DNA of 64,000 nucleotides from Candidatus Daviesbacteria bacterium RIFCSPHIGHO2_02_FULL_43_12 (lineage in GTDB: Bacteria; Patescibacteriota; Microgenomatia; Daviesbacterales; UBA10151): assembly GCA_001776775.1 (NCBI GenBank), contig MFDD01000002.1, positions 169,834 through 233,833 of the forward strand. Direction: 5' to 3'. The notes below the pieces were generated by a model. The model did not search any database, was not told where the DNA came from, and was given only the letters and a program-made list of their open reading frames with translations. Positions 1 through 64,000 of this stretch are shown piece by piece (within the stretch, counting starts at the first letter, position 1; each line of letters starts with the position of its first letter). A program made the position numbers and the translations under genes.

Positions 1-2473
1 CTGCAGTTTTAACAGATTCTTGATTTCCAGTAGTTGCTGCATCAACCGAGAAATATTTAATAGTGTATTGCCCCTGAGCACTCAGAGTAATGCTATTACC
101 TGTACTTGAACTAGTAGTTGGAGTTGACCCATCAGTGGTGTAGTAGGTGGTGGCACAACCACTGTTTCCAGTAGCAGTATCCGAACAAGTTAAGGTGATA
201 GTGACAGCACTGTTGTGCCATAGACTGTCAGTGTTATCACTGGTGACAGGGGCGGTGGTATCGACTAATACTGATCCTTGGATCTCGCTACTTTGATTTG
301 CAGCATTGTCTTTGGCCAAGACAAAAAAGTTCCATGCTCCTTGAGTTAAATTAGTATTTACAGATGCAGTTGGGGCATTTACTATCCCATTTGGCCCGGC
401 TACTCCACCTAGCGTTGTTCTCCAGAAATATTGATAAATTCCAGAGAGTGCATCAGTGGCAGCTGTCCAATTCCAGGTTTGAGAAGTGGAGCTAGTTGGG
501 TTTGGGGTAGTAGTTGGAGTTCCCGGGTTAGTATTGGGGTTAGTTTTGTCAATTTTGACTAAATTAGCTGCAGTTTGGACTGCTTGGGTATTTCCATAAT
601 TATCAACTGAGAAGTATTTAATCGTGTACTGGCCATCGGTAGTTAAGATGATCGAGGTTCCCTGAGAGGAGGCAGTTGTCGGGGTTGAACCATCGGTGGT
701 GTAATAAGTCTTGAAACAGCCACTGACAGTATCTGTGCAAGTTAAGCTGATAGTTACTGAGCTATTGTGCCAGCTTGAGTCTGTATCATCAGTGGTTGTC
801 GGGGCGCTGGTATCTTTTTTTAATGAGTTAGTAGGGTTGGTTGTGGCGGAGCTTGTATTACCAGTGTTGCTGGGACCGGCATTATCTTTTAGAGTTACCG
901 AAACAATAACATTACTGCTATCAGGCAAACTCGAGACATTAATATTACTAATACTAAAGGTGCCGTTGGCTAAAACTGTAGTTACATCAGTTGCCGAAAC
1001 AGTAGTTCCGGAGCTGGTAATGGTGTAGCTTACCTTAGATCCTGCCTCTGCTCCAGATCCGGATATAGAAAAGGTTGTTAAATTAGTACTATCTACCTGA
1101 GTAGGGACGGTAATGCTAGCAGGTGCAGTTGGAGAAATGCTGTCTTTGGCTTGAGTTGCCTGTATATGGCTACTGGTGTATGAGAGGCTAGTTAATTGCA
1201 CATCAACGGTAAAGGTTCCTTCTCCTAAAGAGGTTAAATCTGCATTAAAGCTAAAGGTTCCGGATGAATTTACAGTTGTGGAGCCACTGGTGCTACCGCT
1301 AGTTCCGGTTATAGTGTAGTTTAGTGTTGCATTGGCTGCTCCAGTACCACTTACAGGATAACTTGCCTGGTTGCCAGAATAAGCCCCGACTAAAGCGCTG
1401 ATGGTTGGACTAATAATAACTACTGAGGTGCTTGCTGAAAATCCAGATATGGTAACTGGTGTTGTTTCTAAAATAAAACCACCGGTTACAGTGGGGCTAC
1501 CCTGACCGGTAATTATTAGCCTTTTTGTTACATGGACTGTCTCATTATAGGTGCCGGCGGCAACTGTAATTGTATCTAGGGGACTATTGTTATCTGTCGC
1601 GTTATTGATTGCCTGTTGGATGGTGGCAACACAGGTTGTGCCGGCGGTTGTACCGACTGTGACTGCATCACAATTGGCCTGAGTGTTGGGATCAACCACC
1701 ACAAACACGGTAAAGTGGTCTAGGTTCTGGATCGTAAAGGTGCCATCTCCGTTGTCAGTAATTGACTGACCGACCTGAGTAGCAGCGCTTAAGTTGTCAA
1801 CAGAAGAGGCATATAACACCTTAAGATTAGAAACTGTCACCCCTGCTGGAATCGGCAAAGTCAAATTATAAGTAAAGCTGCCGTTGCTCATGGATGAAGA
1901 GATATCGTAGGCAGTACTAGATAAGGCACCAATAGTACTGATCGCACTTGCTGACAGGGTAGTTTCCGAGATAGTCAAACTACCAGCTGATCCGCTGATC
2001 GAATTAAATTTTACTTTTACATTACTAGCAGGACCAGTATAGGTTGTGCCCACAGTAACAGTCGGTACAACGATCGTACTTGGGGACGTGCTGGGGCTAG
2101 GGGTTGGGGTTGGAGGGGTAGCACTTGGCTCAGTGGTCACAGTCCAACCAACTGGAACATTACAAGGGCTGGAATATTGCTGACAAACACTGGGGTTAGA
2201 GTCCATACAAGCATAGGTCATAACTTGAGCGCAAAAATCTGACTGTGTATTAACGGTGTCCGGAGATGGCGAGGGTAATGTAGAAGGTTCTGTTGAAGGT
2301 TCTAGGGTAGGGGTGACTGAGTCGCTGGCGACTGGGCTTGGAGAAGCAGTCACTTCCTCATCGGCCAATACCGGAGAGACAAGAGACGTACTGTTGGAGA
2401 AGGCCACGATAAAGGTGGCTAAAATAATTAATACAAAGTTAAAAATAGTTCTAATTTGCTTTAAATTTCTCAT
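1..2473 (-). CDS. Large secreted repeat-containing surface protein (5' part only; start codon 2471-2473, gene runs off window at position 1)
   Basis: Absent from ORF track because it has no stop in the window. Manual minus-strand translation from ATG at 2473 gives a signal peptide (MRNLKQIRTIFNFVLIILATFIVAFS), a Ser/Thr/Pro linker, a beta-helix-like stretch, then tandem ~100-aa units (…SLWHNSAVTITLTCSD…TYYTTDGSTPT…GQYTIKYFSVD…) typical of OmpL47/chitobiase-C type Ig-like surface repeats. DNA-level direct repeats are visible at ~200-290 vs ~760-815. Confidence 0.75.
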   Translation of the reverse strand, partial: MRNLKQIRTIFNFVLIILATFIVAFSNSTSLVSPVLADEEVTASPSPVASDSVTPTLEPSTEPSTLPSPSPDTVNTQSDFCAQVMTYACMDSNPSVCQQYSSPCNVPVGWTVTTEPSATPPTPTPSPSTSPSTIVVPTVTVGTTYTGPASNVKVKFNSISGSAGSLTISETTLSASAISTIGALSSTAYDISSSMSNGSFTYNLTLPIPAGVTVSNLKVLYASSVDNLSAATQVGQSITDNGDGTFTIQNLDHFTVFVVVDPNTQANCDAVTVGTTAGTTCVATIQQAINNATDNNSPLDTITVAAGTYNETVHVTKRLIITGQGSPTVTGGFILETTPVTISGFSASTSVVIISPTISALVGAYSGNQASYPVSGTGAANATLNYTITGTSGSTSGSTTVNSSGTFSFNADLTSLGEGTFTVDVQLTSLSYTSSHIQATQAKDSISPTAPASITVPTQVDSTNLTTFSISGSGAEAGSKVSYTITSSGTTVSATDVTTVLANGTFSISNINVSSLPDSSNVIVSVTLKDNAGPSNTGNTSSATTNPTNSLKKDTSAPTTTDDTDSSWHNSSVTISLTCTDTVSGCFKTYYTTDGSTPTTASSQGTSIILTTDGQYTIKYFSVDNYGNTQAVQTAANLVKIDKTNPNTNPGTPTTTPNPTSSTSQTWNWTAATDALSGIYQYFWRTTLGGVAGPNGIVNAPTASVNTNLTQGAWNFFVLAKDNAANQSSEIQGSVLVDTTAPVTSDNTDSLWHNSAVTITLTCSDTATGNSGCATTYYTTDGSTPTTSSSTGNSITLSAQGQYTIKYFSVDAATTGNQESVKTA

Positions 2474-2722
2474 TGCAAGGTGAGAAAGACAGTTACTAGT
2501 AAAAATAATTTTCACTATGGGGCAATAACCGTATTCAAGCGTGGATGATAATATGCTGATTAAGCTTTGTCAAGAGACTATTTTTATAGGCTTAGAAAAG
2601 AAATTATTTCGGGCAGGTAAATAGTGATAATTATTAGTCTTTTTTATTTTACTCAAGTATATTTATTTAGGCCGTTATATCAATCAATATATGTCCGAGT
2701 ATCTTATTTACTCACACAATAT

Positions 2723-3646
2723 TTAAGCCTGCATGGCCTGAAGAGCTGCTACTCTTTTTTCAACTGGTGGATGAGTATTAAATAGGTTAGCAAATCCACT
2801 GACTACCTCTGAACCTTTCAGCGGATTGGTAATATATAGATGTGCTGTCGCTCGATTAGCAGCTTCCAAGGGCTCTTTGTCTGCCGATATTTTAAGCAGA
2901 GCCTGGGCTAATTGTTCAGGATTACGAGTTAGCAAGGCGCTGGAGGCATCGGCCAAGAATTCTCGTCGCCGTGAGATCGCTAGCTGAATCAGAGTAGCTA
3001 TCAGAGGTGCCAAGAGTGAAGCGATTAAAGCAATCATTAAGAAAACCCCATTCCCTCCCCGATCTTCGCTATCCCGCCTTCCTCCTCTGTACCATTGCAT
3101 GCGTAAAAACCAATCAGCTAGCAGAGCAACCAACCCCACCAAAATAGAAACAACAGACATTAGTAGAGTGTCTCTATTTCGGATATGAGACAGTTCGTGC
3201 CCAATTACCCCCTCTAGTTCCTGTTTATTTAGCTTGTCCAGGATGCCGGTTGTAAAACAGATTACGGAATGAGCAGGATCTCTACCCGTGGCAAAAGCAT
3301 TCGGAGCGCTGTCTTCAATCGTATAGATTGAAGGGGTTGGTAAACCCGAAGCAATACAGAGATTTTCCACTAGGTGATACAGCTCCCGGTTATCTTTGAG
3401 CTCTATCTTTCGTGCTCCAGAGATACCCAATACCATCGAATCGGAGAAATAGTAGGCTCCAATATTCATTACCCCGGCAAAGATTAAGGCCATTCCCATC
3501 AAACTAAGTGAAGATCCTGGATCATATCCTAACCCTCTGGCAAAAATATACACCACACCAACCACAAACAGGGCAAAGAGGAGCATAATTAACCAAGTTT
3601 TAAAGATATTTGAGGAAATTTGATTCTGCGCGGTAGCAATAGCCAT
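2723..3646 (-). CDS. htpX: Zn-metalloprotease HtpX (M48 family)
   Basis: 307 aa, N-terminal TM helices, HEXXH motif (GHELSHI) plus downstream TM pair; ATG start verified. Confidence 0.85.
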   Translation of the reverse strand: MAIATAQNQISSNIFKTWLIMLLFALFVVGVVYIFARGLGYDPGSSLSLMGMALIFAGVMNIGAYYFSDSMVLGISGARKIELKDNRELYHLVENLCIASGLPTPSIYTIEDSAPNAFATGRDPAHSVICFTTGILDKLNKQELEGVIGHELSHIRNRDTLLMSVVSILVGLVALLADWFLRMQWYRGGRRDSEDRGGNGVFLMIALIASLLAPLIATLIQLAISRRREFLADASSALLTRNPEQLAQALLKISADKEPLEAANRATAHLYITNPLKGSEVVSGFANLFNTHPPVEKRVAALQAMQA

Positions 3647-3653
3647 GAAGTCT

Positions 3654-4202
3654 CTAGAAATTTACCTTAACATCCATCTTTTCTGACTCAGATGCTTGGA
3701 AGAAAGCCTCTGGTAAAAAGTGAAAGGCTTGGGCAAAAAATGAGGCCGGAAATGTCTGCAATGCTGTGTTGTAATCCAAGACATTGGTATTATAAAACTG
3801 CCTGGACGAAGCGACTTTGGTCTCTGTGTCAGCTAACTCTGATTGAAGCTGTTTGAAAGTATCCGATGCTTTCAGATCAGGGTAATTTTCGGATACGGCA
3901 AAGAGGGTTTTTAACGCTCCCGTGAGCTGATTATCGGCTGCGGCCTGATCTTTAGGGTTTCCGGCATGCATTAGGGCAGAGCGGGCTTTGGTCACCTCTT
4001 CCAACACTTCCCGTTCATGCTTCATGTAGCCCTTAACAGTTTCCACTAGGTTAGGAATCAGAGAAGATCGTCTCTTCAGTTGAACATCAATCTGAGAATA
4101 GGCTTCATGAACCCTATTTCTTTTGGTAACCAAAGAATTAAAGATACTAACTGTAGCAAGCAAGAGGACTATAATGACTACGAGTACGATAGTAAGTAAC
4201 AT
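3654..4202 (-). CDS. lemA: LemA family membrane protein
   Basis: 182 aa, single N-terminal TM, LemA-like sequence; classic LemA-HtpX gene pair. Confidence 0.75.
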   Translation of the reverse strand: MLLTIVLVVIIVLLLATVSIFNSLVTKRNRVHEAYSQIDVQLKRRSSLIPNLVETVKGYMKHEREVLEEVTKARSALMHAGNPKDQAAADNQLTGALKTLFAVSENYPDLKASDTFKQLQSELADTETKVASSRQFYNTNVLDYNTALQTFPASFFAQAFHFLPEAFFQASESEKMDVKVNF

Positions 4203-4243
4203 TCTTTTTATATCTTAACTCAAATTCATTTAAATTACCAGGC

Positions 4244-5035
4244 CTAGTCCACCAATTTATGTAAATGGCCCTGAACACGCACATAGTCAAACATCTTCAA
4301 AAATAGCCATAAAGAGACCAGAAACCACACTATATTTAGCCCAGTCGCCCATATCAACTCACTCCAGGGAACAACCCCGGTGATTACCACTTGCCTCATC
4401 CCCTCAAAGACATGCGCAGCAGGGATAGCCAAAGAGACTGGTCTTAGAAAAACAGGCAAGACACTGACCGGATAAAATACTGCCACAAAAGGCTGGATCA
4501 GCATTGTCAAGGCAAAAGCTAGAATCTGGGCACTCTGCCCAAATCTCAGGATAATAGAGGTGGCGATCAGTCCCAGCACCCATCCAAAGACAAATAGATT
4601 TATCGCAAAAGGGATCAGCAATAGTCCAAAGGAAAAGATATTAAAGCGGAAAAAAGCGAGCGCTGCGATAGATAGCACTCCCCCAATCAGAGCGAGTCTC
4701 ACTACCCCAATCAGTACTGTTGAAGCTAGAAATTCACCAACCCGCACCGGAGTAACAAATAAATTAAGCAAATTACGCTCCCAAACCTCTTCTAAAAAAG
4801 CAATCGAGACCGCTTGCTGTGATCTTTGAATAAAGTTCCAAAAAACCATTGCTCCAAGTAAAGCGCTGACAATCCCTGGGATACCTGCCCGGGATTGTTG
4901 CAAGTAAAGAGTCAACCATCCCCAGATTAGAAGGTCGACAATTGGCCAAAAAACAATATCTAAGATCCTCGGTATCGACCGCGGATAAAGATACAGATAC
5001 CGCAAAAGTAGTGCATAAATCCGTGTTAAGCTCAT
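4244..5035 (-). CDS. ABC-2 type transporter permease
   Basis: 263 aa, 6 predicted TM helices, 4-nt ATGA overlap with the ATPase gene. Confidence 0.75.
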   Translation of the reverse strand: MSLTRIYALLLRYLYLYPRSIPRILDIVFWPIVDLLIWGWLTLYLQQSRAGIPGIVSALLGAMVFWNFIQRSQQAVSIAFLEEVWERNLLNLFVTPVRVGEFLASTVLIGVVRLALIGGVLSIAALAFFRFNIFSFGLLLIPFAINLFVFGWVLGLIATSIILRFGQSAQILAFALTMLIQPFVAVFYPVSVLPVFLRPVSLAIPAAHVFEGMRQVVITGVVPWSELIWATGLNIVWFLVSLWLFLKMFDYVRVQGHLHKLVD

Positions 5036-5760
5036 GTTTCCTCCCTAGCTAGTTTAATAAAGACTTCGTTTAAATCTTTCAGGCCAAATTTCTTGATTAA
5101 CTCTTTGGGAGTACCCTCAGTCACGATCTTGCCTTCGTTAATAAAAATGGCCCGATCACATAACTCCTCGACTTCCGCCATGTTATGGGTAGTATAAACA
5201 ATAGTCACGTTTTTCTCTTTTTGAACCTGTTTAAGATATTTACGGATTCGGTCAGCGATATCCGGGTCCAAAGAAGAGGTCGGTTCATCCAAAAACAGCA
5301 ATCTGGGGGAATTTAACAAGGATTTAGCCAGATTAACCCGGGTCGATTGGCCGGACGAAAGCGATCCGTATAATTTATCAAAAAAGGGAGTAATATCAAA
5401 AAAATCTACCAATTCTTTAACCTTCTCCTTGTAATTAGGTACTTCGTATAACCTGGCAAAAGTATATAAATTTTCCCAAACTTTGAGGTTGGTCGGCAGG
5501 GATACATAGGCAGATGAAAAATTAACCTGCTGCAAAATCTCATGGCTATTCTTGGGCATATCTTTACCAAAGATTTTGACTGTCCCAGAAGTAGGAATAA
5601 TCAGTCCTAGGATCATCTGGATGGTGGTGGTTTTACCAGCTCCATTTGGACCAAGAAGCCCCAGGATCTCTCCTTCTTGCACCTGGAAGCTGATATTGTT
5701 AACAGCGGTAAAGGTGCCGTAAGTTTTGGTAAGATTAGAGACTTTCAGTAAAGTTTGCAT
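5032..5760 (-). CDS. ABC transporter ATP-binding protein
   Basis: Walker A GPNGAGKTTT, signature LSSGQ, Walker B LLFLDEPTSSLD. Confidence 0.9.
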   Translation of the reverse strand: MQTLLKVSNLTKTYGTFTAVNNISFQVQEGEILGLLGPNGAGKTTTIQMILGLIIPTSGTVKIFGKDMPKNSHEILQQVNFSSAYVSLPTNLKVWENLYTFARLYEVPNYKEKVKELVDFFDITPFFDKLYGSLSSGQSTRVNLAKSLLNSPRLLFLDEPTSSLDPDIADRIRKYLKQVQKEKNVTIVYTTHNMAEVEELCDRAIFINEGKIVTEGTPKELIKKFGLKDLNEVFIKLAREET

Positions 5761-5765
5761 AGGCT

Positions 5766-7499
5766 CTATTTTAAAACATCTAACAGGTCTTTGAAACCAT
5801 AAGTATTAATAATATCTGCACTTGTGGCCCAGCCACGCCTGGCCACGGCAACTCCGTAGTCCAGTTGATCCATTTGTTCTAGGCCATGAGCGTCCGAATC
5901 TATCACTAATTTGACTCCCTTGGAGATCGCCTGCCTGACCAAGTCATCTCTCAAATCGAGTCTATCTGGAAAAGAATTAATCTCCAGGATTTTACCTTTC
6001 TTGGCACAAAATTCAAAAACTTTTGCCCAGTCAGCCTCAAAAGATGGTCTTTGATTTAAGAGCCTACCGGTAGGATGAGCCAGAATCTGCACATACGGAT
6101 TACTGAGGGCTTTTAAGATCCGCGCTGTCATCTTTGACTGCTCCATCCGATGTGCCGAATGTACCCCGACAATGCAATAGTCTAGCAGCTTCAACCCCTC
6201 ATCGGGCACAGAGATTGATCCATCCGGTTGTATATCTGCTTCCAAACCTGCCAATATCTCTATCTTACCTGCATATTTAAGCTTTAATTTGTCAATAAAT
6301 GCGCTGCGTTTTTTGAGGATGTCAATAATTTTGGGTTTACTGTGATTAGAAGTCGCTGGAGAATGATCAGAAAAACCCAAATATTTATAACCCAAAGCCA
6401 GAGCCCTTTTGACCATATCTTCCATGCTATCTCGCCCTAAGTCATGGGAGGGTTCAATAGGATAGCTCGAGTGTAAATGCAAGTCACCCTTCAAGGATCC
6501 GTAGGGAATTAACTGAGGCAGTTGATGTTTTAAGGCTGCCTCTATCTCTCCAGCATCTTCTCTTATCTCCGACGGGGGTGTTTGCATATCTAGTAGCGAG
6601 TAAACTTCTTCCTCTGTTTTACATTCAATCACTGCAGTTTTGAGTTTTTTTACTCCGTATTCGCTAATCGAGTAACCTTTATCCTCAGCTAGCTTGCGGA
6701 GACTAATATTATGATGCTTTGATCCCGTAAAATGCTGCAACAAATTTCCGTAATTTTTTGGTTTACCTACCAACAGATCGATTTGTAAATGAGAGGTCAG
6801 CATCACCATAGCTTTATTTTCGCCCTGATCAACTATCCTGGAAATCCCCGGCATTTTAACAAAGTACTTAATAGCTTTTTCCGGATTGTCAGAGGCAACG
6901 GCAAAGTCCAGATCCCCAATGGTCGCGACCTTTCGGCGCAAGCTACCCAAGCAATCCGCCTGCTTTACATCCGGAGATTTGCGTAAGTAATCGAGAATTT
7001 TAGCTGCTAACTCTTCAGCAAAAGGTAGCAGCATTCGATCTTTTTCGCTGTTAGTATCTTTTAAACCCAGTAAGATATTCTCGGCTAATTTTTCCGAGAA
7101 GCCTTCTTTGATTAAGCTCCCGTCTTCTAATCTTTGCTTTAATTCTTCTAAGTTCTGAACTTTTAAACTTAAAATCCTTTGGGCGGTTTTCGGACCGACT
7201 CCGGGAATATCCAGAGCTTCAAAAAAGACTGGGGGCAAATCTTTAGTCAAAGATTCAAAATGAGCTACTTTTCCGGTCGAAAATAGTTCGTTTAAATGCT
7301 CGCTTAAGTTTTTACCAACTCCGGGCACTTCAGCCAATTTTCCCTCTTCCCAGAGATCCTTGACCTCTGAGGTTAGATGCTCTATGGCGTCAGCCGCTGT
7401 TTCATAGGCTCGGATTTGAAAAATGGAAGCTTTTTTGAGGGTTAAGGCAGCAGCAACATTCCGCAGCAGCTTTGCCACATCCCGATTAGTCAAATCCAT
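5766..7499 (-). CDS. DNA polymerase X family protein with C-terminal PHP phosphoesterase domain
   Basis: 577 aa; N-terminal Pol-beta-like HhH region, C-terminal PHP metal-binding histidines (HLHSSYP…DHS…). Confidence 0.8.
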   Translation of the reverse strand: MDLTNRDVAKLLRNVAAALTLKKASIFQIRAYETAADAIEHLTSEVKDLWEEGKLAEVPGVGKNLSEHLNELFSTGKVAHFESLTKDLPPVFFEALDIPGVGPKTAQRILSLKVQNLEELKQRLEDGSLIKEGFSEKLAENILLGLKDTNSEKDRMLLPFAEELAAKILDYLRKSPDVKQADCLGSLRRKVATIGDLDFAVASDNPEKAIKYFVKMPGISRIVDQGENKAMVMLTSHLQIDLLVGKPKNYGNLLQHFTGSKHHNISLRKLAEDKGYSISEYGVKKLKTAVIECKTEEEVYSLLDMQTPPSEIREDAGEIEAALKHQLPQLIPYGSLKGDLHLHSSYPIEPSHDLGRDSMEDMVKRALALGYKYLGFSDHSPATSNHSKPKIIDILKKRSAFIDKLKLKYAGKIEILAGLEADIQPDGSISVPDEGLKLLDYCIVGVHSAHRMEQSKMTARILKALSNPYVQILAHPTGRLLNQRPSFEADWAKVFEFCAKKGKILEINSFPDRLDLRDDLVRQAISKGVKLVIDSDAHGLEQMDQLDYGVAVARRGWATSADIINTYGFKDLLDVLK

Positions 7500-7850
7500 A
7501 TATTCAATAATATAACTCTATCTTAAAAATAATGTAAGAGCTCTCGCTTTTGTAGCTGTGACGTCTTAAAATACTTATATGCTGACCCAGGAGAAAAAAT
7601 CGTTCATCTTTTGCAACACACTTACAGATCAATATTAGATGTGGATCGCAATCTTTTCTGATTAAGTTAAGACAGATCCTTCATGAGAGTTGGGATATAG
7701 GTTTGGGCTCTCTATATCGGCATAGTGGTGCATATAGCCTTGCTTACTCAGGTAAAGATGTAGTAAAATTGCGTGACTTGATGTATCCAAGCTCTGAAGT
7801 TCCTTGTTTAAAGAGGAAAAAAGACATTTTAGATTTTGGAATCAAGATTT

Positions 7851-7922
7851 GGGGCCGTAGCTCAATGGTAGAGCAATTCCCTGTCACGGAATAGGTCGCC
7901 GGTTCAAATCCGGTCGGTCCCG
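7851..7922 (+). tRNA. tRNA-Asp (anticodon GTC)
   Basis: Cloverleaf folded by hand: acceptor GGGGCCG/CGGTCCC, D arm GCTC-AATGGTA-GAGC, anticodon loop cTGTCac, T arm GCCGG-TTCAAAT-CCGGT; no encoded CCA. Confidence 0.9.
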
Positions 7923-7940
7923 CTACTCTATTTTGACTTC

Positions 7941-7968
7941 TTGACAACAGACCTCAGTTTGGTATAAA
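7941..7968 (+). promoter_or_regulatory. Candidate sigma70-type promoter for the LysM gene (TTGACA-16nt-TATAAA)
   Basis: -35 TTGACA 7941-7946, -10 TATAAA 7963-7968; GGAGA SD at 8007-8011 ahead of GTG start 8021. Confidence 0.5.
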
Positions 7969-8020
7969 ACAACTACAAGCTAAACCAAGCCTCATAGTTT
8001 CGCTATAGGAGATACAATCA

Positions 8021-8782
8021 GTGCCTAGACCAAAGAAAGCCACCAAAAAAGCCATTCGAAAAACAGCTGCTGAAACTCATTCCAGCGAGACAAATAATTC
8101 AAGTTTCCTCCAAAGAATCCAAAGTGAAACTCGTAACCAATTTTCTTATCTTAATTTAATACTTGGAGGATTGATCCTGTTAGTTGCTGGTATTTTGATC
8201 TTCAACTATTTTAGTCGCCCCAATGGAGATCTGGGGACTTCTCAGACTACTACAGCCTCACCGACCACCAGTGTCGATGTCACCAAAGATAGCCTCCCCG
8301 GAACTTATACAGTTAAAGCGGATGATACCCTATTTTCTATTGCCGAAAAATACTACGGAGATGGGTACCAGTTTACAAAACTAGCCGAAGCCAACAAATT
8401 AACTGATCCAGGTCTGATAATCGAGGGTCAAGTTTTAAATATTCCCAAGCTTGACTTAGCCCAAAGGGATCAAACACCTCAAGCAACGATTGCCCCAACT
8501 AGCGAACCCTCACCCACCGAGTCCACCAACACTCCATCACTTAATGCAGGCGATGAAAAGACCCAACCAGTCGATGGTGGCAAAGGCGGGGCTGTCAATC
8601 AAACCGAATGGGGAGAAAAGATTACAGCAGATACATATACTGTAGTTTCAGGAGACTGGCTTTCTAAAATCGCCGGGAGGGCTTATGGAGATATTTACGC
8701 TTTTCAAAAAATAGCCGATGCCAATGGAATTACAGATCCGAATGTGATAGAGCCAGATACCGTTCTCAAAATTCCAAGATAG
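8021..8782 (+). CDS. Membrane-anchored protein with two LysM peptidoglycan-binding domains
   Basis: 253 aa, GTG start with SD; N-terminal TM; two LysM repeats (YTVKADDTLFSIAEKYYGD… and YTVVSGDWLSKIAGRAYGD…). Confidence 0.8.
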   Translation: MPRPKKATKKAIRKTAAETHSSETNNSSFLQRIQSETRNQFSYLNLILGGLILLVAGILIFNYFSRPNGDLGTSQTTTASPTTSVDVTKDSLPGTYTVKADDTLFSIAEKYYGDGYQFTKLAEANKLTDPGLIIEGQVLNIPKLDLAQRDQTPQATIAPTSEPSPTESTNTPSLNAGDEKTQPVDGGKGGAVNQTEWGEKITADTYTVVSGDWLSKIAGRAYGDIYAFQKIADANGITDPNVIEPDTVLKIPR

Positions 8783-8837
8783 ATTTGTCTTTAGCCTTTC
8801 CTTAATCAAAGAAAGCGAGTATTGTTAATAGGCTCCC

Positions 8838-9668
8838 ATGAAGTTATTTCCCAAGATCTTTTTACCTACCTTACTTATCCTAACTGTTATTTTTCTGAAT
8901 CCAGTTTTACTTTTTTTCTCTAAACACCTGCTGCCCAAGCCCCCTATTTATCCTTTCAACCCATCAGAGGAGGTAAAAATAGCCACAGTCGCCGGAAAGA
9001 TTAAATATTCGGTTGATTATACGATCGTGCTGGTCGGTGATTCCATGACCGAAAGGTTGGGTAATGGAGATGAGCTAAAAGGATATTTAAGTCTTTATTA
9101 TCCAAATAAGACTTTCGAAATCCTCAACTATGGATTCGGCGCCACCAATATCTTATCCCTCCCAGATCGTTTGACTACAGCGACATTTATGAAGCGAGAG
9201 TTTAGACCCATTTTGGATATTGACTTCGATCTGCTACTGATAGAATCGTTTGGATATAACCCACTTTCCGAGTTGTCCTTGGAACAAGGCCTCCGGAAAC
9301 AATCGGAGATGCTCGATATTTCTCTTAACCTCATTGACTCGGCTCAAAAAAAAGCTCGTGTGGCTTTTTTTACGACCATTGCCCCCAACAAGGATATTTT
9401 CTCCAAAGGAATTGTCGAGCTATCCGCTACTCAACGCAGCTCCTGGGTCAAAGAACGAAATCGGTATATCGAAAACCACACTGCCTATGCCAAAACTCAC
9501 CAATTACCCCTGATAGATATTTATCATAGCTCCCTTGATCTATTTGGCAACGGAAAATCTATTTATATCGACTCTCAAGACAACCTGCACCCTTCTCCAA
9601 CTGGAATATTTTTTATTAGCCAACAGCTAGCCTCAGGCATCTCTAAACTTCAACTGCTAAAAAATTAA
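8838..9668 (+). CDS. SGNH/GDSL-family hydrolase (membrane anchored)
   Basis: 276 aa; GDS block VLVGDSMTE and catalytic DxxH block (DNLHPSPTG) near C-terminus. Confidence 0.7.
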   Translation: MKLFPKIFLPTLLILTVIFLNPVLLFFSKHLLPKPPIYPFNPSEEVKIATVAGKIKYSVDYTIVLVGDSMTERLGNGDELKGYLSLYYPNKTFEILNYGFGATNILSLPDRLTTATFMKREFRPILDIDFDLLLIESFGYNPLSELSLEQGLRKQSEMLDISLNLIDSAQKKARVAFFTTIAPNKDIFSKGIVELSATQRSSWVKERNRYIENHTAYAKTHQLPLIDIYHSSLDLFGNGKSIYIDSQDNLHPSPTGIFFISQQLASGISKLQLLKN

Positions 9669-9699
9669 CTCCCCATTGTTTCCTTATAGCTAATGATAT

Positions 9700-10059
9700 T
9701 TATTTTCCAGGCTTCATTTCTGGACTCATTAACCCAGTCCGAACACTGACAGCATCCTGTGGGTTAGGACTGGCTCGATCTGGCTTGGATCTTTGTTCAA
9801 TCATGCGCTGAGGACGTTCTGGTGGTTTTAGCAGATCTGGAAAGGGAGTTTCCTTCTCGGGCAATTTGACTGCAAATTCTTGCTCTACAGCCTCTTTGAC
9901 TACAGCTCCCGGGATCTCCGTAGCACCTCCCACAACTCCTCTTCCAACACTACTAGCAAGTCCTCCAATCAGCCCTTTTCCTCCAAAAGGACCCATTTTT
10001 GCTTCAGCTTGAGGAGCAGGGGCGACAGCTTTAGGTTCTTGTTCAGTAATATCAGCCAT
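9700..10059 (-). CDS. Hypothetical Gly/Pro-rich protein
   Basis: ORF-track ORF begins with TTG at 10074; first ATG is at 10059 (MADITEQEP…). No recognisable domain. Confidence 0.35.
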   Translation of the reverse strand: MADITEQEPKAVAPAPQAEAKMGPFGGKGLIGGLASSVGRGVVGGATEIPGAVVKEAVEQEFAVKLPEKETPFPDLLKPPERPQRMIEQRSKPDRASPNPQDAVSVRTGLMSPEMKPGK

Positions 10060-10100
10060 AGGTTTAGTGTACAAGAAAATAGGTTAGAAGACAAAAGAGG

Positions 10101-10172
10101 AGCCGACTATCGGATTTGAACCGATGACCTACTGTTTACGATACAGCCGCTCTACCACTGAGCTAAGTCGGC
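10101..10172 (-). tRNA. tRNA-Thr (anticodon CGT)
   Basis: Reverse complement folds as GCCGACT-TA-GCTC-AGTGGTA-GAGC-G-GCTGT-aTCGTAa-ACAGT-AGGTC-ATCGG-TTCAAAT-CCGAT-AGTCGGC-T. Confidence 0.9.
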
Positions 10173-10407
10173 ATATCCCAATTCTAAAGGTCGGAGACGT
10201 ACATATCAAGAAAGAGCTTGTTTATTTCAAGACAGTCTGAGATAATAGATTTCCTAATACTACTAGCGAGCTGGTGGTATTTTTTTGGGGTTTTTTAAAA
10301 AAATTATGCTACTCGGAGCCTTGACCGGATTATTAATTCTTTTTTGTGTCTGTATCTTTACCTTTGTTTTTTATGCCTTTTTACAGAAGTTTTTTGGTTA
10401 GAACCAA

Positions 10408-10857
10408 TTATTTCTCGGCTATTTCTTTTACCTTTGGCAAAACCCGATCCCAAGTCGCACCAGACATTTGACAGTATTTTTCTCCTTCGTGTACTGCTGA
10501 AAAATCACCCTGCAATACATGCAGAGTGGTTACGCCATTTTGCTCAGACAGCTCGTAGGTGATACCATCTTCTTCGGTGACCGGAGGTTTGGCTCCGCGA
10601 ACATCAAGTACCGTAAATCGCAAGAATTTATCCGGCTCCAGGGCCGTTACCTCCCCTTCGACAATTATTATTCCGTTTTGGTCCTTCCAAAGAACCGGTT
10701 TACCTAGCTGCCAGTTTGATTCAATGTGAAACTGCGGAGATCCGCTCGAAAACTCGGGTGCCCAGATATCGGTATCCTCACGCCTAGTTAAGGCCTCCCA
10801 GACTCTCCCAACCGGAGCATTTATTTGAATTGTCTTATCTACAAACAGTTTGGCCAT
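10408..10857 (-). CDS. SRPBCC-fold (AHSA1/polyketide-cyclase-like) protein
   Basis: 149 aa; sequence pattern resembles SRPBCC ligand-binding domain proteins; family call is by similarity recall only. Confidence 0.45.
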   Translation of the reverse strand: MAKLFVDKTIQINAPVGRVWEALTRREDTDIWAPEFSSGSPQFHIESNWQLGKPVLWKDQNGIIIVEGEVTALEPDKFLRFTVLDVRGAKPPVTEEDGITYELSEQNGVTTLHVLQGDFSAVHEGEKYCQMSGATWDRVLPKVKEIAEK

Positions 10858-10932
10858 AGTTAAAGTATACCTCTTTTAAAAAACTTAAGCGGATGAAGAA
10901 ATGAATAAGTATATATTTACAGCCGCTACTGA

Positions 10933-11772
10933 TTATTTTTCAGCAGTAAAGATACAGTACCTAATCAGTCCCTTTTTCATCAATTCATACCACTCGACTG
11001 CTATAGTTGTATTAACAAAATACCGTTGTAAGTTGAATAATTTAATAAGGAAATACGGCAATAAAGCAATCCTTCTTAACCTTTGAAGTGAAGGTAACAT
11101 ATTTTTGGTAATATTTCTTTCCTTAATATTTTTAAAACCTATTTTCTTTAAGTAGCTTCCAAACTGGTCATGTTTAAACTCTTTAAGACCCAAGGCTGCT
11201 GTTCCCTCTATTCCCAAGTTGAGCATTTCCAGCTCCCGGGATGTAAAATCTTTTTCAGGCGCAAGAGTATATTCAAAAAATACGACTTTTCCATTTGGCT
11301 TTAGGATATTTAAAAATTGCCTTAAAGTCTTTTTTAGTTCTGCCGCATGAGAGAGGGTTTCTAAGGTAAAAATTGCATCAAAAGTGTTTTTAGTAAAAGA
11401 GGTCCTGGAATAATCCATTATTTCAAATTTCACTCTACCTTCGAGATTTAATTTCCTCGCTCTGCCTCTCGCCTTTCCTATTTCATAACTATTAAGATCT
11501 AGCCCGACAATATTCACCTTACTTTTTTCGGCTAAGTAACACGCAACCACTCCGTAACCACAACCAGCATCTAAGACCATTTGATTAGGTTTAAGACGCA
11601 GATATTTCGCTACTAAATCAGACATCAGTTGCTGTGCTTCATGTTCGGAGATGTTCCTTTGACCTTCAGGATAGTAACCAAAATGCTTTACCTTTTTAGT
11701 AATATATTCATAGCCAAGTTTCGACTCAAGACTTTTATAGTAACCCAAAACTTTTTTCTGATTAATATTCAT
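10933..11772 (-). CDS. Class I SAM-dependent methyltransferase
   Basis: 279 aa; motif I VLDAGCGYG, Rossmann-fold pattern. Confidence 0.8.
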   Translation of the reverse strand: MNINQKKVLGYYKSLESKLGYEYITKKVKHFGYYPEGQRNISEHEAQQLMSDLVAKYLRLKPNQMVLDAGCGYGVVACYLAEKSKVNIVGLDLNSYEIGKARGRARKLNLEGRVKFEIMDYSRTSFTKNTFDAIFTLETLSHAAELKKTLRQFLNILKPNGKVVFFEYTLAPEKDFTSRELEMLNLGIEGTAALGLKEFKHDQFGSYLKKIGFKNIKERNITKNMLPSLQRLRRIALLPYFLIKLFNLQRYFVNTTIAVEWYELMKKGLIRYCIFTAEK

Positions 11773-11935
11773 ATCGGAATTATACCAGTAAATAATTTTT
11801 AATAGCTGGAAAGTATTCCAGATTTACCACTTATTTCTAAAGTAAAAACAGGTCTTTGTTGCTACATTACAGCCGATCCTATTTTTAAAACTAGATGACT
11901 TTAAAGACCACCTTCCAATAGACAACTTTATGGAT

Positions 11936-12283
11936 TTAAAAAAGGACTCTAAAGTAGAAAAATAGGAAGACTAGTATGTGTATTGGTGCAGTAATTAAAC
12001 CTGGTACATACTTTTTAGCTACTCCTGACCAAACGATATGTTGGACTCCATTGGCGAACATTAGCACTAAGAAAAATGCTTGAAAATACTGCCTATTAGG
12101 AAAATCCTGAAGAAAATAAACACTGATCCAAAACCCTTCAAATACTAACTCAAATAGTAAAAATACCCAAAATGGCATTTTGAAGGCATACCATTTTTTA
12201 TGGAACCCTGTAAATAGTTCTTCTAACACATGTGCAATCTGTACAAGTACACTTATCAAGAAAAATTGCTCCAAAAGACTCAT
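11936..12283 (-). CDS. HXXEE-domain small membrane protein
   Basis: 115 aa, 4 TM segments, IAHVLEELF (HxxEE) motif. Confidence 0.55.
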   Translation of the reverse strand: MSLLEQFFLISVLVQIAHVLEELFTGFHKKWYAFKMPFWVFLLFELVFEGFWISVYFLQDFPNRQYFQAFFLVLMFANGVQHIVWSGVAKKYVPGLITAPIHILVFLFFYFRVLF

Positions 12284-12349
12284 AACTTAACTATACCAAA
12301 AGTGAGTTGTTTTTAGTAAGCAAAAAAAGTAATATTGACCCATAATTTT

Positions 12350-13909
12350 ATGGCTAAGACTCCTGATGGCACCCTGAGATACTTTGACTACATTCCTGGA
12401 CAATCCTTTCGTCCCTTTTTGCAAGCTGCTTTAGATCAGCGATTAGGTGCTCAATACGAAGCTTCGTCCAAAACAGATTACAAAGTTCATCCTATAATCG
12501 CTGATCGTCTTCAAAATATCCGGCTTCTTCCCCAAGATAGACGATACATTAGAGTAATTCACGCTCTTGACCCTGATAATCGTCAGCTTACCGAGGGTTT
12601 AGCCTACTTATTAGATACAGCTAGTACTCCACTTGCCACTAGGAAGATCAAGGAGCGTTTTGCCCAGACAAAAGTTTCCTTAGACGACTGTCTGACAGGT
12701 TTTAGCTCAGCCGAAAAGGGGATACTTGCAGAAAATTTGGCCTTTTTGCAATTGACAGAAGGCTGCACTGTGGGATGTTCCTTTTGCGGGGTAAGCGCCG
12801 CCAGAAAAGTTTCTTCTTCTTTTTCCTTGGAGTCATTAGTTAAGTTTGGCAAAGAAGTCCCTGGCAAGATGAATAGATTATCAACTTTATACTATGCCTC
12901 TGACCCTTTTGACTGGATTGACGGAGATTATACATATCTAGATTTATCGCCTCTTTGGGGTACTTACACCTCTGGTGTTCCTTATATGAGCACATCTTTA
13001 CCACTCGGTGCAGAATTCTCTGTTCTGCGTTTTTTAGAAGCTAATTACCATCTTTATAATCAGGGAAAAGATGCAGCCTCTGTAAGACAGATACGCTTTT
13101 CTAGAACTTCCCATAATGCTGCGCGAGTAGATACTATTTTTAGTGTCTTAGAACAAAGAGGCGTTAGTAAGGACTTTTTATCGACAATGCAGATTAATGA
13201 TCTAACTAAACAAGATTCCATTCGGAAAAATGGTCATTTAATTCATCATCCAGATAGAGATCCGCTAGCCGATGCATGGGGTATAAGTTGTCAAGATGGG
13301 GTATACATATCTCCTGGTCAAGGAGTTCGGGCGGGTATCGTCGAAGCATGTACGAGGGCCTCACCGACCGGATTATTCACATGGCCACTCGAACCCGGAC
13401 GTATGACGATTCCGGTTGAACGCTTTACTGGTTCAAGCGAATATGAGCATCCAGGGACTGCAATTTATGGTCGACTAAGCTTTAGTCTAATCCCTGAAGC
13501 TGAGGTAATGGAGGTAAGAAATGGAAAAATTACAGATCGTCATGTTTACCCCTCCATCAGGCGTGATATAAAAACTTTTCTGGTCGCTCTGAGAAATCTA
13601 GGATCATTAGCCGTTTTTTACAACTTTGAGGACAACACTAGGATATCCAAATTACGGTTTCTTGTAGCAGACGAGATCTCAGAGTTACGTGATGAGTTTG
13701 AAAGAAGAAGAGAAAAGTGTGAAAGATCTTTTCCTCAAAATAAAGATAGTGAAGCAGTAGCAATAGCCACAGAACTTATACGAAGAACGAGTCAACGATT
13801 TGACGAGCTCGCTGAGGTCTTGAAACCGGGGTTTGGAAGATCAGAAATCCCCCCAGGACTTTTGACTGACCCATATGGCAACTTAAGAACAGAGATTCTC
13901 TCGAGGTAA
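12350..13909 (+). CDS. Radical SAM enzyme of unknown function with ~145-aa N-terminal extension
   Basis: CxxxCxxC cluster at CTVGCSFCG ~aa 150; ORF track start 12335 is TTG, first ATG 12350; no SPASM/twitch Cys cluster seen; GC higher than surroundings. Confidence 0.7.
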   Translation: MAKTPDGTLRYFDYIPGQSFRPFLQAALDQRLGAQYEASSKTDYKVHPIIADRLQNIRLLPQDRRYIRVIHALDPDNRQLTEGLAYLLDTASTPLATRKIKERFAQTKVSLDDCLTGFSSAEKGILAENLAFLQLTEGCTVGCSFCGVSAARKVSSSFSLESLVKFGKEVPGKMNRLSTLYYASDPFDWIDGDYTYLDLSPLWGTYTSGVPYMSTSLPLGAEFSVLRFLEANYHLYNQGKDAASVRQIRFSRTSHNAARVDTIFSVLEQRGVSKDFLSTMQINDLTKQDSIRKNGHLIHHPDRDPLADAWGISCQDGVYISPGQGVRAGIVEACTRASPTGLFTWPLEPGRMTIPVERFTGSSEYEHPGTAIYGRLSFSLIPEAEVMEVRNGKITDRHVYPSIRRDIKTFLVALRNLGSLAVFYNFEDNTRISKLRFLVADEISELRDEFERRREKCERSFPQNKDSEAVAIATELIRRTSQRFDELAEVLKPGFGRSEIPPGLLTDPYGNLRTEILSR

Positions 13910-13913
13910 TATC

Positions 13914-14192
13914 CTACTGTAGAGCTTCTGGTAACATCATTCTCCAAACCTCTGGTGTAGTCTGCGCTCTAAGCGCACGAATCACCCGACACCTCGATGC
14001 TAAAAAAGCCGCACCATTTCTTCTATGAGAATCGTCTCCTTCGTGCGGCTCTTTAGCAAAGAAATGACCAACGCTACATCCATCACAAAAAACAGCAATA
14101 GTCGGCATTTTTTGGATTGGGAATTCAGTCTCTCCTGCTGGTTGATAAGAGACACCTGTCATCGTTTCAGCTCCACAACGTGCTATAGACAT
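13914..14192 (-). CDS. Small Cys-containing hypothetical protein (92 aa), convergent on radical SAM gene
   Basis: ATG start verified; GC-rich; 5 Cys including CDGC; no family recognised; could be spurious. Confidence 0.3.
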   Translation of the reverse strand: MSIARCGAETMTGVSYQPAGETEFPIQKMPTIAVFCDGCSVGHFFAKEPHEGDDSHRRNGAAFLASRCRVIRALRAQTTPEVWRMMLPEALQ

Positions 14193-14277
14193 AGGTGAAT
14201 AGTATGTTTCACAAGCGCAGAAGTCAATTAATACCGAAGATTAAAAATAATAGGTATTAAAAACTGAACCAGGCTTT

Positions 14278-14877
14278 TTACTTTGGTGTTTGTTTATCTA
14301 TCTGAGGTCGCTTGGCAATATATTGCAAGATCGCCTGCTTATGAGATACATGACGATAAATAAGCACGAATCCAACAAATAGCATATAGCCTACTGCAAC
14401 ACCAATTGTATTGAATATCACATCATTGATGTCGGCAATCCGAAACGTAGTGTGTGCCAAGAGCCCTGTTACGAGCTGCGCAAGCTCAATAGCGATGCTA
14501 AACAGCGCTCCAGCAACAACTACCTTCTTCATGCGAAAGTTCGTAATGAACGGCAGCCCGAAGCCAAAAGGGATCAGCAGCAGAATGTTGAGTAGCGAGG
14601 TTTTCAGATCCGAAGGAGTAAGGGTGATAAGCGGGATAAGATTCATGTCTTTCCCAGCCGCTTGTCCATTCAGCATAAGGTCTGGTATAAAATACCTTAG
14701 AATAACTAGAGATTGAAATTGAAATAATGTGTAATCCAGAACCTTAACTATGTAGATATAGAATATAGTGAAGAATATCAAATATACGATACTTTTCTTA
14801 TTTCTAAACAAAAGAAACACGGCAACACCGATCCAAATCAAGCCCAAAAGAAGTACAATCAATAAATTAAAATACAT
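14278..14877 (-). CDS. VanZ-like family membrane protein
   Basis: ORF track start is GTG at 14892; first ATG at 14877. 4-5 TM helices and a C-terminal pattern (AIELAQLVTG…RIADINDVIFNTIG) like VanZ-like proteins. Confidence 0.5.
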   Translation of the reverse strand: MYFNLLIVLLLGLIWIGVAVFLLFRNKKSIVYLIFFTIFYIYIVKVLDYTLFQFQSLVILRYFIPDLMLNGQAAGKDMNLIPLITLTPSDLKTSLLNILLLIPFGFGLPFITNFRMKKVVVAGALFSIAIELAQLVTGLLAHTTFRIADINDVIFNTIGVAVGYMLFVGFVLIYRHVSHKQAILQYIAKRPQIDKQTPK

Positions 14878-15088
14878 TACAAATCCTACCACCCTCTCGA
14901 ACTCGCCTCGTTCGACGCGAGTCGAAGCGGGCCAATCACACTATATCATTCCTGATTTACGAACTTACTGATAACTGTCAATTGGAGCTGGTGACCGTAC
15001 TTTGCTCGAACCTAAGACAATCTGTTACTCCAGACTTAATTCTACAACTTCAGTTACTCAAATGTCATTTAAATATTGAGATCTTTAA

Positions 15089-15538
15089 TTAAAAACCTGG
15101 TGGATTATCTGAAATTTCAGGAGTACCGATCCATGGCAGTGGCACTAATTTATATTCGCATTCCCTTGCTTGTAGATGATACTTAAAAAATCCATTACTA
15201 CTTAACTCTTTCGAGAGCTCCCCATATTTTTGCTCGATTACTTTAGCACATCTATTGTAAGCGTATGTATGCACTTGAACCATAAAAAGAATAAACAGAT
15301 AGTAACTGAGAATAAGCGCAGGAAAAATAACAATGATTTTAAAGAGTGTACGGTTTTTTATTTGTAACCAAGCTAATGTTGCAATAATGAATGGGGCAAC
15401 CCACAGAAATTTTATATCAAAATTAAAGGTTGTACATATCTTATCAATTAGCACAAGCAGCAGGAAAGAAAACAATGTCACTAGTACAGTTTGTATAAAG
15501 TATTTGTAAATATTAATCGACTGTAATTTTTTTGTCAT
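15089..15538 (-). CDS. Hypothetical membrane protein
   Basis: 149 aa, 3-4 TM helices, no motif recognised. Confidence 0.4.
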   Translation of the reverse strand: MTKKLQSINIYKYFIQTVLVTLFSFLLLVLIDKICTTFNFDIKFLWVAPFIIATLAWLQIKNRTLFKIIVIFPALILSYYLFILFMVQVHTYAYNRCAKVIEQKYGELSKELSSNGFFKYHLQARECEYKLVPLPWIGTPEISDNPPGF

Positions 15539-15572
15539 TTTCTGTACATTTCTGTAGATAGCTGTTGATTAG

Positions 15573-15644
15573 AGCGGTGGACCGGACTTGAACCGGCGAC
15601 CTTCTCCTTGGGAAGGAGATATTCTACCACTGAACTACCACCGC
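15573..15644 (-). tRNA. tRNA-Gly (anticodon CCC)
   Basis: Reverse complement GCGGTGG-TA-GTTC-AGTGGTA-GAAT…TCTCC-tTCCCaa-GGAGA-AGGTC-GCCGG-TTCAAGT-CCGGT-CCACCGC-T; discriminator U. Confidence 0.9.
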
Positions 15645-15698
15645 TTAAGAGTAGAGTATAGCAAACTCGCACAAATAAAGTTAAGATATAATTAGTTT

Positions 15699-16430
15699 AT
15701 GCGCCGTAACCGTTATCCTTCCAAATCCTATCGGCCACGATCTGTTCGTCATTTTGAACAAAAAGGTAAACAAAAGGCTATCTGGTATTTGACCTTTATA
15801 CTGGTCTTGCTCTATGTCTTTTTTTCCTGGGGAATACCAACAATTATCAAAACAGTTTCTCGTTTCAATCATCCCAAATCAGCGCCCAAGGTAGGTACTG
15901 ATTATATTGAGCTAACCCCACCGGTTTTTAGCATCCCCTACGAAGCTACCCCCACTGCCTCTATCCGTATCTTAGGATATTCTCAACCCAATACAGAAGT
16001 CGCTATCTATCTTAATGACACCCTAGCTACCACGGTTCACACTGCAGACGATGGAACCTTCGAGTCAAGTGCATTGAGTCTGGATAAAGGCGAAAATTAC
16101 CTCTATGGAAAAACAGTTGATTCCTCCGGAAAGGAGAGCCTCTCTTCAAAATCTATCCGGATAGTCCTGAATATCGACAAACCAATACTAGAAGTTTTTG
16201 AACCTCAGGACAATAAAATAGTTTCCGGTGGAGACCGTAAAATCACGGTCAAAGGCAAAACAGACGCTTTGAGTATTAGTATCAATGGATCAATAGTGAT
16301 TATTTCCTCAGACGGCAGCTTTTCAAACGACCTCCAGCTTCAAGACGGAGAAACCCAAATTACTATTGTGGCCACAAATAGCGTGGGCAGTAGTACTTCC
16401 GTCCAAAGAAAAGTTACTTATTCTCCCTAA
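15699..16430 (+). CDS. Membrane-anchored protein with bacterial Ig-like beta-sandwich repeats
   Basis: 243 aa, basic N-terminus + TM, then Thr/Ser-rich repeated beta-strand pattern. Confidence 0.5.
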   Translation: MRRNRYPSKSYRPRSVRHFEQKGKQKAIWYLTFILVLLYVFFSWGIPTIIKTVSRFNHPKSAPKVGTDYIELTPPVFSIPYEATPTASIRILGYSQPNTEVAIYLNDTLATTVHTADDGTFESSALSLDKGENYLYGKTVDSSGKESLSSKSIRIVLNIDKPILEVFEPQDNKIVSGGDRKITVKGKTDALSISINGSIVIISSDGSFSNDLQLQDGETQITIVATNSVGSSTSVQRKVTYSP

Positions 16431-17583
16431 CTGACCAACAAACACCCAACCAAAAAAGCAGCACCAACATCACCGGAGGAAAAAAGAGGCTATTTATAAA
16501 CTGGCTATTGACCAACACCCCAAGCAGCAGCCCTCGGATCACCAAACCTAACTGATTAGAGTATTTAGCAAATATAATCCGGATCCAAAAATATAAAAAA
16601 GCTATTAACCCCGATATTCCGGTGGTCGCTAGTACAAATAGCAGGCTCGAATCAACCCCTGCCCCGGCATGTCCTCCATCCTCGGAGTATGTTTTAGTTA
16701 GAGCCAGGGTATCAAAAGCTAGTCTTAGGTTATTAAACCCCACGCCGAGAACTGGACTAGACTGAAAGACTAGCAATCCGTTTTTCCAAGAATAGAAACG
16801 TTCTATCGAAGATTTATCTACTCTAAAGCCTCCAATAATACGCTCTGAGAATTTAGGGATAGACAAGTAGAGCACTAAGTTTATCACCAGCAGGAGTATC
16901 AAAAGTTTACGGTACTTAAAAAATCCCCATATTAAGCACTGAACTATTAAAAATAGATAGGCTGAACGAGAAAAGGTGAGAATAATCCCACTACAGATTA
17001 AAACCGCAAGCCAGACACTCCACTTCTTTGGCGCCTTAACCCAGCTAAAAAAAGTTATTGCCAAAGTGACATTCAGAAAACTCCCTACAAAATTAGGATC
17101 TAAAAAGGTCGAAACTAGTCTACCTTGATGCGGATCAAAACCAAAAGGGGTTAAGGGACGGAGGTCAGAAAAGACCACAAGTTGGAGGATCCCTAAAACC
17201 GAGATTACTCCACCTAAAATAGCTAATAATTTATTTACCGTTTCCAGAGAGGTCACTTTTTCCTTGATTAAACAAAAGCCTATCCAAAAACTCAGACAAT
17301 AAAAAATAAACCTAATGAGATAAAACCCTCCTTGTAGATGCCCAGAAACTAGCAGGGATAAGACAGCTACTATCCAAAATGGTAACCAGAGTAGTAGCAC
17401 TTTCAATGTTGAGAGGTTTCTCTTTACTCCAATCTGCCAAACTAATAAAAAAACTACCGCTAGTCCTAACATCAAGTCATAGACCGTTACCGAAAGACCT
17501 CCTCCGCCAAAAGGAAATCGACCAAATTCTCCAAATACCAGAGCGACAAAGGTCCCGATCGTTAAAAACCAGACTAAGTTCAT
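16414..17583 (-). CDS. O-antigen ligase/Wzy-like polymerase family membrane protein
   Basis: 389 aa, ~10 TM helices, TFSRSAYL block characteristic of Wzy_C. Confidence 0.6.
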   Translation of the reverse strand: MNLVWFLTIGTFVALVFGEFGRFPFGGGGLSVTVYDLMLGLAVVFLLVWQIGVKRNLSTLKVLLLWLPFWIVAVLSLLVSGHLQGGFYLIRFIFYCLSFWIGFCLIKEKVTSLETVNKLLAILGGVISVLGILQLVVFSDLRPLTPFGFDPHQGRLVSTFLDPNFVGSFLNVTLAITFFSWVKAPKKWSVWLAVLICSGIILTFSRSAYLFLIVQCLIWGFFKYRKLLILLLVINLVLYLSIPKFSERIIGGFRVDKSSIERFYSWKNGLLVFQSSPVLGVGFNNLRLAFDTLALTKTYSEDGGHAGAGVDSSLLFVLATTGISGLIAFLYFWIRIIFAKYSNQLGLVIRGLLLGVLVNSQFINSLFFPPVMLVLLFWLGVCWSVRENK

Positions 17584-18602
17584 ACTTTTATCAGTCCAAA
17601 CCAGGTAATTTTCTTCGGACGAATATTTTGCAGCATATACTCGTCACTAACCTTTTTCATTTGTTGAACCGCTCTTCTTTTCTGGATCAATTTCTGCCAA
17701 TTCTTCAGAATATACCATTCGCTGCTGATTGCTTCCTTAAAATATCCATGAGTACCTAAAAAACGTACCGTATTTAGATTAACCAAAAAAAGCATCAAAA
17801 GATGATAAGGATTTTTAAAGAGCTTAGCTGGAAAGTCGGTAATAATAGTCTGGGTCATATTACGAAACTGCAAATATTCAGTTAGCTTTAAATTTTTTCG
17901 GGAAGTAGCTTTATGTATATGCCAAATCTTAGCTGTCGATTCAAACCAGCCCTTAAATCCGGCCATCTGCGCCCTCAGGCACAGGTCAACATCCTCATAA
18001 TAAGCAAAGAAGGTTTCGTCAAACAGCCCGATTTTCTCTAGCATCTCCCTCTTAAACAACCCGCCGCCTCCGGTAACCAAAAATACAAAATTAGATGTTT
18101 TAAATTTTTCACTCGGCTCACCAAAACCAATATTATCAGCATGACCTACCATATCAATATAATCACCAGCCGAGTCAATTAATTCTGGGTTAAAAAACTG
18201 TAACATTTTTGCCGCTACCATTCCAACCTCTGGATGCAGGTTAGCAGCACTCACCAAATTCCGAATACAATCTTTGTCTACCTTTGTATCATTATTGATG
18301 AGTATAATATATGTTCCCTTGCTGACTAAGATTCCTTTATTTGCGGCCGGAGAAAATCCGATATTCAAAGGCAGCTTTATTAGGTTTACTTGCGGAAAAT
18401 TTTCTTCAATATACTGGATTGACTCATCAGTCGAACCATTATCTACGACAATTATTTCAAAATCCAAAAAGGTTTGGGCTGTTAAACTTGGTAAACAAAT
18501 CTTCAGCAGCTTATGACCATTCCAGTTAGGAATCACTATCGAAGCTGTTACGGTAGTTTTTCTGGGCGGTAATTTAAGTATAGGTGGGTAAATTTCTTGC
18601 AC
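17580..18602 (-). CDS. Family 2 glycosyltransferase
   Basis: SIVIPNWN…VVDNGSTDES, DxD context; GTG start in ORF track. Confidence 0.85.
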   Translation of the reverse strand: MQEIYPPILKLPPRKTTVTASIVIPNWNGHKLLKICLPSLTAQTFLDFEIIVVDNGSTDESIQYIEENFPQVNLIKLPLNIGFSPAANKGILVSKGTYIILINNDTKVDKDCIRNLVSAANLHPEVGMVAAKMLQFFNPELIDSAGDYIDMVGHADNIGFGEPSEKFKTSNFVFLVTGGGGLFKREMLEKIGLFDETFFAYYEDVDLCLRAQMAGFKGWFESTAKIWHIHKATSRKNLKLTEYLQFRNMTQTIITDFPAKLFKNPYHLLMLFLVNLNTVRFLGTHGYFKEAISSEWYILKNWQKLIQKRRAVQQMKKVSDEYMLQNIRPKKITWFGLIKV

Positions 18603-19876
18603 TAGAGTCTTTTGAATACTTGACGCTGCAAAAAGGCAAAAAAGACGACAAAGGACAAAGCCTCAGATAATACAGTTACAACGGCTGCTCCATTATATCC
18701 AAACATCGGGATCAGCATCAAATTAGCCGCAATATTAAAACTAACGGTAATCACCGAAAGAGCTATTACACCGGTTAAGTATCTGTCAGAGGACAGCAAC
18801 ACTAATGATCCGGGAACATGGATAAAGATAAAAGGAATAGTCAAAGACAGGATCAACAGAGTCGGGATAGCATTAATATATTGAGGCAAAAAATGTTGAA
18901 TTAATATCGGCAGAACAACTACGAATCCGAGCAAAACCACAAAAGATGCCGCAAATAATAATTTTAGGGATTTGAAGTAGAGTCTTTTTACTTGCGCCAG
19001 ATCGTTACTATGCAATCTGGCCAGGACTGGAAACATGGCTGTGGCCACAGTTGCAGGAATAAACACCACCGCCTCCAAAAATTTATAAGCCGCACCATAA
19101 ATACCGGCTTCGTATGATCCCCGAATATAAGCAACTAACAAAGCGTCAATCTTGAAATAAATCAGGCCCAACACACCCAAGATACCATAAGGCAGTGACC
19201 CGACAGCTATCTCTCTTAGCATCTCGAAGGAAAGGGCGTGTGGACTGGTTTTTGTCTCTTTGAGATACCTATAACCCAGCTTTATAGGAATAATAAAGAG
19301 CACTAAACAATAAAATATCTGACCCAAGACTATGGCCGAAACTGCCCCAAACACTCCATATCCATTACTCAACAAAAATACCCCAAACAAGGTTGTGGCG
19401 ATATTTAAACACACCAACCCAACCGAAGACCAAAAAAGCTTTTCTACGCCTACAAAGGCGCTGTCCAGCGTAAAGGCAATCGCTTGCGGCAATACTGCCG
19501 AAACAGCCAGCAAAGTAAGGGCCACCCGCATATGATCAGGGTCGCTTACCCGCAGAAATAGGGCAAATAAGGCATAAACTACAGAGATCAGGGCCAGTCT
19601 AAAAAGAAGTACCGAACAAAATAGTTCTGAGAGTTTATTTTTATTATCCTTTTTGTTGCTCAAAAGCGCGGTCTGTCTGGTTAAAAACCGATTTATCCCA
19701 AATTCTGCCAAGGCTGAAATTAGTGAAAAGTAAGAAAGCGCAACGGTATAAAGTCCAAAGATTGCCGGATCCCCTAAAATTTTAATTAAATATATGGTAT
19801 AAAAAAAGGATACTACTTTAGTAAACAATTGGGCCGTCATAAGATAAGAAGAATTTCGAAAGATCCCCGGAGGCAT
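18602..19876 (-). CDS. Wzx-type polysaccharide flippase (MOP/MATE superfamily)
   Basis: 12-14 TM helices; ORF-track start 19930 is TTG, first ATG 19876. Confidence 0.7.
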   Translation of the reverse strand: MPPGIFRNSSYLMTAQLFTKVVSFFYTIYLIKILGDPAIFGLYTVALSYFSLISALAEFGINRFLTRQTALLSNKKDNKNKLSELFCSVLLFRLALISVVYALFALFLRVSDPDHMRVALTLLAVSAVLPQAIAFTLDSAFVGVEKLFWSSVGLVCLNIATTLFGVFLLSNGYGVFGAVSAIVLGQIFYCLVLFIIPIKLGYRYLKETKTSPHALSFEMLREIAVGSLPYGILGVLGLIYFKIDALLVAYIRGSYEAGIYGAAYKFLEAVVFIPATVATAMFPVLARLHSNDLAQVKRLYFKSLKLLFAASFVVLLGFVVVLPILIQHFLPQYINAIPTLLILSLTIPFIFIHVPGSLVLLSSDRYLTGVIALSVITVSFNIAANLMLIPMFGYNGAAVVTVLSEALSFVVFFAFLQRQVFKRL

Positions 19877-19961
19877 AACTTTAGTGTAGCAGAAAAAATA
19901 TCTTAAACAAGTCTTCCTTCCTACTTGCAACAGCCAAACTTACTCTGAGATAATAGGCTTC

Positions 19962-20621
19962 ATGGATAATAGTTCAAATCCACAGCCTTTTACGCCGGTT
20001 GTCCCCCAACCAACCTCATCGCCGGACTCTTCTTCTATGAAAGGTCAGATGATCGAATTTGATGCCGAGAAGCATAACCTAAAAACTTATGTTATTGAAT
20101 TCATCCAGACACTTGCAGTTTGTCTGGTGGTCGGAATTGTCATTTATTGGCAGATCGCCCAACCTCATAAAGTCTCTGGTTTGTCGATGTTTCCTACCTT
20201 TCATAATAATGATTATATTATTACAAATAAAATCGGCTACAAATTTAACCAGCCAAAAAGAGGCGATATCGTAGTCTTGACTAATCCCAGAGACCTCTCT
20301 GAGGCTTTTATTAAACGGATCATCGGACTTCCCGAAGATAGGGTAAAAGTTCAAGAAGGTCATGTGTATATTAACGGCGAAAAGTTAGTAGAGAGTTATT
20401 TAGCCTCCACTTCTTCCACCCCACCCGGAGCCTTCTTAACCGAAGGTAGTGAGGTCTTTGTCCCCGAGGGTAGTTTTATAGTCCTCGGCGATAATCGAAC
20501 CGCCTCATCTGACTCCCGAGAATGGGGATTTGTCCCCAGGCAGGATATTATCGGTCAGGTGTTTTTACGCTACTGGCCCAAAGAGTCAGTTGGTTTTATC
20601 CCCGGAGATGTACAGTATTAG
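19962..20621 (+). CDS. lepB: Signal peptidase I
   Basis: Box B GLSMFPT, box D/E GDNRTASSDSREWG. Confidence 0.9.
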   Translation: MDNSSNPQPFTPVVPQPTSSPDSSSMKGQMIEFDAEKHNLKTYVIEFIQTLAVCLVVGIVIYWQIAQPHKVSGLSMFPTFHNNDYIITNKIGYKFNQPKRGDIVVLTNPRDLSEAFIKRIIGLPEDRVKVQEGHVYINGEKLVESYLASTSSTPPGAFLTEGSEVFVPEGSFIVLGDNRTASSDSREWGFVPRQDIIGQVFLRYWPKESVGFIPGDVQY

Positions 20622-20685
20622 AGTTAAGAGTTAAGAGTTAAGAGTTAAGAGTTAAGAGTTAAGAGTTAAGAGTTAAGAGTTAAGA
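20618..20685. repeat. Heptanucleotide microsatellite (GAGTTAA) x ~9.5, perfect copies
   Basis: Read directly: begins inside the lepB TAG stop and fills most of the 69-bp convergent lepB/parB spacer. Confidence 0.95.
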
Positions 20686-20690
20686 AAAGA

Positions 20691-21548
20691 TTATTCCTGA
20701 GTTTCGAAGTATTGACTGATAGCTTGGTATATTTTATTAATCTTCTCACCGGTCATATCTGGGTGTCCATCCATGCGAATCTCTAGTTTTGCCTGAGTAC
20801 TAGTTTGAATATATTTAACTTTAGTTTCCTTGGTCCCTTTACTCAAGATTTCAGTCAACCTGGTTTGAATTCGATCGACATCGTCATTAATAATATGCAT
20901 CATATCCTTGACCGCTCCTCTGCGTGGGCCAATTTTATGTTGAGACCTCATTTTACGAACCAATTCTTCCGTACCGCGCACCGATAAATTCTTGCGTAAG
21001 ACCTCTTTATACCCTTCGATCACCAAGCGTGGATCATCCAAAGCCGCCAAGGCTCTAGCATGCCCTTCGGTGGTTTGACCGGACATTAACGCATCTTTAA
21101 GAGCATCGGGGAGAGTTAGCAGACGAATAGTATTGGAGATATATGATGGGCTTTTAGAGACCCGTTGAGAGATCTCAGCATTACCCAAAGCAAATTCATC
21201 CATTAATCTACGGTAAGCCTGAGCCCGTTCAAGTGGATTTAAATCAATGCGCTGAACATTTTCCACAATTGCCATTTCCAGCATTCCCTGAGGAGTAGTT
21301 TCGCGGATAATAACAGGGACTTTCTCTAACCCGGCCAGCTTTGAAGCCCGCCATCTTCTTTCACCAGCAATGATCTGGTACCCAGCAGGAGTTTTAGCAA
21401 CTACAATAGGTTCCAAGATGCCATGTTCGCGGATAGATTCAGCTAGCTCCGCCAGGGATTCGGGAGTAATAAGACCCCGGGGTTGTAAGGGGTTAGTCTG
21501 CAGCATATCTGCAGCCAGTTCAAAGATTCTGTCGCCGTTGTCATCCAT
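20691..21548 (-). CDS. parB: ParB/Spo0J-family partition protein (no parA partner in window)
   Basis: 285 aa, ParB box II IIAGERRWRASK, HTH region. Confidence 0.85.
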   Translation of the reverse strand: MDDNGDRIFELAADMLQTNPLQPRGLITPESLAELAESIREHGILEPIVVAKTPAGYQIIAGERRWRASKLAGLEKVPVIIRETTPQGMLEMAIVENVQRIDLNPLERAQAYRRLMDEFALGNAEISQRVSKSPSYISNTIRLLTLPDALKDALMSGQTTEGHARALAALDDPRLVIEGYKEVLRKNLSVRGTEELVRKMRSQHKIGPRRGAVKDMMHIINDDVDRIQTRLTEILSKGTKETKVKYIQTSTQAKLEIRMDGHPDMTGEKINKIYQAISQYFETQE

Positions 21549-21611
21549 TCCTGGTCAGACAGTAACATGTTTTCGTGAAAATTACTAGTCTATCTTTCCG
21601 TATCAGACTAG

Positions 21612-21857
21612 CTACACTACGCAGATTTGCTTTTTACCTAATTTCTTTTTGAACTCTACTTTACCTTCAGTCATAGAGAAGATTGTAAAATCATTACCTT
21701 GTTTAGTACCTACTCCAGCATAAAATTTGTTACCCTTTTGGCGAACTAGGATGTTGCCAATCGTAACTTTTTCGCCGGCGTAACGTTTTACTCCCAACCT
21801 TTTGGAGATTGAGTCTTTATTTCCGGAAACAGATCCTGTACCTTTTTTGGAAGACAT
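21612..21857 (-). CDS. rpmA: 50S ribosomal protein L27
   Basis: 81 aa; KKGTGS…SKRLGVKRYAGE…VRQKG signature. Confidence 0.9.
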   Translation of the reverse strand: MSSKKGTGSVSGNKDSISKRLGVKRYAGEKVTIGNILVRQKGNKFYAGVGTKQGNDFTIFSMTEGKVEFKKKLGKKQICVV

Positions 21858-21936
21858 TTATAGTTCTCAGTTCACAGTTCGCGGTTCACAGTTTAGTTTT
21901 TTGACTATAAACTATGTACCATAAACTATATACCGA

Positions 21937-22275
21937 TTATTTCCCCTCCTTTTTCTTGCTTGACTCTTGACTCTTGCTACTAGCTACTTTGATTGTGGTT
22001 GTATAAGTCCTGGCTCCGACCACTTTTCTGGTATTGGCTTTAGCATGATATTTTGCTACCCGGATCTTACGACCTCTCTTAGAACTTAAGACCTCAAATT
22101 CAATGGTTTCTTTAAGATAGGGTTTTCCGACAGTAATTTTATCCCCATCAACCAGCATTAATACTTTGTCGCAAGTAATTTTTTTAAGATCGCCCAAAAA
22201 ATTAACCAAGATTTCCTGATCGGGACTAACTTTATATTGTCTTCCAGCTACTTCTACAACGGCGTAGGTAAACAT
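21937..22275 (-). CDS. rplU: 50S ribosomal protein L21
   Basis: ORF-track ORF starts with TTG at 22293; ATG at 22275 gives MFTYAVVEVAGRQYKV canonical L21 N-terminus. Confidence 0.85.
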   Translation of the reverse strand: MFTYAVVEVAGRQYKVSPDQEILVNFLGDLKKITCDKVLMLVDGDKITVGKPYLKETIEFEVLSSKRGRKIRVAKYHAKANTRKVVGARTYTTTIKVASSKSQESSKKKEGK

Positions 22276-22333
22276 AACCCAAAGATTATACAAAAGATCA
22301 GAGGGAAAGTAAACTACAAGCTCCTATTAAACC

Positions 22334-23389
22334 TTAAATCCCAAATACCGGAATCTCTTTTTCTCGCAGCCCCCATCTATTTACCGAAGCTGCCAGTCCC
22401 AAGGACAAAAGCGAGATAATAATCGAGCTTCCACCGTAAGATAAAAAGGGCAATGTAATACCTGTGATAGGCATAATTCCAATATTCATCCCAATATTTA
22501 CTACAACTTGGAAAAAAAGCATCCCGATTACCCCCATCACAATCAATTCCCCAAAACGGTTTTCTACCCGGATTAAAGTAGCAAAAAGTAGATAAAAAAT
22601 AATCGAGTACAAACTTAGTACAATTATTGTCCCGATAAAACCTAGCTCTTCGCCAATAAAAGCAAAGATAAAATCTGTTCTAAACTCCGGTAAAAACTGC
22701 AGCCTTGACTGCGTACCTCTGCCAAGCCCCCTTCCCCAAAATTCTCCGGAGCCAACAGCGATAGTAGACTGAATAACGTTATATCCTACCCCCAAGGGGT
22801 CATGGTTGGGATATAAGAAACTCAGGAATCTTAGACGTTGATAATCCTTTAGCAAAAACCACATCACTGGCAACACCAAGATCCCCAGTATTCCCAGAAT
22901 TCCACTCTTAACCATCCCGATATTTGCAGCCGCCAACATAAAAAGCCAGATACACCCCAGTGTCAAAGTGGTACCAAGATCTGGCTGCTTAAAAACCAAT
23001 ATTCCAAAAGGCAGAAATATCAAGAAAGATAGAAAAATATTTCTCCAGGTAGTCTTTTTGTCTCCCCAAAAGACCCCCAGCGACATAATTAACGAGAGTT
23101 TAGCCATTTCCGAAGGTTGCAAATTAAAAAAACCAAGGGGTATCCACCGCACAGATCCCCTTGTTTCATAACCCAATACAAATACTACAATCAATAAAAT
23201 ACATACTAAAATATAAAATGGTTTAACCAGTACTTTTAATGCTCTTAAGTCAAGGCTCCTTAAGCCTAAATAACCGATCAGTCCGATCACCGCAAAGATT
23301 GTTTGCTGAAAAGCCAAGCTATGGTTGGAGGTAGAGGTAAAAATTACTGTAATACCCAGCGAAAGAAGAAGCAGGACTGGAACAATCAT
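22334..23389 (-). CDS. SEDS-family peptidoglycan glycosyltransferase (RodA/FtsW paralogue outside dcw cluster)
   Basis: 351 aa, ~10 TM, SEDS-like loops; a second SEDS protein sits inside the dcw cluster. Confidence 0.75.
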   Translation of the reverse strand: MIVPVLLLLSLGITVIFTSTSNHSLAFQQTIFAVIGLIGYLGLRSLDLRALKVLVKPFYILVCILLIVVFVLGYETRGSVRWIPLGFFNLQPSEMAKLSLIMSLGVFWGDKKTTWRNIFLSFLIFLPFGILVFKQPDLGTTLTLGCIWLFMLAAANIGMVKSGILGILGILVLPVMWFLLKDYQRLRFLSFLYPNHDPLGVGYNVIQSTIAVGSGEFWGRGLGRGTQSRLQFLPEFRTDFIFAFIGEELGFIGTIIVLSLYSIIFYLLFATLIRVENRFGELIVMGVIGMLFFQVVVNIGMNIGIMPITGITLPFLSYGGSSIIISLLSLGLAASVNRWGLREKEIPVFGI

Positions 23390-23395
23390 TTTGAT

Positions 23396-26317
23396 TTAAA
23401 CTGCAATCTTTTTTATTTCTGCCTGATCAGATTTTACCAATTTAACAGCAGAGGTCATTTTAAGAATCATTTCTGTATATTGCTCCGGCCACTGCGGAAG
23501 GTAAATTTCAATTTTATCTTTTAGGGTCAGGGTGGCATCTTTTCTCATTTGTTGAACCTGTCGGATTATTTCTCGAGCTTTTCCCTCTTCGGCCAAGTCC
23601 TGAGTAACGACCGTGTCCAGCTCAACAGCAGGTTTTGGAGCAGATGACTTTTTATACTCTACTGATTTTACGTTTAGCTCTTGGGCAATTACCTCTTCCA
23701 AATCATCACTCAGCTTCCTGGACAAAGAATAGGTGAGCTTAGCCAAGGGTTGTCTTAATTTAAGCTCGGCTTCTTTTCTCTTACTGTGACCTAACTCCAC
23801 TACTTCCCGAACTGTTTTCATATCTTGAACCAAAGTTTCGTTTAGTAAGCCTTTGTCTCCTTCTGGGTAAAAACTTAGATGGACGGACTCTTCGTCGGTC
23901 AGAGTACGATAGATCTCTTCGGTGATAAAGGGGGCGAGGGGGGCAAAAAGCTTAGTGAAAGTGACCAAAACCCCATACATCACAGAAAAAAAAGTATCTT
24001 GATCGATCAGGTTTTCGTTATTGCTGACTCTGTCTCTTGACCGGCGGATATACCAAGTAGAAAAATCCGTTACCAGAAACTCCTTTAGGAGCTTTGTGGC
24101 CGCTGGTAAATCGTAGTTATCCAAAGCTTTTCTGGATAAAATTACGACTTCAGTTAAACGGGCCAAAATCCATTTATCCAGCACAGATAAACTAGCCTTT
24201 AGGGTCCCTGGATCGATCTTGTTGCATTCCCATTGCAGGATACTGGCGTAATCCATAAAAAATTTGTAGCAGTTCCAATAAATCAGTAGGAATTTATAAT
24301 TTTCCGAAACTCCCTCCTCTAAAAAGTTCATATCTTCACCCTTCATTACCGGCGAACCCATCAGGTAGAGTCGTAAGGCGTCTCCGCCGTAAGTATCCAA
24401 AATCATTTTAGGATCAGGGTAATTACCAAAAGATTTACTCATCTTTCGACCATCATTACCAGCCAAAACTCCGGTACAGATTACATTCGTAAAAGCGCCC
24501 TGATCAAATATCAAAGTCGAGATCCGAAGCAGTACATTAAACCAAGCCCTCACCTGGCCAACATATTCAATAATAAAATCTGCCGGTTGAGAATCTTCAA
24601 AAGCTTGCTTGTTCTCGAAAGGATAGTGGTATTCGGCAAAAGGAGCAGACCCAGAATCCATCCAACAATCTAATACCTCCGGAATCCGGAAGTACTCTTT
24701 TCCGTCTTTTTTCAGCACAACCTTGTCACAAACATCCCGATGCAGATCCATCGGCTCACCCCTAAAGAAGTAGGTCGGTTTTGCAGTTCCCGGTTCACGG
24801 TTCACCCCGATATAACCGGGGTTCACGGTAATCTCGTTGCAATATTGAGCCATTTCATTGAGGCTGCCGATAACTATTTCCTCTCCGGTTTTACTCCTCC
24901 AGATCGGCATGATTGTTGCCCAATAGCGGTTTCGAGAGATGCACCAATCAGGTGAGGTCTCCAGAGTATGTAAAAATCTCCCCTCTTTAATATGTTCCGG
25001 GATCCAGTTAGTCTCCTGGTTTAGCTCCTTCATTCGCTCTTTAATCTTTTGCACATCTATAAAATATGCATCCTGGGCCATATAGATTAAGGGGTTACTC
25101 CCCCGGTAAAAGGGTAGCCTGTGGGTATAAACTTCGCTGCGAAGTAAAACCTGCTTTTTCTGCATATCCTCGGTTATCAGGGCGGAAGCATCTCTTAAAT
25201 ATATTCCTTTCCAGGGGCCAATCGTCAGGTTGCCCTCTTCGTCAATATCGCTTAGTGCTGTAATCCCATGCTTAAGCCCCATCTGAAAATCAACCTCGCC
25301 AAAAGCCGGAGCGATATGCAAAACTCCCGTACCTTCGTCTAAGTTTACGTCTTCGGAGAGATAAACTTGGAAGTCTGTCTTACTATCTGATTTCAAATAA
25401 TCATATATTTGGGCATACTTCACCCCTCCAAGTTCACCTCCTGGAAATTCCGCAATAACCCGGACCTTGTTGCCAAAAGTGTACTGCACTCGGTCTTTGG
25501 CAACAATCAGATATTCTTGATCAACTTCGACCAGAGAATAAATAAATTTAGAATTAACTGCTAAAGCAAAGTTCGCCGGTATAGTCCAAGGGGTAGTCGT
25601 CCAAGCTATCAAGTAAATAGGCTTTGACTGCAAAGCTTTATCATTTATACACTCCGGGGTATTTGTTAATTCAAATTTAACAAAGACGCTTAGATCTTCC
25701 ATCTCCTGATAGTTATCCGGATCCATAGCTACTTCAAATTGCGAAACAGGGGTTGATGTATCTGTCGAAAAAAGTGAGACTCTTTTGCCCTTGTAAATTA
25801 AACCTTTGTCATATATTTGTTTAAAAGCCCAGATCACCGACTCCATAAAATCAACGCTCATAGTATAGTAAGCGTTGTCCATATCCACCCATCTGCCGAT
25901 TTTTTCGATATACCAACGCCAGTCAGAAGAGGCTGTTTGAACATATTTACGACACTCTTGAACATATTTTTCTATACCTAATTTTTCTTCTAGTTGAGCG
26001 CTAGATTTAATACCAAAAAGTTTGTTAACCTTTTCTTCAATCGGAAGACCGTGACAATCCCAGCCAAACACCCGGCGAACTCTTTTTCCAAGCATTGTTT
26101 GATACCGTGGTATCACGTCTTTAGCAATTGAGGGAAGCAGTGATCCATAATGAGGATTACCGGTTACAAAAGGTGGTCCATCAACAAAAGTATAGGCATT
26201 GTCCGGAGAACGGTCCTCAACGGATTTGGCAAAGATTTTTTGCTCTTTCCAAAATTTGGAGATTTCGTTTTCGATCTCTATCAGATTAACTTGTCCAGAA
26301 ACTGTCTTGAAAGCCAT
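23396..26317 (-). CDS. ileS: Isoleucyl-tRNA synthetase, type 2 (eukaryote/archaeal-like, no C-terminal Zn finger)
   Basis: 973 aa; PHYGS (HIGH variant) after FVDGPPFVTGNPHYGSLL, DWCISRNRYW block, KMSKS. Confidence 0.85.
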   Translation of the reverse strand: MAFKTVSGQVNLIEIENEISKFWKEQKIFAKSVEDRSPDNAYTFVDGPPFVTGNPHYGSLLPSIAKDVIPRYQTMLGKRVRRVFGWDCHGLPIEEKVNKLFGIKSSAQLEEKLGIEKYVQECRKYVQTASSDWRWYIEKIGRWVDMDNAYYTMSVDFMESVIWAFKQIYDKGLIYKGKRVSLFSTDTSTPVSQFEVAMDPDNYQEMEDLSVFVKFELTNTPECINDKALQSKPIYLIAWTTTPWTIPANFALAVNSKFIYSLVEVDQEYLIVAKDRVQYTFGNKVRVIAEFPGGELGGVKYAQIYDYLKSDSKTDFQVYLSEDVNLDEGTGVLHIAPAFGEVDFQMGLKHGITALSDIDEEGNLTIGPWKGIYLRDASALITEDMQKKQVLLRSEVYTHRLPFYRGSNPLIYMAQDAYFIDVQKIKERMKELNQETNWIPEHIKEGRFLHTLETSPDWCISRNRYWATIMPIWRSKTGEEIVIGSLNEMAQYCNEITVNPGYIGVNREPGTAKPTYFFRGEPMDLHRDVCDKVVLKKDGKEYFRIPEVLDCWMDSGSAPFAEYHYPFENKQAFEDSQPADFIIEYVGQVRAWFNVLLRISTLIFDQGAFTNVICTGVLAGNDGRKMSKSFGNYPDPKMILDTYGGDALRLYLMGSPVMKGEDMNFLEEGVSENYKFLLIYWNCYKFFMDYASILQWECNKIDPGTLKASLSVLDKWILARLTEVVILSRKALDNYDLPAATKLLKEFLVTDFSTWYIRRSRDRVSNNENLIDQDTFFSVMYGVLVTFTKLFAPLAPFITEEIYRTLTDEESVHLSFYPEGDKGLLNETLVQDMKTVREVVELGHSKRKEAELKLRQPLAKLTYSLSRKLSDDLEEVIAQELNVKSVEYKKSSAPKPAVELDTVVTQDLAEEGKAREIIRQVQQMRKDATLTLKDKIEIYLPQWPEQYTEMILKMTSAVKLVKSDQAEIKKIAV

Positions 26318-26417
26318 AGAGGTATTTTAGCAGATCTTCTCTTAGCGAACCAGAGAGTTGTGTCCTGTGGATCATTCTAGACAAATTCTTCTTTCTTGTG
26401 TATAGTATTTTAACTTC

Positions 26418-27320
26418 ATGACAGATTCCGGCAATATCCAAGACATCTTCCCCCCAGCCCAACTCGGCATTATCGGCTATGGTATCGTCGGTCAAGCTCT
26501 GGCTTATGGATTTACCACTGCTTCCAAGGGACGAGATGTTATTCGCTTCTACGACAAGTTCAAAAAGAGCCTACCTTTACCTGAGGTTATTGAGAAATCA
26601 GAGTTTATCTTCCTGGGTCTCCCTACCCCAATGAAAAAAGACGAATCGGGTATTGATCTATCCATAGTTGATGAGATGGTCAAGGAGATTACTAATTACA
26701 CTGATAATACTGACAAAGTTATAATTATCAAATCAACTGTGGTACCGGGAACAACTCGTAAATATCAGGCCCTATATCCACATTCAAACTTTTGCTTTAA
26801 CCCCGAATTTTTAACTGAAGCCAATTTTCTGGAAGATTTTCTGAACGCTAAGAGAACAATTATCGGCGCAAGTAGCGACCTTGTTTCCAGACGAGTAGCT
26901 GTACTTTATAAAGAGCGTTTCTTAGAAACTCAAATTTTCCAAACCGATCCTACCACAGCTGAAACAGTTAAATATTTTGCCAATGCCTTTTTAGCTCTTA
27001 AGGTCACTTTTGCCAATATTTTTTATGACCTTTGCAAAGAATTGGATATTAACTATGACGAAGTTAAAAGGCTTGCTACTACCGATCCTCGTATTGGTAA
27101 TTCCCATTTAGATGTTACTGCCACTCGTGGATTTGGTCAGAAATGTTTTCCTAAAGATATGGTTGCTTTGCTCGGCGAAGCACATGAGCTCGGTGTTGAT
27201 GTTAAAGTCTTAGAAGCAGCTTGGGAATATAACAAGAAAATTCGTAAAGACCACGACTGGGAAGAGATCCCCTTTGCTGTCAGCGAAATAAAGAATAAAG
27301 AATTAAGTAGTAAGAATTAA
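26418..27320 (+). CDS. UDP-glucose/GDP-mannose dehydrogenase family protein, short form (N-terminal + central domains only)
   Basis: Rossmann GIIGYGIVG, catalytic GFGQKCFPKD block; ends ~where the C-terminal UDP-sugar binding domain would start. Confidence 0.7.
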   Translation: MTDSGNIQDIFPPAQLGIIGYGIVGQALAYGFTTASKGRDVIRFYDKFKKSLPLPEVIEKSEFIFLGLPTPMKKDESGIDLSIVDEMVKEITNYTDNTDKVIIIKSTVVPGTTRKYQALYPHSNFCFNPEFLTEANFLEDFLNAKRTIIGASSDLVSRRVAVLYKERFLETQIFQTDPTTAETVKYFANAFLALKVTFANIFYDLCKELDINYDEVKRLATTDPRIGNSHLDVTATRGFGQKCFPKDMVALLGEAHELGVDVKVLEAAWEYNKKIRKDHDWEEIPFAVSEIKNKELSSKN

Positions 27321-27347
27321 GGGCGACATATTTTCTTTATTCTTACT

Positions 27348-28295
27348 CTAACTTCTCACCCACTCTATCATTTTCAACAGTCCTTCTTTCAGGTCAACTT
27401 TTGGTTCCCAACCCAAAAGTTTTCGAGCTTTAGTGATATCCGGCTGTCTCTTTTTTGGGTCATCCTCGGGCAGGTCTTCGCTAAAGATTATTTCACTCTT
27501 TGAATTGGTCAGTCTCTTCACCATTTCTGCATACTCAACTACTGTATGTTCCTCAGGATTTCCGATATTCACAACCTCTCCCTTGGTATTCGGGCTAAAC
27601 ATCAATTTGTAAATCCCCTCGACTGTATCATCTACATAGCAGAGTGACCTGGTTTGCTGACCATCTCCGAAAATCGTCACGGGTTTGTTTTCTAAAGCTT
27701 GGTTGATAAATGTAATAATCATCCGCATATCCGCCTTTTGCATTCTTGGGCCATAGGTATTAAAAATTCGGACAATTCGCGCATCGACCCCTCTATCTCT
27801 TTCAAAATAAGCAGTTATGGTCTCTCCAAATCTTTTCGCTTCGTCATAAACGGATCTTGGTCCGGTGGTTGAAACATTTCCACGGTATTCTTCTTTTTGC
27901 GGAGCTTCTAGCGGATCTCCGTAACACTCAGATGTTGAAGCAAAGAGAAATTTGGCTTTATTTTTTTCAGCAAATTTTAGCAACTCCAAGGTTCCTTGAG
28001 TATTCACTAACATTGTTTCCATAGGGAGGGCGTGATAGCTCAAGCTACTATGATGATTAGGTGACGCCGGGGAAGCAAAATGGAATACCGCCTCAGCTGT
28101 AATGTTTTCCGGTATTGGTTTGGTAACATCGTGTTCCAAAAATGCAAACTTGGGGTTACCCAAAAATTGCTGAATGTTTTCTTTGCTGCCGGTTAGTAAA
28201 TTATCAACACAAATTACCTCATGACTTTCTTTTAAAAACCTCTCGCATAGATGCGACCCTAAAAATCCAGCCCCTCCGGCCACTAATATTTTCAT
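27348..28295 (-). CDS. UDP-glucuronate decarboxylase (UDP-xylose synthase)-like NAD-dependent epimerase/dehydratase
   Basis: MKILVAGGAGFLGSHLCERFL…EVICVDNLLTGSKENI closely follows the UXS/ArnA-decarboxylase pattern. Confidence 0.75.
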   Translation of the reverse strand: MKILVAGGAGFLGSHLCERFLKESHEVICVDNLLTGSKENIQQFLGNPKFAFLEHDVTKPIPENITAEAVFHFASPASPNHHSSLSYHALPMETMLVNTQGTLELLKFAEKNKAKFLFASTSECYGDPLEAPQKEEYRGNVSTTGPRSVYDEAKRFGETITAYFERDRGVDARIVRIFNTYGPRMQKADMRMIITFINQALENKPVTIFGDGQQTRSLCYVDDTVEGIYKLMFSPNTKGEVVNIGNPEEHTVVEYAEMVKRLTNSKSEIIFSEDLPEDDPKKRQPDITKARKLLGWEPKVDLKEGLLKMIEWVRS

Positions 28296-28298
28296 AAT

Positions 28299-28808
28299 TT
28301 ATTCTCTCCCTGTCGTTTTAGCTAATTTATCTACCACTACATTTTCATATTCAAAGGCCATGTGTACACGCCTATCTAAATTCATCCATAAAAATCTAGA
28401 CACTTCTTCTGAGGACTCCAGGATAATTCTTTTCTCAAACGTTATTAAGTAAAAAAAGTTTAAAGTAAAATAGGTATTTCCCTCGTAGGGATATTTATCG
28501 ACTAAAACATCGAAGAGTCTTAGGTCTTTTTTATCAATCATTACCCCAGTTTCTTCTTGAAATTCTCTGACTGCACCATCTTTTGGATCTTCTCCGTTTC
28601 TTAAAAAGCCTCCCAGTAGCTCAAAGCTTCCTTTATGCGGATCCTGCTCTCTCACACCTACTAGAATTTCTTTTTCTCGATAGACTGGGGTGACGGTAGC
28701 TGTTGGTTTAGAATTATAAAATGTAGATTTATGACAAGAGGGGCATTTAAATCCTTGTTTTGTTTGATCTTTTATCTCTGCTCCACAATTCGGACAATAC
28801 TTAAACAT
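28299..28808 (-). CDS. NUDIX hydrolase with N-terminal C4 zinc ribbon
   Basis: CPNCG…CPSCH then Nudix box GGFLRNGEDPKDGAVREFQEETGV. Confidence 0.8.
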   Translation of the reverse strand: MFKYCPNCGAEIKDQTKQGFKCPSCHKSTFYNSKPTATVTPVYREKEILVGVREQDPHKGSFELLGGFLRNGEDPKDGAVREFQEETGVMIDKKDLRLFDVLVDKYPYEGNTYFTLNFFYLITFEKRIILESSEEVSRFLWMNLDRRVHMAFEYENVVVDKLAKTTGRE

Positions 28809-28864
28809 TAGTAAAAGAGATTGTAGATTAATTCTAAATATTTGTCTATGAATGAGGTTGCAAA

Positions 28865-30106
28865 CTAACGGTTTTGTCTGAGAAAAGCGGGGATTTCCAG
28901 ATCGTCGCTGTCATCAGTGCTATATTTATCTTCAATCTGGGTCTGATCTTCGCTAGATTGAGTCGAAGGTTCTTCAACAGATCGCCTACTACTCCCAAGA
29001 TTCGGAAAAGCTCCAAAAGCTGATGATTGTTGTGGTTGAAGAACTTGCTGAGTTTGGGACTGAGGCGGGTTGTAATTACTTTGCGGGGTTACTCCACTTT
29101 GAGATTGAGTAGCAGACATCCCTAGTCCGGCATATTCCCGCAATCTGCCTCTGCTCTCATCAAATCCGGTGGCAATAACCGATACCTTGACCATATCCAC
29201 CATGTCTTCTTTAATAGTCGCTCCGAAAATAATATTGGCATCGGGTTCAGCCGCCTGAGCTATAATCTGGGCTGCTTCATTAACTTCGGTCATGGATAGA
29301 TCTGGACCTCCGACGATATTAAACAGCACACCTTTGGCTCCTTCGATCGATACTTCCAAAAGAGGAGACGCGATCGCCATTCGGGCAGCCACTGCTGCTC
29401 TGTTTTCTCCACCAGCCTGTCCAATACCCATCAAGGCCGATCCTGCACTACTCATAATTGATTTGACATCAGCAAAGTCTACATTTATCAGTCCCGGCAT
29501 GGTGATAAGATCAGATATCCCTTGTACCCCCTGACCCAGAACAGAGTCAGCCAGTTTAAAAGCTTCCTGCAAGGTCATATTCTTGTCTACTACTTCCAGC
29601 AGCCGCTGATTGGGGATGACGATCAAGGCATCGACATGATCTTTCAGGCGTTCGATTCCCTCTTCGGCTGCCATCATTCTTCTTGAACCTTCAAACGCAA
29701 ATGGTTTTGTTACTACTGCTACAGTCAAAGCGCCTACTTTTCTAGCGACAGAAGCGGCGATCGGAATAGCTCCGGTACCCGTACCTCCACCCATACCGGC
29801 GGTTAAAAAAATCATATCCGCATCTTGCATGACGTCTTCCAATTTTTGCACTGACTCTTCGGCAGCCGCACGACCGACCTCCGGATCTCCACCAGAACCC
29901 AGACCTCGAGTTAGTGCTTCTCCAATTTGGACTTTGGTAGGTGACTGGTTTCCGAGGAGTGCTTGCGCATCAGTATTTACAGCCACAAATTCAACTCCTT
30001 GGATCTGCTGAAGAGTAATCATCGAATTAAGAGCATTGGTACCTCCACCACCCAGACCAATCACTTTAATCTTGGCAAAGCGCTGTACATCAGGTTTGAT
30101 CAACAT
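28865..30106 (-). CDS. ftsZ: Cell division GTPase FtsZ
   Basis: GGGTGTG tubulin signature, 413 aa with Gln/Ser-rich C-terminal tail. Confidence 0.95.
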
Positions 30107-30176
30107 ATATGGGCCGATTGTAGCAGTTTAAAAAACTATTGTCGAGAGTGTTTATTAGGGCAGCCCTTCGGTCAAC

Positions 30177-31460
30177 TCAGGGTAAAAACGATTTAATTAA
30201 ATCACTTATTTTTTGGGTCACTGCCTTTATTGGCAAACCCTTGGTAAGAGACGGTAAACTCAGTTCCTTGTCGCCACTTCCTTGTCTAGTTCCATAGAGA
30301 ATCAATCCTGCAACATTTGAAAAAACTGGTGAATCTATTTCATCCGTTAAACCGATGAATCCATCGGCATGTCCAATACGAGCAGGAAAACCAAGGATAT
30401 ATTTCGCCTGCTCTAGCGCCCCTATAGTCATCGATCCACCTCCACAAAGCACTAAACCAGACGGAATCTGGGCTCCGAATCCGCTTTTCTTAATCTCTTT
30501 ACCCACAAATTTAAATATCTCCTGCAGACGGGGCCGGATAATGCTGTCTGTTACGGTTTTGCGGGATATTTTTTGGACGTCTTCGTTAATACCCAAAGCT
30601 TTAACATCGAGGATATCTTCATCTTTTCGCTTAGGCTCTTTTTCTCCTTCAGGAAGGGTAACCGCCTTTAAGGGTCTGCTCAACCATTGCTTAATCTTTT
30701 CAGCAGACTCCAAGGATATCCGCATCCCTACAGCTATGTCCGAGGTAACATGCCTCGCTCCTAGTGGAATAACGCTAGAATAAGCGATAGCACCATCTAC
30801 AAAAATCACAATATCCGTAGTCTCCCCCCCGATATCCACCACCACCACACCTAGTTCCTTTTCAGTTTCAGTCAGTACCGCCATGGCCGATGACATTCCT
30901 GAAAAAACAAGTTCTTGCACATCTATCTGTACAGAATTAACACATTTAATCAGGTTTCTCATCGATGTAGTAGCACCCGTTACTATATGGGTATCAGTTT
31001 CCAAGCGGACTCCAGTCATCCCGATTGGATCACGGATGCCTTCTTGACCATCTACTGTAAAAGTTCGCGGAATCACATGCAATATTTCACGAGACGAAGG
31101 CAAAGCGATAGCCTTAGCGGCATCATTTACCCTCAAGATGTCCCCTTCCCGAATCTCCCCCTCAGGCTGAGCCACGGCAACCACGGCATGAGAATTAACG
31201 CTTTCTATCTGCGGACCCCCCATAGAAACAAAAGCCCCGGAGATTGAACATCCCGCCATTCTTTCCGCACCCTCAATGCTCTCATTGATAGCGGTGACCG
31301 CCTCTTCGATATCAACAACTTGACCTTTTTTTACACCCCGAGAATTAGACGCAGCAACACCAATGAGATTTATTCGATCATCTTCTCCAATAGTCGCAAT
31401 TACTGTAGCAATTTTTGAGGAACCAACATCTATACCACAAACAATTTTATCTTTAGCCAT
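30177..31460 (-). CDS. ftsA: Cell division protein FtsA
   Basis: 427 aa actin-like ATPase; GIDVGS start, position upstream of ftsZ. Confidence 0.9.
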   Translation of the reverse strand: MAKDKIVCGIDVGSSKIATVIATIGEDDRINLIGVAASNSRGVKKGQVVDIEEAVTAINESIEGAERMAGCSISGAFVSMGGPQIESVNSHAVVAVAQPEGEIREGDILRVNDAAKAIALPSSREILHVIPRTFTVDGQEGIRDPIGMTGVRLETDTHIVTGATTSMRNLIKCVNSVQIDVQELVFSGMSSAMAVLTETEKELGVVVVDIGGETTDIVIFVDGAIAYSSVIPLGARHVTSDIAVGMRISLESAEKIKQWLSRPLKAVTLPEGEKEPKRKDEDILDVKALGINEDVQKISRKTVTDSIIRPRLQEIFKFVGKEIKKSGFGAQIPSGLVLCGGGSMTIGALEQAKYILGFPARIGHADGFIGLTDEIDSPVFSNVAGLILYGTRQGSGDKELSLPSLTKGLPIKAVTQKISDLIKSFLP

Positions 31461-31474
31461 ACTAATTTTTTACT

Positions 31475-32371
31475 TCATTTCTTTTTTTCAAAAGTTACTA
31501 TCGGTTTATCAAAACGCAAATCAACGCTCTCAATTGATCGTAAATCTATTCTATTCCTTTGTAAGATTAGTTGTAAAGAGGCTAGTTCTTTTTGATTATC
31601 TCTGTCTAGTAAAAAAATAAAGATAGTTTTTTTAGTCAATTGGTTAGGAAGCGCTATTTCTAAAATTAAATACATTTCTTTAATTAACTTAATTTTAGTA
31701 ACTTTTGTCTCTAGTTCGTGTAGTCTTTCTAATATTATTTTGATATTTTTGATAATTCGCGCATCTATTTTTTGCCCAATATCAATTCCATCAATAAAAG
31801 CTGTGACTACCGGCAAATCAGAGACTGTTGCATCCTTAGAAAAAATTATTCCATTATCGTCAACAACAAAAGTTCCACTGGTTGTAGCATTCTCAAAAGT
31901 TAAATTAAGGGTTGGTATCAAATTAGCTGCAGCAGTGGCATCAACCTGTTTTCCCGAACTAGTACTTTCCCAGATCTTGAGTAGTCTGGCGGCTTTTTCA
32001 AAATCATCCGGGTCGGATAGAGCTTGGATTATAAGCGCTGGTCTTCTGGGTAATAAGGATAAGCTTAAAGTCTGTGGAAAAGTTCTAAAAATTTTAACAC
32101 TCTCGATACAGAGATATTTACTTACTAAAGTATTGCTAATTTTCTGTTTGTCCAAAAAAATCATTCCTTTTCCTAAAATAGGTAAAGTATCGAACACCTC
32201 TTGCTCATTAACGCATGCTTGTGTTTGGTTATCAATTTTTAATGTCTTTACGACAAGCAATTTGAAGGTCGCTAGAAAAGTCACACAAACTATAATCAGA
32301 CCAAAAATAGCACCTAACACAAAACGATTACGTTTTGAATGAAAGGTAGGCTTTGCTGATCTTCTATACAT
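31475..32371 (-). CDS. ftsQ: FtsQ/DivIB-like cell division protein
   Basis: 298 aa, N-terminal TM then POTRA-like region; position between murG and ftsA. Confidence 0.6.
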   Translation of the reverse strand: MYRRSAKPTFHSKRNRFVLGAIFGLIIVCVTFLATFKLLVVKTLKIDNQTQACVNEQEVFDTLPILGKGMIFLDKQKISNTLVSKYLCIESVKIFRTFPQTLSLSLLPRRPALIIQALSDPDDFEKAARLLKIWESTSSGKQVDATAAANLIPTLNLTFENATTSGTFVVDDNGIIFSKDATVSDLPVVTAFIDGIDIGQKIDARIIKNIKIILERLHELETKVTKIKLIKEMYLILEIALPNQLTKKTIFIFLLDRDNQKELASLQLILQRNRIDLRSIESVDLRFDKPIVTFEKKK

Positions 32372-32373
32372 AA

Positions 32374-33489
32374 TTAGCTTACCAATATATAAATTTCTTG
32401 GATTAATCTTTTCTCGGCATTTTCTAACACAACTGATTTAGCACTGCTCGCTTTTTCGGCCAACATAGGTAAATTATTTTTCATCTCTATAATCTTTTCA
32501 TTTAAAGATTTTCCTGAGAGATCTTTTTCCTCAAGCACTTCTCCTGCTCCCTTGCTTTCAAAAAAGCGAGCATTTACTTTCTGCTCATCTTTATTTGCAG
32601 AAGGCAGTGGAATAATTAATGTCGGTAGCCCCACCCAAGCTATCTCTAGCAAAGTATTAATGCCCGCTCTCGAAATTCCCAGACTAGCGTGTTTGAGTAT
32701 ATATCCCATGTCCATTGCTTCAAAAAAACGACTGACTAAATAACGGTCATTGTCTTTAGCTAAATTTTCGGCGATGGAAAAATCATGGTACTTAGAATCT
32801 CCTGTTTGATGAATCACAAAAAAGTCCTTAGTCAAACTTGCAAGCTTTTCAAAGATAGAGCTGTTGATTGCATGTGATCCCTGATTCCCACCCGTTACAA
32901 AAAGAACTGGAGTATTATGTCTTTTTGCTTGCTCGAAAAAATTAGCTATCCTGATACTTGGCTTAGTAGTCGAAGTTAGAATCTCTGCTCTTAAGGGATT
33001 ACCTGTTACTAAGATTTTATTTCTGGGAAAATCGTAGGGGTTATCAAAGGAGACTGCAATTTTGGTAGCAAACCAGCTAGAGACGGTATTGGCGATACCG
33101 CTTACTAATGTCTGTTCATGAACAATAATCGGAATCGATAAAAGCCAAGCGGCAATTACCACTGGCACTCCAATATACCCACCAAAGGAGACTACTAGGT
33201 CGGGCTTTTCTCGGAGTAAAATTAAAAAGGCTTCCAAAAACCCCCAAGGGATTTTAAGAATTGACAGAATAGAAAATCTAGTAAAATGTCTTTGCCATCT
33301 GCCAGTATTTAGATTAATAAATTTAATGCCGAGTTTAGGAATTACCCCTGATTCCACAGAAGGAGTGGGGTCACCTTCCATCGTCCTATTTCTACCAATA
33401 TATACAACCTCAAAGTTATCTCTACTTAGAAGCTCCTTAATCACCGCTTGGGCTGGTGTAAAATGAGAGCCGGTAATAATAATTTTCAT
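32374..33489 (-). CDS. murG: UDP-GlcNAc:lipid I GlcNAc transferase MurG
   Basis: GT28 pattern MKIIITGSHFTPAQ…; ORF-track start 33516 gives 9 extra aa, ATG at 33489 matches the canonical N-terminus. Confidence 0.85.
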   Translation of the reverse strand: MKIIITGSHFTPAQAVIKELLSRDNFEVVYIGRNRTMEGDPTPSVESGVIPKLGIKFINLNTGRWQRHFTRFSILSILKIPWGFLEAFLILLREKPDLVVSFGGYIGVPVVIAAWLLSIPIIVHEQTLVSGIANTVSSWFATKIAVSFDNPYDFPRNKILVTGNPLRAEILTSTTKPSIRIANFFEQAKRHNTPVLFVTGGNQGSHAINSSIFEKLASLTKDFFVIHQTGDSKYHDFSIAENLAKDNDRYLVSRFFEAMDMGYILKHASLGISRAGINTLLEIAWVGLPTLIIPLPSANKDEQKVNARFFESKGAGEVLEEKDLSGKSLNEKIIEMKNNLPMLAEKASSAKSVVLENAEKRLIQEIYILVS

Positions 33490-33547
33490 ACCAAGGTTAA
33501 TTGTACTTCGAAGCATTTAACCAGAGCAAGGCTTGGGCTGTTTTAGT

Positions 33548-34660
33548 TTAGGTCTTAAGCTTATCCGTTTTTTTAGATATATTAAGCAGTATCCCAATGG
33601 CACTCAGGTTAACAAGCAGAGCTGATCCACCATACGAGATAAAAGGCAGTGGTACACCGGTTAACGGGATCAGGGAAACCATCGCTGCCAAGTTAATCAC
33701 GGTCTGTAGTCCAAGCCAAGAAGTAATCCCAAAAGCGAGCAGTTTACTAAAGCGGTCAGGAGCATTTTCTGTTATCTTATATCCTCTGTAAATTAAGTAT
33801 CCAAACAAGGCAATTAGTGTCAGCGCTCCCATAAAACCTAGCTCTTCACCAATTACGGCAAAGATAGAATCTGTCGTGACCTCAGGAATATACTCAAATT
33901 TTTGTCTTGACTGTCCAAGACCCAGGCCAAACCACCCCCCAGAACCTAAGGCAATCAAAACTTGAGAAATATGATACGAAAAACCCTGAGGATCAGCAAA
34001 TGGATCCAAAAATGCCAGGATTCTTTGTTTTCGATAAGCAGAAGTAAACACAAAACTTATAAATCCCACTATCGTAAGCGGCACCAAAGCCAAAAAGTGA
34101 GACATGGGCCCTCCAGCTGCAAAGTACATACTTAGAGCAATCAGAAAATAAACAATTGCCGAACCCAAGTCCTTTTGGAATATTCCAAGAATAAAGGTTA
34201 CCGCGAGGGTAATAATAAAAAACGGTTTGGCATCTACCTTTTTCTCGAAAAAATATGCCAAAAAAACAACTGTGGTCATTTTGATAATCTCTGTTGGTTG
34301 AATTGTAAAACCAAATAGACGAAGCCATCGATGAGCCCCCCCACCGGTACTGCCAAGTCCTGGGATAAACACGGCAATAATTAAGATACAAGATATTATA
34401 AATAATAATCCGGATAATTTTTTTATTCGGGTAATATCAAAAACAGAAAAAAATATTAAGCATATAAATCCCAGAATTATCCATAATAACTGCTGCTTGA
34501 TATAAAAATATTTATCTCCATAATCTTTAAACGCTTGCACCACAGATGAGTCGTAAACCATAATCAGACCAAATAGCGAAAGTAGAGCAACAGTTGCTAG
34601 AAGCAATACATCTACTCTGGGATGTGTTTTTTGCTTACGAGGTGGATTTATTCGAAACAT
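33548..34660 (-). CDS. ftsW: SEDS protein FtsW (lipid II flippase/PG polymerase)
   Basis: ORF-track start 34753 would overlap mraY by 91 nt; ATG at 34660 (MFRINPP…) lies 2 nt after the mraY stop. Confidence 0.8.
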   Translation of the reverse strand: MFRINPPRKQKTHPRVDVLLLATVALLSLFGLIMVYDSSVVQAFKDYGDKYFYIKQQLLWIILGFICLIFFSVFDITRIKKLSGLLFIISCILIIAVFIPGLGSTGGGAHRWLRLFGFTIQPTEIIKMTTVVFLAYFFEKKVDAKPFFIITLAVTFILGIFQKDLGSAIVYFLIALSMYFAAGGPMSHFLALVPLTIVGFISFVFTSAYRKQRILAFLDPFADPQGFSYHISQVLIALGSGGWFGLGLGQSRQKFEYIPEVTTDSIFAVIGEELGFMGALTLIALFGYLIYRGYKITENAPDRFSKLLAFGITSWLGLQTVINLAAMVSLIPLTGVPLPFISYGGSALLVNLSAIGILLNISKKTDKLKT

Positions 34661-34662
34661 AA

Positions 34663-35673
34663 TTAATGAGACATGAAGGCAAGCCAGAGCCCAAGAATTG
34701 CAAAGATTATACCAGCCAACCAAAACCGTGTGACAATTTTTGGCTCCTCCCAACCTACATATTTAAAATACATATGGATTGGGGCCACCGGAATTAACTT
34801 CTTTTTTACTACTCTCTTGAAAAAGATCTGCAAGAGAGAAGAGACAACAATTACCACATATACTCCGCCAATCACCGCCAAGCCAATAATCTTACCGGTC
34901 AAAAGGCCAACCATGGCGAGAGCCGCCCCAAAACCGTATGCTCCAGCATCTCCCAAATAGATCCGGGCTGGAAAGACATTAAAATATAGATAAGCAATTA
35001 GTGCTCCAATCCATATTCCAACAAATATACCCAGTGTGACATCAAAGACAGAGTGAGCCAAAACTAAAAAAGCAAACAGACAAATCATCAAAAGACCGCT
35101 GGATAGACCGTCTAATCCGTCCGATATATTGTACGCATTGGAAAAAGACACGATCGCAAAAACTGCCAGTGGAATATACCACCAACCTAATATAATATTC
35201 CCAAAGATGGGAATAAAAATATTATCGAATCCAAGCAGAAAATATAACAGCAGCGAGGAGATCAGCGCAAAAATAATTTGATAAAGAAAAATATAACGGG
35301 ATCTTAAACCCTTATATTTTCCACTAAAATTTAGGAATATTTTTTTAACATCATCAATAAAACCAATCGCTCCAAAGGAAAGAAGAGTAAATAGCAATAT
35401 AAACAGTTCAGTTTTTATTAAATTCAATAAAAAAGCTGCCAGGGTACTTAGCACGGTAATTATCCCGATCAGTAAAATACCCCCTCCAACAGGAACGGCG
35501 ATGTCCTTTCCTGAAAGCAGCAGATTATGTATTGGGGTATCTGCTGACACGCTTTCTCGGACAGATCCCTTTAGTTGTTTATTTTTTAAAATAAAAAGAT
35601 AATCGATAAAAGGTATCAATAAAAAACTTGTGGTGAAAAAAGATATTAAAACCAGTCCAAGTAGTTGTACCAT
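34663..35673 (-). CDS. mraY: Phospho-N-acetylmuramoyl-pentapeptide transferase MraY
   Basis: 336 aa, 10 TM, polyprenyl-phosphate GlcNAc-1-P transferase pattern. Confidence 0.9.
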   Translation of the reverse strand: MVQLLGLVLISFFTTSFLLIPFIDYLFILKNKQLKGSVRESVSADTPIHNLLLSGKDIAVPVGGGILLIGIITVLSTLAAFLLNLIKTELFILLFTLLSFGAIGFIDDVKKIFLNFSGKYKGLRSRYIFLYQIIFALISSLLLYFLLGFDNIFIPIFGNIILGWWYIPLAVFAIVSFSNAYNISDGLDGLSSGLLMICLFAFLVLAHSVFDVTLGIFVGIWIGALIAYLYFNVFPARIYLGDAGAYGFGAALAMVGLLTGKIIGLAVIGGVYVVIVVSSLLQIFFKRVVKKKLIPVAPIHMYFKYVGWEEPKIVTRFWLAGIIFAILGLWLAFMSH

Positions 35674-36876
35674 TTATTTTTTTAAACCTACCAGCCTACT
35701 GACAACCTCATCTAAACGATTTGCTCGTGCTCCCTTTACCAAGACTACATCACCTTTTGTTAAAACCTGGAGCAATTTATTAACTATCTCGGGATTTTTT
35801 AAGTTATATTCTAGCCTATCCTGATTCCATCCCAAGTTTAAGAGCTCCTCTGCGATATATTTGGTATCCCCAATCCCCAAAAAAACCAGATCAGGCTGCT
35901 CTTTCATAATTTTACGAGCGATTAAACGATGCAACTTTTCACTAAATTCTCCTAATTCCCTCATCTCTCCTATCACCGCAATCCTGCGGTGGGCCGATAC
36001 TCGACTCAAGGTATCCAAAGCTTCGTCAAGAGCTATAGGAGCAGCATTATAGGTATCATCGAGCACGATTGAGTTATTATACCCTTCTAGGGGTTGGAGC
36101 CGATGCTCGGGGGGGGCAATAGATTCAAGAGCCTTTTTAATCTTCATCAACGGAATTGAGGCTTCAAGTCCCAATGTAGCTGCTGCCAGTAGCGGATAAA
36201 CCTGGTGCAACCCTAAAAAATGTGATTTTATCTCGACACTTTCTACTCCGTAATTTAGGCCAAAACTTAGCTGGAAATTGGTGATTTTTATATCGCTCGC
36301 CCAGACATGACACTCTTTTGAGTTTGTTCCGAAATAGAGCACCTTAGCTTTTGTTGTCTCGGCCATCTTTTTCACCAATGGGTCATCAAAGTTTAAGATC
36401 GCCACACCAGCTGCTGGTAGTGACGCCACCAATTTCCCTTTTTCCGAAGCTATCTCTTCCACATCTCCCAAGAATTCACTATGAGCGTTAGCAATCCGGG
36501 TTACAATAGCCGTTTGAGGCTGAATTAAATGCAAATAGAAGTCCATTTCACCCTTATATTCGATGCCCATTTCTAAAACTATTTTTTCGATACCTGGCCT
36601 TACGCGGAGGATAGTCATTGGTAAATTAAAGATAGTATCCAGATTGGGCATCTCCGCATGAGTCTGCGCTGTACTGATGGTTTTATATTTTTGCATCAAA
36701 ACTGCCTGAGACGCAATGACAGTGGTTGTTTTACCAACAGACCCGGTTACTCCAATAAACTTAGATGAAGGAAGTAGTTTGCCATACTGGCGAGCTAAAA
36801 AGATTCGCAACAGGTGGCCTCTTTTCTTAAACGGATTTATCCCCCTCCAGATGGGATGGCTATTTATATCGATCAT
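35674..36876 (-). CDS. murF: Mur ligase family protein, probably MurF (UDP-MurNAc-tripeptide:D-Ala-D-Ala ligase)
   Basis: GVTGSVGKTTT P-loop; dcw position after mraY; ORF-track start is TTG, ATG at 36876. Confidence 0.7.
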   Translation of the reverse strand: MIDINSHPIWRGINPFKKRGHLLRIFLARQYGKLLPSSKFIGVTGSVGKTTTVIASQAVLMQKYKTISTAQTHAEMPNLDTIFNLPMTILRVRPGIEKIVLEMGIEYKGEMDFYLHLIQPQTAIVTRIANAHSEFLGDVEEIASEKGKLVASLPAAGVAILNFDDPLVKKMAETTKAKVLYFGTNSKECHVWASDIKITNFQLSFGLNYGVESVEIKSHFLGLHQVYPLLAAATLGLEASIPLMKIKKALESIAPPEHRLQPLEGYNNSIVLDDTYNAAPIALDEALDTLSRVSAHRRIAVIGEMRELGEFSEKLHRLIARKIMKEQPDLVFLGIGDTKYIAEELLNLGWNQDRLEYNLKNPEIVNKLLQVLTKGDVVLVKGARANRLDEVVSRLVGLKK

Positions 36877-36908
36877 CAATGGTAATTATATAGCTTTGAT
36901 TACTGAAA

Positions 36909-37505
36909 TTATACCGCTGATTTGAAGTTCATTACTACAGATAGAACAATATGCTTATTGCGTAGCTCTGCAGGCGATATCTCTTGGTGTCCTTTATCCC
37001 ATATTTTTATCTTCTCACATTTTTCTAACATCCGAGGATCAACTAATAAACTACCTCCGATTGTGCCATTTAAAGAACTTTGCCAAACGGGTACAGCCAA
37101 ACCTTGTTTGTTTAAATATTCATTTAAAATCGACACGCTAACCCCTGAATCAATCTCAACCTTGGCTTCATCTACTCCCACAACCTGCTTGCCGACAGGT
37201 AAGTTACCTTTGTCTATCTTTCCTTTGATACCCACAATTCTTAGACCAGCTGCTCTATTTCTAATAACTAATTTTCGTATTTTTTCTTTATCAAAAATAA
37301 TTTTTGTACCATTTCCGAAGACAAGAAATGCGATTTTTAATTTAGAACATAGTTCTAAAATTTTTTCTAGTTCCCGCCTATTGGTAGCAATATAAAAAAA
37401 CTGAGCGACTATCTTATCTTTTCGAAAAAGATAGTACTCTAATGGTTCGTTATATTTAACCCGATGTGCGCCTAGTTCTTTTATCAATAAATCAATATTA
37501 TCCAT
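36909..37505 (-). CDS. MurB-like FAD-binding (PCMH) domain protein lacking the MurB C-terminal substrate domain
   Basis: 198 aa; FLVFGNGTKII / VEIDSGVSV / GTIGGSL blocks align with MurB N-terminal FAD domain; no room downstream for the missing C-terminal ~100 aa. Confidence 0.55.
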   Translation of the reverse strand: MDNIDLLIKELGAHRVKYNEPLEYYLFRKDKIVAQFFYIATNRRELEKILELCSKLKIAFLVFGNGTKIIFDKEKIRKLVIRNRAAGLRIVGIKGKIDKGNLPVGKQVVGVDEAKVEIDSGVSVSILNEYLNKQGLAVPVWQSSLNGTIGGSLLVDPRMLEKCEKIKIWDKGHQEISPAELRNKHIVLSVVMNFKSAV

Positions 37506-37509
37506 CTAA

Positions 37510-39252
37510 TTACTCCGTTGGAGCCAGACCATAATAGTTAAAAACTTCCTTAGCAATATTAAAAAATGTTGGAGCTGCAGTTTCTGCACCATAAATAGAA
37601 CTCGATGGCTGGTCGTATCTTACCAGCATAATAAATTTTGGATTATCTGCCGGGGCAAAACCGATAAATGAAGCAATTGTCTTAGATGCATCGTAGTGAC
37701 CAGCAACTGGGATTTGGGCAGTTCCAGTTTTACCGGCAACCTTGAATCCTTTTGGTTTAAAAAATTTAGCTTCTCCTTCTTCAACAGCTTTTACCATCAT
37801 TTCAGTTACCAGTTTAGCTGTCTGCTCTGAAATGGGCCGTGAAACCTCCCGAGGATTAATGACCGTGACTTTTTCTCCGTCTGCAATAGTATGCACGACA
37901 TGCGGTTCCATCATCACTCCATTATTGGCAATAGCCGCAACCGCCCTGACCAACTGCAAGGCTGTCGAAGAAATCCCCTGACCAAAGGAAGCAGTGGCTA
38001 GATCTATTTCCTTCCAACTAGGCAGAGGGCGAAGCTGGGGAGTTTGTTCGTCCTGCAGATCAATTCCTGTTAGTTCTCCAAAGCCGAATTTTTGAATATA
38101 TGCAAAAAGTTTATCTGCTCCTAGTTTTTTTGCTACAAAAACCATGCCTGTATTATCTGAGTGGATAATCGCATCGGTCATACTCAAATTAGCTGAATAT
38201 TTATTGTTCCAAGTGCGGATTATGTAACCTCCGATGCTTAGTGGCCCCCCACATCTGTCGCAGGAGGTCTCGGGCTGTACCAAATCTTCATTAATCCCTG
38301 CCGCCATAACCAAAACTTTAAAGGTTGATCCGGGTTCATACGAATCTACTGTAATAGGATTTCTGAAAAACTCTTTGGAAAAATCTGCTGGGGCAGCCGG
38401 ATCATAATTAGGAAAAGAAGCCAGTGCTAAAACATTCCCCGTCTTTGGGTCCATCACAATAGCCGAGGCACTCTTAGCACCGTACTTTTCTTTTCCTAGA
38501 CGCAAATTTTCTTCGACAATATGCTGAATAGTCCGGTCAACATTTAGCAAAAGCGTCTTACCTGGTTTAGCATCTTTTATTTTATATGTCCCAATCAGAA
38601 TAGGTAGTCCCTGGGCATCCTTGTCCTGAGTCAGTAGTCCATTTTTCCCTTTTAACTCTCCATTATAAAATCCTTCTAACCCAAAATATCCTGCCTCCGA
38701 ACCATACGCATCGCTGCTGATAAACCCCAGTAAATGAGCAGACGTTGAACCTTCAGGATAAAATCTAGTCAAATAAGTATCAAAGCCAATACCAAAAAAG
38801 TTCTCTTTTTCTATTCTTTGTTTCGTGTCCATAGATACTTTAATCCCCAAGCTGACCCAAAAAAGATCTTTCTGTAACCTACTATTTATATCTTCTTCTA
38901 TTCTGGCTTGCTGTTGGGTTACCTGAATCTCTTTTTTTGCAGGATCAACATCTAGCTCGTCATGTCTCCTATCCTCCCAAAAAAGCAATGCCAATTTCCT
39001 AGCTACCTCACCTTTATTTTTAATTAGTTTAGGTTGAGCAAAAACTAGAAAGGTTGGTTCTGTAGAGGCCAGCAAGGATCCATCACTAAAATAGATCTGC
39101 CCTCTGGGTGCCAAGAGGGTCTGAGAGGATACTCGCTGCTGCTCTGCCCGAGCGGTTAATGTATCAGAACTTAAGATCTGCCAGTACCACAACCGAAAAA
39201 CAATCATGATCAGGCCTAGATAAAGTAAAGATGGTACTATCCTAAAGCGCAT
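37510..39252 (-). CDS. ftsI: Penicillin-binding protein (FtsI/PBP2-class transpeptidase)
   Basis: 580 aa; N-terminal TM, STFK, SDN, KTGT motifs. Confidence 0.9.
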   Translation of the reverse strand: MRFRIVPSLLYLGLIMIVFRLWYWQILSSDTLTARAEQQRVSSQTLLAPRGQIYFSDGSLLASTEPTFLVFAQPKLIKNKGEVARKLALLFWEDRRHDELDVDPAKKEIQVTQQQARIEEDINSRLQKDLFWVSLGIKVSMDTKQRIEKENFFGIGFDTYLTRFYPEGSTSAHLLGFISSDAYGSEAGYFGLEGFYNGELKGKNGLLTQDKDAQGLPILIGTYKIKDAKPGKTLLLNVDRTIQHIVEENLRLGKEKYGAKSASAIVMDPKTGNVLALASFPNYDPAAPADFSKEFFRNPITVDSYEPGSTFKVLVMAAGINEDLVQPETSCDRCGGPLSIGGYIIRTWNNKYSANLSMTDAIIHSDNTGMVFVAKKLGADKLFAYIQKFGFGELTGIDLQDEQTPQLRPLPSWKEIDLATASFGQGISSTALQLVRAVAAIANNGVMMEPHVVHTIADGEKVTVINPREVSRPISEQTAKLVTEMMVKAVEEGEAKFFKPKGFKVAGKTGTAQIPVAGHYDASKTIASFIGFAPADNPKFIMLVRYDQPSSSIYGAETAAPTFFNIAKEVFNYYGLAPTE

Positions 39253-39256
39253 GAAA

Positions 39257-39577
39257 CTATTTAGCAGATGCTACATCACTTGGCTTGAAGTAGTCAACAA
39301 GATGAACTGCCCGAAATCCTAACAGTAAGGAGCGATTTTGAATCTCACGCAGGGATGATAATGAAGCAATCCTATTTTGCAAAATTTGATTCTCAAGCTG
39401 CAAATCATTGGATGTTTTCTCGAAGCGAGTTATCTGTTCTCCAAAGGTAGACAAACGGTTTAGAGCCCATATTTCGACCACCACCAGCAGCAAAAAAGCC
39501 ATTATCCCTAAGGTAAGCATTTTTTTACGCAACTGTCTATTAACGATCAGATTTTTTAAATTTTTCATTTTTCTCAA
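39257..39577 (-). CDS. ftsL: FtsL-like septum protein (basic N-terminus, TM, coiled coil)
   Basis: 106 aa; position between rsmH and ftsI; ORF-track start overlaps rsmH by 38 nt, true start may be ATG at ~39520. Confidence 0.5.
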   Translation of the reverse strand: MRKMKNLKNLIVNRQLRKKMLTLGIMAFLLLVVVEIWALNRLSTFGEQITRFEKTSNDLQLENQILQNRIASLSSLREIQNRSLLLGFRAVHLVDYFKPSDVASAK

Positions 39578-40430
39578 AGATTCTCATTTTCGCACTCCTG
39601 GAACGTGGGTTTTTCATTATCTCTGCAACCTCCGGGGTTATTGGTTTTTCGGTAATAACCACTCCCTTGCCCTCTTTCTCAAACTCTTTAAAACTCTCTT
39701 TAGCTATCCTATCCTCCAAAGAATGAAAAGAGACTACAACTATTCTTCCTCCATCTTCTAGCAGCTCTACAGCCTTGGGCAAACTAGTCCTCAAGCTATT
39801 TAATTCATCATTTACCGCAATACGCAGCGCCTGAAATATCAGGGTAGCCGGATGAATTTTATCCTTCCCTCTGCCCACAGCTCTTTCCACAATACCCGCT
39901 AGTTCCGTCGTGGTCTCGATAGCTTTGAGCTTTCGACTTTCAATAATAGCCTTCAGCGCTTTCTTATTGACAAACTCACCGTAGGTCGCAAATAACTTTT
40001 CCAGCTCTCCTTTATTTAATCCATTGATCAGATCAGCTGCCCGAACCGAAAGATTCATATCCATTCTCATATCCAGCGGGGCATCCCGAGAAAAAGAAAA
40101 GCCTCTCTCGCCATCTTCTAACTGATTACTGGATACCCCCAAATCATAAACAAATCCCGCAACAGGTTGATCTATTAAATTATCCAGCTCGGCAAAATTT
40201 CCTTGCTTAATCACTACTTTACTTGAGAGACCTAAAGCTCCTAGCCTCTCTTTCGCTCTTTTAATTGATTCAGTGTCCTGATCTAACCCAAAGATTTGCC
40301 CCCCACGTCTTACTATCTCAACTGTATATCCTCCATCTCCCAAGGTGCAATCGACATAATACTTATTTTTTTCAATCTGCAATGCGTCAATTGCTTCGCT
40401 TAGCAAGACACTGGTATGAACTTTATCCAT
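39540..40430 (-). CDS. rsmH: 16S rRNA (cytosine1402-N4)-methyltransferase RsmH/MraW
   Basis: 296 aa; YVDCTLGDGGYT…SFHSLEDR signature. Confidence 0.9.
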   Translation of the reverse strand: MDKVHTSVLLSEAIDALQIEKNKYYVDCTLGDGGYTVEIVRRGGQIFGLDQDTESIKRAKERLGALGLSSKVVIKQGNFAELDNLIDQPVAGFVYDLGVSSNQLEDGERGFSFSRDAPLDMRMDMNLSVRAADLINGLNKGELEKLFATYGEFVNKKALKAIIESRKLKAIETTTELAGIVERAVGRGKDKIHPATLIFQALRIAVNDELNSLRTSLPKAVELLEDGGRIVVVSFHSLEDRIAKESFKEFEKEGKGVVITEKPITPEVAEIMKNPRSRSAKMRIFEKNEKFKKSDR

Positions 40431-40828
40431 TAATCAGCTTTTATTTTTATCAATTCTTCTTCCCAGCGCTTTTTACTCCAAATTTCAAAATGGTCTCCAG
40501 CCCCAATTATCCAGACTTCCCCCCTAAGATCGCACTTATCGACACATTCCTGAGGCAGGATAAATCTCCCCTGTCTGTCCAAAAAACACTCATCAGCCTG
40601 AGAGAAAAAACTCCTGCGGTCTCTCCCACCAGCCTCCAGAGATAATGGTTTTTCGAGAATACTTTCTACCAACTTTGCCCAGTTATCTTTATCTAATCCC
40701 CATACTTCACCATCTCGACCCAATATTATGTAAAATTTGTCCTCATTTCCCAACTCTCTGCGTATCTTCTTTGGTAGCATTAACCTATTTTTACCACTAA
40801 AGTATGTTGTATATTTGCCCAAAAACAT
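40430..40828 (-). CDS. mraZ: Transcriptional regulator MraZ
   Basis: 132 aa, duplicated DXXXR-type MraZ domain, first gene of dcw cluster. Confidence 0.85.
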   Translation of the reverse strand: MFLGKYTTYFSGKNRLMLPKKIRRELGNEDKFYIILGRDGEVWGLDKDNWAKLVESILEKPLSLEAGGRDRRSFFSQADECFLDRQGRFILPQECVDKCDLRGEVWIIGAGDHFEIWSKKRWEEELIKIKAD

Positions 40829-40986
40829 AATGTTTGGGCAGATTCACCATCTTTATTCATTCTGCTCCATTTATACCAAGCTGTCAATAGTTCGACTTCG
40901 CTCACTATAGAAAATTAATTCAGAGTTAAGAGGAATAACCGAAGTGAAAGCACTTATTGGACAAAAGCGTACAGCGAGGGAAGGGA

Positions 40987-41178
40987 TTATTTTCCAAGAA
41001 TTTTATTGACCACAGCAGCAGTAGGCGCCCCTTTTCCAGAGGCCTCTGGGGATTTTTGATCCGAGATAGGGATCGCATTCGCGACTGCGATTCCGGTACC
41101 GACAACGGTAAGGGCCTTAAAGGTTTTTCTGAATAGGTCTCTCTTTGTTTGTAACCCACCTTCTCCTGATTCAGACAT
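40987..41178 (-). CDS. Small hypothetical protein (63 aa)
   Basis: Weak; competes with an overlapping 115-aa ORF in another frame (40926..41273); neither has a recognisable domain. Confidence 0.2.
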   Translation of the reverse strand: MSESGEGGLQTKRDLFRKTFKALTVVGTGIAVANAIPISDQKSPEASGKGAPTAAVVNKILGK

Positions 41179-41232
41179 AGATAAACTATATACAGACTGT
41201 TAGCAGATTGCAAGTATCTTTTTAGAAAAGGT

Positions 41233-42117
41233 CTATTTAGGAGAGTTAGCAAAAACGGTAAAAAGGCCTGCACTGTCAGCCTGAGCGGTCAGATTGCTGC
41301 CGGTAATCTTGGTCTCTAATATCTTCCAATTATTATCCTTTTCGATATATTGTCCAATTTGGGCATCAGTTGGTGGATTCTGCGCTAGTTCTATGGTCAC
41401 GCTCCCCGGTGGAAATTGTTTGGCAGTAGGCACATTAAAGGCATAAACTTTACCCAAGATCTGTTTGCCTTCCGGGATTTTTGGTGTCCCGGACAGATCA
41501 TTTACCAAAGTAAGTCCCACAATATTTAAATCTTGCCTAGAGGCTAGAGTTTTAAAACTAAAATGACTATCAGCAGAAGTTATCAACCCCAAGGCTACGT
41601 CCGGCTTTTGCATATGCCAGGTAGTATTAATCTTATAAACTTTAACTACCTTGTCCCCTGGTTTTGGCTTCTGCTTGATACGAAGAAGCAGAGTTCCATT
41701 CTCTACATTCAAATCAAAAACACAGTGCAATGGGTCTGAGGTGTCTCCCTTAGAACAGGTCCCAAAAAGGATCTCCTGGGTATATTCGCTCTTTTTATTC
41801 TGCATATCCAATGTGCCCGTTACCCCTCTATCGACCATCTCTTTGTCTTCGGTCTGGGATTGGTAGGCCAGTTCATAAGATATACCGTCATAATCGGACA
41901 CTCTTTTTATATTCAAAGATAGGGCATTACCGTCGCGGCGAGGAGATAAAAGGGCGTAGGGACCGTCCGCATTAAAGGGCAAATCAACCTCTTCTTCCGG
42001 GAGGACTACTTTTCTCTGGGAAAAAGCTTTCAGACCTACTCCAGTCAATATCACAAGTATAATAATTCCGGCAACAAGTAGGATTGTAGTCTTTTGGGCA
42101 AGCAAGCGTTTTAGCAT
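41233..42117 (-). CDS. Hypothetical membrane-anchored extracytoplasmic protein
   Basis: 294 aa, N-terminal TM then beta-rich domain. Confidence 0.45.
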   Translation of the reverse strand: MLKRLLAQKTTILLVAGIIILVILTGVGLKAFSQRKVVLPEEEVDLPFNADGPYALLSPRRDGNALSLNIKRVSDYDGISYELAYQSQTEDKEMVDRGVTGTLDMQNKKSEYTQEILFGTCSKGDTSDPLHCVFDLNVENGTLLLRIKQKPKPGDKVVKVYKINTTWHMQKPDVALGLITSADSHFSFKTLASRQDLNIVGLTLVNDLSGTPKIPEGKQILGKVYAFNVPTAKQFPPGSVTIELAQNPPTDAQIGQYIEKDNNWKILETKITGSNLTAQADSAGLFTVFANSPK

Positions 42118-42118
42118 A

Positions 42119-43444
42119 TTAGAATATTTTGGTCAGGAGGTAATTATCCAAATCCGAGATCTTTATTCTCTCTTGAGTGGCACTATCTCGATCCCTGACC
42201 GTGACACTTTCATCTTTCAGTGTATCAAAATCAACGGTAATACAAAAGGGAGTACCTGCCTCGTCTTGTGAGGCGTAGCGTTTTCCAATATTTCCCCGGT
42301 CATCCCAGGCGACCATCATCTTAACTTTAAGGGATTCGTAAATACCTCTCGCCTTCTCTACTAGCTCAGGTTTATTGGCCAGGAGCGGGAATACGGCAGC
42401 CTTAAACGGGGCAATTTTGGGTGAAAGTTTCATCACCACCCGTCCGTCTTCGGTTTCGAAGTAAGCGTCAATCAGTAAAAAGAGCACTGACCTATCCACT
42501 CCTGCCGAAGTTTCAATATCCCAGGGAATATAACTTTCACTCGTAAACGGATCCCTAAAACTCATATCTTGACCAGAGTATTTTTGATGACGAGACAAAT
42601 CCCAATCCCCACGATGGTGAATACCCATAAATTCAGACCAACCAAAAGGAGCATTATATTCTATATCTGTCGCGGCTTTAGCATAATGTGCTCTTTCGTC
42701 AGGTGCATGATCCCGAAAACGTAAATTATCCTTATTTATTCCCAGAGATAAATAGAAATCCATCCTATTTTGCTTCCAATATTCAAACCATTTCTCCCCC
42801 TCTTTCTCCTCGGGCTTGATATAAAACTGGACTTCCATCTGTTCAAACTCACGAGACCTGAAGGTAAAATTTCCTGGAGTAATCTCATTGCGAAAAGCTT
42901 TTCCGACCTGGGCTATTCCAAAAGGGATCCTGACCCTAGTTGAATCGATCACATTTCGAAAATTTACATGAACCCCGTTGGTGATCTCTCCCCGCAAAAA
43001 TATTTCCGATTGCTTACCTTCGATTACCCCCAAATAGGCTTTAACCAATAGATTAAACTGCTGAGGCTCGGTCCACTCTACCTTTTTTCCATTGTGCGAT
43101 AATTCATGGTCTTTGATCTCGTCTTGTTTGTCTGCTCGAAGCCTGGAGTGGCATATTTTGCACTCTACTAACGGATCTGTAAAAGCCTCGACATGTCCCG
43201 AGGCTTCCCACGCTTTAGGGTTCATCATGATGGCTGCATCAACCCCAACGATATCCGAGCGTAGCTGGACCATCTCTTTCCACCATATATCTTTTAAGTT
43301 TTTTTTAAGCAAAACCCCCAGTGGACCATAATCCCAGGTTCCTCCCAATCCTCCATAAATTTCCGATCCAGGAAAAATAAACCCCCGTCTTTTACAAAGG
43401 GCTACTATTTTCTCCATTAAATTTTGCTGAGTGTTTGTATTCAT
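42119..43444 (-). CDS. glyQS: Glycyl-tRNA synthetase, homodimeric alpha2 type
   Basis: 441 aa; LCKRRGFIFPGSEIYGGLGGTWDYGPLG N-terminus typical of alpha2 GlyRS; ATG start, no SD. Confidence 0.9.
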   Translation of the reverse strand: MNTNTQQNLMEKIVALCKRRGFIFPGSEIYGGLGGTWDYGPLGVLLKKNLKDIWWKEMVQLRSDIVGVDAAIMMNPKAWEASGHVEAFTDPLVECKICHSRLRADKQDEIKDHELSHNGKKVEWTEPQQFNLLVKAYLGVIEGKQSEIFLRGEITNGVHVNFRNVIDSTRVRIPFGIAQVGKAFRNEITPGNFTFRSREFEQMEVQFYIKPEEKEGEKWFEYWKQNRMDFYLSLGINKDNLRFRDHAPDERAHYAKAATDIEYNAPFGWSEFMGIHHRGDWDLSRHQKYSGQDMSFRDPFTSESYIPWDIETSAGVDRSVLFLLIDAYFETEDGRVVMKLSPKIAPFKAAVFPLLANKPELVEKARGIYESLKVKMMVAWDDRGNIGKRYASQDEAGTPFCITVDFDTLKDESVTVRDRDSATQERIKISDLDNYLLTKIF

Positions 43445-43510
43445 TTTTTTCTTATACTACATACTATATACCAAATACCTTCACAGCACACCTCCTAGAA
43501 AGGCGCTGCT

Positions 43511-43729
43511 TTACTTACTCTGCTCTTTTTGCGCCTTTCTTAAGTTCGCAATATGTTCCCGAAAGCAGGTAGCCCACTGTATCTTTGGTTCAACACAATG
43601 TATACGTTCTCCGCGCTTTACTTGCGCCGCCTCATATGCTGCTGCCCTTAATAAACTAAATCCCAAAAACTGACAGCTAGCCGTAAAGGCAATAAAAGTT
43701 ACCCTATCTCTCATCTTCCCTCGCTCCAT
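43511..43729 (-). CDS. Small basic ORF (72 aa) inside the glyQS leader
   Basis: AGGAGG 8 nt upstream of ATG 43729 (MERGKMRDRVTF…); ORF-track version starts at GTG 43738. Confidence 0.45.
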   Translation of the reverse strand: MERGKMRDRVTFIAFTASCQFLGFSLLRAAAYEAAQVKRGERIHCVEPKIQWATCFREHIANLRKAQKEQSK

Positions 43730-43779
43730 CCTAAACACCTCCTTTCTGCATTAAAAAATGCATACGGGACGAAGGTATC

Positions 43780-43900
43780 TAGGATACTCCGCGGTTCCAC
43801 GCCGTTTCCCCTCAACAACCATTAGGGCACTTTTGCGGCTTTGAAACTCCAGCTTGCCAAAGACTTTCAGCGTTTCATTAAGCCAGGAGGTTTTGTGAAT
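43780..43900 (-). promoter_or_regulatory. Second T-box-like element (GGCGUGGAACCGCGG) directly upstream of the small ORF
   Basis: T-box core on minus strand at 43789-43805; shares a 22-nt block GAAAGUCUUUGGCAAGCUGGAG with leader 1. Confidence 0.55.
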
Positions 43901-43908
43901 TTTTCCAT

Positions 43909-43940
43909 AAAAAAACTCGTCTCCTATAATGAGGGACGAG
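43909..43940 (-). terminator. Intrinsic terminator of T-box 1 (CUCGUCCCU-cauuau-AGGAGACGAG + U7)
   Basis: Stem-loop followed by UUUUUUU; the 5' half (CCCU…) can alternatively pair with AGGG of the T-box as antiterminator. Confidence 0.65.
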
Positions 43941-44058
43941 TTACACCCGCGGTTCCACCCTTATTGTTTAACTGAGCAAAGCTTTAAGTTAAACCTCCTT
44001 AATTTATTTCCCAGCTCCAGCTTGCCAAAGACTTTCATAGCCAGAAATATTTAGTTGT
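43941..44058 (-). promoter_or_regulatory. Glycine T-box riboswitch leader 1 (AAUAAGGGUGGAACCGCGGG core at 43946-43963)
   Basis: Exact match to the AGGGUGGNACCGCG T-box consensus on the glyQS strand, N=A complementary to discriminator U of tRNA-Gly; GGCA (Gly codon + A) in the upstream stem region. Confidence 0.75.
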
Positions 44059-44064
44059 AGACAA

Positions 44065-44093
44065 ATTATAGACAGATGAGTAATGCATGTCAA
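44065..44093 (-). promoter_or_regulatory. Sigma70 consensus promoter for the T-box/glyQS leader (TTGACA-17-TATAAT)
   Basis: Minus strand reads TTGACAtgcattactcatctgtcTATAAT, perfect hexamers with 17-nt spacer. Confidence 0.7.
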
Positions 44094-44113
44094 ATACTAT
44101 GAAAAAATAATTC

Positions 44114-44740
44114 TTAACGATGCGACAGAGCTACCTTAATACCAAGTCCAATTAACACAACTCCAATAAATTTTTCCGAGAAATGCTGAATTTTATTCAC
44201 TCGGCTTTTAATAAAATGATGAGATACCAGAAACGCGACCATCATAAACCAGAGGCTCGTTACAACGGTCATTTCAATACCCATAATTAATTTTACAAAA
44301 AGAGGGGTAGATGGATCGATAACTAGGGTAAAGAGACTTAAGAAAAAAAGAGTCGCCTTGGGATTTGTGACATTAGTCAAAAAGCCCATGCGTATCGCTG
44401 AAGTTTTAGAAATTTCTCTTCTATGCTCTGCACCTGCGAGCTCAAGTTTAGATGATTGCGAGAGTAGCGACATTACCCCGATATAAATTAGATACCCAGC
44501 TCCTAGAAATTTTATTAAATTAAAAAGTAAGATTGATTTAGCTATTACAAAACCGATACCAACAAAAGAGTAGGTAATATGAACCAATATTCCCAAACCC
44601 AGACCCAAAGCTGAATACATACCCGTCCTTCTGGAATACATCAGACTATTTCGAGTGATTAAAATAAAATCTGGCCCCGGGCTAATTACTGCTAATAAAT
44701 GAACTAGGGCAACAGTCAGAATAATTGGAACATACTGCAT
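44114..44740 (-). CDS. LysE/RhtB-family amino-acid exporter
   Basis: 208 aa, 6 TM, LysE-type N-terminus. Confidence 0.7.
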   Translation of the reverse strand: MQYVPIILTVALVHLLAVISPGPDFILITRNSLMYSRRTGMYSALGLGLGILVHITYSFVGIGFVIAKSILLFNLIKFLGAGYLIYIGVMSLLSQSSKLELAGAEHRREISKTSAIRMGFLTNVTNPKATLFFLSLFTLVIDPSTPLFVKLIMGIEMTVVTSLWFMMVAFLVSHHFIKSRVNKIQHFSEKFIGVVLIGLGIKVALSHR

Positions 44741-44771
44741 ATGGTTATCTTATCACATCTTAAAATTGATG

Positions 44772-45410
44772 TTATTTTCGCAGTTGTCTCATTACTTGAA
44801 TACTTTTTAAATTTGCTTCCAAGACTCTTTCGATATATTGTCTCAGAATATTCTCCAGAAACAAGGCCTCTTCTTCACTCAATGAAATTTCGTTAATTTG
44901 ATTCCAAGATAAGTGTTCTAATTGTTCTAGTAATTTGATCATTTCTTTCGGAAGATGTGGCAGGGCATTTATTGACCAAAACCCACTAACACTTAGTAAT
45001 TTCACTTCAAAAGCCCGCAAAAAAATCTGTCGGGGGTTTTTTTCTAATAGCTCCAGGATAGCTACAACCAAGGAATAAACCAGGGGGTTAAACTGATCTT
45101 CTGCTACCATTCTATCGACCAGTTCAAGGACGTGGAAAGCAGTCGTTGCCAGAGTCAAATTTTCTTTAATCTGCGGATAAACCTGGATCGCTTCGGCCTC
45201 TTGAAGATTGAAACTTTTAGCTTTAAAAAGATGTAGTTTGACCCGATTTAATACCTCAATATTTCCGGCTCTTCTGGAGGTTATTCGCCTGACCCCTTTG
45301 GCGACCACCGAGATCTTGCCGTACTGTTTGGTGATTATAGTAACCACCCTATCTGCCTCGCCAAAATTCTTTCTTTTTAAAATAACCCCTTCGGTGGTAA
45401 TCGATCCCAT
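44772..45410 (-). CDS. recO: DNA repair protein RecO
   Basis: 212 aa; N-terminal OB-fold pattern EGVILKRKNFGEADRVVTIITKQYGKISVVAKGVRR. Confidence 0.75.
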   Translation of the reverse strand: MGSITTEGVILKRKNFGEADRVVTIITKQYGKISVVAKGVRRITSRRAGNIEVLNRVKLHLFKAKSFNLQEAEAIQVYPQIKENLTLATTAFHVLELVDRMVAEDQFNPLVYSLVVAILELLEKNPRQIFLRAFEVKLLSVSGFWSINALPHLPKEMIKLLEQLEHLSWNQINEISLSEEEALFLENILRQYIERVLEANLKSIQVMRQLRK

Positions 45411-45411
45411 G

Positions 45412-47361
45412 TTACAAAGGAAGCTTCAGATCCATATCGGAAGAAAGTTCAAAGTTTGCTTTTTCTTTACCATTAATCTTCACTACATACTTATAATCAT
45501 GGGTTCCTGGCTGTTTCTGGATCAAAAGGGGATAATCCCTACCCAAAGCTCCCTTAGGGGTTGTGTATTCAAAAGTCAAAGTTAACGAATTCTGAGGACG
45601 GATCTGAATAAAAGCCTCAAAGACAGTTTTACCTAAGTCGTCTTCAATGGTTGTTACTTTCTCTTCCGACCCCTTTGACAGAGACAACCTGGCCCCTTTT
45701 GGTACATAAACCCGAACATAATCTCTATTAATACCATTTAACCAAGTTTTATACGGCTCCGGATTTTTGTAGTTTAAAGTCAACTTATGTTTGATATCCG
45801 CCCCATTAGTGTCAATCTCCAGCAGACCATCGACTGTTACATAGATATTTGATTTTCCACCGGCAAAGTTAGAGTCATTGACATGTAGATAGTCGCGGTC
45901 TGTTTGTTTTATCTCCCCAGTCCAATTCAATGCCGAGAGTGCTTGTTGGGTAGGAGAGTCGTGCATATAAAACATGATATGTTTAGCATTGGCCAGCTTT
46001 ACTCCGGCATTAATAAATTCCGGGAGTTTGTCTGTACTAGCTCCCAATGATCGCGCCAAGATCTGCTGCATCAATGTGCCAAGTATGGCTTTGCGATCCG
46101 CCTCACCCTTCTCAATAATCTGGGCATAATTTTCTAACTCATATATGACGTTTGGACAGTTACATCTTTTATCAGTCTCAGCGCTATAAGTAGTGCCAAA
46201 CACATCAATTGGTCCGGTAATCCTAATCAGCTCTTCTACAACTTGTGTATCAATTGTAATAATGCCATCAAACGGATCCTCCTTTAAAAAGCTATACATC
46301 TTTTCAAATGTTTTTAGAGAAGTCTGCAGGTCAGGAGAGAGATTAGAGTCTCTCATGGACCAGGCAGTTCGAGCTTTCCCATTTTCCTCAGGTAAATATT
46401 TGACGATTGGTGCAGGAGGTGTCAGGGGGCAAATCACGTTTAAACATACTTTAAGCAATCTTTCGTCAAGTCGATAAATATCATCTGATTTACTCGAGGA
46501 GATTCGACCTTTATCAAGACTCATAAAAGCATATGCGGTCATAAATCCTCCTGTGGCGCGTAACTCTTTATCATTTTGAAAGATAATTAAATAATTCTTT
46601 GGACTTGGTTCTCCAAGGGCGGACGGGGCAATTTTAAGAGCTGGCCTAGCCTTCGTCACCACATAGTTTGCCCCAATAATCAGATTTTTAATAATCTCCA
46701 CCCGAGATCTGACAGCTGTGTGTCCTAAACTTGCAGGGTATTTAGCAACATCTATATGTTCAACCTCAACGGATGCTTTGGCTAACTGAGGCTCGATTGA
46801 ATCTAAGTTAGGAATAGCTTTATCTAATATTTTAATAGCTTGGGTAATGCGGTCTTGTCCGGGGGTCGGATGTCCAGTTAAACCCAATTCTGTTTTATAT
46901 GGATCTAACCAGTCAGTAATAGTCAGAGCGGCTTGAATTTCATTACCGGCTGCCGAGGCGAAATGGTTTGCATCGGCATAATAATCACCAACAAAAGGGA
47001 GGACTCTAACCCAAAACAAAAAAGACAAAGAGGTCTTTAGTTGACCTATATTAGAATGAATCACTTTTAAATCACTGCGAATGCCGTCTAAGTCCTCATT
47101 TTTCACTGCTACAGACAAAGCTTTGCCGTTAACCATCAGCTTACGCACTGCACTATAAACCCCGCGGATCGGCAGATAGATGGTCAGGGTTGCGACAATC
47201 AAAACTATTAATACTCGAAAGAAAAGTTTACGTTTACTTTTCTTTTTCTCCTGGCGCTCCCTTTTATCGAGTCGCTGTAGTTTAGAGTTTAAATTTTGGA
47301 ATTTCACTAGACAGCTCCTCTCGTGGTTAAAACCGCGGGAATAGTCTTGATGATTATCCAC
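45412..47361 (-). CDS. Large membrane-anchored extracytoplasmic protein of unknown function (possibly DUF4012-like)
   Basis: 649 aa, basic N-terminus, single TM, GTG start in ORF track; sits immediately downstream of the initiating sugar transferase. Confidence 0.45.
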   Translation of the reverse strand: MDNHQDYSRGFNHERSCLVKFQNLNSKLQRLDKRERQEKKKSKRKLFFRVLIVLIVATLTIYLPIRGVYSAVRKLMVNGKALSVAVKNEDLDGIRSDLKVIHSNIGQLKTSLSFLFWVRVLPFVGDYYADANHFASAAGNEIQAALTITDWLDPYKTELGLTGHPTPGQDRITQAIKILDKAIPNLDSIEPQLAKASVEVEHIDVAKYPASLGHTAVRSRVEIIKNLIIGANYVVTKARPALKIAPSALGEPSPKNYLIIFQNDKELRATGGFMTAYAFMSLDKGRISSSKSDDIYRLDERLLKVCLNVICPLTPPAPIVKYLPEENGKARTAWSMRDSNLSPDLQTSLKTFEKMYSFLKEDPFDGIITIDTQVVEELIRITGPIDVFGTTYSAETDKRCNCPNVIYELENYAQIIEKGEADRKAILGTLMQQILARSLGASTDKLPEFINAGVKLANAKHIMFYMHDSPTQQALSALNWTGEIKQTDRDYLHVNDSNFAGGKSNIYVTVDGLLEIDTNGADIKHKLTLNYKNPEPYKTWLNGINRDYVRVYVPKGARLSLSKGSEEKVTTIEDDLGKTVFEAFIQIRPQNSLTLTFEYTTPKGALGRDYPLLIQKQPGTHDYKYVVKINGKEKANFELSSDMDLKLPL

Positions 47362-47963
47362 AGGTCATAAAGGATCGATCTTCTCTGCGCATATTGAGCG
47401 TCCATTTCGACGCGTTTATCAAAATTGATATTAGACCTGCCAGAGACCTGCCAAAGACCGGTAATCCCTGGTTTAGACGATAAAATAATCTTGACATATT
47501 CTCTTGACTCAGGGAATTTCTTTTGCTGCTCTTCTAGTTCAAAATCATAATACGCCCGATGTCCAACAAAACTCATGTCTCCTTTGATTACATTAATAAA
47601 CTGCGGCAGTTCATCTAAGGAGGTCTTCCTTAGAAACCTGCCGATATGTGTCACCCTTGGATCCTCATTTATTTTATAACTATTTCTCTGATATTCTTCG
47701 AGTAATGTTTTAAATTTGGGATCATTATGTAAAAGATCATGGGCACCTGCTACCATTGACCTAAATTTGTACATTTTAAAAAGTTTCCCGTTTTTACCTA
47801 CCCTTGGTGGAATATCCGCAATGACTGGACCTTTAGAGTCTAATTTAATCAAAAAAGCAATTACTACAAAGACCGGGGAAAGCAATATCAAAGCTGATAG
47901 GGCAATGGCGATATCCAAAAGTCTTTTTAAAAACGAGTAAACCATATTCGTGAGTGCTCTCAT
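47307..47963 (-). CDS. Small (PglC-type) bacterial sugar transferase / polyprenyl-phosphate hexose-1-phosphate transferase
   Basis: 218 aa; KRLLDI…SPVFVVIAFLIKLDS…KFRSM…DELPQFINVIKGDMSFVGHRA. Confidence 0.8.
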   Translation of the reverse strand: MRALTNMVYSFLKRLLDIAIALSALILLSPVFVVIAFLIKLDSKGPVIADIPPRVGKNGKLFKMYKFRSMVAGAHDLLHNDPKFKTLLEEYQRNSYKINEDPRVTHIGRFLRKTSLDELPQFINVIKGDMSFVGHRAYYDFELEEQQKKFPESREYVKIILSSKPGITGLWQVSGRSNINFDKRVEMDAQYAQRRSILYDLWIIIKTIPAVLTTRGAV

Positions 47964-47980
47964 TATAACTACAAAGTTGG

Positions 47981-49084
47981 TTAAATGTCGACCGGCTGAT
48001 CCTGCAACGAGTCAACTGCCGAAGAAAATTTCATTTTAAATCGTGTCTTCGAAAATTTGGCTGCATTTTTTTTGATTTCCGGGCTACTAAACTTGGAGCT
48101 ACAAAATAACACCAAAGCTTCCAGAAGGCTTTGTTCATTTGCTTGATCAAAAAATAGGCCTGTTTTTTTATTGATCACTGTCTCTAGTACCCCTCCTTTA
48201 CCAAAAGCAATTACCGGCTTACCCGTAGCTTGTGCTTCCAGCGCAGTTAGTCCAAAATCTTCCTCCCCGGGTAAAATAAGTGCACTGCAACCGGATAAAA
48301 TATCCATCCTTACCTCCTCGGTAACGGCACCCAGAAAATCTATCTCACTGCTGGCCATTTGATAGAGATCATTTAGCTTAGGACCAGTACCAATAATCCT
48401 CATTCGCCACTTTTTTTCCTTTCGAATCTTCACAAATTTATTAAAAGCTTTGATTGCCAAATCAACTCTTTTGTACTCATTGAGTCTGGCGATTACTAAA
48501 AAATAGTTACCGTCCCAAGCTTGCCATTTAGAATAATCCGAAACCTCCACAAAACCCGGTACAACCACAGCTGGCTGGTGATAGATCTTCTGGATACGGC
48601 TGCTTGCTACCTTTGACCCGGCTATCCAGTGATCAACCCGAACAGAGCTGACCCTATCGATAACTCTTAAACTGCTCAGTATCGGACGGGCCAGAATGGG
48701 TACGTTGTCAGACTGAAAGTTCCATAAAAATCGTGGCGGAGTGTAGCAGTAGCAGAGATGTCTTTGTTCTGGCTTGGTAATCACCGACTTGGCAAAACGG
48801 GTAGTAATAGAGATCACCAAATCATACCCAGACAAATCGAACTGTTCAAAAACAAACGGATAAAGGGCAAATAAGGGTTTGTATAAAATTTTCCATCCGG
48901 GAATTTTCTGCAAAAAAGAAGTCTTTATCTTTTTTACTCCAAACTGCTCTTTTATTAGAGGGTTTTCCCAATCGATTACTGAGGTATATATTACTGCCTC
49001 CGGATAAATTTCCGAGATTCCCAGTAACATTCTCTCCAATCCGCCCCACTGGACTAAATCATCATGAACAAGCGCTACCTTCAT
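47981..49084 (-). CDS. Family 4 glycosyltransferase
   Basis: EDFGLTALEAQATGKPVIAF; start moved to ATG 49084 (MKVALVHDD) giving 4-nt overlap with upstream gene. Confidence 0.8.
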   Translation of the reverse strand: MKVALVHDDLVQWGGLERMLLGISEIYPEAVIYTSVIDWENPLIKEQFGVKKIKTSFLQKIPGWKILYKPLFALYPFVFEQFDLSGYDLVISITTRFAKSVITKPEQRHLCYCYTPPRFLWNFQSDNVPILARPILSSLRVIDRVSSVRVDHWIAGSKVASSRIQKIYHQPAVVVPGFVEVSDYSKWQAWDGNYFLVIARLNEYKRVDLAIKAFNKFVKIRKEKKWRMRIIGTGPKLNDLYQMASSEIDFLGAVTEEVRMDILSGCSALILPGEEDFGLTALEAQATGKPVIAFGKGGVLETVINKKTGLFFDQANEQSLLEALVLFCSSKFSSPEIKKNAAKFSKTRFKMKFSSAVDSLQDQPVDI

Positions 49085-50196
49085 ATTGATCGATATACTG
49101 CTAGAGTCTGTTCTGCCATTTTTTTCCAACTAAATTTCGTCAATTGCTTCTTACCTTTCTTCACTAGATCGCTTCTTAATGTATCACTTCCTAACATCTT
49201 TATTATTTTCTCGGACATATCCTTTGTAGAGTACGGGTTAAAATACATCGCTCCTTCGCCTGCTACTTCCGGAAGAGATGATGTATCCGAACAAGCAACA
49301 GGACAGCAAACTGCAAAAGCTTCCAGTACCGGAATACCAAAACCCTCTTCAAAAGATGGGATCACCCGGAGGGAGGCCTTCTTTAATAGAGAAATCATCT
49401 CTTTATCCGAAACAAAGCTTGTAAAAATAATATCCGGATGGTGGACTCCAGACTTTAGTCTCTCCCAAAAATAGTGATCATGGCCAGACAATACTAACTT
49501 TAAGTATTGGTATTTTTTTCGCAGTTCCAGAAAACATTCAATCAATCCTTCAACATTCTTATGTGGATGAGCGTTTCCAAGATAAAAAATAAACGGTGGT
49601 TTAATATCAAATTTCTCCAGAACTTTTCTTACTTCCTCTTCAGTCACAGAACTTGCAAGCTTACTAAAAGTTTCTTCCACTCCCTCTAAAGTAACAACTA
49701 TTTTATCAGCAGAAACTGATGAATTATTCAATATATCATGTTTTACAAATTCCGATGGTACAATAATTTTTTCACTTTTCAAAAGAGCGGAAGACAACGC
49801 GATATTAAACCCCACCTTTTTAAGATTATAAAAAATCCTACCATGGGTTGTGGATCGTTGCATCGAAAATCGCTGATGAATTAAATCATGGATCGTCACC
49901 ACGAATTTACCTTTATAAAGAATCGGGACATTAAAGTGAGGAAAGTGCATTAAGTCTATTTTATATTTACCGATTAGATAGGGTAACTTAATCTGTTCTG
50001 CAAATCCGTACCAAGGAATATCTGCTTTTATCTTTTTGAAGTTTTCTGATTGATCAAACTTTTCAAAATCTCTGGCTAGCAAAAATACAAAGTAACTATT
50101 CTGCTTATCAATTTTTTTTAGCTCGTTTATTAGATTGCGAATGTACCTACCAATTCCTGATTCGCCAAATAGTCTTGCATCAATACCTATATTCAT
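49081..50196 (-). CDS. Family 4 glycosyltransferase
   Basis: EGFGIPVLEAFAVCCPVACS motif. Confidence 0.85.
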   Translation of the reverse strand: MNIGIDARLFGESGIGRYIRNLINELKKIDKQNSYFVFLLARDFEKFDQSENFKKIKADIPWYGFAEQIKLPYLIGKYKIDLMHFPHFNVPILYKGKFVVTIHDLIHQRFSMQRSTTHGRIFYNLKKVGFNIALSSALLKSEKIIVPSEFVKHDILNNSSVSADKIVVTLEGVEETFSKLASSVTEEEVRKVLEKFDIKPPFIFYLGNAHPHKNVEGLIECFLELRKKYQYLKLVLSGHDHYFWERLKSGVHHPDIIFTSFVSDKEMISLLKKASLRVIPSFEEGFGIPVLEAFAVCCPVACSDTSSLPEVAGEGAMYFNPYSTKDMSEKIIKMLGSDTLRSDLVKKGKKQLTKFSWKKMAEQTLAVYRSI

Positions 50197-50702
50197 TTTT
50201 TTAAAGTTTGTTTAGTCAAATTAGTAATTTTAAAGTCGTTCCCGACTTGCGCGGAAATAAAAAATAACTCATTTTCATTTACAATTTCTTCAAAACAATA
50301 CTGGATGTCATCGACTAAATCTAGTTCACCATTTAGAACTTCATCCTTATTTATCCATATCAGCTCGCCATCTTCTGTCTTGCTGCCAATTGGTAACTTT
50401 ATACTAGAAACGCTGATCTTAAAAAAACACATTACCCAGTCTTCATCGTAAAAGCCTTCAAGTCTTACAACACCACAGAATTTTATCTGTGAAGCATCAA
50501 CCTTTATGCCGGTCTCTTCTTTAGTTTCTCTAATGGCTGCACTTAAATAGTCTTCACCTGGTTCTACTCTTCCACCGATACCATTGACCTTTCCTGGATC
50601 TATTTTTTTATGAGTACCCCTTTTTAATAATAAGTAATCATCGCCGCAGTGAATAAAATTAGTAACCGATGTCTGAACTTTTCTTGTATATTTCTCCATC
50701 AT
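50193..50702 (-). CDS. NUDIX hydrolase embedded in glycosyltransferase cluster
   Basis: Nudix box GGRVEPGEDYLSAAIRETKEETGI; TTG in ORF track, ATG at 50702. Confidence 0.75.
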   Translation of the reverse strand: MMEKYTRKVQTSVTNFIHCGDDYLLLKRGTHKKIDPGKVNGIGGRVEPGEDYLSAAIRETKEETGIKVDASQIKFCGVVRLEGFYDEDWVMCFFKISVSSIKLPIGSKTEDGELIWINKDEVLNGELDLVDDIQYCFEEIVNENELFFISAQVGNDFKITNLTKQTLKK

Positions 50703-50739
50703 TAACTCTGCATTCTTCAATCTGAATTCTGCATTCCAA

Positions 50740-51612
50740 TCATACCGTAAGTTTTCTCTTCGCCATCCACCACTTAATATTAATCCCCAAGTACACTAAC
50801 CAATTTATAAAAAAGGGGTATTTTTTGGACATCTGCTTCTTATAAAAAGTTAGCATTGAGATGTAGAAAGCATCTAAAGACCTCCTGCGAGTCTCTGGGT
50901 CTGCAGTTGTTACGCTTTGTGAGTCCTTTTTTAACCCGGAAGATACCCCTTTATAGTGCACTATCGAAACACTTGGAACATATACCACCTTAAACCCGGC
51001 CTCTTTTATCCTAAAGCACAAATCAATATCTTCGGCGTATAAAAAGTAATCTTCGTCAAAGAGTCCGACTTTTTTTAAAACGTCCGCCCGAGTAAGCATA
51101 AAAGCTCCGGCGATAGCATCAACTTCGTGTGGACCGGACATATCCATTTGACGCAAATGGTAAAGACTGTCATCTTTTAGAAAATAATATTTAAATGAAG
51201 CCCACGGAGTCGGGAAGCCTCGATGAGCTGTCAAATCCAATCTACCGTCCGGAAAAACTATTTTACAGGTAGAGATCCCGACCTCAAGGTGAGCTTCCAT
51301 AAATTCAAGCATCTTAGAGATTACCCCTTTTTCTAGTTTAGTATCTGGGTTAAGTAGTAAAATATATCCTTCCTTAATTTTCTCTAAAGCGAGATTATTC
51401 CCTTTCCCAAAACCTAAATTTTCTGGATTAAGAATAAAATTAAACTCGGGAAATTCCTGCTTGGCGGTCTTGGCACTATCGTCACTTGATGCATTATCTA
51501 TTATATAAACACTGACGTCTGCCTCATTTATCACCTGCTTCACTGATGACAGACATTCCAACAGAAAATTTCCGGCGTTAAAATTGACGATAACTATGGA
51601 TAGCTTAAGCAT
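50740..51612 (-). CDS. Family 2 glycosyltransferase
   Basis: LSIVIVNFNAG…IIDNASSDDS. Confidence 0.85.
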   Translation of the reverse strand: MLKLSIVIVNFNAGNFLLECLSSVKQVINEADVSVYIIDNASSDDSAKTAKQEFPEFNFILNPENLGFGKGNNLALEKIKEGYILLLNPDTKLEKGVISKMLEFMEAHLEVGISTCKIVFPDGRLDLTAHRGFPTPWASFKYYFLKDDSLYHLRQMDMSGPHEVDAIAGAFMLTRADVLKKVGLFDEDYFLYAEDIDLCFRIKEAGFKVVYVPSVSIVHYKGVSSGLKKDSQSVTTADPETRRRSLDAFYISMLTFYKKQMSKKYPFFINWLVYLGINIKWWMAKRKLTV

Positions 51613-52792
51613 GAGCCACCTCTTTATATATATCGCTTAATTTTTGCGCTATTTGGTCCCAATCATATTTTTGTTGAACCATTTTTTTAGCGTTTTCTGC
51701 AAGTCTTGAGTATTTTTTAGGATCTTGCAGCAGCTCTATTGCCGCTTGGGCGATATCTTTTGGGTCATCCCGTATAATTACTTCTTTGCCGTCTTCGGCT
51801 TCTGTTCCACCAATGCCAATCGAGGTTGTAACGACCGGTAACCCCGAAGCAAAAGTCTCAAAATTCTTTAACCTGGTTCCATGACCGCTATAGATAGGCG
51901 TTACCAAAAGATGTGCTCCTTGATAGGCCTCTCTGACGTCTTTAACTTCTTCTATCCGAATATCTTTATTCTCAAGAGACGAAAAAAAATTCTTCGCATC
52001 CTTACCGATAATCCAGAGTTTTGCATCTTTAACAGATCTTTTAATAATCGGCCAGACTTTTTCGACCAGCACCTCCACTGCTTCTCTGTTTTGTAGCCAG
52101 GTAAAGTTTCCCAGATACATGATTACCGGTTCCTTTGACTTTTCCTTGATCTTTGCTCCGAAGAAAGTGCTGTCTACTCCATTGGGAACTATCTCCACGT
52201 TCAGTGACGGTACCTGAGTAATCATAGTTTCTCTGTCGTTGGAAGACATGGCAATTACTTTACTGGCTTGTTTCCAATATTTTAATTCCCAGAATTTTAG
52301 CTTATAAACATCTATTAAAAGAAGTGGTTTTAAAAAGTTATATTTATAATTTTCTACATAATGCTGATAAACCTTATACTCTATAGTTTGATCGACTAAG
52401 ACGATGGGTATAGTAGTTTTTGGAATATGGGGCATAACGTAAAAGGTCTCTGCATGAATTAAATCAAAACTCTGTTCGTCTAGGAGTTTAGCAACCGCTG
52501 TCTTCTCTCCACTCGCCCAGTTACGCATTACCAAAAAGGGGAAGAAGCTAAAACCAGTTCTTAAAATATTTATTATAGTCCAGGGTTTTTCCGGACGGTT
52601 AAAAACCCTAACCTCTTTGCAGAATTTTTCCAACTCTGGCGCATACTTTTTTTCGTCATCACTTTTGACCAAGCAAAAAAGAGTAATCTCGTGTCCTAAA
52701 TTTGCTAATCTTTTTATTAGATTGTAGGATCTTGTTTGCCCCCCTGTTAACAGAGGAAATGGCAAGTAGGGTGTAAGCATGAGTATTTTCAT
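51605..52792 (-). CDS. Family 4 glycosyltransferase
   Basis: GT-B pattern; MKILMLTPYLPFPLLTGGQTRSYNL N-terminus. Confidence 0.75.
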   Translation of the reverse strand: MKILMLTPYLPFPLLTGGQTRSYNLIKRLANLGHEITLFCLVKSDDEKKYAPELEKFCKEVRVFNRPEKPWTIINILRTGFSFFPFLVMRNWASGEKTAVAKLLDEQSFDLIHAETFYVMPHIPKTTIPIVLVDQTIEYKVYQHYVENYKYNFLKPLLLIDVYKLKFWELKYWKQASKVIAMSSNDRETMITQVPSLNVEIVPNGVDSTFFGAKIKEKSKEPVIMYLGNFTWLQNREAVEVLVEKVWPIIKRSVKDAKLWIIGKDAKNFFSSLENKDIRIEEVKDVREAYQGAHLLVTPIYSGHGTRLKNFETFASGLPVVTTSIGIGGTEAEDGKEVIIRDDPKDIAQAAIELLQDPKKYSRLAENAKKMVQQKYDWDQIAQKLSDIYKEVAHA

Positions 52793-52794
52793 GG

Positions 52795-54261
52795 CTATTT
52801 AATCACTGCACCTGATGTCGAAGATGGATACCTTAAATCAGCGATAACATATTTCGGAGTCTGCTCGATTACTTTGTATTTTTTTAATACGGTGGCAGTA
52901 TCATTGTCGTAGTTGGTAGAAACATAATGAGTCACCCCGAAATCTTTAATCAAATCTTCAAATGAAGCTGCAACAACTGGAAAGCCGGTTCTATTAATTT
53001 GGTATAAAAACGCCGTATCGCCATTATAGGGGGCAATCACCACAGCATCTTTCGGTAACAGTGTATCCGCCTTTCTTCCCACCTCAACAATTATTGGGTT
53101 ATTTATCTGATAAAGACCCTTAATCTCATACCAGGTTAGCCCAAGTGTTAATGATAGCAAAAAGATAGCTAGAGGAATGGTCACAATCCTGGGGAGAAAG
53201 AGCGGTAAGCCTTTTAGCATTAGCCAAAGCCCCCGGGCGGTAAAAATACAGATCGCCGGAACAATCAGTGTTTGGTAATAATCATGCTGGACATTACCTG
53301 TGGCAAAAACAATCAAGTATAAAAAAGCGCCAACTGCAAAAAGATGCAGAAACAAATTCTCGTTTTTAAGCGGTCGAAGAACTAACCCGAGAATAAAAAC
53401 AAACACTCCGACCGGAGATAATAGTTCGCGACTAAATCGGTCATTTATTATCCATCTCCAAAAAGCTGGACGAAAGCGGATTCCGTTACCATTTAGAAGC
53501 CAGGCTGAAGATGGTATCCCCTCGGGGTGAATATTAATCCATAGTCTCCAGATAAGCAGGGGCGCTAGTACCAGACTGACAAATCCAATATACTTTTTAG
53601 GGATTGGAAAGAGCCCTTTTTCTTTTAGATAATAGGAGTACAGCAGTGGTAGTGTGTAAAAGATTACTGTTGGTTTAGTTAAAAAAGCTAAAATGCTAAA
53701 AATGACCGCTAGACCAAAGGTACTTTTCGATGATTCCCATATCCAACGATCAGTAAAATAGACCATCCCTAACCCAAAAAAAATCAACGAGGGCTCAGGC
53801 AGAATAACTCGGGAGTAGTAGATACTGTACGGAAGAACAGCAAATAGCAGCGCTGCCAGAAGAGCCGTACCTTGTCCAAAGTATTTCTTAGTTAGAAAAT
53901 ACATTAACACTATAGACCCCAGGGAAAAAATTATGGAGACTAAACGAGCTAGTGGTTCACTGACTCCTCCGTGTAGTAGATAGGCCGCATAGACGACGGC
54001 ATTATATATCGGAAACTCGACATATCTTAGACGAAGTGGGTTAAACTTCCCGGTTTCAGAGATCTGAGACATATCATCTCCTTTAGGATAAAATATATTA
54101 AATCCTTCTTTATAAAAGTTACGGGCTACCGCTGCCGTATCTGCCTGCCTCCAAGAATGCCAATCGGCAATCGGACTATCTAGCTTATAAAGCCGCATCA
54201 CAAAAGCTAAGCAAAGAATCACCAAGAGCCAAAGTAGTGGTTGTTTTAAAAATTTGATCAT
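52795..54261 (-). CDS. GT-C fold membrane glycosyltransferase (ArnT/PMT/GT39-like)
   Basis: ~12 TM; WRQADTAAVARNF loop motif; start set to ATG 54261 (ATGA overlap with upstream gene). Confidence 0.6.
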   Translation of the reverse strand: MIKFLKQPLLWLLVILCLAFVMRLYKLDSPIADWHSWRQADTAAVARNFYKEGFNIFYPKGDDMSQISETGKFNPLRLRYVEFPIYNAVVYAAYLLHGGVSEPLARLVSIIFSLGSIVLMYFLTKKYFGQGTALLAALLFAVLPYSIYYSRVILPEPSLIFFGLGMVYFTDRWIWESSKSTFGLAVIFSILAFLTKPTVIFYTLPLLYSYYLKEKGLFPIPKKYIGFVSLVLAPLLIWRLWINIHPEGIPSSAWLLNGNGIRFRPAFWRWIINDRFSRELLSPVGVFVFILGLVLRPLKNENLFLHLFAVGAFLYLIVFATGNVQHDYYQTLIVPAICIFTARGLWLMLKGLPLFLPRIVTIPLAIFLLSLTLGLTWYEIKGLYQINNPIIVEVGRKADTLLPKDAVVIAPYNGDTAFLYQINRTGFPVVAASFEDLIKDFGVTHYVSTNYDNDTATVLKKYKVIEQTPKYVIADLRYPSSTSGAVIK

Positions 54262-55676
54262 TTTCTCTGGTATAAATACCCTAAGTAAGTCCCTGAAATA
54301 AGCCAAAAGAGTGTGGCTATTTTCGATGCTTCAAAAACATCAATCACCAAGCCGTTAGTTACAAAACAAAAAACCATAATCAACATTCCCGCAGAAAGAA
54401 TCTTCGTAAACTGATCTTTGTCCTGGTAGCCCTTCCAAAAGTCACGAACTATTCGAGTGATTAAAAAGAAAAAAGCTAAGCTGCCCAAGACCCCAGTCTC
54501 ACCCAATGAACGTAGGAAATCGTTATCTGTTGCCAAACCTAATGATGAGTATCCTGTTCCCAAAAATGGGTTCTTCATGAATGCTCTAATCGCCAAAGGC
54601 CACTCGTAATTAAGCCTAATGGCACCAGATCTATAAACTCCAAGCTGGGTCGGGTCTGTCGGTTCTCCAGGCACAACATCCGGCGCAACCCCTCCGGAGG
54701 GGGTAGAGAATTTCGTAGCATTAACTAAATCTTTGGAGATCGGCAGGGTGGGAATATTTAGCTTGCTTCTTTGTTCCTGAAGATTGTTTTTAGGATTATA
54801 GGTGTCCCCTGCCGACCGGAAGTTAACCATAATGGTCGAAACCAGACGATCTCGAAGCTGCGAAGGATAAGCTGCACCAAGAACTACAACCAGGAGCAGC
54901 AGCGCAATGAGCATTCGTTTTTTAAGTAAAACAAGTAGAATAATAATTCCGACCACCAAGGCTGCAAACGAAAGCCTCGCTGCATTCATGACCAGGATAA
55001 TAAAACAAAACAAACAGCCAAGGCCAGTCAGTAATTTGAGAGCAGTGTTTTTGAAGTAGAAAAAAAGGGCTATAAAGATACTCATGACCATCACTAAAAA
55101 AACCGGTAAATCATAGTGTCCAGCAAACGTAGAGCTGACCCTAGCTCCCGGAGAGAGGTAAAGGATCTGTCCCTTAGCAAATTCCGAGTTCGTAGTCGCA
55201 ATCACTGGCCAGTGTAAATATGCTTGACCAAGTGCGTATACATTAACTAAAACTGAGGTTATAAAAAGAGTCCAGAGAACAATCAGCAGCTGACGTTTAT
55301 GTTGAATAATAAAGATTGAAAAACAAAGGACAGGCACTAGCTCGACTCGCCTTAAAAAATGCAGTACAGCTAGGTGAGGAAGAGCAGTATGCGTCAGAAA
55401 AATACCGGAAAAGCTCGACAGTATTCCGATCAATAGAAAGACTCCAACGATCTGATTCACAGGTAGCGTCACAAATTTTTTAACCTGTCTGGAAAAAAGA
55501 ATATACAAACTCCAGACGACCAGACTAAAAGCAATCACCAAATCTTCCAGTCTAATAGCCGCAAAAGTATTCTGGACAGAGAAAAGGGGAATTTTTGGAT
55601 ACAAAGGGATAAACACTACCAAAAAAAGCAGTAGCCAAAAGGATAAGTTTTTAAATATATCTGATAACTTGTGCAT
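54258..55676 (-). CDS. O-antigen ligase/Wzy-like membrane protein
   Basis: 472 aa, multi-TM, C-terminal DNDFLRSLGETGVLG block typical of O-antigen ligases. Confidence 0.65.
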   Translation of the reverse strand: MHKLSDIFKNLSFWLLLFLVVFIPLYPKIPLFSVQNTFAAIRLEDLVIAFSLVVWSLYILFSRQVKKFVTLPVNQIVGVFLLIGILSSFSGIFLTHTALPHLAVLHFLRRVELVPVLCFSIFIIQHKRQLLIVLWTLFITSVLVNVYALGQAYLHWPVIATTNSEFAKGQILYLSPGARVSSTFAGHYDLPVFLVMVMSIFIALFFYFKNTALKLLTGLGCLFCFIILVMNAARLSFAALVVGIIILLVLLKKRMLIALLLLVVVLGAAYPSQLRDRLVSTIMVNFRSAGDTYNPKNNLQEQRSKLNIPTLPISKDLVNATKFSTPSGGVAPDVVPGEPTDPTQLGVYRSGAIRLNYEWPLAIRAFMKNPFLGTGYSSLGLATDNDFLRSLGETGVLGSLAFFFLITRIVRDFWKGYQDKDQFTKILSAGMLIMVFCFVTNGLVIDVFEASKIATLFWLISGTYLGYLYQRK

Positions 55677-56547
55677 AAGTTTTGGAAAATTCTTTTTTTC
55701 CCAGCAAAAAAAATACTATCATCCTAAGAGCTATAAATATATACATCAATACTCTTAAAATATCTCCAGCCAATTTTCCATAAAACTTGCTGTAAAGATA
55801 CAGTAGTCCTTTAAACTCACCTTTCCATTGGTTCAGTTTAGGAGCAGGGGAACTTCCTCCACCCAGATGAATAATCTGGGCTTGATCAGTAAAACCGACT
55901 TTAAATCCAGCCTCACGCGCTCTCCAACAATACTCTACATCTTCTGCATACATAAAGATACTGCCGTCCAGAGCCCCTATCTTCGATAATACTTCGCTAC
56001 TGATCAGCAAAGCTGTCCCTGCCACCCAACCGACTTCGTGTGTCCCCCGGTAAAAAGCAGGTTTTTGCAGATGATAAGAAGCACTCGAGATTCCCAGTAA
56101 GCCTAAAAGGTCATCAATTCCAGATAACCATAAAAATAGAGGTCCCGGAGTTGGTAAAAATCCGGCGTTGGGCTGAAGGCTGTGATCTTCATTTAAGAGT
56201 TTGCAGCTAAGCAGGGCGTATTGATCAGTTTTGGCAACTGTCATTAAAAGCTCCAGACAGTCAGGCAGGACAATGGTATCGGAATTAAGTAATAAAAAGT
56301 GGCCTGCTTTAACTTTGGCGAGGGCTAGATTATTACCCGCCGCAAAGCCTACATTCCGGGGACTTTCAATAAGTTCTACTTGGGGAAATTCTTTTTTGGT
56401 AGCTTTGACGCTGTCGTCTGAGGAGGCGTTATCGACGACTATAACTTTTAGATCAAAGCTCACTTTCTGCTGGTAGACACTGGCCAGAGCCTTCAGGAGT
56501 AAGGCTTTGGTATTAAAGTTGACAATAATAACTGCTAAATCTGTCAT
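55651..56547 (-). CDS. Family 2 glycosyltransferase
   Basis: AVIIVNFNT…VVDNASSDDS. Confidence 0.85.
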   Translation of the reverse strand: MTDLAVIIVNFNTKALLLKALASVYQQKVSFDLKVIVVDNASSDDSVKATKKEFPQVELIESPRNVGFAAGNNLALAKVKAGHFLLLNSDTIVLPDCLELLMTVAKTDQYALLSCKLLNEDHSLQPNAGFLPTPGPLFLWLSGIDDLLGLLGISSASYHLQKPAFYRGTHEVGWVAGTALLISSEVLSKIGALDGSIFMYAEDVEYCWRAREAGFKVGFTDQAQIIHLGGGSSPAPKLNQWKGEFKGLLYLYSKFYGKLAGDILRVLMYIFIALRMIVFFLLGKKEFSKTYAQVIRYI

Positions 56548-57095
56548 TAGACAAAGGCTTTTTTAGACATTTTCCCAAGAAGCCAGGCGCAACTCACAAT
56601 TCCTGCCCAAACTACTAACCTAACCCACGCCGCCGAGGGGTAATAACGCAGAGTTACCTTATTGTCAAAAGTCCCTTCAGGCAAATCAAATTTTACTGCT
56701 CCATCATATTTGGGATTGTTACTTTCGTCATATGGTTCCAGTCCGTTAATATAGAGGGAGTTTCTTAATGGATAAACGTACTCTTCAAGATAGGTGCTGT
56801 GTGTTTCTACTTTAATATAAGTCACTGCTAGCTCAGGAGGATAGTTCAAACGCAGTGGCCCAAAGGGGAGCATAGTTAGCCCGGCATAATTTTTAACATA
56901 AAAAGGGATAACTTCCGGACGAAAAGAGTTCGTAAAATAAGCCTTTAGATTAGGAACCTGCCAGGTATCTCCATCAAGATTTGATCTGACTGAACTAGGA
57001 AGATCAGCTAACTGATAGACATCTTTAGGTCCCGGGATAAACATATACCCCAAAAGAAGTAATGAGAGAGCAAAAAAAGTGTTTTTTTTGATCAT
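56547..57095 (-). CDS. Hypothetical membrane-anchored protein
   Basis: 182 aa, N-terminal TM and C-terminal TM, no motif. Confidence 0.4.
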   Translation of the reverse strand: MIKKNTFFALSLLLLGYMFIPGPKDVYQLADLPSSVRSNLDGDTWQVPNLKAYFTNSFRPEVIPFYVKNYAGLTMLPFGPLRLNYPPELAVTYIKVETHSTYLEEYVYPLRNSLYINGLEPYDESNNPKYDGAVKFDLPEGTFDNKVTLRYYPSAAWVRLVVWAGIVSCAWLLGKMSKKAFV

Positions 57096-57733
57096 TGAAA
57101 AAGCCTAGACCTTCCTAGTTTATAATGCAGATCTTGAACCTCTCGGGTGCCGATCACCCTAGCCGGAACTCCTCCGGCAATATCAAAATCCACCACATCT
57201 TTCGTGACTACGGCCCCAGCAGCCACCACCGCTCCTTTGCCAATACTGACACCCGGTAGGACGATCACTCTCGGACCGATAAACACAAAGTCCCCTATTT
57301 CCACAGGTGCAACCACTGCCCGAAAGTCTTCCGAGTGAATATCATGCTCAGAATTATAGATCATGACGTCACTGGCAATATCTACAAAACTACCAATTTT
57401 TAGACTGTCCCTTCCGTCTAAAAAAGCATTTTGGCCAATAATAGTACCTTCTCCAATCTGAACTCCGGAGGGGTTAAAAAACTGCACTCCCATATGTAAG
57501 TGAGAACCGTGGCCAATTTTAACTCCGGCGATTTGGTAAAAAAACTTTCTCACAAAAAATATAGGGAAGTAACCAATTAGGCGAAGTAAGAATAGATCTA
57601 AGTCTTGAAAATAGCTCATAAATCGACTGCCAACCTTTTGTAACCCCAAGGACAAAGAGAGGGTTTTGCCCATCTTATTCTTAAAATAGAAACCGGTGTT
57701 ACTGTCCCACCCTAAATGTTCAAGATAAAACAT
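57092..57733 (-). CDS. Hexapeptide-repeat (LbH) sugar O-acetyl/acyltransferase
   Basis: Repeated [LIV]G-x4 hexapeptides (IGKGAVVAAGAVVTKDV); ATG 57733 chosen over TTG 57775. Confidence 0.75.
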   Translation of the reverse strand: MFYLEHLGWDSNTGFYFKNKMGKTLSLSLGLQKVGSRFMSYFQDLDLFLLRLIGYFPIFFVRKFFYQIAGVKIGHGSHLHMGVQFFNPSGVQIGEGTIIGQNAFLDGRDSLKIGSFVDIASDVMIYNSEHDIHSEDFRAVVAPVEIGDFVFIGPRVIVLPGVSIGKGAVVAAGAVVTKDVVDFDIAGGVPARVIGTREVQDLHYKLGRSRLFQ

Positions 57734-57784
57734 TAGATTATTATATCTTGTTTTAACAGACCAGAGCAACCTCAAACCAGTGAC

Positions 57785-58774
57785 TTACGGATACATCCCC
57801 AAGATTTCTGAATCCTTCAGTTTAGACAAATGACTCTCTTTAGCTCTTTTAGGTAGAAGAAGGGGAAGCTTAACTAGGGCACTAAAAAAAACTTTTAGAT
57901 AACTGGGGTGAGAAATTATCATCCGTAAAAGCCCCAAAAAATGCTGGCGGAGCATTGCTGGATCAGTAATATTTTTCCAGATCAATAAAAGTTGATTCCT
58001 CTGAGCGACTGAAGAGATTTTAGACCGGGAGAAATTTTCCTCAATTACTCCCTTTTGTTTATAATGCTCGACCTTTGAATCGGGATCCCAAAGGTTGAGA
58101 TAGCCTCGCTTAGTAGCTCTGTATCCTAAATCACTATCCTCTTCATAAAAGGGCGCAAAAAGTTCATCAAACCCGGTTAACTCTTCCCAAATACTTTTAC
58201 GAAACAGCCCGCTACCTCCTGAGGCCCACAACGTCTGGTGAAGTTTGGGAGACTCACCTTCCGGTAAAGGCACTTTGTAATGCCACAGAAAGCCTCGCTC
58301 AAACTTGGCCCAGGACCAGTTGCCATCTTCAGTAGCGCAACTGACACTAAATACCTTGGGGTTTTCAAAATGCGCTAAAGCTATCTTCACAGCTTCGGGA
58401 GCAGGTGAGGCATCACTATTTAAAAGAAAAAGTATATCTCCTGATGATTCCCGAACACCTTGATTAACAGTGCTGGAAAAGCCGCTATTTTGTGGCTTAA
58501 TAATTAGCTTAACCGCAGGAAAGTTTTTCCGGATGATTTCAATACTATCATCTGTTGAACCATCGTCAACTACAATCACCTCATGAATATCTTTAACCGC
58601 TAAAACACTTGGCAAATTTTTTTTAAGCTTATCTCGCCCATTCCAATTAGGTATCACAATAGAGACTTTAAAATTATTCATTGCTGGCTTCCTTAAAGAC
58701 CTCCAGGACCTGCTCGGCCATCTTTTTCCAGGAGAATATTTTAGCTTGCTCCAAGGCTTTGATGGATAACTCAT
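57785..58774 (-). CDS. Family 2 glycosyltransferase
   Basis: VSIVIPNWNG…VVDDGSTDDS. Confidence 0.85.
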   Translation of the reverse strand: MSYPSKPWSKLKYSPGKRWPSRSWRSLRKPAMNNFKVSIVIPNWNGRDKLKKNLPSVLAVKDIHEVIVVDDGSTDDSIEIIRKNFPAVKLIIKPQNSGFSSTVNQGVRESSGDILFLLNSDASPAPEAVKIALAHFENPKVFSVSCATEDGNWSWAKFERGFLWHYKVPLPEGESPKLHQTLWASGGSGLFRKSIWEELTGFDELFAPFYEEDSDLGYRATKRGYLNLWDPDSKVEHYKQKGVIEENFSRSKISSVAQRNQLLLIWKNITDPAMLRQHFLGLLRMIISHPSYLKVFFSALVKLPLLLPKRAKESHLSKLKDSEILGMYP

Positions 58775-59810
58775 CCCTCAGGCCTGCATCTTCACAAACC
58801 CGAACGATCGCATTTCTAATCTCTTCTATATTTAACGGATCAACCAATATTCCCGCCTCACCTACTATTTCTGGCAAAGAACCGGCAGTGGAAACAATCA
58901 CTGGTTTCCCCACAGACATCGCATCAACTACCGGAATACCAAACCCCTCCCATAAACTGGGAAACACAAAGGCTTTGGCCCCGTTTAGTAAATAAACTAA
59001 ATCCTCATCAGGGACAAATCCTAGGAATTTAATTTTGGTCTCAATACCCAGCCTTCTAGGCTTATCTAAAATCTCTTTAAATTTCCACCCCTGCTTACCC
59101 GGCCCGGTGGTCTTACCGCTTATTGCCAGTTGCACTCCTTCAATCGTTTTAAAAGCTTCGATTAACCTGGATAAGTTCTTGCGTGGTTGAATCGTACCAA
59201 TAAATAAAACATAATTTTTATCTAATTTATATTTAGAGCTGATCTCTTTAATCTTAGCTTCATCCTTAATCTCGATATATTTATCGCTATGTCCTGGATA
59301 GGCTACTGTTACTTTTTCTGATGAAACCTGGTAGTTTTTGAGGATATCCCGCTTAGCTGACTCAGAAATAGTGACGATATGTTGAGCATTTCTTATAGAG
59401 TACTTTGTCCAATTTTTTAACTTCCATAAGTCTTTTGCGGTCAAAGTCTCAGGAAAATGCAAGAATCCAGTATCAAAGACCATCACTACTCTTTTAACAT
59501 TAGTGAGTGTTGGGATATAGTGAGTTGGACTAAAAAACAGATCAGGCTTTATTTTAGCTCGAAAAATCTCTAGTGGTAGAGCGACCCTGGTCCATAGCTT
59601 ATTAAATTTTAAAATCTTATATTTCCACCCCTCACGCTCCTTAGGTAGATCACTTAAGGGGCTAGACGGCAGTAAGATTAAATAGTCATTTAAATGATCG
59701 ATCTGCTCTAAGTGTTTAAGTAACTCAAAGGCCACCTGCCCCGACCCAAGCCTTTGCTCAACATTTGCTTCATAACCATCAATCCAGATAAGTTTTTTAC
59801 TGCTTGTCAT
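58674..59810 (-). CDS. Family 4 glycosyltransferase
   Basis: EGFGIPVVDAMSVGKPVIVS. Confidence 0.85.
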   Translation of the reverse strand: MTSSKKLIWIDGYEANVEQRLGSGQVAFELLKHLEQIDHLNDYLILLPSSPLSDLPKEREGWKYKILKFNKLWTRVALPLEIFRAKIKPDLFFSPTHYIPTLTNVKRVVMVFDTGFLHFPETLTAKDLWKLKNWTKYSIRNAQHIVTISESAKRDILKNYQVSSEKVTVAYPGHSDKYIEIKDEAKIKEISSKYKLDKNYVLFIGTIQPRKNLSRLIEAFKTIEGVQLAISGKTTGPGKQGWKFKEILDKPRRLGIETKIKFLGFVPDEDLVYLLNGAKAFVFPSLWEGFGIPVVDAMSVGKPVIVSTAGSLPEIVGEAGILVDPLNIEEIRNAIVRVCEDAGLRDELSIKALEQAKIFSWKKMAEQVLEVFKEASNE

Positions 59811-60816
59811 TTAGTCTTTCGTAAAGAGCTACTGTTGTGTCGGCAGACTTTTGCCAGCTGAATTTTTGGACTTGTTTAAAACCTTTCGCAATCAGCTCTT
59901 TGCGTAAATCTACATCCGCCCATACCTCTTTAAGCTTTGCGGTGATCTCATCAACGTTTAAGGGGTCAACATAGCAGGCGCCATCTCCTCCCACTTCCGG
60001 AAGGGCGGAGACATTAGAGGTAATTACCGGCACTCCACAAGCAAAGCTTTCTAAAACCGGTAGTCCGAATCCTTCGTATAGTGAAGGATAAAGCAGTACT
60101 TTTGCCAGAGAATAAAGAACCGGCATTTGGGAATCTGATGGTCTTGGCATTAGTTCTCCGCTTACCACCAAGGGCAAATCCCCAACCGCATCCTTTACTC
60201 TAGCTAAATTTCGTCTCTCTCCAACCCCGCTAATTGCCAACACGAATTCTTTGGGTAGATTATATTTTTTCCGGAATTCGTCTTTAGTACTTTCGGATTG
60301 AGGCTTAAAATTTTCACTTACCCCCTCATAAATTACTTCAATCTTTTCTGCCGGGATATGAGTTAGCTCTAGTAGGTCCTGTTTTGTGGATTCGGAGACC
60401 GCGATAATATAGTCTATTTCTCTCTCTACTTTTTCCAGGCGTTCCTTATGGACCTTGATAATCGAGGGTACTGACCATTGGGGGTACTTTAGGGGAATGA
60501 CATCGTGATAGGTCGTTACTTTTTTAGCACTACTAGCTGGCTGAACCCAGTCAGAGCTATGAAAAACATCTACCTTACCGATGAACTGTTCGATGTTAAT
60601 AAATCTCCAGTTATTCATCACGGGCTGAAAAAGACTGGGCGGGATAGGTAGGGATTTAACATTCGCCAATTCACCCTTATAGGGTTTTCTGAGTGAAGTA
60701 TAAAAAAATACTATCTCTAAGTCTTTCCGTAAGGAGAGTGCTTTTGCTAGCTCTTTAGTATAGGTTGCTACCCCACCGATAAATGCTGTTTGAGATATAT
60801 CAAAACCAATTTTCAT
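59797..60816 (-). CDS. Family 4 glycosyltransferase
   Basis: [20 protein letters not shown]. Confidence 0.85.
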
Positions 60817-62231
60817 TTTAGAGTGTACTCATAGATAAAACCAACTCCAGCAAAGTCATGGGTGATGGTATTTAGATACCCCTTCCTTTCTATTGCTGCG
60901 GCCACAAAGCGCTGAGGATCAGTAATATCTACTAAATAGTCTACCAGAAAAATAGTCTTATCACCCTTTAGCTTTGTTTTTAAGTCGACTACGTCCGAGT
61001 CCCGCTGGGCAGGCATCATCTCCAGAGCTCCGAGGGTCTGAAGATTATCCTGGGCATAATACTTAAACGGCGAAAAGCTGTCGTTACTTTCAAAAAGTAT
61101 CTTTGCCTGGGGATTTCTAAGCTCCAAAAAGGACACTGCTTCTCGCCAGTTTTCTCTTTGAAATCTGGGATTAAACAGATATATACCACCAAAAATAAGT
61201 TGCGTGACGACTATGCTAGTTAGGGCAGTTTCTCTCCACTTGTGAGATAAACTATCAATCCCTAACGCTGCTAAAATCATCAAAGGACTGAGAATAAAAA
61301 GCACTCTAAAATAGCTAAAGATAGGAATCCAAAAAGAGATTATAAAACTTAAAGTTAGGGGAACTAGAAACCAATATATTAGACTGGGAATAAATTTATT
61401 TCTACCAACTACCCCCCGGCTGACAAACCATCCATAAGCCAGCCCCATTCCTCCGGCAATCAATCCATATAGTATTTTATTATAAAAACTAATTCTACCG
61501 AGTAGAAATTTCACTAAGGTGAGCCCTAAGGATTTAGCAGTTGCTTGTCCGACCACCTCTTTCCATACTGGAAAGTTAGTTGTCGTATCTATACCAATTT
61601 TTAACTGCTTAATGAGCAGCGGTAAAAAGGCCGCTCCGGCCAGTGCTACCAGTATCCATCCCTTCAAAACTTCCTTCCACCAATTCTTCGACTGGGCAAA
61701 AATCAATACTACTATTTGCGAAAGGATGGTGAGGCTGGCTACATAATCGCTGCTTAAAAGCAAGGTTGTCGATGCTCCGTATTTTAAAAACCCAAATCGC
61801 GAGAGGTTCTGGAGCTTAAGAAAATAATAAAAGCTCATGGCTGAGGCCATAGCTGCAAACTCATACATTCGCGCCTCCTGGCTATAATAAATATGTAGAG
61901 GATTCACTGCAATTAAAAGAGCCGCGGTCAGGGCCAGCTGCCTGTTTTTTATTAGTACCCCTAATTTATACACATACCAAATAGTCACCACCCCAAAAAT
62001 GACCGAGGGTATTCTGGCCGATATTTCACTAAACCCGAAAGTATGAGTCCAAATCCAAAGAATAATAAAATACCCGGGGGGATGAAAATCTGCCTGCAGA
62101 TACTGAGTTATATAATCCCAGAAGGAATTTTGTTTACTTGCCAGCAGACTAATTGCCTCATCCAGCCACAGACTTTGATTTAAAGATATCAAGCGCAAGG
62201 TCAGCCCTAAAATAAGCACGACTATAATCAT
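60813..62231 (-). CDS. GT-C fold membrane glycosyltransferase (ArnT/PMT_2-like)
   Basis: 472 aa, ~12 TM, LWLDEAISLL first-loop motif. Confidence 0.65.
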   Translation of the reverse strand: MIIVVLILGLTLRLISLNQSLWLDEAISLLASKQNSFWDYITQYLQADFHPPGYFIILWIWTHTFGFSEISARIPSVIFGVVTIWYVYKLGVLIKNRQLALTAALLIAVNPLHIYYSQEARMYEFAAMASAMSFYYFLKLQNLSRFGFLKYGASTTLLLSSDYVASLTILSQIVVLIFAQSKNWWKEVLKGWILVALAGAAFLPLLIKQLKIGIDTTTNFPVWKEVVGQATAKSLGLTLVKFLLGRISFYNKILYGLIAGGMGLAYGWFVSRGVVGRNKFIPSLIYWFLVPLTLSFIISFWIPIFSYFRVLFILSPLMILAALGIDSLSHKWRETALTSIVVTQLIFGGIYLFNPRFQRENWREAVSFLELRNPQAKILFESNDSFSPFKYYAQDNLQTLGALEMMPAQRDSDVVDLKTKLKGDKTIFLVDYLVDITDPQRFVAAAIERKGYLNTITHDFAGVGFIYEYTLK

Positions 62232-62986
62232 TTTTGTTCGCTTAAGGAATATAGATGCAGCTCAACTAAGATTCGATAATACATTAACCCGAGTACCAAA
62301 CCAATTCCCCACCAACCGTCTAAGTATCCCCTATGCTTTATAAATCTTACCAAAAACTCCCTGGTTGGCTGCCAAATAAGTCTGAGTGGAGAAAACCGAA
62401 TACCTTTAGTCGATAGATTTTGGGCTTCAATCTTTGCATAACGGCGCTGCCTTGACAAAAACTGGCTGAAATTGTCATATCCAAAATGAAGCAAAGCATT
62501 ACTTTCTATGGCCGGTAAATTATATGCCTCACCTTCGATTTTCGGGTAAGTATGGATTATTCTTGGCCAACTAACTGCCCCTCTTCTAAAAAACCGTATC
62601 TGTCTATCGGGCCAAAAATTAGTATGCGAAATCCACTGACCGGCAAATATATTTTTTCTAGGAATATTAATTACTGAATATTCATTACTGGCTGCAAACT
62701 CTCTGAGCTTAACCTTCAAAGATTCGCTCAGCTCCTCATCAGGATCCATAATCAAGATCCAGTCCCCTGAGGTTTGTGCTATAGAATAATCTCTAATTAA
62801 TTCCACAAAAGGCACAAAAGCATGTGCTTGGTATTTTGCCCTAAACTCTTTGCTCAAGTCTTGGACCCTGGGTTCGCTGCCTATATCTATAATCACGATC
62901 TCTTCTGCAAAGTTGCTAATACTTTGAAGAGATTTGCGAAGTTTTTCAGTTTCATTAAAAACTACATAAACTACAGATATTTTCAT
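62228..62986 (-). CDS. Family 2 glycosyltransferase
   Basis: MKISVVYVVFNE…IIDIGS, DPDE. Confidence 0.75.
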   Translation of the reverse strand: MKISVVYVVFNETEKLRKSLQSISNFAEEIVIIDIGSEPRVQDLSKEFRAKYQAHAFVPFVELIRDYSIAQTSGDWILIMDPDEELSESLKVKLREFAASNEYSVINIPRKNIFAGQWISHTNFWPDRQIRFFRRGAVSWPRIIHTYPKIEGEAYNLPAIESNALLHFGYDNFSQFLSRQRRYAKIEAQNLSTKGIRFSPLRLIWQPTREFLVRFIKHRGYLDGWWGIGLVLGLMYYRILVELHLYSLSEQK

Positions 62987-63927
62987 TTTTCTCCAATCTG
63001 AAGAAGCAGCTCTTTATAGCGCTTGGCTATTATATTCCATGAAAACCTTTCGGCTTGCTGGCGAGGTTTATTTTCCCAATTTCTTTGAAGAGCTAGTTTC
63101 ATAGCCTCGGCAATTATTTGTTCATTTTCGGCGTCAATTAATATTCCCGCATCGCCAATAATCTCTTTCCTAGCTCCATCTAAGGGAGCCACCACCGGTA
63201 ACCCCGAAGCCATTGCTTCTAAATAAACTATTCCAAATGATTCCCTGTCCCATGATAGTAGTGTAAAAAGATCTGCGGCGCGGTAAAGTTCGGCCATATT
63301 AGAATAATCAAATGATTTAATGCTAAATCTATCCCCCAATAGTGATTGGCCTAGCTCACGAAGAGATTGCTCCTCTTCACCTTCGCCTACAATCAAAAGC
63401 GACCCCTGGTCTAATTTCGCAACAGCTCTAATCGCTCTTTCGTGATGTTTGTTTTTAGTGAGGGCACCAACTGCAAGAATAACTGGACGAGCTAATTTTA
63501 AATCTAGCTTAGAACCTTTGGGATTAAATTTATCTAAGTCTACCCCATTGGATATTTTTTCAATGCGTACCCCCAGACTTCTGAGACTAGCCCACTTCCT
63601 CATTGTTTCAGTCAGAGCAATAAAAACATCCGGTCTGACCAAAATATTCCACCAGTCATCCCTGCCCATACCACTATGCCCAGAAATAACCATTTTGTAT
63701 GGTTTTATCAGCCGACCCAAAGAAACTTTCAAGCTTTGCAACCTACCATTAATAGGGATCACTACATCCGGATTCAAGGAGAGAACCTTGGTCAGGTTAT
63801 CCGCATCCTTGCCGGATAAAACCTCCAGCTGCATAGAATTTTGTAGATGAGAGGTTAGTTCTCTAACAAAAACTTCCGCTCCTCGTTTAGATGTTTCTTG
63901 ATATCTGCTTAAAAATATAGTTTTCAT
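62983..63927 (-). CDS. Family 4 glycosyltransferase
   Basis: LEAMASGLPVVAP motif; ATG 63927 (MKTIFLS) preferred to TTG 63966. Confidence 0.75.
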   Translation of the reverse strand: MKTIFLSRYQETSKRGAEVFVRELTSHLQNSMQLEVLSGKDADNLTKVLSLNPDVVIPINGRLQSLKVSLGRLIKPYKMVISGHSGMGRDDWWNILVRPDVFIALTETMRKWASLRSLGVRIEKISNGVDLDKFNPKGSKLDLKLARPVILAVGALTKNKHHERAIRAVAKLDQGSLLIVGEGEEEQSLRELGQSLLGDRFSIKSFDYSNMAELYRAADLFTLLSWDRESFGIVYLEAMASGLPVVAPLDGARKEIIGDAGILIDAENEQIIAEAMKLALQRNWENKPRQQAERFSWNIIAKRYKELLLQIGEK

Positions 63928-64000
63928 TTTTTTACTACAACCACTAAATGTGGTCCCCACATCCAAAAAGGATAAACGCCTAATTTACCCAAAACTTTAA

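Follow-up and report, generated by a model that had tools for sequence, protein, structure and literature searches.

Candidatus Daviesbacteria carries a tightly packed operon of sugar-adding enzymes, and the conservation of its gene set and order across Microgenomates is the main new result of our analysis. The window analyzed here, a 64,000-nucleotide stretch of DNA, holds at 45412-63966 what we take, with a joint probability of about 0.5 for the explanation as a whole, to be the 3' two-thirds of a longer operon, with at least 21 genes in about 21-26 kb. Its product would be a complex, structurally conserved cell-surface glycan made on a polyprenyl-phosphate carrier, namely, a wall-associated glycopolymer or lipoglycan and a "common antigen" of the group. 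Within a genome of roughly 0.8-1.1 Mb, an array of this length is a large investment, as an earlier note on this DNA had remarked. The organism is a tiny, uncultivated groundwater bacterium of the Microgenomates, within the CPR; the lack of an outer membrane assumed in that note agrees with the Gram-positive-like nature of CPR hosts (PMC6744442).

The array genes in the window and the gene at their 3' border are as follows (Pfam matches of the array genes are all above gathering scores):

62983..63927, (-), GT4_j, GT4 (GT-B fold) glycosyltransferase, 314 aa; Glycos_transf_1, 93 bits
62228..62986, (-), GT2_i, GT2 glycosyltransferase, 252 aa; Glycos_transf_2, 41.6 bits
60813..62231, (-), GTC2, GT-C fold membrane glycosyltransferase, 472 aa; PMT_2, 53.4 bits
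59797..60816, (-), GT4_h, core GT4 glycosyltransferase, 339 aa; Pfam
58674..59810, (-), GT4_g, core GT4 glycosyltransferase, 378 aa; Glycos_transf_1, 120.6 bits
57785..58681, (-), GT2_f, variable GT2 glycosyltransferase, 298 aa; Glycos_transf_2, 89.5 bits; start codon verified
57092..57733, (-), left-handed beta-helix (LbH) acetyltransferase, WcaF-like, core, 213 aa; Hexapep
56547..57095, (-), hyp182, orphan, 182 aa; no family
55651..56547, (-), GT2_e, variable GT2 glycosyltransferase, 298 aa; Pfam
54258..55676, (-), WzyC, core polytopic Wzy_C-family membrane protein (WaaL/Wzy/PglL superfamily), 472 aa; Wzy_C, 36.2 bits (cut-off, 31.7)
52795..54261, (-), GTC1, core GT-C fold membrane glycosyltransferase, 488 aa; PMT_2, 48.3 bits, and PMT, 33.9 bits
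51605..52792, (-), GT4_d, core GT4 glycosyltransferase, 395 aa; Pfam
50740..51612, (-), GT2_c, variable GT2 glycosyltransferase, 290 aa; Pfam
50193..50720, (-), NUDIX hydrolase with intact Nudix box; NUDIX, 57.1 bits
49081..50196, (-), GT4_b, core GT4 glycosyltransferase, 371 aa; Pfam
47981..49084, (-), GT4_a, core GT4 glycosyltransferase, 367 aa from the ATG at 49084; Pfam; start codon verified
47307..47963, (-), PGT, small monotopic polyprenyl-phosphate glycosyl-1-phosphate transferase (PglC-like), 218 aa; full-length Bac_transf, 205 bits
45412..47307, (-), DUF4012 protein, 631 aa (649 aa in the earlier call); DUF4012, 81.9 bits
44772..45410, (-), recO, starting 1 nt past the DUF4012 stop codon; RecO_N and RecO_C

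All 18 minus-strand open reading frames at 45412-63966 proved real in an ORF check of the window, and their Pfam families agree gene by gene, in order and strand, with the contiguous run of glycosylation genes listed in the earlier note. The 13 GT2/GT4 transferases counted there come down to 10 (six GT4 and four GT2), and 13 is reached only by including the two GT-C enzymes and the initiating transferase. When the start codons are taken from public gene calls, overlaps of 1-26 nt occur at 12 of 19 junctions, mostly as the 4-nt ATGA type, and the widest intergenic gap is 51 nt. It is these start/stop overlaps, not the shared strand, that support an operon; co-orientation is weak evidence because hardly any gene lies on the (+) strand between 16 kb and 64 kb and the window shows negative GC skew throughout. 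A scan for promoter and terminator consensus sites gave a count not above that of shuffled sequence.

The array does not end with the window. A public contig, L085, matches the window at 100% identity across 10,945 nt, and its gene calls and Pfam matches carry the same array past the window edge, which, together with the overlapping junctions, bears out the prediction of a single packed co-directional array with its start outside the window. The genes at and beyond the edge are as follows:

63924..64000, (-), SAM-dependent methyltransferase, 265 aa, 3' end only, with the start beyond the window; L085 gene calls and fragment translation
upstream of the methyltransferase, outside the window, GT2, 266 aa, the fifth GT2; L085 gene calls and Pfam
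outside the window, same array, Wzx flippase, 419 aa; L085 gene calls and Pfam
outside the window, upstream part of the array, large unannotated membrane protein, 468 aa, 11 TM segments; L085
outside the window, upstream part of the array, large unannotated multi-TM membrane protein, 1029 aa; L085

Counting the GT2 past the edge, this genome's array has 11 GT2/GT4 enzymes. The remark that no flippase is present holds for the glycan array inside the window and is a window-edge artefact, since Wzx lies in the same array only three genes past the edge. A separate Wzx/GT2/Wzy_C module at 16.4-19.9 kb, described in the same note, was also found, and it holds a second Wzx (18602-19930).

The earlier note had suggested comparing the cluster among related genomes. 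GTC1 has more than 5,500 homologues, and of at least 574 species genomes that encode a relative, we compared the best 80 loci (species-level genomes), counting the presence of each gene only over loci covering it. These 80 loci span five candidate phyla (Daviesbacteria, Gottesman-, Shapiro-, Curtiss- and Amesbacteria) and keep the order GT4_h-GT4_g-LbH-hyp182-(GT2)-WzyC-GTC1-GT4_d-(GT2)-GT4_b-GT4_a-PGT-DUF4012-RecO. Core genes are found in 88% or more of covered loci, with the exception of hyp182 outside Daviesbacteria. Presence in Daviesbacteria-like loci and in loci of other Microgenomates, respectively, was 36/40 and 17/19 for GT4_h, 40/41 and 20/20 for GT4_g, 44/44 and 22/22 for the LbH acetyltransferase, 49/49 and 20/23 for WzyC, 49/51 and 23/24 for GT4_d, 48/48 and 21/22 for GT4_b, 47/48 and 17/19 for GT4_a, and 46/46 and 14/16 for DUF4012; hyp182 was present in 45/45 Daviesbacteria-like loci and detected in 12/23 outside Daviesbacteria. 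Median identities of core genes are 47-66% among Daviesbacteria-like genomes and 35-57% outside, compared with 52% and 37% for RecO; in conservation, the core genes match or surpass RecO.

The GT2 genes vary by lineage (GT2_f, 13/42 and 1/21; GT2_e, 23/45 and 17/23; GT2_c, 25/50 and 21/23), and the 5' part (GT4_j-GT2_i-GTC2, Wzx, and the methyltransferase) is far less conserved than the 3' core. The exact GT4_j protein is in public records and is found in a subset of related loci; some relatives have methyltransferase genes on the opposite strand within the array. The NUDIX gene, which the earlier note counted as a member, is absent from 72/72 related loci and is therefore an insertion specific to this genome, outside the conserved system. 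At the other end, recO is a kept downstream neighbor (41/46 and 11/16 loci) that marks the 3' border. In the window and in one relative, both Daviesbacteria, the cluster adjoins RecO-GlyRS-MraZ-PBP-Mur-MraY-FtsW and so lies immediately upstream of the dcw cell-wall cluster. Given orthologous, syntenic enzymes across Microgenomates and an operon directly upstream of dcw, the most likely product is a conserved glycopolymer or lipoglycan associated with the wall.

We infer the steps of its synthesis from gene content, and the best reading is a predicted Wzx/Wzy_C pathway, undecaprenyl linked, with outer-face GT-C steps. The initiating transferase, a small PglC-type enzyme as first described, matches WbaP/WcaJ models in their C-terminal catalytic domain only, has one N-terminal hydrophobic segment by hydropathy, and shows the motifs S-P, KFRSM, DELPQ, and PGITGLWQV. 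It is predicted to perform the committed first step, in which sugar-1-phosphate would be loaded onto undecaprenyl phosphate on the inner side of the membrane. The five core GT4 enzymes and the lineage-variable GT2/GT4 enzymes would then extend the glycan; hydropathy gives GT2_e a single C-terminal TM segment (residues 259-285) and GT2_i none. No NCBIfam match of the array transferases attains its cut-off (for GT4_d, the best is TIGR03087 at 143.9 bits), so no sugar identity can be assigned. A "UDP-xylose module" proposed at 26.4-28.3 kb was not confirmed, as its UDP-glucose dehydrogenase homologue has no C-terminal domain and the SDR beside it matches many dehydratases and epimerases, each below cut-off. 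Decoration may be by the methyltransferase and by the LbH acetyltransferase, for which the best NCBIfam match is a WcaF family EPS acetyltransferase (87.9 bits, below cut-off).

Wzx would carry the glycan to the outer face, where the WaaL-fold Wzy_C protein may polymerize it or ligate it to an acceptor; in this pathway, WzyC would serve as polymerase or as ligase. The O-antigen-ligase-like character noted earlier is seen both in the Wzy_C match and in the AlphaFold model (pLDDT 78.5, pTM 0.83), whose top PDB match is WaaL 7TPG (E 2e-6, TM 0.60), followed by FtsW. Further sugars would be attached from polyprenyl-phosphate-sugar donors by the two GT-C enzymes, which are ArnT/PMT-like (GT39/GT83-like), as claimed: PMT_2 matches are above threshold, and homologues about 60% identical are annotated publicly as "glycosyltransferase family 39" or "ArnT family." In both, the first outer loop contains acidic residues just after TM1, with an invariant WHSWRQADTA motif and an invariant DD pair in GTC1 (alignment columns) and LWLDEA immediately following TM1 in GTC2. 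GTC2 matches Agl23 and a mycobacterial mannosyltransferase weakly; no PDB relative was found by sequence for it or, profile search included, for GTC1.

The DUF4012 protein and hyp182 would be extracytoplasmic accessory factors. The former has a TM helix at its N terminus, a helical stalk, an alpha/beta core in which many Asp, Arg, and Lys residues are invariant (alignment columns), and a beta-sandwich at its C terminus (AlphaFold; pLDDT 77.7, pTM 0.76), with no PDB match over the whole protein. It follows the initiating transferase in 60/62 covered loci, a gene pair shared with the characterized EPS/CPS locus of Bifidobacterium (B. longum), where DUF4012 comes after the priming transferase (PMC5412050); it is therefore likely a pathway component and conserved partner of the initiating transferase. 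Its proposed role as a glycan acceptor is, on the same grounds, not evident. In hyp182, an ectodomain of about 130 aa lies between a hydrophobic N terminus and a C-terminal TM segment; neither Pfam nor NCBIfam gave a match. Its relatives form only 96 clusters among 1.84 billion representatives. They are, with few exceptions, stand-alone proteins or fragments no longer than about 200 aa; the only two longer matches have 357 aa and a repetitive 1110 aa.

Several observations count against the wall-associated polymer. The window and the 10 kb upstream of it encode neither a chain-length regulator (Wzz/PCP) nor an LCP ligase; with NCBIfam, none of the GT2 enzymes could be recognized as a polyprenyl-phosphate-sugar synthase that would make the GT-C donors; and at least 10 transferases are many for one repeat unit, fitting a non-repeating oligosaccharide that would equally suit protein or lipid glycosylation. 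The frequent occurrence of LCP wall ligases in CPR genomes counts for a wall polymer.

General protein O-glycosylation is the closest rival, possible but on balance doubtful. A non-repeating undecaprenyl-PP-oligosaccharide would be flipped and put en bloc on Ser/Thr/Tyr by the Wzy_C protein acting as a PglL/WsaB/WsfB-type O-oligosaccharyltransferase, with pilins, S-layer or giant surface proteins as acceptors and the PMT_2 enzymes adding single sugars to proteins or glycan. O-oligosaccharyltransferases do belong to the Wzy_C family, the WzyC model has the WaaL ligase fold, the missing chain-length regulator and the many transferases suit a long non-repeating glycan, and the second Wzx/GT2/Wzy_C module could give the polymerase of another pathway. 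Wide-taxon conservation of the glycan also has a precedent in the general O-glycosylation of Bacteroidota (Tannerella cluster). However, WzyC hit neither PglL_A nor any other oligosaccharyltransferase-specific family, its one match being the generic Wzy_C (36 bits); the cluster has no linked acceptor gene; and by sequence the GT-C proteins show no detectable similarity to PMT or ArnT proteins of solved structure. The earlier note had allowed for either protein O-glycosylation or a wall polymer; class-wide conservation and the dcw linkage, which points to the wall, make us lean toward the latter.

An ordinary Wzx/Wzy pathway making an exopolysaccharide or capsule, secreted or loosely bound and used for attachment to host cells or surfaces, appears quite unlikely. 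The initiating transferase, glycosyltransferases, Wzx, Wzy_C protein, and WcaF-like acetyltransferase are typical of an EPS locus, the B. longum locus shares DUF4012, and the transferases find their best, though weak, NCBIfam matches among EPS- and PEP-CTERM-associated enzymes. Strains usually differ in their capsule and EPS loci, whereas every transferase here has orthologues in syntenic position across candidate phyla and is conserved like RecO; there is also no tyrosine kinase/PCP pair, and two or more GT-C enzymes are unusual in EPS loci. Very improbable, finally, is a chance juxtaposition of two or more pathways, such as a GT-C/GT2/Wzx module toward the 5' end and a PGT-centered one toward the 3' end, on the leading strand of a densely packed genome: the common strand of nearly all window genes, the less conserved 5' part, and the opposite-strand methyltransferase genes of relatives would fit, but 4-nt start/stop overlaps run along the whole array, the junction of its 5' and 3' parts included, and the only PGT and the array's only Wzx lie at opposite ends, leaving each half without a step that the other supplies.

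If the wall-associated glycopolymer or lipoglycan is indeed the product, it would be a "common antigen" of Microgenomates rather than a strain-variable capsule.

Eighteen consecutive open reading frames on the minus strand occupy positions 45412 to 63966, and Pfam agrees gene by gene with the contents and order that the earlier note had read from the sequence. They are given here in minus-strand order, with the handles used for them; the array continues past the right edge of the window.

62983-63927, minus strand: GT4_j, GT4 glycosyltransferase
62228-62986, minus strand: GT2_i, GT2 glycosyltransferase
60813-62231, minus strand: GTC2, GT-C enzyme (PMT_2, 53.4 bits)
59797-60816, minus strand: GT4_h, GT4 glycosyltransferase
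58674-59810, minus strand: GT4_g, GT4 glycosyltransferase
57785-58681, minus strand: GT2_f, GT2 glycosyltransferase
57092-57733, minus strand: LbH, hexapeptide acetyltransferase
56547-57095, minus strand: hyp182, 182-aa protein with no family
55651-56547, minus strand: GT2_e, GT2 glycosyltransferase
54258-55676, minus strand: WzyC, Wzy_C protein
52795-54261, minus strand: GTC1, GT-C enzyme (PMT_2, 48.3 bits; PMT, 33.9 bits)
51605-52792, minus strand: GT4_d, GT4 glycosyltransferase
50740-51612, minus strand: GT2_c, GT2 glycosyltransferase
50193-50720, minus strand: NUDIX hydrolase
49081-50196, minus strand: GT4_b, GT4 glycosyltransferase
47981-49084, minus strand: GT4_a, GT4 glycosyltransferase
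47307-47963, minus strand: PGT, PglC-like initiating transferase (Bac_transf, 218 aa, 205 bits)
45412-47307, minus strand: DUF4012 protein

The tally of 13 GT2/GT4 enzymes made earlier was a miscount, as Pfam gives six GT4 and four GT2 proteins; a total of 13 glycosyltransferases for the window part of the array results once PGT and both GT-C enzymes are included. Four GT4 proteins (47981-49129, 49081-50196, 58674-59810, and 59797-60816) also pass the gathering score of the Pfam family GT4-conflict (PF20706), at 28 to 33 bits. These matches sit beneath far stronger generic GT4 matches to the same residues, and a role in a conflict system was rejected.

Neighboring genes overlap at 12 of 19 junctions, with a widest gap of 51 nt (start codons according to public gene calls, which for GTC1 begin at a later ATG than in the 503-aa version of the open reading frame), and recO starts 1 nt past the DUF4012 stop codon. 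The earlier note had proposed a single operon from the common strand and the abutting genes. A tight, overlapping array that reaches past the window speaks for this; co-orientation by itself says little, because the minus strand encodes nearly the whole window, with negative GC skew along its entire length. Counts of promoter and terminator consensus sites were not above those in shuffled sequence, so internal transcription units can be neither claimed nor excluded. The best promoter-like match within the array (47991-47962, minus strand; TCGACA-18-TATAAT, 11/12) falls in the 17 nt that separate GT4_a from PGT, where its -10 box overlaps the annotated PGT ATG and another in-frame ATG follows 18 nt further on (47945). 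This match could be an internal promoter for PGT, DUF4012, and recO, but site counts overall are no higher than expected by chance.

A public 302-kb ENA contig (L085) shows 100% identity to the window across the 10,945 bases that the two share and carries the array further upstream, where the genes keep to the minus strand of the array and overlap at their junctions as before. At the edge lies a SAM methyltransferase gene, the final 77 nt of which are window positions 63924-64000; upstream of it on L085 come a fifth GT2 gene and, beyond that, the gene for a 419-aa Wzx flippase (Polysacc_synt). The reported lack of a flippase was thus an artifact of where the window ends, Wzx being encoded three genes upstream on L085, outside the window part of the array. 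Upstream of Wzx are a 468-aa protein with 11 transmembrane (TM) segments and an AADDW motif following the first helix and, further on, a 1029-aa protein (N-terminal multi-TM domain, large outer domain, C-terminal anchor), a 123-aa protein with four TM segments, and a C-terminally anchored protein of >1170 aa; all four are without a Pfam family. The 468-, 1029-, and 123-aa membrane proteins, all unannotated, lie ahead of Wzx at L085:2145-7136, on the strand of the array. The 1029-aa protein resembles YfhO/AftD-type GT-C enzymes in architecture, its sole match being a weak one to NCBIfam MmpA, and the 123-aa protein has the size and topology of GtrA, yet no GtrA match. Given these membrane proteins, the operon may carry four GT-C-like enzymes rather than two. 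From Wzx to DUF4012 the unit comprises 21 genes in ~21.4 kb, or ~26.5 kb with two upstream membrane proteins and recO, equivalent to 2.5 to 3% of a complete Daviesbacteria chromosome in the genome collection (820,589 bp).

In agreement with the earlier reading, none of the proteins encoded in the window and in the 10 kb upstream matched a Wzz/PCP/CpsC/D chain-length regulator. The same proteins gave no match to the LCP ligase family (LytR_cpsA_psr). Because that family is reported from 1,266 CPR genomes (supplement of PMC6744442), a copy elsewhere in this genome is likely.

PGT matches Bac_transf across its entire 218 aa and is of the short monotopic form, with a single hydrophobic segment (residues 8-45) and none of the additional N-terminal TM domains found in WbaP and WcaJ, to whose models it aligns solely in the C-terminal catalytic domain (positions ~250-455). 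The motifs S-P, KFRSM, DELPQ (the Asp-Glu dyad), and PGITGLWQV are readable in its translation. In size, single helix, and catalytic domain it corresponds to the PglC-like small monotopic phosphoglycosyl transferases. The AlphaFold model of WzyC (pLDDT, 78.5; pTM, 0.83) has as its top PDB match the O-antigen ligase WaaL (7TPG; E value, 2e-6; TM score, 0.60), followed by FtsW, a match that sets the fold class of the model and does not separate polymerase, ligase, and oligosaccharyltransferase. WzyC scores 23.8 bits against the repeat-unit polymerase model TIGR04370 (cut-off, 40) and has no PglL-specific Pfam match at an E value of ≤0.01; its motif TDNDFL presumably stands where WaaL has its His-Asn motif.

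Both GT-C enzymes pass the gathering score of PMT_2 (26.1), and GTC1 also that of PMT. With ~9 to 12 TM segments, a first outer loop that bears acidic residues, and an outer domain at the C terminus, they share features with ArnT (GT83) and the protein O-mannosyltransferases (GT39), and their homologues carry the public names “glycosyltransferase family 39 protein” and “ArnT family.” Past the first TM segment of GTC1, D56, D77, and D78 are invariant and D48 nearly so, with an invariant WHSWRQADTA motif and the DD pair; in GTC2 the corresponding segment is followed by LWLDEA. BLASTP detected no similarity between the two. Solved ArnT, PMT, and Emb structures were matched neither by the single GT-C sequences nor by a 30-sequence GTC1 profile. 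More generally, PDB searches with single sequences (GTC1, GTC2, WzyC, DUF4012, and the upstream 1029-aa protein) and with profiles (GTC1, WzyC, and DUF4012) returned nothing meaningful. Archaeal-type N-glycosylation was rejected, as the GT-C matches to STT3/Agl23 reach 19 to 38 bits against cut-offs of 126 to 450. Set beside three-component systems made up of GtrB/CsbB, GtrA, and a GT-C enzyme, the array has in GT2_e a protein with one TM segment, at its C terminus, and in the 123-aa upstream protein no GtrA match; against the polyprenyl-P-sugar synthase models ArnC, GtrB, and PgfS, its GT2 enzymes give weak partial matches at most.

LbH comes nearest to the polysaccharide O-acetyltransferases of the WcaF family. 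The 631-aa DUF4012 protein (649 aa in the earlier note, which had suggested it as a glycan acceptor) is a conserved partner of PGT, and we rejected the acceptor role for it on that ground. Its AlphaFold model (pLDDT, 77.7; pTM, 0.76) begins with a TM helix and a long helical stalk (residues 25-230), continues into an alpha/beta core (237-460), and ends in a beta-sandwich at the C terminus, with the invariant residues, among them many Asp, Arg, and Lys, mostly in the alpha/beta core. Against the PDB, the model gave weak matches for the beta-sandwich only, and a Pfam search of three segments of the protein at an E value of ≤10 returned nothing besides DUF4012. The hyp182 family is small, with 96 clusters in a set of 1.84 billion protein representatives; almost all members are fragments or stand-alone proteins no longer than about 200 aa, and two are longer (357 aa and a repetitive 1110 aa). 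As no array protein scores above any curated NCBIfam cut-off, no sugar specificity or named orthologue can be claimed.

GTC1 has >5,500 homologues, the best of them ~60% identical and from Daviesbacteria. In a scan of one genome per GTDB species with an alignment of GTC1 sequences, relatives were found in at least 574 species genomes; the best 80 loci belong to Daviesbacteria (47-63% identity) and to Gottesman-, Shapiro-, Curtiss-, and Amesbacteria (42-46%). We assigned each open reading frame of the best 80 loci to its best-matching window protein, a presence/absence comparison of the kind suggested in the earlier note, and the order of the array was kept. It is near-constant in the 5' half, (GT4_j-GT2_i-GTC2)-GT4_h-GT4_g-(GT2_f)-LbH-hyp182-(GT2_e)-WzyC, and in the 3' half, WzyC-GTC1-GT4_d-(GT2_c)-GT4_b-GT4_a-PGT-DUF4012-RecO. 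Counted only over loci that cover the expected gene position, ten of the eleven core genes each occur at no fewer than 88% of loci, in Daviesbacteria-like and other groups alike; the eleventh, hyp182, is present at all 45 Daviesbacteria-like loci and was detected at 12 of 23 outside. Median identities of the core proteins are 47 to 66% among Daviesbacteria-like loci and 35 to 57% in the other groups (RecO, 52% and 37%). The variable parts are GT2_c, GT2_e, GT2_f, and the 5' block, and many Daviesbacteria encode one or two additional unannotated proteins of 450 to 620 aa following GTC2. The NUDIX gene (50193-50720) is absent from all related loci covered (0/72), as is a LysE exporter gene in the gap between recO and glyS (44114-44740; 0/61). 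Both look like insertions particular to this genome, judging by these loci, and the NUDIX protein was discarded as an integral member of the pathway.

Surface-polysaccharide loci are usually strain-variable. The enzyme-by-enzyme orthology of the array across candidate phyla instead implies a single glycan structure that is conserved, with decorations that differ by lineage. A protein identical to WzyC is recorded from Candidatus Daviesbacteria bacterium RIFCSPHIGHO2_01_FULL_44_... (NCBI: Patescibacteria group, Microgenomates group). The locus also occurs in TPA_asm metagenome-assembled genome records titled “uncultured Gammaproteobacteria bacterium” or “uncultured Pseudomonadales bacterium” (L006, L009, L011, L012, L014, and ~35 more), titles that are evidently wrong placeholders, given synteny and identities of 43 to 61% typical of Daviesbacteria/Microgenomates. 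We found no description of the locus in the literature on Microgenomates, Daviesbacteria, or Patescibacteria; for CPR bacteria, only the enrichment of DUF4012, PMT_2, and Wzy_C is mentioned, at the level of families.

On its 3' side the array is followed on the same strand by recO, glyS, a gene for a 294-aa unknown protein, and the dcw genes (mraZ, mraW, PBP, Mur ligases, mraY, ftsW, murG, ftsQ, ftsA, and ftsZ). A relative with a 61%-identical DUF4012 protein has the identical gene succession as far as ftsW. In that relative and in three other loci (L002-L004), an mraW-like methyltransferase gene lies inside the array on the opposite strand. In several Daviesbacteria such mraW/rsmH-like genes (Methyltransf_5) lie between GT4_b and GT4_a, at 13743-14654 (minus strand) in L002-L004 and at 7204-8145 (minus strand) in L088; L002-L004 carry an additional second methyltransferase on the opposite strand. 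In the window, mraW is at its usual site after mraZ (39540-40430).

Elsewhere in the window, the separate Wzx/GT2/Wzy module described earlier is present at 16414-19930 (minus strand) and encodes a 442-aa Wzx (18602-19930), a 340-aa GT2, and a 389-aa Wzy_C protein, with no initiating transferase of its own; the similarity of its Wzy_C protein to WzyC is marginal (27% across 79 residues). The supposed UDP-xylose module (26418-28295) is doubtful. Its UDP-glucose dehydrogenase homologue (26418-27320, plus strand; 300 aa) still has the Rossmann motif and, in GQKCFPKD, the catalytic Cys; it lacks the entire C-terminal UDP-binding domain and scores slightly under the NCBIfam subfamily cut-off. The neighboring gene (27348-28295, minus strand) encodes an SDR, whose matches to dTDP-glucose dehydratase, GalE, and ArnA/UXS models are all far under cut-off. 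A surface protein of >856 aa with CHB_HEX_C_1/Fn3_assoc domains (2-2569, minus strand) runs off the left edge. Further envelope-related genes, at 8021-8782 (plus strand), 14278-14892 (minus strand), and 15699-16430 (plus strand), encode a LysM protein, a VanZ-family protein, and a protein with a glucodextranase domain-B fold.

From its protein families, the array would build a glycan linked to polyprenyl phosphate, which would be exported by Wzx and meet the Wzy_C-family and GT-C enzymes at the outer face. The reading that we favor, at a probability of roughly one-half and on gene content and context, is that the product is a conserved wall-associated glycopolymer or lipoglycan, as suggested by class-wide conservation, linkage to the dcw genes, and the exopolysaccharide (EPS) setting in which DUF4012 occurs. 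A general protein O-glycosylation system with WzyC as oligosaccharyltransferase, toward which the earlier note had leaned alongside a wall polymer, is the leading alternative and considerably less probable; the absence of a chain-length regulator agrees with it, and at least ten transferases would suit a long nonrepeating glycan. An ordinary capsule or EPS fits the gene composition of the array, whereas the conservation does not fit, and we consider this unlikely. That two pathways lie side by side by chance is very improbable, since PGT, the only initiating transferase, and the only flippase of the array are at opposite ends, joined by 4-nt overlaps, even though a second Wzx is encoded elsewhere in the window (18602-19930).

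The wall-glycopolymer reading can be extended to an essential, hitherto undescribed, Microgenomates-wide polymer made by the core (PGT, DUF4012, five GT4 enzymes, the acetyltransferase, hyp182, Wzy_C, and GT-C), with DUF4012 and hyp182 replacing the Wzz and LCP steps. We regard this extension as speculative and improbable. Under it, the two proteins would carry out the final extracytoplasmic steps, regulating chain length or attaching the polymer to peptidoglycan or lipid, and DUF4012 would be a new extracytoplasmic enzyme class of glycopolymer assembly, one that Actinobacteria also have.

Among known systems, the closest analogues are the cwps and gac loci for architecture and GT-C enzymes, enterobacterial common antigen (ECA) for taxon-wide conservation, S-layer glycosylation (slg) clusters for the Wzy_C transferase, and Bifidobacterium EPS for the PGT-DUF4012 pair. 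The cwps locus of Lactococcus lactis and the streptococcal rhamnose-polysaccharide/gac loci have a WecA/GacO-type start and draw, for their backbone, on rhamnose synthesis genes together with an ABC transporter. They share with the array, whose chemistry is predicted, a one-strand operon of 20 to 30 kb with GT2 and GT4 enzymes, a lipid-linked intermediate, a flippase, outer-face GT-C enzymes using polyprenyl-P-sugars, and a division into conserved and variable parts; their product is wall bound, as is favored for the array. In contrast to them, the array has a PglC-like Bac_transf start, Wzx export, no rml genes, no recognizable donor synthase of the GtrB/GacI type, and, in DUF4012 and hyp182, two conserved components without counterpart in those systems. 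ECA (wec) has a trisaccharide repeat, few transferases, WzzE, and a WecA initiator, is made by diderm cells, and has a product carried on several acceptors. It is of the Wzx/Wzy type, as the array may be. Like the array, it includes an acetyltransferase and is encoded by a gene set conserved taxon-wide rather than strain-variable, and its glycan structure is likewise constant, whereas the array has 10 to 14 transferases, GT-C enzymes, no Wzz, and a monoderm-like host.

The slg clusters of Paenibacillus alvei and Geobacillus stearothermophilus (WsfB/WsaB) and the PglL/TfpO systems adjoin or act on a known S-layer protein or pilin, with known sugars. Common to them and, by prediction, to the array are a lipid-linked glycan built by a PGT with several transferases, its flipping, and a Wzy_C-domain transferase, and the slg clusters share its Gram-positive envelope, but no acceptor gene is linked to the array. 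In the capsule/EPS locus of Bifidobacterium longum 105-A, a DUF4012 gene directly follows that for the priming glycosyl-phosphate transferase (PMC5412050), the same pairing as PGT and DUF4012. The priming enzyme there is long and WbaP-like, Wzz follows, and the locus is strain-variable with IS elements; the array differs in its short PGT and lack of Wzz. DUF4012 is among the families common to CPR and Gram-positive bacteria (PMC6744442). From these systems the array differs in its short PGT, in having neither Wzz nor LCP in the locus, and in having no recognizable polyprenyl-P-sugar synthase.

On present evidence the biochemical logic of the array is ordinary, and its value lies in the pattern of conservation rather than in a new mechanism. 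It offers a marker locus for comparative genomics, an initiating transferase and GT-C enzymes as handles for heterologous reconstitution, and a defined context for the function of DUF4012, a family also widespread in actinobacterial EPS loci. CPR/Patescibacteria make up a large part of bacterial diversity and live attached to other cells, with an obscure envelope chemistry, and Microgenomates are known nearly only from metagenome-assembled genomes. Given its 2.5 to 3% share of the genome, its gene-for-gene conservation, and its adjacency to the dcw genes, the array is a strong candidate for encoding the principal glycan on the surface of these cells, and by extension a candidate determinant of how they recognize hosts, of their phage receptors, and of their antigenicity.
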